Below, piece after piece: positions 1 to 64,000 of a DNA stretch of 64,000 nt. The first letter of the stretch is position 1, and every line of letters starts with the position of its first letter. A program made the translations under genes and the position numbers. The stretch covers positions 372,001 to 436,000 of the forward strand of contig JALMLS010000015.1 of assembly GCA_038496445.1 (NCBI GenBank). The letters are read 5' to 3'. The notes below the pieces were generated by a model. The model did not search any database, had not been told where the DNA came from, and was given only the letters and a program-made list of their open reading frames with translations. The stretch comes from Trichosphaerium sp. ATCC 40318 (taxonomy: Eukaryota; Protista; Tubulinea).

Positions 1-851
1 GATCCTGGCGCTACTGCTTTTCTTAATGCTTTCAAATCGAACTCTAGTTTGAAGAAACTTAACCTTGGTACGTAGAAAAGCCGTAGAGAACCACTATTTT
101 CGTTATTTGCCTTCTTTTAACTTTTTGTGCGCTACGTAAAAAGTCTCCGTTTACGCGCTGTGTATTTTCTAACGAATACTGTTTAGGTTGGAATAAGATC
201 ACACCAGAGATACTAGCAAAGCTCAGACATGTTCTGCGTCCAAACGCTATCAAAAAACGTGCTCTCGCTAAACAACGCGCACAACGTTTAGTAGAAGAGC
301 TTCCTACAAAAGTAACCAAACTTAAACACAATACAAGCGCTTCTTCAAATTTTGTAGACCAGCAAAAATTCCACGTCCAACAGCTCTTACCTGCTTTTAA
401 CGTACCTATTCCAACAGAAGAACTTATGATTACCGAACAGCAACAGTATCCATCAGCGCCAATTTTGAATTTCCCTTTCCTCGACACAACAGAGGAATTT
501 AGGCCTTTTTACGATATGTCAGCAACAGACTTCTCTGGAAACGCAATAAACTCTTCTCTTGGATTTGATATGCTACAAACACCTCAAATATCACAGCAAC
601 AGCAGCCTCAACAGATTTCACAGCTACAACAGCGAATACCGCAGCAAAATCAACAACAAATGATTTCAACACCACAACCAGATCCTGAAGTACAAACAAC
701 ACGTTGCACAGGTTGTAATACGCTTTTAAAGTTTTCGACGGTCGCTCATGCTCATATTATGTGCCCAATGTGCGGTACTGTAATGAGTACAACTGAACTT
801 AGTCAAATGGAGGCTTTACCTGTTTCTGCAGTAATTTTAAGCGAACTGTAA
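1..851 (+). CDS. 3' part of an RNI-like LRR protein with a Q-rich linker and a C-terminal LSD1-type zinc finger (5' truncated by the window)
   Basis: Exon 1-67 (GATAFLNAFKSNSSLKKLNL), GT-AG intron 68-186, then GWNKITPE continues in frame into ORF 426-851 ending CTGCNTLLKF...HIMCPMCGT; AATAAA at 891. Confidence 0.65.
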
Positions 852-1279
852 AAAAGAAAAAAAACCGAAAAGAAAAAAAAAGAAAACCCTAATAAAATTG
901 TAATTATCTCCCCCCATTTCGGCAGTGCTTACCTCTTACAGTATCTATTAGTGAGATCTTATTTATTGTCAGTATTAGACACAGTGTGGAGCATATGGCA
1001 ACGCCTCAGGCTGACAGTTACGGACGCTTTTTTTTTTTTTTCAAATGTTAAGAATTGCAGTTCTTTGCGTATAGCGACATCTCAATCAATTAAAAAATTC
1101 CCTTTTGATGATTATTCATACACCATCAATATAACCCCAATTATATATCTATCCAGTGTAATAGTTGATTAACGCGTTAGCAACAAAAGGAGTAAAATTA
1201 AGTTTTTTATTTATTTTTTTGATTTGACCTTTTTTTTTGTTTTGTTTTTGTCGTTTGACACAGAAACGCTCTTTTCTAT

Positions 1280-1950
1280 TTACACAAATAAACATTTCTT
1301 ACTTCCTTTCTTCTTATGTTTTGGTTTTTCTTGTCTTCGTATTTTTCTCACTGTTTCTTTAAATATCTCTGTAACGTTCCTACCAGTTTTTGCAGAAGTT
1401 AAAAAAAAACTTGCGTTGATTTTATCAGAGAAAGTTTTGGCATCAGTCTCAGGTACTTGTATATTCTCTTCAAGATCACACTTATTCCCAGCTACTACTA
1501 TAGGTATATAATCCTGTTCACAAAGAGCATCCTTTATACGACTATAATGATCTTCTAGTTCATCTAAACTTTGTTTTTCCGTCAAAGAAAAAACTAAAAT
1601 AAAGCCATCCGCCTCTTTGTAATACTAAAACGCAATGTCACGTGCGTAATTCGCCTTTTTTATTTTTTTTAAAAGTAAACTCCCGTACCATAGTCCGCAG
1701 TGCTGAGAACTCTTCCTGCCCTGCAGTGTCGATTATATCCAATAGAGCTATTTGATTATCAACTGATATCTGTTTTCTGTAAGCATCTTCAATTGTAGGA
1801 TCTAAAAAGATCGTTATTCCTTCTACTGTTCTCTAGGAGCTTACCATAGTCTACAACGAAGGCATTCTTTACAAATTTTATAGCAAGAGCCGTTTTACCA
1901 GTACCACCCGCCCCCAATAATATTATAGATACATTATTGATGTTTGACAT
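1280..1950 (-). CDS. Ras-family small GTPase (2 introns)
   Basis: [31 protein letters not shown] motifs, polybasic tail and CAAX CLFV; GT-AG introns restore the frame. Confidence 0.95.
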
Positions 1951-3299
1951 TTGGGAAAAGAGAACAGCTTGCGATGATCAAAATTTCTTTTTAGTTTGAT
2001 GAAATCATGGTGACTAAATCACGTTGTGTTTGCTTTTTTCCCTATAATTCCTTTTGGCGATTTCCAGTCACTCTCTACTTATTATTCTAGGCCACTAAAC
2101 GCGAGATGAACGCGCTTGAGGTTTTTTTGGCTAAACCGACTTGTTTATTCGTTGAAATTGTATAAATACAATAGTAAGCGCTACTATGATGTGCTGTGGT
2201 AGTGTAGCTTCGCGAAAATTGTTTTTTGTTGAACAACGGTTTTTTATTTTCGGCCTTCGCCTAAAAATGTCGTTTCGCGTTTCTTCAGAAATATGAAACA
2301 CTGTTTCAAAAATAGTGAAATTTCTGGTGTACCCAAAAAAAATAGAATATGCGACCTCCTCTTTTCTGGTTGGAAACTAAGATTGGACGACTTGATGTAT
2401 AAAATTAGGTCTTATTTGTGCCTGTGAAAAGAAGGGCTAATATTCGACTAATTGTATTGCTTCAATCTGTGAAACTACTTGCGTTCAAAATTCTTGCTAT
2501 GTGGCTGTTAAATTCGTGGTTTATTCTTGTTGTTGTACAACCGAACAATAAAACTGACGTGGCAGGTACTAATTAAATATTGTCTTCAAGTTAGAATTAA
2601 CAAGACACCAGTGTGATCACATGTGACTATGTGGTAAAAAGAATAAGTGCTTTGTTTATACCGTGACCACAAACGCGCCATCTTCTTCCCCATGTTAGTC
2701 TACCTCTTGTACTAGCAGGTGTACCAATTTAAGCTATGATTGTCATACTAGCCATACTACTGTGCTTGTCTTCACTAAAACGTTATCAGAACAAAGAGTT
2801 ATAATACTGTAGTACATCGTGTAAGTAAATCCAAAACACGTGAATCTCACAAAAGGGATTTTTAGGATTATACTCAAACAAGTCATTGGTGATGTTGCAA
2901 TTGTTATGGTTGTTAGTGGTAGTCGTACGTATACTATGTTTAACTGGTGTGACTTGAACTTTTGTTCTTCACATCAAACTTTTTTGCAGGGATAATTTTC
3001 GTGAACATTTACGAACTACACGTCTGTTTGATGGGAAAAAATCCAAGGGATGAATTGTTGGCCTCTTTTTCCGTTAAGTTCGACACTTTAGTGCTTAAGA
3101 GCTTTAAATTACATAAGACTACGTCCATAGCGTTGTATACATTCGCTTGTGATTAATTACAGCTTTTGATTCGAAATTAGAGATAATACGATCATAAAAT
3201 GTTAGACAAGAGTTTAAAGTTCTTTTCATGGTTATGGTCTATTATTGCTGATGCTGTGCGTGTGTTTAGTAACTTTACATAATCTCATTTTCAATCTAG

Positions 3300-4577
3300 C
3301 TCCCGTTTATCGCTAATCGTATGAAAAACCTTAAACAACCGTCCAAAATGACACTTGTGCTTGATTTAGACGAGGTACTAACATTACATTACTACAATCA
3401 ATCATAACTCCATTTAGACTCTCATTCACGCGACAGTGTGCGCTGTACCGGACTGGGACCATAGAATCACAGTAACTCTTCCAACAGTAGACCAAAAGTA
3501 CGAGAATTGCACCTTCTACGTTAAGGAGAGGCCGTTCCTGGATGAATTCATAGACAAGGTTCGCCTAAAACCCCACAAAACACTCAAATCTCCTTTTGTC
3601 AAATAACCACTGCACAGTGGAAATCACACCTTTTAAAATTGATTTTCGCGCTATTGAGCCAATAAAAAAAAACTCGCGGCAATAAGGAGTTGACACTCAA
3701 AAACAGAATTTGCCTGCGGACTCTCCTTTTGAGAAAATGAAACACCGTTTGCTCTATAGTATGCGACGTATTGTGTTGTTTTCTAGCTTCGTAGAGGCTT
3801 TTAAAGGCGAAAAGGCTGAAGAGAGCTGACGTCATTTATTCTCGTTTTACGCTTCTTTTTTTATGTTTATATTCAATTTAGGCGTGTAAGTGGTATGAAT
3901 TATTTGTTTTTACGGCGAGTAAACCAGAATACGCGAATCCACTGATAGATAAAATCGATCCTTGCGGAAAAATTAAAGGCCGATATTTCCGACATGTATG
4001 CTCCCTTTGCTTAAACTGTAATGTAAATCTAACATTTTATATAGCATTGTATAAGTACAAATGGCCATTTTATAAAGGATTTAAGGACAATAGGTATGTT
4101 TGGAGTCTAATTTTGTAGCAACTCTCAAAATGATTTTTTTTCAAAACTTGTTTTTATTTTTGTTTCTTTTTTTAGCTAGGCGTCACATCTCTCTAACATC
4201 TTTTTAGGCATGGATTTAAGTAAAACTGTAATGTTAGATAACTCACCTGTGGCGTATTGGAATAATAAAGGTAATATAAGAGCGCCTAAGCTACATTTTC
4301 TCAAAACGAAAACTTTTATGTTTAAAATAGCTTTCAATGAAAATAACTTGCTTGTATTTTACTTTTATTTTGGTTTCCATGACTCACGTGTTTACTAACT
4401 TTTTTAGCTAATGCTATACCTATTCCTGGTTATTGGGGAGACAATCCATGGGACCAAGAACTACTTAATGTTATACCATTTCTTGATGCTCTTAGAAGTA
4501 CAAGGGATGTTAGATCTATTCTTAAACTAAGACTTGAACAATTTTCTCAACCTCAAAGGACACGATGTAGGGTGTGA
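3300..4577 (+). CDS. FCP1/SCP-family HAD phosphatase, Nem1/CTDNEP1 (Dullard)-like; further 5' exons probably lie at ~2700-3200 (unresolved)
   Basis: Spliced LVLDLDETLIH, WYELFVFTAS, LDNSPVAY and C-terminal DQELLNVIPFLDALRSTRDVRSIL typical of Nem1/Dullard. Confidence 0.85.
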
Positions 4578-4964
4578 GATGAAGGCCTTTTTTTTTTTCA
4601 TTGAAAAAAAAGTGATAGAGAAAGATGACCTACTATACGCCCTAAAAGATAGAGTGAATAGAGGATTAATTGTGTGGGGTGGAAATCAGATGAGCTGATG
4701 TGTTGTTGTTCAAATAAGAATAACAACAAAAGAAAACTACACCCAAAAAATAATACCGATGTAAATAGAGTAATTTTATTGTACAGACGTCTTCGGTTGT
4801 TTATTTGTCTTTTTTCTTTCATTGTCAGGTATTCTTATTGGTTAAGTTAAAGCAACATCAAACGAGCGATAAGCTTGCTGTGTGAGTCTATTAATCGAAC
4901 TGAAAGATATTGGCGTTCAATTGTTATTGGTTTCTTATTTTTTTCTTAAACACAATTTGATTGT

Positions 4965-7325
4965 TTAATTTTGGATGAAGCGGTTAATATACTTTGCAAT
5001 ATCAAACTTTCTTTTACATCCAGCGTAGTTCATATATCTTATTTTACCGAAAACATCACGTTCAGCCCATGCTCTATCATGTACACCGCCTAAAACAGCA
5101 TTAACAGAAAATCTTCAAATAATTCCTTTTTTTAAGTTTTGCTTCAAACTACTCACCTATAGCCCATGCTATACCAACGTATCCATTAGGATCTCTGCCA
5201 TCTAGTTCATATTTATCATTTAAAATTATAGCAAACTCCATAGCTTGCTCAGGAGATTCAGTCCACTCTAATATCTTCTTTGCCCAGTACATACGCATGA
5301 ACCCATGCATTTTACCTAAAACAACCATCTATAAAAACATGTGAGTATGTATTTCTGTGTTTATTACAAGGCAGTTAAGGGCAGTCAAGTTGTACGTTAG
5401 TTAGCATAAAAAGTATGAACTGGATTGGTCCCCAGTTCAGTCTTTTTCGTTATTGGTTTGCTACTCTAAATCGGGTTGTGGAAACTTGACTGCCTCCAAA
5501 CTTAACCAGGTTGTGCAATTTTATATTCACACTTTTCTATTATTCTTACCTCTGTTTGAGCTGCGTTCCATAAGTCATCATGAGTTTCACTTTTTTCAAG
5601 TTGGTCCAAGCTACAATGAGTTAGAATTCGTTTTTTATTATTTAGGCTCACGTGTATAAATATTGCCTGGTGTCTTCTTTGTGTTCATTTAGTGTTATTG
5701 TCGCCCAGTTAGCTATACCTTCAATGCTGTCGTATTTAGGATTATAGTGACAGTAGTTGTCAGTAAGTTCTAATATGAAATGATCAGAGAAGGAAATACG
5801 TTGAACAGTTTTTATCAAATTGTGTACCTCTCCTCACAATAAGCTCTTCAAGGAAGCTTTCTACAGCTTCTTTATGCTTCTTTTCATACTTTAACGCTTC
5901 AAAAGCTGCACGTTGAGCAGATAGTTGACCAAAGTGAAGATCTTTAAATGAGGAAATCAGCAAACAATACTATTGCAGTAAAGCCGTACAAGGTGACAAG
6001 TTTGATTGTCCGTTAATGTTAGGATCATTGCGATGTAAGTAGAGTTGTATCCTAAACATTCATAAGATTAAAATAGTGTTGTATAGTTCATATAAACAGT
6101 AAACAAGGTACCTCTTTGTTAGAAACTCTTTCAAAGCTTGAAGGCTGTTTTCTTGGCCTGGCTTTATCCATTCAATGTCATGTTCAATAGGAGGCTTAGG
6201 AAGGTACTCAGCCCAATTTGTACCTTTGACAGTCATTAGATAGGGTGTAAATTACTCAAGGTCACGTGGTATTAGCAATACGTGATCAGCAAAAAAAAGA
6301 AAAAAAGAAGAAAAATCCAAAACGCACGAGCTTTTAATTGTTCAGTAAGCCAAGATTCTTTGACTGTTTGCTTTTGAAGTTCTGGAAAATCTGTTAAATA
6401 GTCATCCAATTTTGAGTTAATCTTCTTTCTAATAGTTCTTGCAGCGTATTCTTGTTTAGGAGATGCTACCCAAACAGGTACAACATTATGAGCATCAACC
6501 TAAATAACAGTTGTGAACAGACACAAAAAATCTCGAAAAAGCAAAAAGTACCTCAGTGACTTGACAGTTAATGTCATCTTGTTCTATTGATGCAACTATT
6601 TCATCCTTCCATCCTCTGTTTATACGTAGAGGAGAGTAATCACAAACTAGGTGACCTACTTTATGAGTCTTCACAAAGTCTGGGATGGTTGCTGGCGGTA
6701 ATCCCTTTTTTTGAATTGTTAGAGTTTTACGGACGTTCTGGCTTAATTTTTGGTGTTTTTTATGTACCTTTAGCATAAAGAATGGTATTTCAAGTGTATT
6801 AAGATGCTCTTCGACTTGACGTAAACCGTTCACCATAAACTGTTTAGATTGTTACAAAAAGGCTTTCAATCTGCTTAATTATGTAGTGCCTTGAAGTGAC
6901 GCGCAGTTGCGCGTTGAAATACTGGCATTAGACTGAAAACGACAACTAGTGGTCTTTTTCCTTTAGAAGCTACTTCTTGTGCGTACAGCAACGCCCAATT
7001 ATCCTTGGAGCGCTTTACGGGATATTTAGTATTATTGCAAAGTGTATTTCGCCGCACCTGATCTCTACTCATCCAATACACAACAGGACCTTCATTTTCA
7101 TCCTACAAGAAGATGAACGGATAGTACGAAGGTTCTTTCTTACGATTTTTAAAAGGCTTCTCCTACGCGATAAAATGACATCTGAAGTCGATAATGCACG
7201 CGTATGAACAAGTTTAGCCTACCAACGAATAATTTTAGCTAAAAGCGGACTAAATGTCAACTTGCTTTTTTAGTTCTTGTTTTAGAGGTGGTTGTAGCAC
7301 GCCTCTTTGTAGAAGAACGTAACAT
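4965..7325 (-). CDS. phr: Class II CPD DNA photolyase (multi-exon)
   Basis: [76 protein letters not shown]. Confidence 0.95.
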
Positions 7326-7402
7326 GTATACTTGCAAGTAAATATTAAACTGTCTTGACCTAGTGCGACCTTTTACGTACTTTTTTTTAGTTTTAACCGT
7401 AT
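7326..7402. promoter_or_regulatory. Putative bidirectional promoter (77 bp between divergent start codons)
   Basis: Photolyase ATG at 7325 (-) and F-box/LRR ATG at 7403 (+). Confidence 0.5.
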
Positions 7403-8687
7403 ATGTCGCGCTCGATGAGGCGTGCGCACCGTAGATCGCGTACTTTTTCAGCTAGCGAGACAACACAAAAGAAGTTATTACGTCAAGATGCAAACGGAAG
7501 TAAGGAAGGCTCAAAAAGTGCTCGTTCGCTTAGAACTGCAAGAAGAGCAAAGAGTTCAAGGACCGTACAATCTACTTCAAAACTAAAGACTGTCCAAAAA
7601 GGTACTGCAAAGTATATGTACGCGCCTAAATACTTTAAAGATAAGACCGGCATGTCGAAACAAGTTCTTTGTCGCATTTTCGCTTTTTTAGAAGTTGAGA
7701 CACACAGCATTACTTTCTATAAACAATACAACCACCTGTCACTCGTATCAAAGCTTTGGAAAGGTGCACTTATCGCGTGTATCCGCGAATTTAAAGCAGA
7801 AGACCTGGGCATGTGGAATTTTACCAGTCGTACTACGTCGGCGTCTATAGGCAAATTCAGAGTGCGTTTTTTGTTCAAACGCAACAAAAAAGCGGTTATT
7901 CTTAAAAGCTAAAACCCTCGCTATCAGCATTGTTCTTATTCGCGTTGCGTATAGCGCTCTTAAAACAAGCTTTTGACAGATTTTAATTAGTTTGTCAAAT
8001 TAAAACTTCTGTGTGAACTAGTCGCTTTAAAACTACTTTATACTACAGTTTAGATATCTAACTATCTTAATATAGAGCTCTTTACGCTCCTTGGTACTCA
8101 GAAACTGCCTTATTTCATCAAATAGTCTTCATAAAACATTACCTCACTTAACGAAACTACAACACCTTAATCTTCGTGGTGTTAGTATTGATTCTCGTGT
8201 AATGCAAGATATATGTGCCCTTGGGTACCAGATCAGATATTTATATATCCACTTGACGCCAAAGATAAAGCCAAAAGTTCTTTGTCAATCCCTTTTAAAG
8301 TTTGACAAGCTCAAAAACTTCGGATTAGTCATTGACGTAGAAGTACCTTCAAAGTACAATATTGTACATAGCTTGCCTTTAAGCAAGCTAGAGGAACTTG
8401 TGCTTGTTGGTAATCATTGTTGTACACTATCAAAGACAGATTTAGAGAAAATGAGAAGACTTAGAAGGCTGGTACTTGGTTCTGGATTTTCCAAGACTTT
8501 ACAAGATCATAAAGAATCAATTTCAGTACTAGGAGATTGTAAGAGCTTTCAAGTGCTTGTATTATTTCTTGTACACTTAGGAACTCCTAGTGCTGATTAT
8601 ACAAAGACTTTAAAGGCATTAAAGTCAAGCTTGAAGTCTGTTAGAATAAGAGAACAGACTTCTGTTGCACGTACTGATGGATTCTAA
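7403..8687 (+). CDS. F-box/LRR-like protein with a basic N-terminus
   Basis: F-box-like MSKQVLCRIFAFL...LSLVSKLWK in exon 1; intron ~7862-8075; LxxLxL repeats in ORF 8091-8687. Confidence 0.65.
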
Positions 8688-8932
8688 AAAAAAATTAATA
8701 AGAAATCCATCTTTTTTGTTATGACTCTTGTTTGGGTTATTGATTGCTTTTTTTCCGTCCTTTTTTGCTTCCGTGGATGTTTGTTTCGAGTACAAGTAAG
8801 CCTAAAGTGTTGTAATAAGCAAGAACAAAGGCAAGTACACGTGTACGGCCATAAAATGTTACAGTTAATACCTTATTTGATGTTAAGTCACTTACAAATC
8901 TAACGTCCATAAACCTGAGTATACCAATTAAA

Positions 8933-10750
8933 ATGGCAGAGCCTAAAAAAGACTCTACAACTGAAGCATTCTCAACAGTTGGCGTAGATATTTCTGAAGT
9001 AAATAAATTTTGTCGTCTTCCACTCTTAACTGTCATTGACACGTTATTAATAGGAGAAACTTGAGGAACTGTACAAACAGGCAGCAAATTTTGATAAAGC
9101 TGGTATTTTAATTATAGGCAACTCAGGAGTTGGAAAGACCACGTTGATTAACACGTGTTTTGGTAAAACTTTGGGTGAAGTACGTTTTCTTTAGTTTTTA
9201 TGAAGTTCCTCGTAGGAACTACCTTATAGTAGTACTGGTGCGGAGAAAGACGAGCGTCTAGGCATAGCTCCTACCTACGCCATTTTTAGGTTATTTGGAT
9301 CTTTTTTTGTTTACACATTACAGGTTATAGGCATAGAAACTGGGGTGGACCCAGAAGAGTACAAGAGAACAACTTCGGCGTGGATAGAAAGAGCCGAAGT
9401 TCATTTATGCTATTATGTTGTAAACGCAGACGCTCATCGCTGGCTTGAATATGATACATCACTGGCGAAAATGATACAAGAAAAGATACCTCTCCTTGTT
9501 GTTCTTACTCACTGTGATGCGGCTTCCCCAGATCAAACCAAGAAACTGTCTGATGCTATCAAATGTGATGTAGATGAGAAAAACATAATTCATCTCGGAA
9601 TACCTCCAAACAGAGTGGTACTTAACTTTTGTAGATTTCTAGCTATTTTTTTTTTTTGGTCTAACTTGACATCTTAGGTATATTACCCTACTAAGTGTCC
9701 TTCTTGTGAGGGTAAGGCTATGTATATTCCTTTACATGGCAACTATTTGCACGTGATTTTTACCTTTGACAAAAAATTACTAATAGTTCTGTAGCTGTAT
9801 TGATCCAAAATGTGCTGTCACTTTTGATATTCCAGAAACACTTATCAAAAGAGGTAATGAATTGCTTGCCAATCTCAAAAAATCGTCAAGGAACATCTCA
9901 GTAAATAATACTGCCGACAGTAGTGTTGAACCTTCAGTAGAACTGGTATGTAACAATGTAAAGAAAGACAAATTGTGATTCAGTAAAAAAAACTCTCGAA
10001 ATATTTCAACAAAGCCAATTAACTTGTTTACAAGATAAATGGCGGATTTGACCCTGCTACAGATGAACAATACCAAAGGTTAATTAATAGGCCACTTGAA
10101 TTGTTACCTGAGAATGTACAAACGTCGTTTCGTATTGCTGTAAATGATGGGACTCCGAAAAGAAGATTTGGTGTTTCAATTGGTATAATCACAGCATCCG
10201 TTGCTGGCGCAGGAGCTGCAGGAGCTTCGCCAATTCCTATCGCTGACTTGCCAATACTTGTATCCATTCAAGTAAGCATGTTTTTCGGCCTTGCTACTAC
10301 ATGGGGAGTTTCTACACAGTTCACAAAGAGCAAGATAAAAAGTATGGCTTTAGCAGCAGTAGGTAGCATTGGAGCATTTGCAGCTATTGCAATAGGCACG
10401 TGTTTTTTCTAAAGATAGAAAAACTTTCATTCCATCTAGAGTATTGACTGTATCTAGGCGGAAGCGCACTGGCATCAGCTTTGAAACTCATACCTGGTGT
10501 TGGGACTGTAGTTGGAGGCATAATTAATGCTTCTGTTGCTACCACTTTCACCCTCACTCTTGGTATTGTATTCACCATAGGATTTTATGATATTTGGAAA
10601 TACGGTGGTTCTACTCTAGATGAAATAGAAGCAAAACTAAAGAAAGCTATGGAGTCTGCTAAACGTATCTTTAAAAAAATTACTAGAGGGCAAGGTCCTA
10701 CAGCTATTTTGGAGTCTGAACTTCAAATGGTTGATGATGACTATTGTTAA
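8933..10750 (+). CDS. P-loop GTPase (MMR_HSR1-like) fused to a DUF697/YcjF-like hydrophobic domain, with a Cys-rich insert
   Basis: GNSGVGKTTLIN, VLTHCD (G4-like), CPSC...C..C insert, ASPIPIADLPILVSIQVSM and LKLIPGVGTVVGGIINASVA typical of DUF697; G3 exon not resolved. Confidence 0.75.
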
Positions 10751-10911
10751 ACAACGTCTTATGTAATCTATTCATTGGCACAAAAACGAGCAATAAATAA
10801 CGTTGTCAATCATTTGTAGCTCAATTCTGTTTTTTCTTAGACGGTGTACCGAGAATCAAGTTTATTATGTCAGTTTGATTCCAAGGTCTAAAGAAGGGAG
10901 GTGATGTAACA

Positions 10912-12895
10912 CTAATACAAGGCAATGCCTTCATTGCTTGTACAAACCATGCCGTTTGGTGATGTTATCTTAATAAAATATCAATAAGAAGCACGTGCTC
11001 AGGTCAAAAATAAAATGACTATCTTTACCTTTGTTGGGTTTGGGTTAACTTTATGGCACAGATCAAGCTTTCCTGTTACAGGTGTCTTCCAGTCATTTTC
11101 CAGAAGTCCGCCAGTATCACCAGAATTTGGATTTAAACACCAAAAGAATGTATCAGTAAAGTCAACCTCAACAAGCCAACTCGTGTATGCATCAAGCCAA
11201 ACCTATTTACAGAAAAAAGTCAGAAAAGAAATTATTTCTATAAGTTTATTCGTACTCCGTCTGTTCCACCAAGTTCCCCACCCCATTCTCCTACAACAAG
11301 AGCACTTCCTAATATATCAAGTTAGCTCATGCACAAAGAAAGTTTACCTTTAACCACCTGTTAAGTTTCTGACAAAGCCGTAATGAGTTGTCCATATTTT
11401 AGGCATGTTTTTTGGGAACTCTGGTACACTAAAGTATGGCATATTGTACACTGATGGACCGTAGCAATGTGGTGAGTATACAAGCTTTTCCTTTTTAGTT
11501 AGGTTGACCTCTGCAGAGTGTACACCGAGGAGATCTTCACCCCTACAGCGCTCCGTTAAAACGACATGTTGATAACAATCCATGCTTCAACCACATGGCC
11601 GACACTTACCAAAAGCATCCATCTGCGCAAGGAGGACCATCATCGTTTCCTTCTACGAATATGAGGTACCTTTTAGTCATAAGTTAGCGAGATGAAAGTT
11701 CATCACAACGCACTTTGAGCCGTTTTCTGAACTATGTATGTGATTTCCAATACGTGCTGCTGCTTTATCCCAATCAGTTTTTAAGTTACCTGTATTCCAA
11801 GTTGAAGCAAAGGGCTCGTTCTTCAGATCAAAGGCAACAACGTTCCATTGGTCTGCATACCTTGCCATAAGAATATCCTTAACAGTATTGAAGTAAGCGA
11901 TACAGCATAAGAAACAAATCTTAGCTGGTTGAACGTACCCATCCTTTGAGTACAAGCGATTCAGGGTGTTCAGCGTTGTACCATAAACCGTCCTGAGATG
12001 CAGAACCTATTAATGTGAATGAAAAAGATTGCTTTGAATTGAAAAACGGGAACAGAAAGCATAAAAGCAAGGTATTAATTCTTTGTTTTTGGTGTACTTG
12101 CCTGCTTCAAAGGAGTGCATGTCAAACATTATCAAGATACCGTTCTGAGCTGAGTATTCGACGATCTTATCCATCACTTGCCACGAGTTAAGCCTAGTAC
12201 AATAAGAATGGAAACGAGTAACATTGGGAAAAAATAGTGCTTTTTCCTTTTTAGACAGAAACATTGTGAGGTCACCTGACATCTTGTAAACGCGTTCATA
12301 TTTTACTGCGCTAAGATGACAGGCAACCTCCCAAGAGGTTTTGAACACGTGTCCAAGAACTGGACCACAAAAACCTAGGCGAACTGTGTACATACCCTTT
12401 CAAGTCTTCGTTCATTTTGTAGTAGTTAATAGTGGTAGGCACTGAGTCATTGCTAAGTATCAAATCTAGAAACATACTCGTTTATACTCGTAAACTTACT
12501 CAAAAGCGTAAAACACGTACCCAAGTAAAAGGGAAGGCGCATCGCATTAAATCCATTAGATTTAGCAAAGTCCAAAAGGAACTTGTAATCTTTTGTTTTG
12601 TTTAGTCACGTGACGAATTGTAAATCTCTTGTACCTGCTGCCCATAGACCTTGTACTGTATTATCACTTGTTTCAAAACCAAACCAGCTGAATCCTTTGA
12701 GGTGAAAGCGTTCACCGTTAGCAAAAAGGAAACCTCCTTTTGTTGTTATTTCAAACGTCTCTTGGTTATTACAAGCACATTGTACAGCGCTCTAGAGGAA
12801 AGTCACGTGAGAAAAATAAACAAATAGAGCAAATAAGGATAAACAAAACGTACTAGTAGCGCTGCGAAGATGAGTATTATGGATAGAGGTTTCAT
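10912..12895 (-). CDS. Secreted GH5 endoglucanase (cellulase-like)
   Basis: Signal peptide; KGFSWFGFET, FNAMRLPF, FDLKNEPF (acid/base E), YSPHCYGPSV, VGEWGG (nucleophile E), FWCLNPNSGDTGGL. Confidence 0.92.
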
Positions 12896-13001
12896 GTAGG
12901 AAATGTCGCTTTACAACTCTAAATGGTGCGTGTAGTTCACAAAAGTACATCCGTTGACCGGACAACCAATAAACAAAGAGAAGGGAACGCAGTAGATAAT
13001 C

Positions 13002-13762
13002 ATGACTTTCATTGGTGTATCAGTTGAGCAAGCGTTAAAATACTATCGTGAGAGCCACAAAGAATACTTTGGTAGTATTAAGGGAGAAAAAAACGAAATA
13101 TTTATTAAACAAATTGATAGTATTTTAAACCTTACAGATGATACTGATAGAGTTCATGTTGCTACATCATGTCACTTTACGGCTGATATTATCCATGATA
13201 TTGTTGGATTCAAACAAGTTACGGGGGCAGCATCGCTTTTGAGACAGTTTCGAAAATTACGACATTTTTGATTTTTGATATTTACGGTATTTCCAGAATC
13301 TTTGAGACGTTTTTACTCACCTCAGAACCGTCTTAACCAAAAATTGTTATTATGAACATTTAACTAGTATTCTATACTTATAGGCTTAAAAACCATTTTG
13401 CGATTCGTTCGTGCTGTGCGGAGGACAGTCAAAGCAATTTTTTTTCAAAACAAACTTTTTCAACAATTTCTGAAACTGTCTCAAAAGCGATGCTGCCCCT
13501 GGTTAACATTCTCAATGACATGTTATATTAGGAAGTGCAAGGCCATTATGAAAAAAAGTGTAATTAATTTGCGATTCAACGACAAAGGAGCTAAGGCAGT
13601 GTTCACACTATTATATTAGCAAATACAAATGTTACAGATGAAGGTATCAAAGCACTAAAGGATCATATTAACTACATGAAATCTTATGTAAAAGAATGTT
13701 ATACTTTACAATACAACTTCACGTTGTGTTGTATTGGCTGTCTCATTGGTTGTCGAACCTAA
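13002..13762 (+). pseudogene. Decayed F-box-like/LRR gene remnant
   Basis: 89-aa ORF followed by frame-broken LRR fragments FNDKGAKA and GSVHTIILANTNVTDEGIKALK (~13595-13660); no introns restore a continuous frame. Confidence 0.45.
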
Positions 13763-13780
13763 TACTTAGCGTAAACAATA

Positions 13781-16700
13781 TCAAACGGACACAGCATTAT
13801 TTGTACCATTGCTGGTCGTAGAAGCTTGACATCTCTTAACTTTCTGGCTGTGACTTGCTTGTATCGCATACTTATGTCCAAAAAGAGCTATTATTGTAAA
13901 CGCTTTAAAGAATAAATTAGTTGCTTATCATGGAGTAAATCACGTACCTGTTCCTGCCTGTATAAGTAAAGCTACAATCAAGAATGATGTAAAACGCTCA
14001 AGGTTTGCAAATGATAAAGCAAAGGCTATCAAAGCGAAAAAGAATATGTTGTAGATTGAGAAGAATATTACTTTTGACTCGTTGTAGCGTTTAATTGGAA
14101 TCAACCTAACACGGAAAGCAATAACACAACCTACTAGAAGCAGTAATGCCTAGCGCGAGTGAGAAATATTCTTCATTGTTAACGGTGTGCAGTGTTAACG
14201 GTGTGTTAAGTTCGAAGCTTTGAGCGCATGAAAGTTACTTACATTGGTACCAATGATGAGGTATAGAAAAATCTTGTACACCAAATCTTCTTTACATTGA
14301 TAATAATTAAGGCTTTTACGAAGCTCATCAACAATGATGCGCTCTGTTTTGTATGATCCAACTATACTCTTAAAGAAAAGATATCAGCGTCGGCTAACGG
14401 AGAAAACAATTAGGTTAAAAGTACCATGATAATGAGTAAGACAAAATGCACTCCCAAGAGCGCTGCGACCCACATGAAAACTTTGAAGTTTGAGATACTG
14501 AATACTTCTGTGCTCTTGTTCCTCCACAGTCTCTCAACCCTCAACGTTTTTGCGAAAAAGGGCCTTGATAAATGTCAGACTGAATACTAGCTTTTACTTT
14601 TGTCTCGTACCCAAAGAGAAGTATAAAGCCAATGTCGACCATCCATACACGTGCTATACAAGTGAATTCTGATACAATATTTGGCATAAAAAGGAAGGCA
14701 CTAAAGTAAAGAATAATGCTCCCAAGAAGAATGAACCACAGGAATAAAGGAGATGACGCCTTGAAAAGAATAATTAGGTACAACAAACGATCGTTTTTGT
14801 TGTGTCAGGCTTACCATAAATAGGTTTCTTGTGCGCTTTGTGAAAATACGTGTAAAGTATATAAACGCCAAGAATATCGATAGCAAGATGCTCATGAAAG
14901 CAAGAATAATCGCCACAACAGTTACAAACACCTCACTCCAATGTCCTAAATAGGAAAAGTTTAACTAATGCGTTGTTCATAGGAAGGTAGGAGATCTTTT
15001 TGCGTACCGTATTCTTGCTTGAAAATACGTTCTTTCCACGTAGGCATAGGATAAACGAGATCATGAGTTTTAAGACGCTCTGGAGCAATAACTTCTCTTT
15101 TTCCATTTATGTATTGAACGAAAACTCCTTCTCTTTGCTGAACTTGGTCTGCTCCCCATGAATAACGGCCTGCTATTGTATCAAGCTTCATTGAGAATAC
15201 AGCTCTATATAATTCATCTTGGAATAGCAAGAAACCAGCACTGTCAACATTCTCAGTATCCTTACAAAAGTCTTAAAGTGGGTTTGAAGAAAAAAGTCAA
15301 CTGCATTACATTTGCACACGTGCACTCTTTGGTGGTATCAATACTTAGACGACCATTTTCATCGACCTAAATAAACTATCAGTACAACGGCATAAAAAAG
15401 ACAATCACGTTATTTTGTTTTCTTTTGGTCACGTGCCTCAAGTGCATGATCTTTTGCTACCTGTTCTATTCCTTCTTTGACCAGTATTGAAACAATTAAT
15501 GCATACAGATGAAGCTCTGAGGCAGTGACATTAAATCGTTCATATATATCTGAAGTAAACTGGCTCATTGTGCCATAAGTAGTAGCGGAGTAGTCTACAG
15601 AAGGTTCAAACTACAAAAACTATTTTTAGATGACGGTTTTTTTTGATTTTTTCAATTGTTTCGTACAACAGCTATGCCTGATCTGAATTCTCTTAGGTCT
15701 CCATCTATATCCTCTGCAGTGAGAGGAAGTTCGCTTACAAAAGCTACAGAATGAGACAATGAGTTCAGCAATTTGGGAACTGACAACGTACCTTTTGGTG
15801 TATAGTCTATTTCTTTAAAGTAGTTCATAAACGCGTTACCAGTGCGTGCTACTGACATACAAAATATCCAAACATCTGGATCCTCTTCTATGACTATATC
15901 AGCAGTATCTGTGATATTTTTCAAATATGTTGCACTGTAGTCTTCGATGGCTAATCCTGACCTAATGGAATATGCTTGATAGAAAGTTTGAGCGAAATAA
16001 AACCACGTAATACTCTTTTTCTTCACAAAACGCCGAAAACGCGTACTTCTTGTAAGAGGTACAGCATGACGTCCAACAATATTAAACGCATTATCTGTAA
16101 GATACTCTTCGAAAGTTGGACTAATACATCTACTAGCAGCTTCTTCGGCATAAACCAAACTAACATTCTTCGCTCCAGCAAGTCGCAACGAAGATAATGT
16201 AACGCTAGTTTTTAAGTTGAGAAAAAAAATTTTCGTTTCCAAACACAATAATGCCTTTTTCGTTTATCACGTGCGTAGGGATTTCAAAATAGAAACGCAA
16301 AAAACTTTATTACGGTTTGCGTACCTGAATAGGTTTTCGCTTGGTGTAATTATAGAAAGAGAACGTCTAGCACTACCAAAACTAGTGCCAATCCAAAAAA
16401 CTAACTTGTATTAGCGCTACCATCTTCTATCTCACACAACACAAACTTGAACCAAAAAAAAATAACCGTACATCCCGCTAGTTTATTTTCTTCAAGTATT
16501 GTAGCAGCAGCTTTAGAGTTTGTTGTACTAAAAGGACCATAAAATATAGAGGCAGTTTTATCTTTGACGTATTCACTATATAACTTCCTTACAGTTGTTA
16601 TATTGCCACCGTCGTCATCTACTTTAAACTTGAAGTGGAGGTTTAATGTCTTGTCATTTTTGTCTTTTATCTAAATAGTAATTTAACTAACAGCTTATGA

Positions 16701-17005
16701 CTTTCGGTCATACTACAACAGGGTTACGTTCAACCCATTCTTCGACATACTCAAGTCCTTGCCTTGAAAGAAGAGTTTTTAGTTTACTTTCTTACCAAAT
16801 AGTATTATTACCTAGCTGGTTCTGCGATTGCCCCTCTAAAGATTCTACTTGAAAGTGGTAACGACACTCCTAATAAACCGTCAATTTTTTGAAACACGTG
16901 ACACAGTTTTCGTTTTCTCAGACGTATTGTGATGTTCCTTATTTCGTTCGCCTCTATTATGGTTATAAAACACACAAGAAACAATACGAGAATATGTGGC
17001 CTCAT
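13781..17005 (-). CDS. Class C (GABA-B/Grl-like) GPCR with a periplasmic-binding-type ectodomain
   Basis: Signal peptide, LIVBP-like ectodomain (DDDGGN, YGPFSTT, DTIAGRYSW), 7TM with FKASSPLFL, DIGFILLFG, YNESKVIFFSIYN; exact 3' end approximate. Confidence 0.88.
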
Positions 17006-17894
17006 TTGATGTTCGAATAGAAGAATGTTGATTTTTATTGAATGCTACAAATCTTTTAGTTTGTGAACTACGCAGTTTTTACTTTAGAGTAAACACGACA
17101 TAGTAATGTTCTCAAACTACTAATATTTACACTGTTGAATAAATCAAGATGAACACCAAAAAGACAAAGTTTATTCAAGCAGGCGCAGATGAAAGTGGTA
17201 TTTATCACAATGAAACGCATTACAATACCCCAGTTAGAAAAACATAGTTACAATGAGAAACTGCACTTACGTTGTAAGCACTTTCGTGAGGAGTTAAAGG
17301 ACAGTAAGTTGTGATAAATAATAAGCAGCGTTTTTAGTTGAAAAAACTGTCACGTGTAAAATGCAGTTGAGCACATATGGGTGGTTAGAGCAGAAATAAC
17401 AAGCGTTTACATACCTTTTTCCAGTGTTATCTGTTGTAGACATCAGTGGCAACGTATATGTTGCTTGGAGAATGTTAAAAGTGCAGACTAGCAGCGCAAA
17501 ATTGTTGGACAAATTCGGTATAATAATTTCTTGAACGTGTTAAAACATTGCGCAGATTGAGCGGTTGGTGTTACTACTGTACATATCAGTAGCACAGGTT
17601 TTGCTTAAAATATTACTTTCGCAGGTGTGAGAAATTAAGACAATCAGAGAAATTGCAAGGTCTATGTATCAATAGAATGTTTAGTAGCAATTTTATTCTA
17701 TGAACAGCTAGGCGCCTTAGAAGGCATGCAAAGCATTTACATAAACTTCACACTAAGTTTTGCCGGAGGGTTCCATGTAAGGACCAACTTTACTTTAACA
17801 AACTGAGCAAGTAATCGGTAAAGCCAAGCTCTCCTGGACGAATAATTATGTCATTTTCTATTTGACCATAAGCAATAACTGGTATTTTGATTCA

Positions 17895-18495
17895 GCTATG
17901 ACAGATAATTAGCTTTTTCTTCCATACTACATTCAGCATAGTTCTTTTTCAATCTACCATCCTTATGATACATTTTATACTCGCCGGACTTCCCATTAAC
18001 ATAAGATTGGAGTGTATACAGCTTACCATTTGTTCTCCTAAACCTTTTGCTATCTCCATGTATCTTACCGTTCTTATAAAACCTGTGTTCATGTAGGAAT
18101 CCTTTGATTGTCCATGTCTTGAACTCACCATTAAGTACATCATCGATGTAATGACATTGCTTAATCTGAGAACCTCCTTTCCTCCATGTTTTAAGAACTC
18201 CTTGTTGAGCCCACCAGAATAAAACCTTTCGGCCACTTTCTTACCACCGTTGTATCTCATCCATTTACCTTGTTTTTTCAGCTCATTGTCAAACCTTGAG
18301 CACAATGCGGCTTGTTTGGATAGTAATGGCCATTTAAGGTAGGCACTACAATCCAAGTCCATAATATCAAGTTGCAACTCCACTGGGAGCTGAAGAAGAC
18401 TCGTTTTCTCCCGTTTTTGCTTTCTGGTCCTCTAATTAGCGTTAAAACACGGTACAATACCTATATCTCTCACGTACTTTTCGCACCGCTGTCAT
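17895..18495 (-). pseudogene. Frameshifted, truncated F-box/MORN gene; close paralogue of 52456-53715
   Basis: Same 5' intron layout and LPVELQLDIMDLDCSAYLKWPLLSKQAA; 1-nt deletion near 18206 (ctcaacaa vs ctgaaacaa); the shifted frame matches the paralogue then stops early. Confidence 0.75.
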
Positions 18496-18883
18496 GCCGT
18501 TTCTTATTTTTTCAACCGAAGAAAACTCATGTTTTTTCATTCCAATACAATCACCGACATGGAGAAAAGTTTACGGAGAAAACCAACTGCTAGTTGACCG
18601 GACAAGTCAAATGGTAAGTGTAAGTCTTTGAAAATGTGTTTGATCAGCTTCCACGTGTTGTCATCGAGTTCGTCTTTAACGGGTTTTTTATCTGTAACAA
18701 CTGGCCATTCGAGTGTGTAGGTTTCTACCCTTTTTGGTGCGCAGCAATTAAATGACTGCCACATAACCCTAAAGTACAAAATCTCATAGATGTATGGAGC
18801 CAAAATACATGCATTTTACTATTTGAGAGTGGGTTTTAAAGTCTCTGACTAAACAACACAAATTGAAGGATAAGACAAACTAT

Positions 18884-19744
18884 TTAGTACGTTTCAAAGT
18901 CTTGAGTGTCCATATTGTACTGTGAAACTAACAATCCTTCTTTCCAATGCTTACAAATTCCTACAGATTCCCCATTATCGTAATTAGCCTCAATCCTAAG
19001 AGTGCCATCTGTTCTCCATTGCTTACTAGCACCATGAAGTTTACCACATTGGTATGTACATTTTTTGAATAAGATGCCATTTGAATGCCAAGCTGTAAAT
19101 GGTCCATCCATTTCACCGTTTACATAATTAGTATCAACAATGAGTGTTCCGTTGTCATGCCAACTTTGGTAACGTCCTTCAAGCTTATCTTGTTTGTAAT
19201 GACACCTTCTACTAAGCCTTCCATTGTTGTACCATTGTTCAAGTAAGCCATCTCGCTTGCCATTTACATTACTACAAGACATCAATAGTTGTCCATATTC
19301 TGACCAATCCTTACTCTCTCCGTGAGGCAAACCTTCCTCATATTGCCTAAGTAACTTCTGTTGTCCATTGGTATACCAACTTTTAGTAAGCTTTCCATTT
19401 CTGTAAAGAGAACTATGAAACAACGCTCCACCTAGCTCCCACTCTTTGAACTCTCCATGTAGTTGTCCAAGTTCATAGTGAGAACGTCTAAATACGTCAC
19501 CTGTGCCATAATACTCAATACTAGGCCCGTGAAGTTTCCCGTTCTCAAAGTAAGCAACACGAACAAGAAAACCTATGGATAGCCATTTTTTGAATTTTCC
19601 ATGTTTTTTAAGGTCTGTTGTAAACCTTGACGTTGTTGCTAGTTCCCAACATAATAAAGGCCACAGTATGAATAAATCATCGTCTAAATCGGTTAGAATG
19701 AAGTGTATATCAACTGGAAGTTTACAAAGACTAATACTGGCCAT
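18884..19744 (-). CDS. Intronless protein with an F-box-like N-terminus and MORN-variant (YwqK-like) repeats
   Basis: LCKLPVDIHFIL...WPLLC then ~24-aa repeats of the type WYxNGxL...YxNGKLxG. Confidence 0.85.
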   Translation of the reverse strand: MASISLCKLPVDIHFILTDLDDDLFILWPLLCWELATTSRFTTDLKKHGKFKKWLSIGFLVRVAYFENGKLHGPSIEYYGTGDVFRRSHYELGQLHGEFKEWELGGALFHSSLYRNGKLTKSWYTNGQQKLLRQYEEGLPHGESKDWSEYGQLLMSCSNVNGKRDGLLEQWYNNGRLSRRCHYKQDKLEGRYQSWHDNGTLIVDTNYVNGEMDGPFTAWHSNGILFKKCTYQCGKLHGASKQWRTDGTLRIEANYDNGESVGICKHWKEGLLVSQYNMDTQDFETY

Positions 19745-19882
19745 TCGTTGATTTGATGGCAGTACAATCAAAAATAGCGCGTAATTCAGTCAGAAACAGT
19801 CTTCGCGCTCTTTTTTGCTTTTAAATCTGTTCTTACCCGCCAAGCTCATTCCATTGATCAATAACAGCGTCTGGGCGATCTC

Positions 19883-22174
19883 ATGGGTAGCGAAAGCGAA
19901 ATTCCACCAGGTTTCAGCTATTCTCGGTCAGATGAAGAGGGAGATTTGTATAATCTTACGAACTTTACATTCGTAGTCAATAAGGATCGTAAAAAGGTTT
20001 CGTTGGAGCAATTAGAGGAACTTTACAGAAATAAACATAAAGTATTCGGTAAAGGCACCCTTGCGCCACAAATAGGCCAAACAACGCTTCCTGGAACAGG
20101 TACAGAATATTTAGAGCCTTTACACATTTATATTGCCTTAAAGTGCTCAATTGTAACCAATAGCGCGTCATGACATCCATCTAACAGAAGTTTTGGAATG
20201 GAGCGTTGAATTTGGGCCAAAACTAGCAGAATGCGCTATTTGGATCAGAACTGTATTTGGATGGTAAGTAAGAGCTCTGTGCAATTATTACGAAAGTCTC
20301 CGACATTTTTTCCGATTAGGTACCGATTAATAAGACCTGATAAAACATATGAAAGGGTTTACAGACCTCTGTGGAATAAAGTATTCGTTATGATGCACTT
20401 GTATATTACAGCAAAATCTCAGATTGGTTTGCCTGAAGTACTACATAAGGTTAGTCCATAGAGTAACTCATATCTTCAACACGTGTCATTTCTTCTATTT
20501 TTGACATTTGACTCAATTGCAATGTGTCAAAATTATTAGAATTCTTAAGGTTATTTTTCCCCTTTTTTTTTGTGTTGTACTACTGGTAGTACGCTATAAT
20601 TTTGTATGTTGGGAATTTATTTATTGTGTGCTAGTTACAACATAGGCATACTTCAATATGTAGAGAAGATGTATTCCGTTATTGGACGTTTATTGAAGGG
20701 CATTTGAATAATCCAAATAAGTCTTCATCAGAAAAACGAATATTTCAACAACTCGTACGCTGTCACTGTCTATTTATTTATCCAGTACTATGTTCATAAT
20801 ATTCTTAGAAAAGAGCAGCAAGGTCATGGCAAAAGCAAAATAAGGGTATGTTTAACGCACGTAGATTTATGTTAGGTTTCGAAAGGTTTTTCTTTCAGAT
20901 TGCATCAAGATTGTCACATTTTGGGCCGTCTTTTTGGCTTTCACCGACAAAATATTTTGATAGTCTTCGTATTGCCGTGAGTTAGTTGCTAATGTTTTGT
21001 ATTTTGATTTAGATAAAAAAACAGCAATGATTCATTATCCGCTTTATTTGGACGAAAGTCAAGCAAAACCTATTACGTTAACACAAGGGAAGCCTGCTAT
21101 TGTTGTTGCAAAAAAATCTACATTGACCAGTAAAAAGAGAAAGAGAGATAATACACCAGTACCAAAGTCTAAGGCTCCACCGAAAAAAAAAAAGAAAAAG
21201 CTTGAAAAGCAAGAAATTGATGATGACAAACCATATTTCGCAAAGTTGGTTAAAAATGCTTCCATGCAAACAAGGAATAAGCGTGTTTCTTCATCAACAC
21301 GAAAAGGTACAACTTATCCGACCCACGTGTTTATCACGTGATATCGAAAAAAAAAAAGGAAAAAATTTTATTGACTTTCTTCTTTTTTGGAATAGCTGTT
21401 ACTGCTGATATATTGGCACGTGTTAATCCAAAGCTATTCAACAAAGATAAAAAACTAGAGTGTTGGAGATGTGGACTCACCTTTCAACATTTATTGGGTG
21501 ATGGCTTGTATAAGTTTATTGAACACCTACATATGCACAAAGGCTTACTCTCTGGTTCCCTATACGAAGACCAACGCAAGGTAACAACATCCTTTATTCA
21601 CAATCATTGCATCTATCTTACTTTTGTTCTAGAGGTTGAGGTTCACAAGTGTTTTGAACCAAATGCGGATAAGGAACATTATTGAGAGTGTCTTATCTAC
21701 CACAGCTGATCAACATATGATTGCTGAATTTTACGCTAAACCTATTGTTGAAAAAGAAACAGTTGAGTATAAACCTTTTAGACTTGGTTCATTTCCATCA
21801 AAAGGTAGTGGTATACGAAAAGTGATACAGGTTCGTTGCAATATTTTTTGCAAATCTCACCTAGTGCAAACCAAGCAAAACGAAAATCCATTGATTATTT
21901 ATTATGTGTAACAGTAGCATACAATGCACAAAACCTTGCTACAAGACCTTTTTACTGAGCAATTACGTAGGATAGAATTGATGCTGGCGAAATTGTTGTT
22001 AAAAAGAAGAGCGAGTTGAACGAATCAACTACCTCTTTAGTTAATGATGGTGGCGATGTCCCACAAGCTAATATAGAAACTAACAAAGACAAGACAGAAC
22101 AAACGTTCCCTTTATTTGATGACGTTGTTGAAACATCATCACCTGACCTCGAGTTTCTAGACTTTGGCGAATAA
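19883..22174 (+). CDS. DNMT1-RFTS (RFD) domain protein with a basic NLS region and a C2H2-like zinc finger; no methyltransferase domain seen
   Basis: Spliced LTNFTF...VSLEQL...GKGTL...LTEVLEWSVEFG...IWIRTVFGWYRLIRPDKTYERVY fits the RFD pattern; CWRC...HLHMH finger near 21460-21540. Confidence 0.7.
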
Positions 22175-22930
22175 AGAGACAAAGGAAAAAAAAACCATGT
22201 TGATTTTTGTACATTAAAAAGAAATGATCCACTAAACATGTTTTGGTTTTTGGCGTCAATGGTACTATTGTATATCGTTTTGAGTACTCTTGTATTGATC
22301 AAGAAAGGTTTTTTAGATAGAACTACACGTTTAGTCAAAATGAGCTCTTTTGCTCGTGTTAGCTTGTATTTAATCTGTAGTATAGATATGGAACGCCAAA
22401 TGATGTCGCACAGTAAACGCATTTGTAAATTGTTGAATATTGTGGCGTCAACAACTAGTGGATAAATCAAAGACTCGTGGATAAACCAAATATCCGATGA
22501 GCGCATAGCGTCATCTAAGCAGAGTTTACGATCGCTACAAAGTTGTGTAGCTAAAGTGCACTGAATAATTTTTTGGGTGTAAACGTTCAGCGCACCACGT
22601 GATCAAAAGATGTTGTAAAAACTACAAAAACATAGCTAACGATAGGGTGCTTATGCAGCCATTACTTTCGGGTACAACACGTGGGTCTTCAATTAAATAA
22701 ACAAAAAGTGCGAAAAAATCCTAATAACCTTTCTTGTTTTGTGGTATCTTGATCTCTTACTTCGCATTTTTTATTTATGACAACGTTGGTAGTAACCTCA
22801 GACATGCATACGTTTGGCAAACTACAATGTGTTTATTATAAAATCCGTTCATTGAAAGAAACCAGAAATTTAGGTCGCCCAATTAAGCCAGGTTCAGAAG
22901 TCCGGAATCAAAAAAATAAAAACTGCCAAC

Positions 22931-23725
22931 ATGACACAACAAGATAAGAATATTTCTATAGTTGTTTTTGGTAGCGGTGGTACTGGTAAAACAGCTATTA
23001 CAGTAAAGTTTGTAAATAATCACTTCGTAGTCGATTATGGTACGCTAAAAACGAAAATAAACCAAACGAAATGTCTTTTTTCTTTGTTCTAAAATTTTTT
23101 TCGAAAAGATCCAACCATTGAAGACGGTTATAGAAAATTGTTCTCCGTTGATGACAAGGTTGTTCTACTTGATATCCTTGATACAGCTGGTGAATCTGAG
23201 TTCTCTGCGTTAAGAAATATGGTACGGAGATAAAGATCTTTTATATCACAATTTTTTTGAAGAATTTCTAAACTTTAAGTTTTTTTCTGTTTTCTGCGTT
23301 TCCCTCCACCTTACACTTTTCGAAACGGTATGAAATATATTTCTGACGCTACCTAGTATATTTCCGCAGCGAAAGGGTTCGTTCTCGTCTACGATATAAC
23401 GCAAAAAAGCACTCTTGATGAACTATCCCAGATTGCAAGAGAAATAAGAGATATATCACGTGATAATGTTGCAATGGTTGTTGCTGGTAATAAGACTGAT
23501 ATTGAAGGCCATAGACAAACTACAAAAAGAGAGGGAGAAATATTTTCGAAAAGTATAAAGGCTTCTTTCTTTGAGACGTCTGCAAAGACTGGTGATAATA
23601 TTGATGCTCTATTTATTGACTTGGTCCGAAAGATAAGAAGACAAGAGAAGAAGGAATCAAAGACATGTCTTTGTATGCAAAAGAATAAGAAGAAATTGCG
23701 AAGCAAGAAATGTAAGGTCCTGTGA
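22931..23725 (+). CDS. Ras-family small GTPase, Q61E variant (2 introns)
   Basis: [40 protein letters not shown]. Confidence 0.95.
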
Positions 23726-24326
23726 AGGAACTTAAAGCCATCAACGATGACAAAACGCCTTCATTTAATCTTAACGGAGATGAAGACAAATTATTTAATT
23801 GTATATTAGAAGAAACAACATTTTTTTGCACGAATAAGATCGCAACTGTATTATAATAAAATCTTTCTTTTTGAATGAACATGCTCATGTATTTAACAAA
23901 TATATTGCGTAGTAACTAATAAATGATGAGTTGCAGGACACTCAAACGAACATTCGCCACTATCTGAAGCTCACTGCTTTCTTTTTATAGTTGGCTAAAT
24001 TGTTCCACAAAAAAAAAGTCGTTTCATGTCAATCATAATTCCTCTGGAAGGCACAGATAGCAACGACTCCTCCTACTAATCGCAAAGGGGGAGCACAAAC
24101 AACCATACAGCTATCACAGAGTGGTACGACTATTTTGAAGTATTTTTATATCTGTTTGACTTTAAACCTGACGCTACATAGATCCTCCGCGTGGAGAACC
24201 CAAAAAGAGTACGTAAACAACCTGAAATTAAGTTTAACAAGATAAACAGTTTCACTACTTTTTCAAGAAGCTAAACGTTTCAATCAATTTTCAATCAATT
24301 TTTGATGTGATGAAGGTAAATCTACC

Positions 24327-24369
24327 GTACTTTCTACACCAGACACACATACTCGCGGGCAATAAAGAA
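24327..24369 (+). repeat. ~43-nt imperfect direct repeat, second copy at 25635-25678
   Basis: gtactttctacaccagacacacatactcgcgggcaataaagaa vs gtactttctacaccagccacacatactcgtggggcaataaggaa. Confidence 0.85.
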
Positions 24370-24803
24370 CGCTTCAAAGGCATCAAGTCAAAGTACACAG
24401 CTTTATAGTCATTTTTGTTCCTCACCTTATCAAAAGGCACAGCGTCAGTTAATGTACCTTCTCGTAAGGCTACAAAGAAGGTCTCAACCTTCTTTGAGAA
24501 GTACGTTGCACCCTTTTAAAAGTCTTTCTCTTTTCTTATTCTTACTCTTTATTAGGCAAAACGCGTACTACACCGCAACGAAGGCTACAAAAACGTCTCG
24601 TCAAAATACGGGCATCTTTTTCGCCACTTTTTTCGCAACATGCCGAAAAGGTTCACAGCTAAACAACAAACCCATTGCACCCAATGTTAAGCCCCTTAGC
24701 ACGGGCAGGGCACTACTTCTCCAAAAACAAGTCGTACGATAGTTTTTTAAACGCTGCTTTCTCGTGATTGACATTTTTTCTCAGAAAAACAAAAAAAAGA
24801 AAG

Positions 24804-25697
24804 ATGCCTCCAAGAAGAGGTACCATTCTTTTGTGATCTGTTTTTGTTGACACCTAATAGAAGAAATCCGTAAGTTCAAGAAGGTGAAAATCAAAGGTTA
24901 GTTATCATTACCCAGAGCATATTAAGTACTTACCTCACGTACATAGGACCACTTCATAAGCAGTTCAAGACTGAAATTGACAGACTCACAAGTATTTGAT
25001 AAATAACGTCGATATCCACAAACTGGAAAATCACGCTCGGTATTGTGGTTTTTATACGAATGCAGGTGATTCAGGGATTACAAAACTAAACGAAGTTAAA
25101 AAATACTTGGCAAACACGATAGCCACCCAATCCCAAGCTTGTACGTTTTGATTCAAATAAATGAATTCTTAATCTTTCTACAGATGAATGCCATAAAATG
25201 TTAGTTTTAGCGTTTCGTACGCTACTTAGTGAGCTCTATTGAGGTTCCTGATATCAAGATGTCTACTGGAGACTTAGGGCATCAGCATGGCCAATATTAT
25301 TGTTTACAGTGTTGGCTAGAGCAAAAGATATCATTACCTTACTTACCATCATACGATTTGTAATCCCTCCTTCGGTTTTCTTTGCCTTGACAAGAAAATA
25401 TCTGTTCAAGCATATCTCAGATGAGTATGCACAGATCGAGTGGAACAAACAAGACTGTGAACAAAGCAAACCCTTTCAAAGTATTGTATGCTTTGGAAGC
25501 AATGCTTGAGAGATATGTTTAAACCTGCGCTTGATTTATGTGTAGAGCTAGATTACTCAGCTTTGAAATATACAACAAACCAAGGATATAACAATCCTTT
25601 GAATAGTTGTTCGCCATTTTTTGTACCTTCCACTGTACTTTCTACACCAGCCACACATACTCGTGGGGCAATAAGGAAGACTAAAGGTGCTTGCTAG
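24804..25697 (+). pseudogene. Probable degenerate gene of unknown family
   Basis: ATG with small GT-AG-flanked exons (MPPRR, EEIRKFKKVKIK), then several frame breaks and stops; 3' end duplicated upstream. Confidence 0.35.
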
Positions 25698-26207
25698 TAG
25701 ATTCAAGTAAATCTCCGAATAGTAAATAGAGCTGAAGAAAGCAATGAGCTTCAATTAGTACAAAATCAGCAAAGACTAGTCCGAGTGTACTGTTACCATT
25801 TGCAAGTACACACGTCTCCAGTTTGTAAGGTTCTGCTCTTATTTTAACCCTAAACCTCATGTTATTCATCCCATTGATGCCACATACTTAACAAAAAATA
25901 TTATCAACTTTGTTGAACATGGTTTGCAGGACGCTTTCCACGTGGAAACATTGCAAACTAAGAAAAGTAGAGGCTTTGACGTTTGATAGCACATTACACT
26001 GAATGACATGTACAATTACAGAGACCATTGTTGTACAATGGTTTTTTTGAGCGGCGAATGTTCTAAACACTTTTTTGTGTGGTTTTTTTTTCCATGTCCG
26101 CGGAAGCAATTTAACAAATTACGCTGTAAATACAGTTTGAATTTTGTTGGTAGTTTTCTTAGTGCGTTAGTGCACACTGAAACAATCACCGAGTGCCAAA
26201 CCAACAT

Positions 26208-27675
26208 ATGACACACGCCACGCCTCTAGCAATATTCATTGCCTTGTTGGCTTTTGTTTATTGCGGTACAACGCCAAACTGGACGCCAACGTATGACATG
26301 CAAATGTCAACGATATTTATGCCTTGTAATGACTCCGGCTTCTTCGACGCCGAGTTTGCAGCGCAGTTCGGTATTGCTGATTTCGATTGGAGTAATGCAA
26401 AGCAGTTATGGGCTAACGCAAAACCAATGAACTGCGAAGAGCTATTGGTAGAGCAAGTGAAACGTGTAAAGGCTGTGAATCCTAAAACAAAAGTTTTCGT
26501 GTACAGAAATCTCGTCAAAGGTAACCCACTTAATTTCTTCCTGTATTAACGCACGTGACAGCGCTTCCTTGGTATACGAATGTTCGCACGAAAATAACAG
26601 ACCCTGATTACGCTGGGTGGTTTTTAAAATTCTCTGGTAAAAATAATTATCACGTGCCTCAATGCGACAAAAACTATGATCCGCCTCTTTGTACAGAGTT
26701 TTATCACGATCAAGATCAAACACCTCAACACCCTAAAGGAGATGGTTCTTGTACAGACCCATGCGATTGTGGAGGCGTTCCATGCGGTGAGTACCTTTGG
26801 GACCATCGTAATACGACGTTAACGGATTATTTGATAAATCACGTGATTCTGGGCGAAACAGGCAAGTGCTGTTTGTCAGCGTTGTAGTGTTAACAAAACG
26901 ATTTTAGGCCTTGGGAATCCTCTAATATCTGGTTTTTACCTTGACGATTCCTGGACAGATAACCCTACACAAAAAGAAGGATTACAAGCTGCTCCAAGAT
27001 TCTGCGCTCGCTCCCAATATGGTATTCCCGTTTTTCCGTTTTATTTTTTGTCTCTTTCTGACTCTTTGTAGGTGGGCCCACTGAAGAAGACTACTATTGC
27101 ACCGCAGATATGGGTCTCATCCAGAACGACACTACAGCAATTTACACACACTGGAAAGCCAATATTGCCAAAGTACATGCTGCTATTGCTGCAAAAGGAG
27201 GATGGAGTTGGCAACAATTCACTGATTTTTCAACACCAAACAAAGAAAAATGCGCCCTGACATTCAGATCTGAATGTAATAAAGACTCCCTAGCGTACAC
27301 CAATGCACTATACTATACGGTACAGCAACTTCAGACTATATAAGATACGCTAAATTGTTGTTTTAGTACACAACAAAAGGTAGAGAAGTTTCTCCTCTCC
27401 TTCAGTTTAAAGAAGACTTGGCAGGGTTTCTACTTGTTAGAGGACCTTATGCATGGCTTGGATATGAATGGAGCGGTTGTTCTACAGGTTCAGATCCACC
27501 AGGCGCTAAAGGCAAACCGTACTTGTTTCCTGATGAATTGAAGGTTGATTACGGAACACCAACAGAGGTTTGTCATGAGACATCCACTAACAGTGGTGTA
27601 TTTGTTCGCAAATGGACCAAAGCTACTGTAGAGTTCGATTGTAATACATACACCGGTAGTATTACCATGAACTAA
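26208..27675 (+). CDS. Secreted putative glycoside hydrolase (GHL15-like TIM barrel)
   Basis: Signal peptide; FDWSNAK, KAVNPKTKVFVYRN, LWDHRN, GFYLDD, GVFVRKWTKATVEFDCN; 4 introns including one GC-AG. Confidence 0.65.
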
Positions 27676-28154
27676 AACAACTTGTTAATTAATATACATT
27701 GTTACTTGGTTACCGTTTACTTGTTGCTTAAACTTAAGGGTAGCACTACCCTTAAAGAGTTCAAGAATCGTTGCTATTATTTTGTATTGCTATCACACAA
27801 CAGTAGGGATATTTTCTTATTTAAGTGGTGCGCAGGTGCGAATGCGGTTTATAGGGAAACGACTGTTAACAAAAAACTCAACTACCAATCTTAACTGGTC
27901 TGTATCCATACAAATGCTATAGCGAATATTAATCAATCAGCACGTGTAGTACATAATAGGACAATGGAAAAAGTCATATACATATTTGTGTTGAGCAACA
28001 TCACAGTAACCTGTAGAGACGGTAAGGGAAACTGAAATAATAAATGCTAAAAATGTCAGTTTACCACACCATCTCTATCTCTTGTATTAACACCACAGTA
28101 AAAGTACTTACTTTTCGTGACTTTGTCCCTTTTTTTGGTGCAACCTTATCAACC

Positions 28155-30545
28155 ATGTTGCAACAACGTATATTACTTGTTTTTATTATCATTGGTACTG
28201 TGCACGCTGTTGATCAAGCGTATTTCATTCGTGGAGCTCAAATATGTTCAAATACGTTTAATTCGCGAGAAGTATCTATTATATTCGATGCTACGCATAT
28301 GGAAAGAAATATAGCGTCTATTGCAAAGTATAATGATAGAATACTGTTCTCCTTCGAAAATGATAACATGGTCTATAAGGTACAGTATAGTAGTAACGTT
28401 TAAGACAAATTTTTCTGCAAAACAGATATTCTGAGATTCACAAATGACATTTTCTTCTTTTTTTTCTCCTTTTTTTGTTGACATTGTTTGACTTGTCAAA
28501 GGTGAATGTCGATGGTTCGAACATGGGTGTAGAATTTGTTGCTGAAGAGAATATAACACAACTTGCAGTTCTTATTATGGGATTTGGTACACCGAGAGTT
28601 GAAATACAAATGACTGACGCTTTACATTATAGGAGAGACGTACATGACGTGGACATCTGATTCTAATATAGTACGATTCAAAGCAGTTGATGATACACAT
28701 GTACTGTCAGTACAAATACCTGGTACCCTTTAACATCACGCTCTTCTATGTGCAGTTGTTAATTGTTCTTTATTGCAGGTATTCCTGACTACAAAACGGT
28801 TGACTTCTTGAGTTTACTCACTCTAGAGTACGAGAAACTTTTGATTGTTTTTAACAGACTTTTTTTTTGGATTGGTTGTATTTTTTTCTATATGGCTTAC
28901 TCGTTGTTGAAGCTCCACGGTCTACGCTCTCTTTCAAGTTGAAGGAAATAAATCACAATCAATTGGAATTATTGATGCAACCTCTGGAGACGTACAAATT
29001 ATGCAAGATCCGACAGTAACACTTAACGATTTGTCTGCTTGGAGAGACATTAAACAAATTGCTGGATGTAACGATGAAGGCCTATTCATTTTATATGGTA
29101 ACAATAACTTTCAACGACACACAAGTGCTAATTGTAAGTCATTTACCATCGATGACTTTGGCAGGCACGTGATAAACTTAGTTCTAATTTTACTAATGCT
29201 GCCTTAGAGCGCTCATATCAAATGATACTACTACCGTTGTGTTTGAGATAGCCTCTCCAGATCTCACTGAACACTACCTTATTGGAGACTACCCTGTCAT
29301 GTCTCCTATTACAGCGCCAGCTGCTTCTAGATTCTACTGGACAATCGCAGGTTTGTAAACCTAAAGACAGCATCTTAAACGTTTTTCACAGGAAGTGGAA
29401 AAGTGTTCTCTGCGTCTACTGTTGGAGGAGATATACCTTGTATTGATGTCATTGCTGATCATAACAAAGAATGCAATGTCACATCTACATTACATACCAG
29501 CCTTGGAGTACGAGATCAACATATATTGGGTAAAATTTATACTCAATACTTATTTTCTTTTTTAGTTCTTTTACAGTTGTGGAAATTACGTATACACAAT
29601 AGATGAAACAGGGGATTCTGTCGTATTCTATAAATCAACAAATAATATCCAAGGTATACCAATATTTAATGCATACAGGAGATATACTGATAACATTAAA
29701 GCTATGACTTTTGATGAGACATTTATTTCTGCTTTTTTGTACGTTGTTCAAGAAAATAGCACTGAAATTGTTCGTGTCGATGCAAAGGATGGGTATGTAT
29801 AAACTCTACATCTTCCTGAGTTAATATTTGTACCTATAGATCATTTAAGGTCATTGCGAAGCTTAATATTAATATTTCTGGACAACCAGAGGCACTTACA
29901 ACCAGCAGACAACGTACAACTAATTTAATTAAGTGTCTAACTCAGCTAAGTTTTTAATAGATTTATATGTTCAAGTGTTACAAAGTAGCTTTAGTCTTAT
30001 TGTAAGTATAAACAAAGCTAGTGGTGTGCAGCGTGTAAATGCTACTGGATTTCATACTCTACCTGGACACGAAGTTCTAGAAACTGATAAAGATAGTGTT
30101 TTCTATGAACAAAAAGATGTACTTTAAATCGTTGCTGTTTGTCAGGTTTTTTTGCTAACACTTGTCAATAGAGTGTAAGAACCTTGCACCACAGTTCAAG
30201 CTCAGGTATTTGGAGTTTTGTCAGGCTTGTATATTTTAAATTGGGGTACGGTTTAAGAACTAATCTGTAGACCTTTCTTTCTTGATTTTTTTTTTACACA
30301 AAGAACTTTTATTTACTTGTTGTTGTAGTGCTATTTACGCTGTTGAGGGTCACAATTTGATGCAATTCAATTATGATAAAGATGGAAGCCAATACCAAAT
30401 CATGGCTGGTATTGACTTTGAAGAGGCATATGCTTTTTCATTTTGCTTGGAGTGTGTATCTCCAAAACAATATTCAAAAGATAGCTATCTAGAAAAAATG
30501 CAAAGACAGTTTCAGGATAAGAATGTTGTTGCACTTTTGAAATAA
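28155..30545 (+). CDS. Secreted multi-exon protein of unknown function, beta-strand rich (possible beta-propeller)
   Basis: Signal peptide MLQQRILLVFIIIGTVHA; about a dozen short introns link open exons; AATAAA overlaps the stop. Confidence 0.6.
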
Positions 30546-31069
30546 ATACCATGTTTTTTTGCTTCGTGTGAACGAAGTGAACTATTGTTTAGTGTAAACT
30601 TCTATCATCAAAGTACCACCGCTACTGTCAGGAAGATACCAATGAGCAAAAGAAATCACGTGCTACGTGACAAAAACTACTAAACTCACTAAAACAGCAC
30701 ATCTATTTTCTCGTAACGGCGCACGTGACAACCAAACGGTGTTACTGCTTGTTTACAATATCGAAATAAAGTACTCAAATAACTATGTAGCTCGAGCGCT
30801 TACGCGCTAGTTTACACATTACAGTTCTTGGTGGACGAGAGATGGACAATTACACACAAAAAAAACTTTATAAAACCGATACAGTAGTTTCCTTCACATA
30901 AAGAGGTGGTATAGTACAAGGTAATGGACGTGACGCATCGTGCAAGAAAAAGGATAGTGTTTACTTGGTAAAAACTCCTTCCATAAAGTACGTACGCAGT
31001 GAGAATTAGGCTAAAGTAAGCATTAGGCGAGGAGATAACAGGTTGTAGTCATTTAAAAATAAAAAAGAC

Positions 31070-33769
31070 TTAAAACGTACCCAAAGAGCGCGCTTTGTCA
31101 ATAACATCTACCAACTCGGCAGGAGAACTCGATTTCTTTAGGAATGGATGCTAAAGGAGAGAAAGTAAGATATCTTTTGACTTACAGATTCTTGAGTTTT
31201 CAAAAAAAATTATACGTACCGTCAACAAGTCGTTAGCGTCAGGACGAACATCAACACTCTTTTCGAGACATTTATTAAAAAAGTCAAGGAATTCTTGAGA
31301 CCATTTTTCTGGTTGCTTGAGTGGAGGAATACCCTTTGTTGTAATCAAAAACAAAGCACGGAGAGGTGGGAACTCCATGTAAGGTGGTTCACCCTAGGAA
31401 GAAGGTTTAGTGATAAAACAAAAAGAATGTGTAAAGGGTATCTACGCGCAAATGTAAAATCACTTCAAAAAAAAAAAAAGGCGTAGAACTCAAACGTACC
31501 TCTGCCATTTCCATAACCATGATACCCAAAGACCAGATATCAACTTTTACACCATAATCGTGTCCGCGAATAAGTTCTGGTGCCATCCAGTAAGGTGTAC
31601 CGACAACAGTTTGACGCTTTTGTTGTTGCTTTGTGAGTTGAGCAGCATAACCGAAATCAGCTACGACTAACGTCAGTACATCTACGTAAACAAAAAACCC
31701 GCTTACCAATTTTGACTGCACCACTAGAGTTTAATAGAACGTTATCGGACTTAATATCACGATGAATTCTGTGACGGCTGTGAATATAACTCAAAGCCTT
31801 CAAGGTCTACAAAAAAGACAACATGAGCACGTTATTGCATATTAACTGGGTTTTAGGTCTGTTTCGTACCTCAAGGCAAACACGAGAAATTTGAACTTCG
31901 TTCATGGAAATACCAGCTTCGTATTGTTCCAAGACATCAGTAAGACAGCCACGATCCATAAACTCCATAATAACCCACAATTGGTTATCATCAACGCAAA
32001 AGGCATCGGTAAAGTTGACAATATTTGGGTGATGGGAATCCTTCATAATTTTGATTTCAGTGCAAAGAAGCTTCTGGTTTTCACCGTTGATCGGCATTTT
32101 TTTGACGGCTACGCGTTCGCCACTCTTGCAGTCTGTGGCAACATAAACCTCACCAGCAGCACTAGAACACGTCAGAAAACTGATTTTAAAGGCAATTCAA
32201 AAAAATAGCCTGAAAACGTACCCTTCTCCAATTTTTTTGTAGTTCTTGTATGTATCAGGTGTACTTGCGCTAACGAGTTCCTCTACAACATTATTAATTT
32301 TTCTTTCCGGAAAAGAAAAGATTCTGTAAATCTAAACGCACGTAAAATGAGCTGGCCTTCATGATCAGGTAGAGGTACAGCGTTGTGCGAAGCTAAGACA
32401 ATTGTTAATAAAAAAAGTAAAAAAAAGCATCTACGCACTCTTTTTAGCTTTCTCGTTTCTCTTGGCTTGGAACTTCAAGACATCAAGTACAGCTTCCTTA
32501 TTTTCGATAGCTTCCTGTCAAAGTGTCAAAAAGAGTCTTATTTTCTCGTAAATTTAAACTGTACAGTTGGGCTGATATTTGCAGTCTTCAACATAGCTTC
32601 CCACTCAGCTGGTAGGCCAACAAATCCAGTCTCGGAGTTGAAATCGACGTGAATGTTATGCTCGACATTGAATGGATCTCCAACAACACAATAATCAGAT
32701 CTAGTACGTAATTAAAACGAGAAAACTAAACTTTTTTTCAAACAAGGAAAAGGTCAAAGAATTTCCTTGAAGTTTTTGATGAGCACTTTTCTGTGTTGTA
32801 ACACCACAGAATGGCTTCGTTTCATGGAATATTATTTTTAAACTGATAAATTCACTCTGTAAACCGCGAATGTCCCACATTGGGCGTAATTGGCGAATTT
32901 CTCTCTTGAGAGTAGATTTTCGTTTAGGCGATCGCCATTATTTTAAAGACAAACACCAAACGTAAAATTATAAAATAGTTTTAGTAACACTACAAATCGT
33001 GGTGTTCAAAATACTCAAAAAAAAATAAATAAAAACGAGTGTAAAACGTCAGGCAGTAACTTTTACGTGATAACATGCCAACAAACGTATTTTTTTTGTA
33101 CTGAAAGCGGACAGCACCCAAATCGAAAGGAAAAAAAAAAACGGGTCGCAAAATACTCACCCGCTCTTAACGGCGTAAATCCAATCTTCCATTGTATTCT
33201 GGTCCTCGCATTGAATGTAAAATACTTTGCTTATTTGAGGAGAGAAGAGCTCAAATGTGTTGTTTTTATGTTTATTCGTAGGGCAGACCTGTGCTTGCTC
33301 TAGAGGGACACAACCTAGAGGTCTGTCGAGCGTCTATAGGCGTTATAAGAAAGATACAGTACGTTTTTAGATAATTATATTGTTTTTTTTGCGTACACTG
33401 TTATTTTTGAAGTAAAATAACATGTCGTTCTTTACAATAAACCAACGCGTTTTCCAGTTTCTTACCACGTGGCCTAAAAGGAGACTTGTTAAGCGCAAAT
33501 TTGCTTATTTTTTTTAATAAAATGACTTTTTACCTTGTTTTCGCAAATAGCCTTGTTTATCAGGTGTTTTCCACATGTTTTGGTTAACCTAACGTTTGTT
33601 TTAACATTTTGTTTAAAAGATCTAGGAGGTTATCCAAAAGACTCACAAATTCAACCAATTGGTCTATTGGTTAAAATATTTTGATCTGCATTGTATTACA
33701 GCAAGCAAAAAACAAACAAACAAATTTCCGCAAGCGTACCTGTACTCCGTTTATGGTTAAGGAAGCCAT
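31070..33769 (-). CDS. PAK/STE20 kinase with PH and CRIB domains (PakC/Cla4-type architecture)
   Basis: PH ([20 protein letters not shown]...MEDWI), CRIB ([13 protein letters not shown]), kinase ([24 protein letters not shown]). Confidence 0.93.
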
Positions 33770-34285
33770 GGTTGAAGTATGTGTGAGGAGAGGCTTTTTA
33801 ATAACGAAACTAGTTGAAAATAATGTGTAATTTCAAAATGAAATGGTTTTGACTCGGTAAAAAGCACTAGCGCTCGTTCGTCTTGCGTTCCAACTACCAT
33901 ACGCACTTCTCGGTGCTATTACCAAGTAAATGTACCGGTACACAGCAGAATAGCCACGCAAAACAAACAAAATTGCTAGTACACAAACCATTCAAGGCGA
34001 ACAAAATACAGAGAAAAAACAAGGCGCATTTTACGCTATTGCAGTGGTAGCATTCAATTATGTTGTTAACGAGCTCTTCGGGAACGAGATGCTATTGAGA
34101 TTCGCAGGCTGCAAGGCGAGGATTTGATTCATCTCCTCATTATTCTACCGAAAGGCTGCCATTAATTGGTGTTTATTTTACAGTCGTGGTGTAGCTGTGG
34201 AGAAGCTCATCTTAGTTTTGTAGTACGCATTAGGCGAATCACAGTGCCAAATTACGCTAACAAAACGGTGCAAAGAGCAAGGGTG

Positions 34286-36255
34286 CTATTTGTTTGTGCT
34301 TTTAACACTGCTGGAGGCACCAGATTTAGAAAATTTGCTCGTGCTTGTTTTAGGTGTACAACATGCAGGTACTGCCTTTACGCATATTCTGTGCGCTGTG
34401 TAGCCGCAATCTATAAAGGGGAAAGAAAATAAGAAAAAAAGTAAACAATGAGGGGAAATCTGGAGGTGACAGCTACAAGGCAAGAGAAACCTGACAACAC
34501 AATAAAATAGGCTTTGTTAGACAAAACCCGGTAAAAAAAAATACGTACCCAAACAACGGAATCCTTGCTTCCTGTGTACGCCCTAAAGGAGAGTGAACTC
34601 AGTGTTGAATGGGTAAACAAAAAACAGATTTAACAGAAAAAATACTCTGTCGCTACAAACTAAATATAACTAGCGCTGTGGCCAACTCGTACCCAAATGA
34701 ACTTGGTACAGTATTTACAAAAGGTTGGCTTAGGGAAGTATGTAAGTTTGAAATTATGTGTTTTGCCTCCCTAAACAAGAGTTGTGTCAGCGTAACGGCA
34801 CCAAGTAGTTATTAGCTGAAAACGAAAATGTTGACAGGATTTGTAAGTTACATAGTAGGTGACTACGCGCTCGGACAAGCATGTTTCACGAAGAAGGCTA
34901 AGATTTGGGTAGTTAACGTACCGTGTACAATGTTCGCTCATCATAAATGGTCTTCAAGTATTGTATAAGGTTTTTGAGACCTACTATGTACTCCTAGTAA
35001 TACTATGAGCAATGAAGAAGAAAAAAAGAAGACAAACATGTTTGCCCGTTTTTTTATGGGTTTTGTAGAATCGTACAATATCAGGTTTATCTACATCAAC
35101 TGTATGCGCGAAGTCTACTAAACGAACATCGAATTTGATATCTTTTGTGCTTGCGCCTGAGCCCAAACCAGAGATATCACCATCATATACAAGTAAAATA
35201 GAGCTTCCAATAAACTTATACTTTGTTTGTTGTTGAAACCACTTAAGAATCTTTAACAACTTAGGTATCATTGCACCAACTACCTAGGTAAAACCAACTT
35301 TTAGATCAAGTGGACATAAAACAAAAGGAAATATAAAACACCACTGAGACAACAATTTTTTTCTGCTCTTTTGTTTGGTGATGGCGTTCTAACCTCGTAT
35401 CTTATTGATTTGCCATTAGAAAAAAATATTTTAAGCGCTTGATCCATTCGTGTGTTACTAAGAGCTAATCCCCAAGGTTTGTCTTTCACATCGTAAGTCT
35501 TCGCGTCTACTTGCCACGACTAAATGGACAACGTTAAAGAAAGCTACTTTCTTCGCAAGTACTATCCATTTCACGTACCCTTATACCGCAAACTCTGAAT
35601 CCTAGAGCTTTTGAAGTAGACATTGTATCAATACTTGTTTGAACCAATCTTTTCTTAAGAGGTGCATCTTCCTCGTGAGTTTTGCATCCTGAAACAACAG
35701 TAAGCTATACACAAGAACACCATTATTAGTTTATACTAACCCATTTTAAGATCACAAATACACGGATGCTTCATGCCATGCGTCAAGTCTTCCAGTAAGA
35801 TGTAATCTACAATTTTTTAGAATATTCTTCTTTTCTCTTTTTGACTTACGGTCTACTGTTCCAAGCGAGTTCTTTATCCTGGTACGTCCTTTGTACTGGA
35901 ATATATTATTCATGTATGTATTGAGCTTTAAAGGTACCTTTGGAAACATTTTAAGTGTATCAGGAGGCTCCTTGCGGAGCTTTTCATAAAACTCAAATTC
36001 TTTTTCTGAAAAGTGTTTAAGAATCATATCTCCTTGTTTCTTCATTCCCTTTTCTTAAACCTTGACGTTAGAATATAACACTATCCCTATATTAATGGCA
36101 CATACCATCTCCTTTGTGTCCAGCAGCTTGATGATTAAAAGATTCAGCAGAGTTGGTGAGATCCTCACGGACTTTCAAACAAAAATTAATATAAACGGCA
36201 ATAGATAATAAAACTTCCGTAATAAGAATTTTGGTTTACAAAGATAACCGCGCAT
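34286..36255 (-). CDS. Inositol polyphosphate kinase (IPK/IPMK/IP6K family) with a C-terminal C1 domain
   Basis: QAAGH, PCICDLKMG, GFRVCG, SSILLVYD, LVDFAH; spliced tail HNFKLTYFPKPTFCKYCTKFIWGVHRKQGFRCLDCGYTAHRICVKAVPACC. Confidence 0.85.
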
Positions 36256-36334
36256 TTTTTAAAGTATTTGGAGCGTATTTTGTAAAACTACAAAAAAGCT
36301 GTAATTCTGTACAAATAAAATCAAGTTGCAGTTT

Positions 36335-37071
36335 TTAGTACGTACTATCAACAACACCCATTACGCACTCCTCGACAGCAGCCATAAGGGAATTATTCGT
36401 TCTGCACATCGAAATAAATTCTTCTTCCGAGATCTGGATACCTGTGGGTTCTTCTGAATCCCTCAAAGCCGCCAGTTTCATGAGGGTTTTCATAGGGGCT
36501 CCTTTTAGCGTAATACTAAATTATGTCAACCGGAAGCAAGCAATACACAAGGTCATACCTCCCACGTAGTGAAAAAATGCGATTTACAAGCTCTTTTGTT
36601 TCATGACCATCCAAAAACCCGTTTCCGTCCTTATCAAACAGTTTGAAGGCGACTACAACGCGTTAGATCAAAACTAGTGACTTTGAATGTTTTTTACATT
36701 TCAGTTTATCAGTTGAAGAACCAGAGCGAAGCATAGATAAGCCTAGTACAAACTCCGTAAAGTCAATGTACCCACTATCATTTGGATCAAACCTTGTGTA
36801 AACATTTTCCCACAACTCTTTGGTTCCACCTGAGCGCAATGAGCAACGTGTAAACTATTTTGCGTACTAATTGCTGAGAGCTCCTGAATAAACTCGCTCT
36901 TCATCATTTTTCCGTTACAGTACTTCTTGCAAAACTGTCCATGTATAACTTCGAGCTGTTCGCGACTCACTAGAAAGGTAATTAGCTAATAATGGACGGC
37001 AGTCACTGTTTACAGTGTGAGCTTTGCTCTAAGGCAGCCAAATCTGATCCAGTGGAGCCTCCCTGGCCCAT
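36335..37071 (-). CDS. Myristoylated EF-hand Ca2+ sensor (NCS/frequenin/calcineurin-B-like)
   Basis: MGQGGS start; EF loops DPNDSGYIDFTEF and DKDGNGFLDGHE. Confidence 0.85.
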
Positions 37072-37169
37072 TTATAACACTTCAAACACTTTGGTGCTTT
37101 TGGGTAGAAAAATCACAGTCAGTCAAATTAATACATAAAACTAGCGTGTCTGCGGCTCAGTTACCAATC
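37072..37169. promoter_or_regulatory. Putative bidirectional promoter (98 bp between divergent start codons)
   Basis: NCS-like ATG at 37071 (-) and ArfGAP ATG at 37170 (+). Confidence 0.6.
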
Positions 37170-39247
37170 ATGAGCGACGAATCAGACAAATCTATAGTGC
37201 CAAAGGAAGAAACAGCGGCGATATTTAAAAAATTACGGGCTCGCCCAGAAAATAAGGTACAAGCGCTTCATTAGGCTGTAGATTCTTAAACCCAGCAAGG
37301 TTTGCTTTGATTGTCCAGCAAAACTGCCAACGTGGGCGTCTGTCACTTACGGTGTATTCATATGCCTGCAGTGTTCCTCAACACACAGAACCCTTGGCGT
37401 TCATGTTACTTTTTGCAGGTACCATATTTAATTAATCTGTTAACGCCCTCAGTCTGTTTCCCCAACTCCCTGAATTTCGCTAATGCGACGTCAGCATTTA
37501 CTTTTTCTTACCACGCTTAGATCCACGCTTTTGGACGATTGGACGAGAGATCAATTGAATGTAATCCTCAAGAGCGGTAATGGAAAAGCTAGGTCCTTTT
37601 TCAGAGAGCACGGTATTGATCCACACAATACCAAGCCAGAAGTGAAATACAAGAGCAGGTGAGTTCGTTTGCGGCTACAGCATTCTTTTTTAACCACGTC
37701 TTAAATATTTTTTCAATCTTCAAACTGTTGTTCGCCAAACCAGCGTACATCTACCACAAACTTCCTTTACATCATATTTTTAGCATTAAAAATTTTATAT
37801 TTACAACTACTTTGCAAGGGAGCGATTTTTTTTTTGACGCTAGTTTATTGCTTAATGTACACTAACGCGTTCATAGAGCAGCGCAACAATACAAAAAGTT
37901 TTTATGGGGTGATAAATTGGATAAACCAAGCAAACCATTATACTCCCCACGAGCGAATGTTACAATCCGTAAACCAATACAAGTAAGATTTCCACTCTCA
38001 TGCTTAGAAGATGTTTTATATTGCAGTAGTTTTGACGCACTTACAGCGTCACTAAAGCTGTATTTTTTGAAAAGTTTTTTATTTTTGTTTTATCATTTTG
38101 ACGAACCATTCAGGCTGCTGCGCCTAAAGTTGCCCCAGTAAAGCAAAACTCCTCTGGTATGCAACTAAAGATGAAGTATTCCACCCAATCGAACACACCA
38201 AAGTCAAATGTTAAGGTTCAAAAGTTGGCAGATGACTTTTTTGACAGCTTCGATTTTAATGATGACGAAGAAGAAGAGGAAAAGGAAGATAGTACACCAG
38301 TTCAAGCTAGCCAGAAAAAGGTTGAAGAAAAGTAAGCAACCACTAAAGAGATACTCGTGTTCGCGTATTTACAGGCGTGTAGGAAAATGAGACAAGAATT
38401 TAACCGTATGGCTGAAGAAAAACCTAAATATGCACCACCACGTGCTATGCAAAATCGGTACGTAGAAGAGGACTCGTAGTGATGAGAATTGGGCTGTTTG
38501 GACTCGTTGGTGTTGACTGTTCGCCTTAGTTCTGCGTATAAACATAGTATCTTCGATGATGATAAACCAAAGAAGACAGCTAATACATACAACACATCTG
38601 AGCGATGTACGTATAGATAAACGAAAAACACCAAAAAAATAATACTGTCTTTTCTCTCTTCATTTTTTTTATGTATTCATTTATTTATTTCTTAGCACGT
38701 TACAACAATGTGTCTGTAGAAGAAACTAGTTACGCAAGAAATAATTTTGCAGGAGCTCAAGCAATATCCTCAAGTGATTATTTCGGTGAAGATAAAGAAT
38801 CCGAATATGAGCGTGCTGAAAGGTTCGTATCTCTTTTCTCTCTATCTGTTACAATGTGTTTATATTTTTCCAGGACACAACGACTATCGCGCTTTCAAGG
38901 CGCTACCGCTATTTCAAGCGCTGACTTTTACGACCGCGATGAGGTACTGTTAACAGTCACATACAAAAATAAAGCTCACAAAAATTAGGGTGGTTTCAGC
39001 AACAATGCAGGTACAGGTGATATTGCGCGACAAATTGCAGAAACTGCGTCAGGTGATTTATCTGCTATTAAAGAGTCCATTGGTGATGGTGTTGTTAAGG
39101 TACGTTTGTTAGCATTAATCCCATTTTTATGAGTTTTGTTGTTAATTTTTTTTGACTGACTCTTGACCTTGTTTTGACGTTTTTATTTTGTAGATAAAAG
39201 AAATGGCAGGTAACTGGCTTGCTTCTTTGCAAGATAATTACGGATAA
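37170..39247 (+). CDS. ArfGAP2/3 (Glo3-like) GTPase-activating protein
   Basis: CFDC...[30 protein letters not shown] zinc finger; repeated Glo3 motifs AISSSDYFG and AISSADFY. Confidence 0.93.
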
Positions 39248-39854
39248 AGTAAGCGAGCCCTTTTGAAGTTCACAGTTGTATTTTCAAACAAAGAAAGAAA
39301 TTCTCAATTATTTTTTTTCCTTGTTGTTGGTTAGCATAGAAATGTCATTTACTACGAGGCTTCTTTATCATTTTTTTGTATCTTTGAATTTGACATGTGT
39401 GACTACTTCTTGTTCACTTTTTCCCTACATAACAGCAGCTGTCTGACAAGCGCGGTCTTTTTTTTTTGGGTTCCGCGTAATTCTCCGCGAACAGTCTACT
39501 TGATTTATGGCGCCATTTGTATACACGGAAGGCCGCTTTATCAATTCGCGACGGACCTGACACGGGAACAAAATGTTGTGAACATCAACCTGATTTTAAA
39601 GTAGCCTGTACGCGGTTCCACAAGTAAATAAGCCAATACAGTACTCGTAATGGTAGTTTTGCTCCACGCTCTGTAACATTCGAAAATATGTTTTCCAATA
39701 CTATGAATACCTCGTATCTACTGTTATCATCATTTTCATCGAGGCTTTTTTGGGTTGGACCAAGTGACTTTCCTAAAAAGGTGGAATTTGGGTGCACTAA
39801 TGGGATTTGGCAATAAACCAAAGCGGAGAAAAGCTTTCATCAATATAACAACAA

Positions 39855-41073
39855 ATGGGCAACTCAAGCGGAAATTTAAACAGTTCTAGTACTGCTGACC
39901 AAGTAGCGGAACATTACAATGTTGATTTGACTGATAAAGTTGCATTGGTAACAGGTAACGCTCTTATTACTGTAGTAGAAGGTGTCTTATTATTTTTTAA
40001 GGCTCTAATGTTGGTATTGGGTTTGAAACTGTCCGAGTGTTAGTAAAACACCACGCAAGAGTCATTATGGCTTGTAGAAACCTAGATAAAGCCAGAGAAG
40101 CTGCTGCTAAGATAAAAGAGTTAATCCCGGAAGCTTGTATTGATGTTTCAGAGGTGCGTGTAGCAAAACCTATGAGAGACAAGTCATAGACTAGTTTGAC
40201 ACTTATTTTGCGTCTAGTTGGACTTGGCCTCTCTTGCATCGGTCAGACGTTGTGCAACAAAGCTATTAGAAGAGGAAACAAAAATTGACTTGCTGATCCT
40301 AAACGCAGGTAAATAGACCATCTATGGTTGTGAAGTTACTTACTTGGTGTTAGGTATAATGGGTGTACCTCAAGGAGAAACAGAGGATGGTTTTGAAAGG
40401 CATATGGGTGTCAATCATTACGGACATTTTCTTTTTGCAAACATGCTTTTACCTCTTGTTAAAAAAGTACCAAACTCGCGTATTATTTCTGTTTCTTCTT
40501 TGGCGCATGAATGGGGTCAAGTTCAGTTAGATGACATGAAATTTGAGAAGCGAAAGTATGGTTGGATGGCCGTAAGTTATCGTCTTTCCTTTTTTTTTGG
40601 AAAATTGTTGTAGTTCAGATCTCCTTCTAACATTGCTCTTAGGCCTATGGCGCCTCTAAAACAGCGAATATTCTGTTTACTGTAGAATTACAACGTCAGC
40701 TTGCTGAGGAAGGATCTACGACTACTATTAATGCCTTGATGCCTGGTGTTGTAAGGACAAACTTGTTCAGAGAGTTTGGTATTTTCCAACTTGCCATGTC
40801 TCTTTTACCTTTCACTAGCAAGACTCCAAACCAAGGAGCTGCTACTACAATGTACTGTGCGTGCGCTCCAGAATTACAGGGCGTTGGAGGGAACTACTAT
40901 GAGAACTGCAAGGTACTTTTGTTTTTTTCTGTTTGTCAACAACTTGGATCTTTCTTGTTTCGTTCTCTTTGTTAATTTCTCCTTAGCTCACAACTTCAAA
41001 ACCATACACTACCGATCCACAATTAGCAAAAGATTTTTGGGCTCTAAGTAAAAAAATGGTTGGACTAGAGTAG
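39855..41073 (+). CDS. Short-chain dehydrogenase/reductase (RDH11-14/WWOX-like)
   Basis: VTGSNVGIG, LNAG, VNHYGHF, YGASK catalytic motif, QGAATT; MGNSS myristoylation-like start. Confidence 0.92.
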
Positions 41074-41604
41074 TAATACTGTAATAAAGGTATTCACAAA
41101 ATATGATTTGTGAGTTTTACATCTCGACTTGCTTTTATTTAAAACAGGCACATTTTGGACAAGATCATAAAATTTTGCGTTTTCTAGGCCACTTACATCA
41201 TAATTTTATGCTCTTGTACAAACTTTTCGTTTTTAGCTAGTATTTGCTTTGCAGTTATCTGTGGGCGCAAGGGTATTCATTACAAAAGTTCTTAGCCCAA
41301 ATAAAAAATGTCTAGTTGAAAATGAAAAGTCGAAATGACACTACAGCTGTTTTGCACTATAATGTGCTTGTGTAACTAAAAGCTATCCATTAGTGTATCC
41401 CCCATGGAGTACTTTACGTTAGCATAAGAGCAGAAAGTCACGTGTGCACTTAATCGGAGTGGCCTTTTAAAAGTAAGCTTAGTGTTAATTTATAAAATAG
41501 CGTTATTTCAGGACAAAAAAGAAAAAATAAAAAAAAGTCAGGAATTGTTTTGACAAAACGGGAACTTCCTGTAAAGGCATAAGCTTACTGTACCACTCCT
41601 AAAC

Positions 41605-44600
41605 ATGCGCAGTAAACCGGGCTGCATAATTTTGGTATCGCTTTTAGCGGCCTTACTAGCGACTATCCAAGCATACGACATTTCTTGGGAAAACAAAGAA
41701 ACTACCCTTACTATTCCGCCAGGAGGCTTTGACTTTGTACGTTTGTGCTTTTTGAACGCGTTTTGCGCTTATCATTGAAACTGCTAACGAAACAGGACGT
41801 AAACGCTACCGTTGGGCGAATTGTACTACAAGTAACTGTGTTAAATGAAGAAATCGACATAGAGTACGCTTTAAACCGACAACTTTTTGCATATTTATTG
41901 TAGTGCGTTCAACGTAACAAAAGTGGTTAGGAAACTATACGATGACGATTTTTCAGACTGTGGTGATAAATTATGCTTAAAATTTGATTCAAATGCTATT
42001 TCTACAACATCAAGTGACGGATTCACTTCCACGTATTGCTGGGGTTTAACTACAACTACAACGCTCTTTCAAGGACTGAACAGAAGCATATTAGTATCAG
42101 TTAAATCAAGTAGAGGTGCTTTTTTTTTGTTGTTTTTGCGAGAGATTTACAATTTACGGTTTGGTGTCAAATACAATTTGATACTATAACACAATACCCC
42201 TTTTACATTTCAAACGTTGAATCTTTTGAAGCAAAATTCTTGACATGTCACAAGTTGTCGTGCAACTTTTTTTTTTGCTCCTTCTTTGTCACGTGTACAA
42301 AAATTCAAATTACTATGGTGACAATATTGCTCTTATGACAAACCTCTTGTTTTCGTATATATTGTGTTCATGTATTTGTGTATTATTGCTTAAGTAGTAT
42401 TAATGTGTTGTAGTACAAACAACGAATTTCGTGTTGAAACAAGAAGAAGTTGGTGGAGAGATTAAATTCGCAGGAACTTTTCCTGGTTCTTTTTTTGGTA
42501 TTGTTGAGATACCAAATATCATCAATAACAATAAGCAATCCTTGACAAGACCTTTTTTAAAATGCTATACACAATCAAATGGATCAGTGCGCTTTATAAA
42601 GTATCGTCCACCAACAACATTCTTGTGTCCAACAACAGTACGTATCTTACTCAATTTTTTTTTCTTGTCAATAGTAAAATACACTGTTGTTGCTTGTTTG
42701 CAGTGCCAACGTCAAATCTTTTCATGAAATACCGTATATAACTTGGATAAATACCTCCAATACTTTATACGGTTTGCTTGTTAACATGTGGCTTAGATAG
42801 ACTATGAAGCTTCAATAGGGAAAAATGGAGCATTCACAACCTTTTTGGACGAAGATAAACTTTCGCCAGGAAGCAAGTTTTATGTAGAATCTACGGAATC
42901 TACAGAGACAAAAATAGAGTGTAGCTTTATTGTTGGTACGCTTTACTGTCTGAGTTACAACCGACCGCAACTTTGAGAAAAATTGTATTCAGTTCAATTG
43001 AACAGTTACATCTACTTCTTTAACACTTGCCTATTTTCATTTTGTGACCCTCCACTTTCCTGTTTTACTATTAGCTACTCCTATCTGTATTTTTCTTGTC
43101 ACCAAGTTCTTGAAATCAGTTCAGTACTGGTGGGAGGCTACGGTGACCCTAGTAAATATATCTATTAACTTTGTTCAATAGAACGTATTCCTACACTACC
43201 TGAAAAGTTATCAGTACCAATGTTTATGGTATACTTACTACCTTTGGTTGATCGTGCTCATCCTACATTACTTTCCGTAGAATTAACTGGGACAGCTGAC
43301 GTACTGTTTCTGCTTCAAGGGTTTTACAACACTAACTTTTTTTTGTTCCAGGCGTTGACTATATCAGGCGAGACCTGTAGCAAATATGCTTCAGTTCAAC
43401 ATATTCGTAGCCTCACAAATTCTGGAGGTCATATACTAGTCGGATCTTGCTGTTGCGAGTCTGGATTTGCATTGGTAACATATAATAAGCCTTCAGCATA
43501 CATATCCGAAAACATATCAGCAATCATTACGCAATCAGAATGTATGTTATCATCCTTATGTATAACTGTACTCCATTAATTTGTTATTGTCGTAGACGAA
43601 GTACCTGTGTACGAGGCAGAAGAAGTATGGGATGTTGAAGAAGGTGTATTCAAGGAGGACTTGATGAATCTGACAGCCAGTTTCTTGGCAATAGATTATG
43701 GTCCTCAACCTAATCTTAAGATGCCTATCCATCAAATTACCCTTGGGCGTGGCTTAGCTTGTTTAATGCCTAACCATGATACTCAAAATATGTGGATTGC
43801 TACAGAAAAAAATGTGTCAGGAGCACTTACGCTTAGCGACAATTTTTACGGGTTTTCTAATAAAAATGCATCTGTTGCAACTAATTTTCCAGCAGCTGAT
43901 GGTGCTAAAAGTAAGCGTATTTTATACATGTCATGTGATTTTTATTTACGTATTTTGTTTGTTTAGCTATGGATGTTGTGTTTACAGAAAACAATTTGCA
44001 GCTCTTCCACTTAGACGTTGCAAAAGTGTTAGAACTCTATGGATCAATTTTGACTGATAGCGCAGGGATAAAGCTTATTGCAAAATCCAAGTTACAAAAC
44101 GGAGGTAATACAACATATGGAATAACCAAAGATGGTTTTGATAGTCAGACATACGGAAATGAAAAGGTGACTATGTTCTCTAAGTGCTTCGTGACAAACC
44201 CAACACGTGAACTTGTACGTCTTTTTTTGCCCAAAAAAAAAAGCAAGTATTCCTTTACCCGGTTGTTTCTCTGACATTTACTGTCTTAGGTTAATAATTA
44301 TATGTACTTTGTCCAAGATATTGACTCAAACACGGATAATCAGTTGATACTGGAAAAAGAGAATGAAACAAGTATGTACTGCTCGAACAGATTCTGTCAA
44401 CTATCCAAAAAAACCAAAACTCGCAACAAAAACTTCTTGTTTTTGTTTCTTGTCAACCTTCACATACCTCGCATCAGTAATATTATTAACATGTTATTTT
44501 AGATTTTTACAGAGCAACCTTTCAAAATGGAGAAGTTTATGACCTTGGTGATGAAACAGAGGGCCTGACTCACTATTTCGAATTTGATGTCCCAGAAAAC

Positions 44601-47142
44601 ACTGAATTTTTTTATCTAAACAAGTTCGTTAGTGGGGGAAATGCGTACACAGTATCAATATACTATCCTGAGGACTGTGAAAATGTATGCATATGAACTA
44701 TATATGTATTATATGTAGCCTAAGATATTAACAACTGTTTATGTAGAAGTACCCAACCAATTCTCCTATTGTACTTAATCCGGTTCCTGGAAAATGGTAC
44801 CATTTTCAACACAGTTCTATCTTCTTTTAGGCTAAGTTACCATTCAGGATCATAAATGTTCCAGGAGGTTATACTTGTGATGGTGTTAATGATGAAGAGT
44901 GTAAGCTTTCATTACACGGTATGAATTCTAGACCACCCTAAACAAGCAAGTCAGTTAAGGTTCTATTTAGTTGTTGCAAAAGAGGATTTCGTTGTGCTTG
45001 ATAAAGCACAGACTATAACACCAAAAAATAATACTTGGTACAATATTCCTAAGGAGTTATGGACTACTCATTTTATGCAACCTTTTGGAGATGGCTTGCT
45101 AATGTACTCACACATGAACGAAAACCTTTTTCTTTTTTTTTTTTCTTTTTTTGTACATCTCATCGCAATTTGCGCTGTTTTGTGTCAAGGATAATTGATT
45201 TACAACTTTTAGGAGACGTTCAGCATATCATTTACCATCTCAACGAATATGCTCTCTCACACGTTTTGGTAAAGAGAGTAGAGTACTTGAATTGACTTTT
45301 AATATGTGTCTAAATTCAACAAATGATTACCGTGATATCATTGCTGGTATGTATTTTATCAATATGTTATCACGATTATTATCTCTGCTAACTCTCCTAT
45401 TAATAAAGAAGCAATTGGTATACATAAATGGGTGGTTCTTATGTATGGTAAGAATGAGAGACCTCTAGCACTGACGGAATACTGCCCGAAATACAATAGC
45501 TTCAGAGAAAAAACTTTTTATGTTGACATTGACAGAACAGACGAACCTCTTGTTTACCTTGAAAGGCTTGTTGAGAAGATGAACGGTAGATCAGATGTCA
45601 TTAGAGCACAGTTAGTATCCACAGATGCATTAAAATACAAGAACAGAACAAACGGAATTGGAAATTCAGAATGCCATGAATATTTCAATGCTTATTTTAT
45701 GGCCACTGACACATCTCGCTTGCGTGTCGTTGAACGCTCATCATGTGCGTTAAAAAACCACCTAAAAAGAACCAATAATTAAATCCAACTAACTATTGTG
45801 CTAGTGCCTCAGTTGGCGCCAGCCTCCAATGAGTATCAGCAGTATGATTATTCAACCTACAAGTTTGATCAGGAAGAAGTAAAGTTTGTTTCAATGTATT
45901 TCCCTGCCGTCAAAGGATGTGTTCAAAGCACATATACTACTTGCTATGATGAAGTTGAATCTCTTCTTTTCGCACCTTGTAGAGGTTTAAAAGATATCAC
46001 GTTCTTTAATCCAAACCAGGATAGCATCAACATTCAGGAGTTTTGTGCGTTTCTTCTTTTTGATATGTCAGATGTCATGTTAACTCTTTTTGTGATAGCT
46101 GACGTTACTGTGATTGAGCAAAACATTACGGTTGAGCAATCAAAAGTTAAATCAGCATTTCTTTATGAGATTACACCAACAAGTGATAATCTCTACGTAA
46201 TTACCGAGGACCTATCCGTTACAATGTCGTTTTCAATTTTGGAAGCTGAACAAAAAGATTGCACAGGTGAATCTTATCTTGCGTACGTACTATGAAAAGA
46301 CCAAAACTGTATTTTTTCCCTTTCGTTTATCAGAAAACCAACGCTTTGCACGTGAAACAAGGTTAAGTCATACAGATTGGAATGGTTTAAGTTCCGTAAA
46401 ACGTATTTTCTTTGAACTCTTTAACAAAGCCGTTGTTTTCTGTTCTAGTAGCGAAGTCTTTGCTATAACTTTAGTTTTATTCTTACTAACGGCACCATTG
46501 TAGGACTGTTCAAAAAACAAAGACATCTTCAGAACCACTAGAAAAAGGAAAGACTTACTACATTTTAATGAGTGGCGAAGGATCATTTAAAGTAGATGTT
46601 TTTGTTCCTCCTCCTGGACCTGAACCTGCAAAATACCTTTATGTAAACTACACAGAACCTACTGCTTGTGATGAAAGAGCAGAGTGTGTATCAAACGATC
46701 CATGGAAATATGATCTATCTAAAGATTGTCAAGAAATAAAAGAGGTACCTCTTTCAGTTTCCCATAATCATTGTTAATTAATTTTTTGCAATAGAGTTAT
46801 GATGCCAATAAAGAGCACTTCTGCAGGGCGTTTGGTGGTAATAGTATACCTCAAATGTGTTATAGCACATGTAAGGTCGTAAATGAGGCTGGCTGTAAGC
46901 CATTTTCATTTACTTGTGTCAATGCTCCAGTTCAACATTGCTTTGATATTGACTCTAAACTTATTGACGAAATTGAAGATAGTATTGGTGGTAATGACGA
47001 ATTATTACCTATGTGGGCTTATATTGCAATTGGTGCAGGTGCCCTTTTATTGATTATAACAATTATCATTATCATTATTATAGCTGCAGTTTGTTGTTGT
47101 AGAAAGAGCGAGGAGCCTGCTTCATACCTATCAATGATGTAA
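41605..47142 (+). CDS. Large single-pass type I membrane protein of unknown family (roughly 25 exons)
   Basis: Signal peptide, long ectodomain with Cys-rich juxtamembrane region, TM WAYIAIGAGALLLIITIIIIIIIAAV followed by CCC and a short tail ending YLSMM; a single-gene model is inferred. Confidence 0.6.
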
Positions 47143-47535
47143 TATTTTTAGTGAAATAAATTAGTTGCTCCACGAAATTCTTGGGTTTTTTTTAAAGTTG
47201 CAGTACTACTCTACAAGAGAAGTCCTTCTATCAACAAATTATCATTTGTTGAATACCTGGTAAACATTAAAAAGTATGAATACTAGCAACCAGCTATGAA
47301 CATTTGTATGCTGAGTTTTGCTTCAAACTGAAAATAAAAAAACAATATATGTATGTTATTTTGTTCTCGGCAGAGGTTACGTCTTAATGAAATTCTACAT
47401 ACAAGTCGTCACCAAGACCGTCGATATTCTTAGATTTTGCTACGGTAAGACAATAGGTAAAATCAAAGCCGGCTTGAGGTTGACCAAAGTTCTGTGAAAC
47501 GGTTTATGGAAAATACTTGAACCAAAAAAAAAGTA

Positions 47536-48729
47536 ATGGGCCAGGTTAACAAAGCTGTCAGCGTATTGGGTGGTAGCACAGAACAAGGATATAAGGACGG
47601 AACCCTCCAAAATGCTAAATTCTCATTAGTATCTGGGTTATGTTATGTAAACGAAAGAACTGTGAGCTGTGACGCGTTTTAAACAATATTTACGAATTTT
47701 TAGCTTCTTGCGGTTGATAACCGACCAAATAACGTTATTCGCTCTATAGACACTACAGCGAGTATAGTTACTACGCTTTGTGGCACAGCAGGTGAAAAAG
47801 GGATGAAAGACGGAGAGTTTGGAAGCGAAAAGACATTACTTCAAAATCCGACTACAGCGAGTCTTCTTGGTGATGATGTGTACTTTATTGATGCTAATAA
47901 TATCAGAAAAATATCCTTTAAGGTTAGAAATATTGATAGAGTACAGTTGCAAACACAGTCTCACGTGATTTTTCAAAAATAGGAAAAAAAAGTATCAACT
48001 GTTTGTAATATGAATGGGTACATGGTTCATGGAGTTACTGCTGCTAGTGATAAGCTGTTATTATGTTGTTATGATTGTATACTTATTGTGGATCTTGGAG
48101 GAAATATACTAAAAACAATTGGAACACCTGGTGATGCAGGGTATCAAGATCGTGAGCCCCGAAAAAAATTGTTCACAAAATATTGATAGTTGGCTTGTTT
48201 AGGGAGTGGACAAGGGACTTCGAAGTTTAATGGTGCTTGCAACGCCGCTGTATCTAGTGATGGTAAATGTGCGTATGTATGTGATTATAACAACAAGGCT
48301 TTACGTTATATTCACCTTGAAAGCGGCATGGTAAGAACAGTTGACAAAAGATTTAATATGCCCAAAGTTGCATGCTATTGTGCAGGTACCCTCCACTTCT
48401 TTTGGAAAATATAGTCGTTGATTGTTCAAATGAACTATTTTAATAACCTTAGAACAAAGAGTACACGTTTTTAAGAACGAACATGTTCGAGCTTAACTTC
48501 TTTTTTTTTTTCTTCTTTTTTTTTATAGTCGCGAACTAAGTGTTACCTCTTAGGTGTTCTGTACATTGCAGATTTTGGGGATGGTATAAAGAAGGTTGTT
48601 GATGGTAGTGTTCAACCGTTTATAAGTATCCCTAAGAAACCTCTGGCTATGTGCTCTGATGGAAAGCAGTATTTGTATGTATGGGACAGTGATAAAAAAC
48701 TTTGTAAAATAAATGTTATGGAGGTTTAA
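47536..48729 (+). CDS. NHL-repeat beta-propeller protein
   Basis: GYKDGTLQNAKF, VTTLCGTAGEKGMKDG, GDAGYQD, YVCDYNNKALR, LYIADFG. Confidence 0.8.
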
Positions 48730-49332
48730 AAGACTTTACCAACTAAGGTGTATCATTGCGTCGCAGAGATTTCTTGTAATGAGTGTAATCATTCATTAGA
48801 TACAAAAGTTTTTGGCACGTTTGTGAAATGGTAAATTAAAGTTTGGGAATGTTAGGTTTCGAACTTTGTTCGAAATCATATTTGGTCATTGTAGAGTGTT
48901 TCTCGACGCTCAAAAAGCGTAATACGCTGGATTGAATTGTTTTTTTTTTTATGATTTCGAACACGTGATACAAATTTTAGTCTCAGGCTGTTTTTTCGGC
49001 GTCGTTTGTCTTGTTGTGGTGATTATTAGCTGTCAAACGCGATTGTCCCAGTTTCTCCAATATTTTGACTTTCGAACAGTTCGAAAGAGCGTATGGTGAT
49101 ATTAGATACTAACTCATTGAAAAGAGGATAGTATTTTAAGATAGTTTTTTAGTTAGCGAAAAATAGTTTTGTGTTGCTGAGTGAGAATGTACTTTCGTTT
49201 ATCTCTTATCAGGCGAGCATCCCTGGTGATAGTTTTCAATATTGGCGTCGGGTGTTCTATGAAGGTGGGTTAAGTCACTAAGTACACTTCCCTTTTCAGT
49301 CATTATAATCAAAACAACACCAAGATCAAAGC

Positions 49333-50044
49333 ATGGCTGCAAATATTCCTATTGTACTTTTTGGCGCCGGTGGTTCTGGAAAGACAGCTTTAACAATACG
49401 CTTTATTAAAAACCAATTTGTAATAACCTATGGTACGTCAAAGATGTTGTTTGTTTCGTTTCGAACAAATTTTTCTGTTTGGTTCTTTGACTCATGTCCG
49501 CCTTAGATCCAACACTAGAAGACTCGTACAGAAAGCAAATATGGGTTGATGGCGATGCATACCTCATTGACATTCTAGATACGGCAGGCCAAGAAGAATT
49601 CAGTGCTCTGTGTGACATCGTACGGGTTTTATTTTTCGAACAAAATCGAACATGTAAAAAAAATCACGTGTTCTAATGTTGTTTTAGTACACTCGAAACG
49701 CGAAAGGATTTTTGCTTGTGTACTCGATCCTTTGTGACTTTTCATTCAAAAACCTCAAAGAATGCCATGACAATATCAAACGCGTATGCAATACATCAGA
49801 TGTTCCTATAGTCGTTGCTGGAAACAAGTGCGATTGTACGGATAGACAAGTTTCAAAAAGGAGAGGATCATCTTTTGCATCAAGTATTTCTGCCTCCTTC
49901 TTTGAAACATCCGCCCTAACAGGAGAAAACGTGAAAGAGTGCTTTGACGAATTAGTACGCAAGGTAGTACGACAGAGTAATAAACCACCGAAAAACAAGA
50001 AGAGAAGACTGGCGAAAAAATTAAACCCATGCAAGCTATTGTGA
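49333..50044 (+). CDS. Ras-family small GTPase (2 introns)
   Basis: [40 protein letters not shown]. Confidence 0.95.
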
Positions 50045-50458
50045 CAATCTTCAAATGACGAAAACTGTCTCATAAAAACATTAATGTACAGGCGTAAATA
50101 CGTAATCAATGTACCAAAAAAAAAAACTCTAAAAAATCGTTGTAGTAAAAAAAAGAGAAAATAAAAAAAACTTATTGTAGTTTACTCTGGTGACTTGAAA
50201 ACGAAGCCCAAAAATACCTTCTTGCCACCTAGCCATTATCTCCTATGCATGACACAATAACAATTATAGGTTAACATACAACAACTGGACTGAGTCACCC
50301 TTGATATACTTTGGCATTTGAAGAAGCTCAAGTATGATTTTATTTTTTGTCCATTTCTAAATGAAAGTCTACATATTTTCAAAACGTTGTGGCTTAACTC
50401 CCAAAGCCGCAATTTTGACCTAGAATAGCGGAAATAGTTAAAAGAGTAAATCATTACA

Positions 50459-52234
50459 ATGACGTATAGACGTATTGTTATACTAATGCTATTGTGTTTA
50501 TTTTCAAAAGCACTTGTTTTTGAACAAAATGGCCGTAAGAACATTGTAGTATTCTCCACGTGTGCATAACATTTGTATAGTAACCTTTAACTCGCCAAAC
50601 ATATCGTGGTTATCAAAAACCTCTTGGAATAGTACAGCTGTAACAGGTACGTATAGTGCGTTCGCCACGTGCGTTTTAAAAAAAAACACTTTTAGATAAT
50701 TTTATTTTTTATGTTCTATCAGATTAACTTGATAATAGGAGATCTTGTGGCGTATGATAAGTTTATATCATTAGATAAGAATAACTCAAGTGACAAGATC
50801 GTATTTCTAACAATACAGATGTATAAATGGGGCTACCAAGTCGCGGAAGCGCGGAGAAAAGGAGCTATTGGTATTATTATTTATGATTCTCCTTACAGTA
50901 CGTGTTTTTTTATCCGTACAATCTTGTCCACTGATTGCGATTAGTGACAGGAGGGGCGCTAGAATTCTTCAGAATGAATTGGAATCAAGCACCATCAGAA
51001 CTTGAGGGTATTCCTACCGTCGAAGTCGGATTTGATTTTTTGGACTACTTCAACAAGCTGAACGACTCAACAGCTGTAAAACTGTTTCCTAATGGTTCGT
51101 GGTCAGTCTTTTTACAGGTTCTTACGGAGTTTTAATTACTTAGATAATAATCCATGGAGGCCAGTCAAGTCAATCGGATTTGTATGTAAACGTAGAGCTT
51201 GTTCATAAAAACAAAATTGGGTTTTTACACTTACAAATAGATTGTTTTCTCTGTTGCTTATGGAGCCGTGGCACTCACTTGTATTTTATTGGCTTGTTTT
51301 AAATTATATCTCATAAAACACGAAGTTGGATGTACTTTCAGTATTTCCCAAACATGTCTGGTGCTGGAGATTATCGCAAATACAGGTAAGTTTCTATCAC
51401 CAAATACTCTAAAACTCAACTGTTTAGGACGATTGTTTTATGTTACTATTGATCCAATGTACAGTCGCAGAATATTTTCAAAACTCACAGCTGCTTGTTT
51501 TGATACAGGGCTTGTGTCACTATCACTTGCAACTTCTCTATTCATTGCATTTTATTGGTAAGTGTTATAGTAGCTCACTGTTGTTTAACACCAAAAAAGG
51601 TTGGAGATAATCCGTGCAATCAAATCATTCAAAGATACAGGTGGTAAATTGAAAAGGTTCAAGATACCTTGTATTATATTAGTTGCAATTGTTTGCTCGT
51701 TGGAGTTTGGAGTATCAATTGTGCGTGGTGTCACATATTTTCCAATAGCTTTTATGTCAGTGTATATAATTTTTACATTGATGGGTATATCCATTGCTCT
51801 CTACCTTATTGTTATGGGTGTAATTGTATTAAAGCATATAAATCAAAGTAATGCAAGGTCTAAATACATCAAAAAAATTCAACGTGTACGCTCATCACAG
51901 TAGTTTTTTCTGTTCGTACAATTTTCTTACTTTATTTACAAACATGCACTCATACTTTGTTCAGGTTACATTGCAGATTATGGTTAGTGGTGTTTTTACA
52001 ATACTACTAGCGATAATTGCTTGTTGCACTCTGTGGACATTTTTTAGAAGACCCATTGCGTATTTCGTGTTATGGTCTTTGTATTGGTTTTTTCTTTTTG
52101 GAATTAGCTTACTACAGATAACAGCTATCTACAAAACGCGCAAACAACCTTCTCAATCAAAGGAAGCAACACCAAGTATTAATACAGTCCGAAGAACAAT
52201 GGTCAGTAATTCAAGAAATGCAATGACATCATAA
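50459..52234 (+). CDS. Signal peptide + PA (protease-associated) domain + 7TM protein, copy 1
   Basis: PA motif QVAEARRKGAIGIIIYD...IPTVEVG, then seven hydrophobic segments; exon structure shared with copy 2. Confidence 0.75.
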
Positions 52235-52455
52235 TTGTTTAACGCAATGACCATTGACTTGTAAAAAAATAAATTGCATAAGCCTATTGACGCCCCTTCT
52301 TCTAAATCCTTGTAGTACTTCGTCCTACAAACTGAATCAGAACGATGATACGCCTCTTCGAAATGGGTGCGAAATCACGTGATTAAGTGGTTTTTTATCA
52401 TTTTTAGGAAGTTTCTCCTTATTTCTCGTGTAAATTAGTTACTCGCACCGCTAGA

Positions 52456-53715
52456 ATGGCAAAGCGTAAACAGCTCGTAAGAATGCTAAACTTTGAAATT
52501 ATAAATTAAATTAACGCCGTGTAGAAGACCGAACAAGAGCGGGAGAAAGAAACGCTTCTCCGGCTTCCAGCGGAGCTACAACTCGATATTATGGACTTGG
52601 ATTGTAGTGCCTACATTAAATGGCCATTACTATCCAAACAAGCAGCAATATGCTCAAGGTTTAATAGTGAACTGAAAAAACAAGGCAAATGGATGAGATA
52701 CAACGGTGTTAAAAAAGCTGAAAGGTTTTATTCTGGCGGACTGAAACAAGGAGTTCTTAAGACTTGGCGGAAAGGAGGTTCTCAGATTAAACAATGTTCG
52801 TATGAGAATGATTTGCTTGATGGAGAGTATAAGACATGGTTAGCTGACGGGCGCGTAGAGGAGCATAGGTTTTACAAAAATGGTAAAAAAAACGGAGAGA
52901 GCAAGAAATTCGATTATGGTTCACTTTCCGAGCAATGCTTTTATGTTGATGGTAAGAAAGAAGGCGAATACAAATTTTGGCATGCATTTTGTGATAAGCT
53001 GGAAACCCATTGTTTTTATGTCAACAACAAGATAGAAGGAGTTTCAAAAACTTTTCATTCGGATGGTACATTGTCAACAAAAGTACTTTATAAGAATGGT
53101 CGCAAAGAAGGAAAAGAGGAGACATGGGATAACAATGGGCGATTATTGAGAGTAGCTCTTTACACCAAAGGTAAACAACGTAAAGCAGAAACCATGGAGT
53201 ACAGGGATGATAAATTACACAAGAAATGTATTTATGTTAATGGAGTAATTACTGAACAGAAGAACTGGTTTGAGAATGGTAAGATAGAAAGCCATAATCG
53301 TTACAATGGTGCCTTGGACAAGCAAGAAGGTATTCAAAAAAAATGGTACGAGAACGGCCAATTAGAATGTCAGTGCGGTTTTGTGAATAACAAGAAATGT
53401 GGCATGGAACAGGTGTGGCACAAGAACGGTCACCTAAAGAGCCAGGCGCATTTTGTTTGCGGAAAGTTAAACGGAGAGGCTAAATTTTGGCATAAGAATG
53501 GTAAGTTACAGAGTCAACGAACTTATTCACACGGAGAACAACACGGAGAAGAAAAGTTGTGGGCAAAAGACGGAAGATATTATGGTAAGTGTTTCTATGC
53601 CAATGGAAAATATGTATCTCAGGATGAAGATGAATCGTTGGAAATTTTTTCCATTATGGTTAATATACAACACTGGGACCACACTATTATTCATAATGTC
53701 ACACTTTCAGAATAA
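52456..53715 (+). CDS. F-box-like + MORN-variant (YwqK-like) repeat protein
   Basis: Exon MAKRKQL, intron 52477-52524, then one uninterrupted 1.19-kb exon: LLRLPAELQLDIM... followed by WHKNGxL...xGKLNG repeats. Confidence 0.88.
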
Positions 53716-54032
53716 TTACGAGCGTTATTACCTTGTATAAGCAAGCGACGAGTTAAGGGTACTATGGTCGATTTGAGCTGATTTTCAAACCCATTTTTAT
53801 TACTGTTAACAGAACGGTAATTTTTCTAAAACACGTGACCTGAAAAGTACGCCAATGGTCTAAAATCAGCAAATTATAGTATGTGTACATAGTCTAACTA
53901 GTAAAATTAGAGGACGTACCCTCAAATAAACCCTTTTTTTGTATCCCAATAATTACCTGCCTTAAAACAAAAAAAAACGAACACAGAATCTTCGTACTAA
54001 AACTCTTCAAAGCGACAGTTAGCGCCATCATT

Positions 54033-55828
54033 ATGATAATTATAAATGCTCTGGGTGTATTTACTGCTATGTCTTGGGTTGTATTAACAAGTTCGCTAGT
54101 TGTTCACGATAATAACGGAAAGAACAGTACGATGGATAGCGACATAGTTAACTACGTATTTCTCATCCTATCTTAGTAACTTTTAATTCGCCAAATATCT
54201 CTTGGCTTTCAAAACAAATATGGAATGGTACTGATGTTACTGGTACGCGTAGTTGAGTCATCACGTGATCATATCGTTACGTTTTTTAAGGGTTTTATTT
54301 CGCATCATTCGTTGTCCAATTTAACTCGATTTTAGGAGAGCTTGTACCGTTGGATAGTAGTAACTACACTAACAAGATTGTGTATTTAACAACAGATAAT
54401 TACAAGTGGGGTTATCAAATCGCGGAAGCTAGGAGAAAAGGTGCTATTGGTATAGCTATCCATGACAAGTCATTTGGTAAATATTGTCAATTAGATCTTT
54501 TTGGACACGTGATTAATTGTGAATAGTGACTGCAGGAAAAATGGAATTCTTCAGAATAAATTGGAATCAAGCGCCATCAGAACTTGAAGGTATTCCTGCT
54601 GTTGAAGTCGGAGATGATTTTGTGAATTATTTTACAGATCAACAACGCCTAAATGTTACCTTGTTCCCCAACGGTATGTGGTTCAAGAAGAGATTATTTC
54701 TTCAACTAGTTCTAACACATATTTTTAGACAACAATCCATGGAGACCAATCAACGAAGTTGGGTTTGTATGATCACAAGCTGTGTATTCTTGCTAATTAT
54801 ATTGGAGGTTGTTTTCTCGACTTTTTATGGTGTAGTGGCACTTGTTTGTATTTCTTTGGCTGCTCTCAAACTATACTATGTCACAACAGGAGTAGGGTGT
54901 ATATTTAGTATATCTCAAACATGTCTTGTGCTAGAGATTATTGCAAATACAGGTAAAGACTATCACAATAAATTCCAATTGCTCACGCTCTATCTGTTTA
55001 GGACGATTATTTTATGTGACTGTTGATCCAATGTATAGTCGTAGAATACTCTCACAGTTTACAGCCACTTTTTTCGATACAGGGCTTGTATCACTGTCAC
55101 TTGCGACTACTCTATTCATCGCGTTTTATTGGTACGTGATTTTTTTAAAATAAGAATTGTTTTGACTGATCAAAAGAAAGGTTGGAGGTTATCAGCGCAA
55201 TTAAGGCCCTCAAAGAGAGAGGAGGTAAACTTAAAAAGTTTCTACTGCCTTGTATTATATTGGTCATAATTGTTGTTCTTGTGGAGCTGAGTGTATCGCT
55301 TGGACGAGGGCTCGCAGAAATATCGTTAACTTTTGGTGTAATGATGTTCGTGTTTATGTTGATCGGTATTGCTATTGCTCTATACCTCTTGATAATGGGA
55401 GGAATAGTATTAAAGCATATAAGAGAAACCAATGCAAACTCTGCTATTGTCATAAGAATTCAATGTGTACGTTCACGTGATAGAAAATTCGTGTTATTTT
55501 ACTTTTTTTTGAAACTCAAACTAGTTTTTCTTATACCTTTCTTACGTTACTCATCTTTCCTTCTTCTGTTTAGATTACAATACAACTTATGATGAGTGGC
55601 GTCTTTACAATACTCTTGGTTATAGTTGTATTTAGCTCCTTATGGCCATTCTTTCGAAGACCTGTTACCTACTTTGTAGTGTGGTCTTTGTACTGGTTCT
55701 TTCTTTTTGGAATCAGCCTTCTACAAATAACAGCTATTCACAAAAAACGCGATCCGCCATCTTCAGTAGAAATGACCCAAACTACTTCAGCTCCAGGAAT
55801 AATTGAGACAACTATGAACACCCAATAA
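54033..55828 (+). CDS. Signal peptide + PA domain + 7TM protein, copy 2
   Basis: QIAEARRKGAIGIAIHD...IPAVEVG and a 7TM region highly similar to copy 1; same intron positions. Confidence 0.75.
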
Positions 55829-56161
55829 AAATGTAAATAATCATGTTGTATGGTGTATCTACAATACCTTCGTTGAAGTATAAACGAATATTAATACTCA
55901 CGACTTACAAGAATTCTGCTGTAGTATCAATACACCTTTGTGCGAAAATACCTAAGAAAGTTGAGGGCGTTTGTCGCATAACATGGAAGCTGTGATGCTA
56001 CTTTTGATGCAAATACAATGATTGCACTACTCTTCTTGCATGTTTTATGGCTTGTGAAGGCTTAATTATGTATGTTCTTATGCAAGAAATAAACTATAAT
56101 TAATTGTAAGTTTTAATCTGTTCTACATTACATCATAGCCTATGACTATGCATAGGTTAAA

Positions 56162-57569
56162 CTATAATAAGCCATCATCATTAACTACAGCACGCCATAG
56201 GTCATCATACAGGTGCTTCTTCTTGTTCCACATGACACGATTTGCAAGAATTATTGCACTTTTTGGTTTCTCATTTGATTCCACTGTTCTAGAACTATTA
56301 CGTTTCAAAGTGTCCTTAACATTATTTTTAAAGGACATAAATGTAGCTTCATCAACTCTGTTAGAGATAGCACCAAACCTGACAGAGAGGTTAAAATAAG
56401 TGAGTTAAAAAGTTGTTAAGTGAGCACGTTGTTGATTCTCTTATTACTGAAATTGAACGTACTTTACTGCTCTCCAAAAAATAGGTACTCTAGGGACTAT
56501 CCCCAGCTTCTTTTTTATGGCCTTCCATACCCTTGATGGTGGAATAATTTCCAAATGAGGTGATATCAAAGACCATACTTCATTACTTTCAACACTCTTT
56601 AAAAACCTTAGTTTAGAAAAGAGTCTTTGTAGAAATAGTTCTTTTGTATGAATAGAAATCTCATGATCTTCAATATCAATATGTGATAACATACAAAGCA
56701 AATACTGGCATAAACTCAAGCTATGATAAACCATATGACTTGATATTTTTGAAGGCAAACAATCAGCTGTACAATGAAATATATCACTGAGATCCATAAC
56801 AGTCATCTTCGCCCAGTACATAGATAACAACTTAGCTGTTGATTCTGGCATTGAACAGTATCTATCTAATGTAAACTTATGAAGATAAGCCTTTGCTACA
56901 GCAAAGCAAGCATCATAGCTTGTATCCATTAACTTCTTGAACTCTACTTCATTCAGCTTGAAAATCTTATAACCTTGAATAATTATACAATGACGTTCTC
57001 CAACATACACTACAAAACAACAAAAAAAAGTTAGTTGCTCTTCTCTTACATTTAAAAAAAACGTGATTTTGCAAAAAACCACGTGACATGGAAGAACGTA
57101 CTTCCTTTATATGCGTTATTAATAGCAATACTCTTAAAACCATCAGTGAATCCGAAACCATGTTGAACAATGAGTTCAGTTTCATCACTTTTTTTACCTT
57201 CAAGTTGCAAAATTTTCGCAAGTGGTTGTATAATCTTTGAAGTCATACCGAGGTATTTACAGCAACTTAGAGCTTCTTGTGCCTATAAATATCATCAACA
57301 ATACTAGTATAACGCCAAACGCGTACAACTGCTAGCGGTATGCAATCTGTAAGGAAAGAATCGTAAATAACGGTGTCAGCCTTGTTATAGTTCCGCAGCA
57401 GCCACTCGAAGCCTGTGGGATACTTTAAAACCTCCAGCCAGTTGTCTTTAGCTTCATTTCGCTCAATTCGCTCTAACTGTTCGGAAAGTACTACACTAAG
57501 GTCTACAAATTGTCTAGGTATAATAAATTCCTTTTCTTGGCCTTTTGGGCCAACTAAAGCTTTCAGCAT
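56162..57569 (-). CDS. Protein with an N-terminal Skp1/ElonginC/BTB-like domain and an unknown C-terminal region
   Basis: LVGPKGQEKEFIIPRQFVDLSVVL...IPLAVAQEALSCCKYLGM resembles the ElonginC/Skp1 POZ fold; 3 GT-AG introns give a continuous frame; start codon uncertain. Confidence 0.5.
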
Positions 57570-57826
57570 TAATTTAGCGCTAACAAATCGATGACAGCGA
57601 TGAAGAATATCCAAGTAATACGTCTACGTTAGTTTCATCAAGAACGGATAAGCTAAACAAGAAAATTTACGTATTTTTAACTTTATTGGCTAAAAGTCAG
57701 AATCGGTTATCTTATCTTAAACTCTATCTGTATACTTTACATTAACAATACAAAGATTTTATTATTGAAATAGGTGTCCCTGGAGCGTATAAAGCTTGTT
57801 TTGAAACTTTTCTTTCTTTTCCTGTT

Positions 57827-59825
57827 TTATTCTTCGTATTCATCAAAGTTATCGTTGTCATTTGGAACAACTTCATTATTTTTCTTTTTCTTTAATATCT
57901 GTATCAAAACCAATGACGCACCAAAAAGAAATACACAGGTATTCATTATGCCAACTATTATAAAAGGTGCTGTTGGTGTCCAAGTATCAAAAAGAGTACC
58001 ACCAAGTTTTGTAATAAATAGAATACCTATTGATCCACACAACGAAAAGAATCCGCTCACTTGCCCTCTAACACCCAATAAACAATGCATGTACAACAAC
58101 AAAAAAGTACATTCCTCTAACACTAAGTGTTGAGCGCAAAAAATAAACTACATACCTAGACTGTTCAGGAGCAACAGATGCAAGTAATACTTGACTTCCA
58201 ACAATCATGGATATTTCACCACATCCTATTACACATGCAAGAAGAAATGAAAACACACTGGTTGGATTTGTAATACAAGCAACACCTAAATAACCGCAAA
58301 GACCAATAAACGAAGCAACTATTCAACGAACAAATAAGAAGACATTCCAAAAAAAAAAACACCTTTGCTTACTTGTTAGAAGAAGTACTCTATCAATCTT
58401 ATCAGCAACTATACCAATAACCGGAACAAATACTATAGCAGCTGTCTGAGCAATACCGGAAACCATACCAGCCTTTGCAATAGCATCATGATCACTGTAT
58501 CCATGTGATCCCATATAACGCTTCACCCATAAACTCATAAACGTGCTTACAACCATTGCATCTCCACGAGCAACAAAAGATGCAAGGTATGCTATTGAAA
58601 TTATTGTTAAAAGCAATCCAAAAAGAGCTTTAAACAAATATGGCTAGTTATCGTACATAGTACTACCTTAGGATTTTTTGTTGCTTTGATTCCAGTAACA
58701 ACAATTGAAACGACGTTACTGTGCTACAGTACAATGTTACGGTTCGAAGCAATTAGTAAAACTACAATTGCGTACTCTATGCTTAAGGGATTTTCTAGAT
58801 GCCATCCCAAAATAGACTACTGCTATGCATGGTACAAGCCATAAAGTGAAAGACCAATACATTGTCATTGCTAATTACAGTAAAAAACAAGTTTTCATTT
58901 CCTTCATCAACCCACATACCTGTAGCTTTACCGTCATGACCAAGCATACTAGGAATACGCAAGAAAATAAAAAGTGCAGCTAACGCGCCAATACCGGATG
59001 TAAAACCGATAATACTGCCGACTCTGCCTCTCGAACCTTAAAAAAGTTTTTAAGCCAAAACCAGAAAAAAATAAGAATAGCGAGTCGTCGTTGCGTCTTA
59101 CTTTCTACTGGATAATCGCCGATGAGTGCTACCAAACATGCAGTGCTTGCTTTTATACCATTAATATACTATTCAAAGCAGTTAGTTATTAGTACCTGAA
59201 GCGCCAATAGCAAAGACACAACGGTATAATACAAGTTCGATAAAAGATGATGCTAAAGGTTGAAGCAAAAGACCAAGTGCTAAAAAAAAGAAACCAATCA
59301 TGTACACCCACTAAAAAAAATAAAGTTACTCAAGTACGACATTTAACCAAATAAGGAATACTAAGCTTCACAAAATAACAACCTTTCGTCCGATTTTATC
59401 TGACAAGAGACCAAAAAATGTAGCTGTTGCTATAACTACAATTTCATTCCAGAAAACCAAATCGCCTTGTTGTTTTTTTTGTTATACAACCGTTAATAAC
59501 AGGTATAATTACCTGCTTTTGTGCCTTGGCTACTCTGTGGTATGTCAAGGGTGTTCGTAAACAAATAGGAAACTAAACGTTTATTAAATAGTTGCCTACG
59601 CGTTGTAGACGCACCTGCAGCGTTCACAAATACTAGTGATGCTATTTGAACGAACGAAACGTACATAAACGAGAAAAGGTTCCATTTACCAACACTAGGC
59701 TCCAACGTTACCAGCCACAACTTTGTAGGCGCCGTTTCATCAATATCATCGCTTTCTTTAATTTCAAGTTGCTCAATATCACCCTCAACAGCTTGAATAA
59801 ACCCAACCTCCTCTTCAGGTTGCAT
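57827..59825 (-). CDS. Major facilitator superfamily transporter
   Basis: Motif A GLLSDKIGRK and GIVADKIDR; about 12 hydrophobic segments. Confidence 0.9.
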
Positions 59826-60204
59826 ACTATCCCTTCAGTATATGTGTCACTCACCGGGTAAATCCAAGCGACACTTCAACAATCACAACTTACTTATTAC
59901 AACAACTTAACGCACTTTTGGTTGTGATGTCCGTTACAAGTTTTGTAGCACCTCACATGTTGCTTGAATAGAATAAAATAAAAGAAAACATAATGCATAG
60001 GATAGCGGGGTGCAATATTTGTCTACAAGCAATGTTTTACAACTACAATCGTGTGCGCAAAGATTTCTTTTTTTTCTTCTTTTTTTTTTACCCATTGAAA
60101 AAAAATAATATTCACGTCTTCAGGATGATCATCAAAAGAATTCAAGAGAGGTACCTCTATGAATACAATACCTCCCATTATTAATCCATTATCCAAAAAA
60201 TAAA

Positions 60205-61993
60205 TTATGATTGCTCAATAAGCTTCACACGCTGTTTGTGTGTCTGAGATGCATCCGCCGATAATTTAGCATATTTCTTTGCTATCTCCTCTAACTCTTT
60301 CTGTTTTAAAGCCTCATAGACATCTGTCTTCTCAACAAGCCATTTATCCAACGCTTTACGTGACTCTGACTTGCGCACCTGTAATAAAAAATAACAATTA
60401 ATCAAAGCTATTAATGCTTTCGAGGTGATAACCAAGGAGCCTGCGTACCTCCTCAAGCTTTCCATCACGCAGTTCTTCAAGCTCCTTCAATGACATTTTA
60501 CCGAACTAAAGAAGGAAGTTAACAACAGTTTAAAAGATCTATTATGGAGCACTCCGTCACAAAGGCTTTCGCTAAAGTAGTAAAAAAAAAATGTTACGTA
60601 CAAAGTTCCTTTTTTCTTCTTCTTCTCGCTGCTTAAAGTGTTGCATGAACGATGGTACAAATCCTGCTTTAGAGTTGTCCGAAATAACAATACTATCGCT
60701 GTGATCTAACATGTTTTAGTATTTATTGAAAATAATAAAGTACAAAACAAAACTTATTTGTACCTCTACCCTCTCCATTGACTACCATTGTACCATATCC
60801 TCCACCAATTGCTCCAAGATCTAATGAATTTGATGGTGACTTGGCCATCCAGTTATCAAGATCTGCGTCTTTGGTTTGTGTTAGTACAGAGTATTTTGTT
60901 AAAAACAACAAAATAAAACAAATAAATTCTCAAATAATTTCTCACGTCGTTCAAGACAAAACAGAAATGCACTATTATAAACCATGGTTTTCCTGTGACA
61001 TTTTAGACATAAAATAACAAACAGACAGCGCAGTAATGGCACATAATTGGCAGTAAAAAATTAAATTCAAAAAAGACAAAATAAAAAACAAAACGCACCA
61101 GTTGTAACACGCGGAGAATCGCTTTGAGTGCTATCGCTAACACTACCAATACTCCTAGGTGGTGTAGAATCGCTGGTGCTTTCCGAAGGCGTTTCTCTAC
61201 CCTTATTCTTCTTACTACGCTTCTTCTTGCCTTTTGCTCCTTTTTTTTTGCCTGATTTTGTTTTCTTTGGTGGTGCTACAGTAGCTCCAGTCAATGCACC
61301 GGTCTTGCAGAAGATAGTAAGCAACATGCGCAAGAAAGAGACATCTTTTAGGAGTAAAACAAAAAAAAATCGGTCTTGTCAGTTTTATTAATTGCCAAAC
61401 GCTAGTACTGCAACTAGACCGCGAACAGAGATACGAACGCCAAAAATCGACGCACCTTTTGCTTCATAATCTTATAAATCCATTCTTGCCTTGTCTCATC
61501 ATCTGCGCACAAATGGTGCGTGCGAGAGACACCATTGGTCTTAGTTTCAACAAAGAAAATCTTTTTTGTTCTAAATCGGTAGCCGTTACATAATCATTAC
61601 TAAATAACTATGTCTTACTTATCGCGCGTATTGGTTTCGCTCACATCTGCTATTTCGCTGAGTAGGATAAATCCTTTAGGTTCTTTTCCCTTTTTGCATG
61701 TTAGTATTTTGGACAGCCCCGTAACCATGCATTAACGCTAGAATTGACGCACCTTACGATCAACATAGTAATTCACTCGGTCATTAACTAACACTGTCCA
61801 GAATGTGGTCCATCGGGGCGCGAGTGTACCGCCTTGCTGCCTCACTGATAAAAAACCAGATTTAAGGGACTGAAAAGTAATTAATAATCTATCAAAAATA
61901 CAGCACACGGATAATAATATATACATCAGCGACACGTTTTAAGCGCAACGCGAATTACAAAACTAAAAAATATCGAATAGCGGTGTGCACCAT
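60205..61993 (-). CDS. PH-domain protein with an Mst/Hippo-like linker and a SARAH-like coiled coil
   Basis: ATG micro-exon, intron 61990-61870, PH (KSGFL...WTTFWTVL...PKGFILL...RQEWI); tail YGTMVVN, FVPSFMQHFK, MSLKELEE...KELEEIAKKYAK. Confidence 0.7.
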
Positions 61994-62118
61994 GTCGGAT
62001 GTCTCAATGTCAACAACAAGGGTTGAATGGTCCTCTCGTGTTCTATCTATGGCCTATAAGCAAAGTCTCAATTTCGTCGCGATTAGTCAATCGTTTCGTC
62101 TGCACACAGCAGTACGCC

Positions 62119-63189
62119 ATGGCGCAAAAATGGGCAGATACAGTGTATTCAGGATGGTATAACCAAGATTCAAAACGACAAGAACTTACATGCCAATTAA
62201 AGTTTAAATCAGGTGCGCAGTCGTACTTCCACATTAATGCGATTGTATAAGCTGGTTTTTTTTTTCTGAACAGGATTATTGTGCAGGAAATATTGAAGGC
62301 GAGGGCCATAGCGACGCTGGTTTATTTAATATAGCAGGTGAATACAACACTGCCGCGCCGTTTGATTTCAAGTTCGTTAAAAGTTTCTTTGGTACAGTGG
62401 TTTGCGTCAAAACACAAAATGATTGTAGTGTAGGTGGTGCAGGAGTAGATTTTAAAGGATTTGTGGCCGCTGATGGCACATTATTTGGCACTTACACAGG
62501 ACCAAATTCAGGAGGTGACTTTAACCTAAAACCAAAACAAAAGACTGCTGGTACGCGTTTTTTACCTTTCGTTTGCTTGTGCCGAATTTAAAACTGATAG
62601 TTTTAACGTTAAAGTTGCCAATCGTTTCCTATTTGGAGGTTAATTCTTAAGTAGAGGACTTCAAAAAAGAAGCAGAAGCTGCCATAGCAAAGATTAAAGG
62701 CCAGCTACTTTCAATGGGCTTTCCTAACTTTTTGTGTGATCAAGCACTTGAGGTTAATAAAGACCTTGATTCTGCGCTTGCATGGATTACAAACGTTACG
62801 TCGACAGGAACAGATGGTACGTTGCCTATATTTGTGTTACACTAGTACTTTTCGCAAACAACCAGCGAGTCGCCTACAATACAATTACTTGTACAGGAGA
62901 GTCTTTTTGTACAAGTTTCAGTTGTAACCCTAAAAACCTCATTACAATACTAGGCTTTCTATTTTTGTACTGAACACTTTTTTTAACCTTAACCCTGTTA
63001 ATAGTCGGAGAACCACCGGAAGCACTTGTTAATCAGATTACGTCGATGGGTTTTACAGTTGAGCAAGCTAAAAACGCTTTACGCATAAATGTACGATAGA
63101 AAAAGAGTGGGTATGTATTAATGCGTTAAAAGGGCAATTCTGTTGAGCTGGCGGTTAACCATATTTTTTCTGAAAGTTTTCAAAGCTGA
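62119..63189 (+). CDS. Protein with a beta-rich N-terminal domain and two C-terminal UBA domains
   Basis: QLLSMGFPNFLCDQAL...DSALAWI and QITSMGFTVEQAKNAL...VELAVNHI. Confidence 0.8.
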
Positions 63190-63422
63190 AAAAGCTTGTG
63201 AATTCGCCCACGTGTATTGTAAATAAACTAGCGTTGTATTTGCGACGTCTGAACGCAACAAAACGAATACGTGAACTTTTTTTACCTCAATTTTTGAAAG
63301 TTGTTACGTGAGGATTAACGTTGACTGTTTGTTTTCTGAACGAATTATGCACACAAGAAATTTAAATACAGTCACCCAAACGACAAGTAAACACATCATC
63401 ACCTCACCAACCTCACACGCTT

Positions 63423-64000
63423 ATGAACGGCTATAAAAGAAAGCGCAAGCGACGTCGTGAAACACAAAACCTACCCAGAACGAAGAAAACCCGCATTCAA
63501 AACACGATGCAAGAGCACAGTACGTGGTAGTTCTGAGTCACTTTTTGTTTTACATGAAACTTCCGTTTTCTTTGCATTACCCTATTCTGACACTTTGTAG
63601 TCACCAAGTGGAAAATCGACGAGCCAGAGAGCTCTAAGCTGTCTATATCAGATTACGGCATCTCCTTTAGCTCAATTGGGCCGTACAGTTTGGAACTTAG
63701 CATTGGCGCCAATATCGCCGCTAAAAGCTGCAACGGTTCAAGACCTTTCAAACAGTTCGTTTTCGAGCCTTCGACGGGGAAACCCATCGACGGTCACGCT
63801 TTCACCCCTTCGATGACTTACAAACACAACACCATTGTACCCACTACCAAGCCACTACCCTGTCTATACATGTTGGTAAACCACTGACGATTTTGTACTA
63901 AACAAGCTGTAAATAACAAGAATTTCTCTACATTCCTAATTCTGCCTAAGTTGTCCGAAAACAAACCACTGAGAAATAGTAACTGTGGTAACAAACAACA
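63423..64000 (+). CDS. 5' part of an unknown protein with a basic NLS-like N-terminus (3' truncated)
   Basis: MNGYKRKRKRRRE exon, GT-AG intron 63520-63600, open exon through ~63875. Confidence 0.5.

What the first reader, a model, noticed from the sequence alone, without database searches (positions are those of the whole stretch)
1..64000. CACGTG palindrome about 10-fold enriched and concentrated in short introns
Seen: a hand count gives about 51 CACGTG sites against about 5-6 expected at ~33% GC, while the same-composition palindrome GTGCAC occurs only about 7 times. About half lie in introns (e.g. 1639, 2837, 4385, 6263, 9750, 10992, 12346, 12607, 12804, 15317, 16268, 16895, 20480, 21324, 21335, 26552, 42290, 46348, 47962, 49665, 50666, 54262, 54506, 55474, 57080), usually one per intron and often as TCACGTG or TCACGTGA; most others are intergenic. 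Established: (T)CACGTG(A) is the E-box/CDEI site of bHLH-ZIP factors (Cbf1, USF, TFEB), and CpG methylation blocks binding by several such factors. Inference: a genome-wide system in which introns carry protein-binding punctuation marks (nucleosome phasing, methylation protection or splice definition) rather than ordinary promoter elements.
Basis: partly seen in the sequence, partly recalled or inferred. Interest (0 to 1): 0.8.

Follow-up and report, generated by a model that had tools for sequence, protein, structure and literature searches.

The report
CACGTG palindrome crowding introns genome-wide
In this intron-rich protist genome the six-letter palindrome CACGTG is by far the most over-used DNA word, about 13 times too common in introns and 4-5 times in intergenic DNA; it most likely marks where a paired DNA-binding protein sits, not a splicing signal.

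Summary
The window has 53 CACGTG sites against about 10 expected (dinucleotide shuffles 9.9, largest 21; Markov order 3, 11.4; order 4, 25.6). The control palindrome GTGCAC has 8. On my own ab initio gene model, 25-26 sites lie inside introns and 4 straddle an intron edge (2.0 expected, 13x). Another 15-16 are intergenic or unannotated (3.3 expected, 4.5x) and 8 are exonic (3.9 expected). The whole-window excess is 5-6x, not 10x.

The sites are not a repeat family, and single-mismatch variants are not enriched. Only about 18% of introns carry a site, and its position inside introns is uniform, so it is not a splicing signal or per-intron "punctuation". There is a modest 5' bias, a peak 200-350 nt upstream of start codons, one site conserved between diverged paralogous introns, and a weak (A)T...A(T) flank preference.

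My best reading (about 0.45) is a double-stranded-DNA site for an abundant dimeric E-box or G-box factor, used at unusually high density. The main rival (about 0.25) is a cyanobacterial-HIP1-like palindrome kept up by methylation or repair.

The scan had already noted the same excess on other pieces of this genome: 59 notes, none of which I checked.

The parts
1..64000 (.). All 53 CACGTG sites. Start coordinates: 1639 2837 4385 5649 6263 8838 9152 9750 10397 10992 12346 12607 12804 14648 15317 15430 16268 16895 17351 18652 20480 21324 21335 21417 22596 22678 23457 25939 26552 26651 26840 27941 29166 30657 30722 33466 38439 41439 42290 44204 46349 47962 48962 49665 50557 50666 52376 53832 54262 54506 55474 57080 63209
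   Evidence: One search gives the list and the shuffle expectation. One search assigns each site to a class on the ab initio gene model.
50666..50671 (+). Site in intron 2 of 7TM paralog 1. It starts 20 nt into the intron and is conserved with 54262.
   Evidence: alignment A1, columns 229-234.
54262..54267 (+). Site in intron 2 of 7TM paralog 2. It also starts 20 nt into the intron, in otherwise diverged intron sequence.
50557..50562 (+). Site in the 46-nt intron 1 of paralog 1. Paralog 2 has TACGTA at the aligned position.
54506..54511 (+). Site in the 50-nt intron 3 of paralog 2. It is absent from paralog 1.
55474..55479 (+). Site 8 nt into the last intron of paralog 2 (GTACGTTCACGTG). Paralog 1 has no CACGTG in this intron; the alignment there is gapped, with TCACAG nearby.
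52376..52381 (+). Site 80 nt upstream of the MORN-gene ATG and 72 nt upstream of the 5' end of the RNA contig. It is either promoter-proximal or inside a possible 41-nt 5'-UTR intron (GTGCGA...TTTTTAG).
53832..53837 (+). Site inside the unspliced 3' UTR of the MORN transcript and 201 nt upstream of the next gene's ATG. It is retained in mature RNA.
   Evidence: RNA contig 52525-53943 is contiguous across the site with 0 differences.
21324..21340 (+). Two sites 11 bp apart in one 89-nt intron.
5649..5654 (-). Site straddling an exon-intron junction (CAC|GTGAGC...TTCTAAC...TGTAG, 41-nt intron) in the photolyase-like gene.
26552..26557 (+). Site between the branch-point-like ATTAAC and the 3' splice site of a 41-nt intron.
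47962..47967 (+). Site in the middle of a 42-nt intron.
23457..23462 (+). Exonic site (TCA CGT GAT, Ser-Arg-Asp) in a 366-nt open frame with a high coding score.
30657..30727 (.). Two sites 65 bp apart between convergent genes, that is in 3' intergenic DNA.

Best explanation
CACGTG is a cis-element read on double-stranded DNA by a symmetric dimeric protein. The most likely binder is a class-B bHLH(-ZIP) factor of the USF/Cbf1/TFE/Max kind, or a G-box bZIP. The protein would be abundant enough to act as a general chromatin or transcription factor rather than a pathway-specific one. Sites are kept by selection wherever sequence is free to hold them. In this compact, intron-dense genome that mainly means introns (most of all the 5'-proximal ones) and the 200-350 nt upstream of start codons.

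Shown: the excess, its strict specificity for the perfect palindrome, its location by sequence class, the absence of any fixed relation to splice signals, and the retention of one site in diverged paralogous introns.

Inferred: that a protein binds it, which protein that is, and what binding does. My guess is opening or organising chromatin and boosting transcription from promoter-proximal and intronic positions.
For: - The top over-represented word is a perfect palindrome, while its nine single-mismatch neighbour classes sit at 0.47-1.15 of expectation. This fits strict recognition by a symmetric dimer on dsDNA.
- The excess is present in non-transcribed or promoter DNA as well as in introns. 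Intergenic sites number 15 against 3.3 expected, with a peak 200-350 nt upstream of ATGs (6 sites, 2.1/kb). Nine of 16 intergenic sites lie in the 80-350 nt zone, P = 0.02.
- Intronic density is 3.2/kb within 600 nt of the ATG against 1.5/kb beyond, P = 0.03. This is the pattern expected of a promoter-proximal or first-intron factor site.
- The half-site flanks favour A at -2 (45%) and T at -1 (41%), giving roughly ATCACGTGAT. From my own knowledge, a 5' T is the preference of the USF/TFE/Cbf1 group.
- The site is kept at the same offset (starting at intron base 20) in intron 2 of two paralogs whose exons are only about 78% identical and whose introns have otherwise diverged.
- Sites are not copies of a repeat: the best flank match is 21 of 40, against 20 of 40 in a random control.
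- Scan notes report bHLH genes in this genome, one read as CACGTG-binding. This is an unchecked lead, not evidence.
Against: - The density is about ten times that of known general regulatory factor sites. It is 0.83/kb overall and about 2/kb in introns. In Fusarium promoters the top conserved motif CACGTGA occurs 264 times in 3.4 Mb (PMC2853525).
- The excess persists at more than 10x expectation far into gene bodies and in 3' intergenic DNA.
- It shows no significant gene-to-gene clumping (P = 0.14). A regulon would clump.
- It is also about 3x enriched inside predicted coding sequence against a synonymous-codon shuffle (9 observed, 2.9 expected, P = 0.002). That points to a force acting on DNA everywhere.
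- No binding protein, occupancy or chromatin data were available.
- Introns are about 3x more enriched than intergenic DNA, which a promoter factor does not by itself explain.
Confidence: 0.45

Rival explanations
1. A eukaryotic counterpart of the cyanobacterial highly iterated palindrome HIP1. CACGTG would be the target of a sequence-specific DNA methyltransferase and/or a short-patch mismatch repair activity, or another DNA-level self-mark. A repair or conversion bias, or selection for the mark itself, would push its frequency up everywhere in the genome. The effect would be strongest where sequence is unconstrained (introns, intergenic DNA) and weakest in exons.
For: - The density (1 per 1.2 kb) and the near-uniform scatter across genes (dispersion P = 0.14 and 0.23) resemble HIP1 more than any transcription-factor motif.
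- There is absolute strictness for the perfect palindrome, as with restriction-modification-type enzymes.
- Enrichment is also seen at synonymous positions of predicted coding sequence (9 observed, 2.9 expected, P = 0.002).
- The motif contains a CpG, and genes show a 5'-to-3' CpG o/e decline suggestive of gene-body methylation.
- A scan note reports a Vsr-like nuclease next to a C5 DNA methyltransferase elsewhere in this genome (unchecked lead).
- HIP1 and its orphan methyltransferases are described in PMC4390886 (listed).
Against: - The deamination product CATGTG/CACATG is not depleted in noncoding DNA (11 observed, 12.4 expected). A Vsr-type drive should deplete it.
- Noncoding CpG o/e is about 1.0.
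- The 2-3x higher density in introns than in intergenic DNA, the upstream peak and the 5' bias are not predicted by a uniform drive.
- Two or three of the 'exonic' sites may be misannotated introns.
- No such system is known in eukaryotes (one search found none).
Confidence: 0.25
2. An RNA-level intronic element: CACGUG(AU) in the pre-mRNA would be bound by an RNA-binding protein that aids recognition, or regulates retention, of a subset of short introns.
For: - The highest enrichment is in introns (13x), including minimal 41-50 nt introns (1.8/kb).
- In the sense orientation of 26 intronic sites the downstream flank is A at +1 (15/26) and T at +2 (15/26). The mirror position -1 is T in only 10/26, which equals the background T content of 39%. 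This is a weak hint of strand asymmetry.
- Several 'intergenic' sites look as if they sit in unannotated UTR introns (2837, 49665, 52376).
Against: - The core is a perfect palindrome, which only 1.6% of hexamers are. An RNA motif has no reason to be one.
- There is no preferred distance to the 5' splice site, branch point or 3' splice site (KS p = 0.63).
- About 82% of introns lack it.
- It is also enriched in intergenic DNA between convergent genes and in exons.
- One site stays in a mature 3' UTR.
- The asymmetry rests on 26 sites and does not survive multiple-test correction.
Confidence: 0.1
3. A by-product with no function of its own: remnants of a dispersed repeat or transposon ends, a side effect of the unusual GTACGT 5' splice site, a compositional effect of CpG-rich gene 5' ends, or an assembly artefact.
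For: - The 5' splice site consensus contains ACGT, and GGTACG is itself strongly over-represented.
- CpG o/e is highest in 5' introns (1.36).
Against: - Flanks of the 53 sites are unrelated and no tandem arrays are involved.
- CACGTG cannot overlap GTACGT in register, and ACGTGA without the leading C is not enriched (22 of 65 occurrences, about the number expected).
- Other ACGT-core palindromes are at or near expectation (AACGTT 23 vs 30, GACGTC 7 vs 6).
- The CpG gradient is 1.5x, not 13x.
- One site is confirmed in an independent RNA contig.
Confidence: 0.05

Closest known systems
E-box / CDEI / G-box CACGTG sites of class-B bHLH(-ZIP) factors (Cbf1, Pho4, USF, TFE/MITF, Myc-Max) and plant G-box bZIPs
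   Same: The palindromic core is identical. There is a mild preference for T immediately 5' of the core. Sites occur upstream of start codons and in 5'-proximal introns. One site is conserved in otherwise diverged noncoding DNA.
   Different: The density is roughly ten times higher than reported for such sites. In Fusarium promoters CACGTGA occurs 264 times in 3.4 Mb (PMC2853525), against 0.8/kb here and about 2/kb in introns. Sites spread through whole gene bodies, 3' intergenic DNA and even coding sequence, and there is no evident gene set. No binder has been shown.
HIP1 (GCGATCGC), the highly iterated palindrome of cyanobacteria, with its orphan methyltransferases (PMC4390886)
   Same: Both are a short perfect palindrome at about 1 per kb, many-fold above expectation, scattered fairly evenly. 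Variants are not enriched, and the palindrome is also found inside coding sequence.
   Different: This is a eukaryote and the palindrome is a hexamer. It is mostly excluded from exons and concentrated in introns, with a 5' and upstream bias. No cognate methyltransferase or methylation is shown, and the expected depletion of the deamination product is not seen.
General regulatory factor sites of yeasts (Reb1, Abf1, Rap1, Cbf1) that set nucleosome-depleted regions
   Same: Both are a short specific motif present at a large share of genes irrespective of function. Here 16 of 25 genes have a site between -350 and +650 of the ATG.
   Different: Yeast sites are promoter-restricted and flanked by poly(dA:dT). 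Here most sites are intronic, and no poly(dA:dT) association was found.
Intronic splicing signals and enhancers (5' splice site, branch point, polypyrimidine tract, intronic splicing enhancers)
   Same: The highest density is in introns.
   Different: There is no fixed position, the motif is present in only about 18% of introns, and it is a palindrome that is also enriched outside transcripts.

Membership tests
Class-B E-box (bHLH/bHLH-ZIP binding site) | Core hexamer CACGTG | tested here: met
   There are 53 exact sites, and single-mismatch variants are not enriched.
Class-B E-box (bHLH/bHLH-ZIP binding site) | Flank preference of the USF/TFE/Cbf1 subgroup (T 5' of the core, symmetric) | tested here: inconclusive
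   T at -1 occurs in 41% of 106 half-sites against about 32-39% background, and A at -2 in 45%. TCACGTGA occurs 9 times against 5.3 expected. The preference is mild and, in introns, not clearly symmetric.
Class-B E-box (bHLH/bHLH-ZIP binding site) | A cognate bHLH with the His-Glu-Arg basic-region residues encoded in the genome | not testable with these tools
   Only this window is readable. Three unchecked scan notes mention bHLH genes elsewhere in the genome. The window's proteins are not in the protein collection.
Class-B E-box (bHLH/bHLH-ZIP binding site) | Protein occupancy at the sites, and an effect on transcription | not testable with these tools
   No ChIP, DAP, ATAC or reporter data were available.
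Class-B E-box (bHLH/bHLH-ZIP binding site) | Promoter-proximal or 5'-intronic placement | tested here: inconclusive
   There is an upstream peak at 200-350 nt (P = 0.02) and a 2.1x higher intronic density in the first 600 nt (P = 0.03). The excess nevertheless stays above 10x throughout genes and in 3' DNA.
Highly iterated palindrome (HIP-like) | Perfect palindrome many-fold over expectation across the genome | tested here: met
   53 observed against about 10 expected in this window. 59 scan notes report the same on other pieces of the genome (unchecked).
Highly iterated palindrome (HIP-like) | Enriched inside coding sequence as well | tested here: inconclusive
   9 sites in predicted spliced coding sequence against 2.9 under synonymous-codon shuffling (P = 0.002). 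The gene model is ab initio, and 2-3 of these sites may be intronic.
Highly iterated palindrome (HIP-like) | Cognate DNA methyltransferase and methylated sites | not testable with these tools
   No modification data were available. One unchecked scan note reports a C5 methyltransferase and Vsr-like nuclease pair.
Highly iterated palindrome (HIP-like) | Signature of a repair drive: depletion of the one-transition precursor CATGTG/CACATG | tested here: not met
   11 observed against 12.4 (order 1) or 11.1 (order 3) expected in noncoding DNA. Power is low.
Spliceosomal intron signal | Fixed distance to a splice site or branch point, and presence in most introns | tested here: not met
   Sites lie 8-60 nt from the 5' splice site and 4-94 nt from the 3' splice site. 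Relative position is uniform (KS p = 0.63). About 18% of 147 predicted introns carry a site.
Dispersed repeat / MITE remnant | Sequence similarity extending beyond the core | tested here: not met
   The best pairwise flank identity is 21/40 against 20/40 in random controls.

The most novel reading that the evidence does not exclude
CACGTG is a eukaryotic 'highly iterated palindrome'. It would be a genome-wide DNA mark, written or maintained by a sequence-specific methyltransferase and short-patch repair pair (possibly of bacterial origin) or by an architectural dimer. It would accumulate in all unconstrained DNA and label transcribed host DNA, independently of gene-specific regulation. That would make it the first HIP-like system outside cyanobacteria.
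Probability: 0.2. Interest if true: 0.85.

Novelty: new variant of a known kind. Interest (0 to 1): 0.55.

Why it matters
If a single hexamer is kept at about 2 per kb of intron across a whole genome, some strong force is responsible. Either selection or a transmission bias is shaping noncoding DNA in a poorly sampled protist lineage.

If the force is a DNA-binding factor, this would be an extreme case of intron-resident general regulatory sites. It would offer a tractable system for asking what such sites do inside genes.

If the force is a methylation or repair drive, it would be the first eukaryotic parallel to cyanobacterial HIP1. It would also make the long-open question of how such palindromes are maintained testable in a second, independent system.

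Either way, the motif is a practical marker for gene finding and for telling host DNA from foreign DNA in this genome.

Tried and rejected
1. Gene finding. The first three ab initio attempts over-predicted introns because the splice-site scores gave every GT..AG pair a free bonus. This was fixed. The final model still merged two genes, which I corrected by hand from the RNA contig.

2. RNA evidence. The only RNA run found (X1, contigs) covered just the MORN gene in the 5.5 kb I laid. It gave one confirmed intron, which contains no CACGTG site.

3. More DNA of the same or a related genome through proteins.
- The MORN protein found only about 30% identical bacterial-type proteins and no self hit.
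- The photolyase exon found only 40-residue matches.
- No related loci could therefore be examined.

4. Literature. Seven searches and reading within three papers found no description of an intronic or genome-wide CACGTG excess in any amoebozoan, heterolobosean or other protist.

5. Readings tested and rejected.
- Splicing signal: no positional preference.
- Repeat family.
- Poly(dA:dT) or nucleosome-depleted architecture.
- Per-gene clustering or a regulon.
- General excess of ACGT-core or CpG words.
- Vsr-type depletion of CATGTG.

6. Spliced proteins were not sent to Pfam because they have no reference. Single exons were used instead.

Full report
**Observation.** The window (64 kb, 36.7% GC) holds 53 exact CACGTG sites. 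Dinucleotide-preserving shuffles give a mean of 9.9 (sd 3.2, largest 21). Markov expectations are 9.4 (order 1), 9.5 (order 2), 11.4 (order 3) and 25.6 (order 4; that figure is built from the motif's own pentamers). The same-composition palindrome GTGCAC occurs 8 times against about 12 expected. CACGTG is the most over-represented hexamer apart from poly-A under every background tested, and it stands out among the 64 palindromic hexamers in noncoding DNA (41 against 5.3; next is TACGTA, 22 against 10.7). The whole-window excess is 5-6x rather than 10x.

**Gene model.** No annotation or close relative is available, so I wrote a small Viterbi gene finder: a 3-periodic Markov coding model, splice-site matrices and explicit intron lengths, with iterative training. 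After I corrected a scoring flaw, it converged on 24 gene segments, 147 introns (median 70 nt), 30.8 kb of exon, 14.2 kb of intron and 19.0 kb of the rest, with no overlap between strands.

- Its gene ends coincide with spans that first readers noted independently (50459, 55828, 60205).
- Its strands and extents agree with Pfam hits on single exons: photolyase, septin-like GTPase, protein kinase, inositol polyphosphate kinase, MFS, LRR and two MORN_2 proteins.
- One RNA contig confirms the MORN transcript (52448-52476 joined to 52525-53943; a 48-nt GT..AG intron). It also showed that the model had wrongly merged this gene with its upstream neighbour. I corrected that by hand.
- The model is approximate, especially for introns longer than 150 nt and for UTRs.

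**Where the sites are.**

| Class | Length | Sites | Expected (order 1) | Excess | Sites per kb |
|---|---|---|---|---|---|
| Introns | 14.2 kb | 26 inside, plus 4 straddling an edge | 2.0 | 13x | 1.8-2.1 |
| Intergenic or unannotated | 19.0 kb | 15-16 | 3.3 | 4.5x | 0.8 |
| Exons | 30.8 kb | 8 | 3.9 | 2x | 0.26 |

- The intron excess over intergenic DNA is significant (P = 0.002-0.012). It is probably understated, because some 'intergenic' sites look like unannotated short introns (2837, 49665, 52376).
- Against a shuffle that keeps the proteins and the codon usage, predicted coding sequence holds 9 sites where 2.9 are expected (P = 0.002). Two or three of these may be intronic.

**What it is not.**

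- Not a repeat. Flanks of the 53 sites match no better than random positions (21/40 against 20/40), and tandem repeats are irrelevant.
- Not a general ACGT-core or CpG effect. AACGTT, GACGTC and the nine classes of single-mismatch neighbours are at 0.5-1.15 of expectation. ACGTGA is enriched only when preceded by C. Noncoding CpG o/e is 1.04.
- Not a splicing signal. Only about 18% of introns have a site. Its relative position in introns of 130 nt or less is uniform (KS p = 0.63), with offsets of 8-60 nt from the 5' splice site and 4-94 nt from the 3' splice site. It can lie before, beside or after the branch-point-like YTAAY. Density is similar in all intron length classes, including 35-55 nt introns.
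- Not tied to poly(dA:dT) tracts.
- Not significantly clumped by gene (P = 0.14) or by 4-kb bin (P = 0.23).

**Positive features.**

- Intergenic sites peak 200-350 nt upstream of predicted start codons (6 sites, 2.1/kb). Nine of 16 lie 80-350 nt upstream (P = 0.02).
- Intronic sites are 3.2/kb within 600 nt of the start codon and 1.5/kb beyond (P = 0.03). They remain more than 10x over expectation to the 3' ends, and in DNA between convergent genes.
- Part of the 5' bias parallels a general CpG gradient: intron CpG o/e falls from 1.36 to 0.80 and exon CpG o/e from 0.85 to 0.57, going 5' to 3'.
- Taking both orientations of every site, the flanks favour A at -2 (45%) and T at -1 (41%), roughly ATCACGTGAT.
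- Oriented by transcription, 26 intronic sites show A at +1 (15) and T at +2 (15) but only background T at -1 (10). This is a weak asymmetry that I cannot evaluate with so few sites.
- The tandem 7TM paralogs (exons about 78% identical, introns largely diverged) give a small conservation test. The site in intron 2 is kept at exactly the same offset, starting at intron base 20 (50666 and 54262). The site at 50557 faces TACGTA in the other copy. Sites 54506 and 55474 have no counterpart. So there is both retention and turnover.
- Site 53832 lies in the unspliced 3' UTR of the MORN mRNA, and 52376 lies 72 nt upstream of that contig's 5' end.

**Interpretation.** A perfect palindrome as the single most enriched word, strictly specific and present in transcribed and untranscribed noncoding DNA alike, points to recognition on double-stranded DNA by a symmetric dimer.

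- *Best reading: an E-box or G-box site for an abundant bHLH(-ZIP) or bZIP factor (0.45).* This is the economical reading. It fits the upstream peak, the 5'-intron bias, the T flank and the conserved paralogous site. What does not fit a normal transcription factor is the density (about ten times that of fungal CACGTGA promoter sites, PMC2853525), the persistence through gene bodies and 3' DNA, the lack of gene specificity, and the excess at synonymous positions.
- *Main rival: a HIP1-like palindrome maintained by methylation or repair, or serving as a DNA mark (0.25).* Those same misfitting features are what it would show (PMC4390886). Against it, the deamination product CATGTG is not depleted, and introns exceed intergenic DNA.
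- *RNA-level element (0.10).* I hold this as unlikely for the reasons given under 'What it is not'.
- *By-product or artefact (0.05).*
- The remaining 0.15 covers explanations I have not thought of.

It is partly supported. The E-box identity is plausible. 'Punctuation of introns', 'splice definition' and 'rather than promoter elements' are not supported by position, frequency or distribution.

**Context and limits.**

- 59 notes of this scan report the same excess on other pieces of the genome. Others mention bHLH genes and a C5 methyltransferase/Vsr-like nuclease pair. These are unchecked leads.
- A note on mitochondrial single-G insertion editing matches what is published for the heterolobosean amoeba 'BB2' (PMC5421314). 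The only RNA run found also belongs to a two-organism study from 2015. The organism's identity remains a guess.
- No protein of the window is in the protein collection and no close relative was found. Conservation across species, the proteome and methylation could therefore not be examined.
- All numbers by sequence class rest on my own gene model of one 64-kb window.

Noticed in passing
whole window; e.g. 50647, 54243, 55132, 55467: The 5' splice site consensus appears to be G|GTACGT, with C at +4 instead of the usual A. GGTACG occurs 37 times against 10.9 expected and ACGTAC 57 against 22.6. GTACGT is the commonest donor in the ab initio introns (25 of 147), followed by GTATGT, GTGCGT and GTACGC. 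The 3' ends are mostly TAG. This implies a matching change in U1 snRNA or relaxed pairing.
   Followed up: partly
all predicted genes: CpG o/e declines from 5' to 3' along genes. Exons fall from 0.85 (first 600 nt) to 0.57 (beyond 2.4 kb), and introns from 1.36 to 0.80. This is compatible with gene-body CpG methylation that spares the 5' ends, and it agrees with scan note s1-372775.
   Followed up: partly
17896-19744 (-) and 52456-53715 (+): There are two genes for bacterial-type MORN_2 (YwqK-like) repeat proteins. The second is expressed and has a confirmed 48-nt intron (52477-52524). The best database matches are bacterial proteins at about 30% identity, so an old horizontal acquisition is possible.
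   Followed up: partly
window:50557 versus window:54147-54152 (alignment A1, columns 119-126): Where paralog 1 has CACGTG, paralog 2 has TACGTA. This is a symmetric double change from one palindrome to another.
   Followed up: no
noncoding DNA of the window: ACGCGT (the MluI cell-cycle-box-like palindrome) occurs 13 times against 5.4 expected. AAATTT, TTTAAA and TTATAA are strongly under-represented.
   Followed up: no
4965-6836 (-), 7403-10750 (+), 31006-33192 (-), 34378-36481 (-), 57827-59825 (-): Exon-level Pfam hits identify a photolyase/cryptochrome-like gene, a septin-like GTPase with LRR, a protein kinase, an inositol polyphosphate kinase and an MFS transporter. Neither protein queried (the MORN protein and the photolyase exon) has a close relative in the public protein collections searched, so the lineage is poorly sampled.
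   Followed up: partly
31006-41073 and 57827-63099: Two stretches have many introns (2.9 kb and 1.7 kb of intron) but no intronic CACGTG at all. The overall dispersion test is not significant, but gene-specific absence deserves a genome-wide look.
   Followed up: partly
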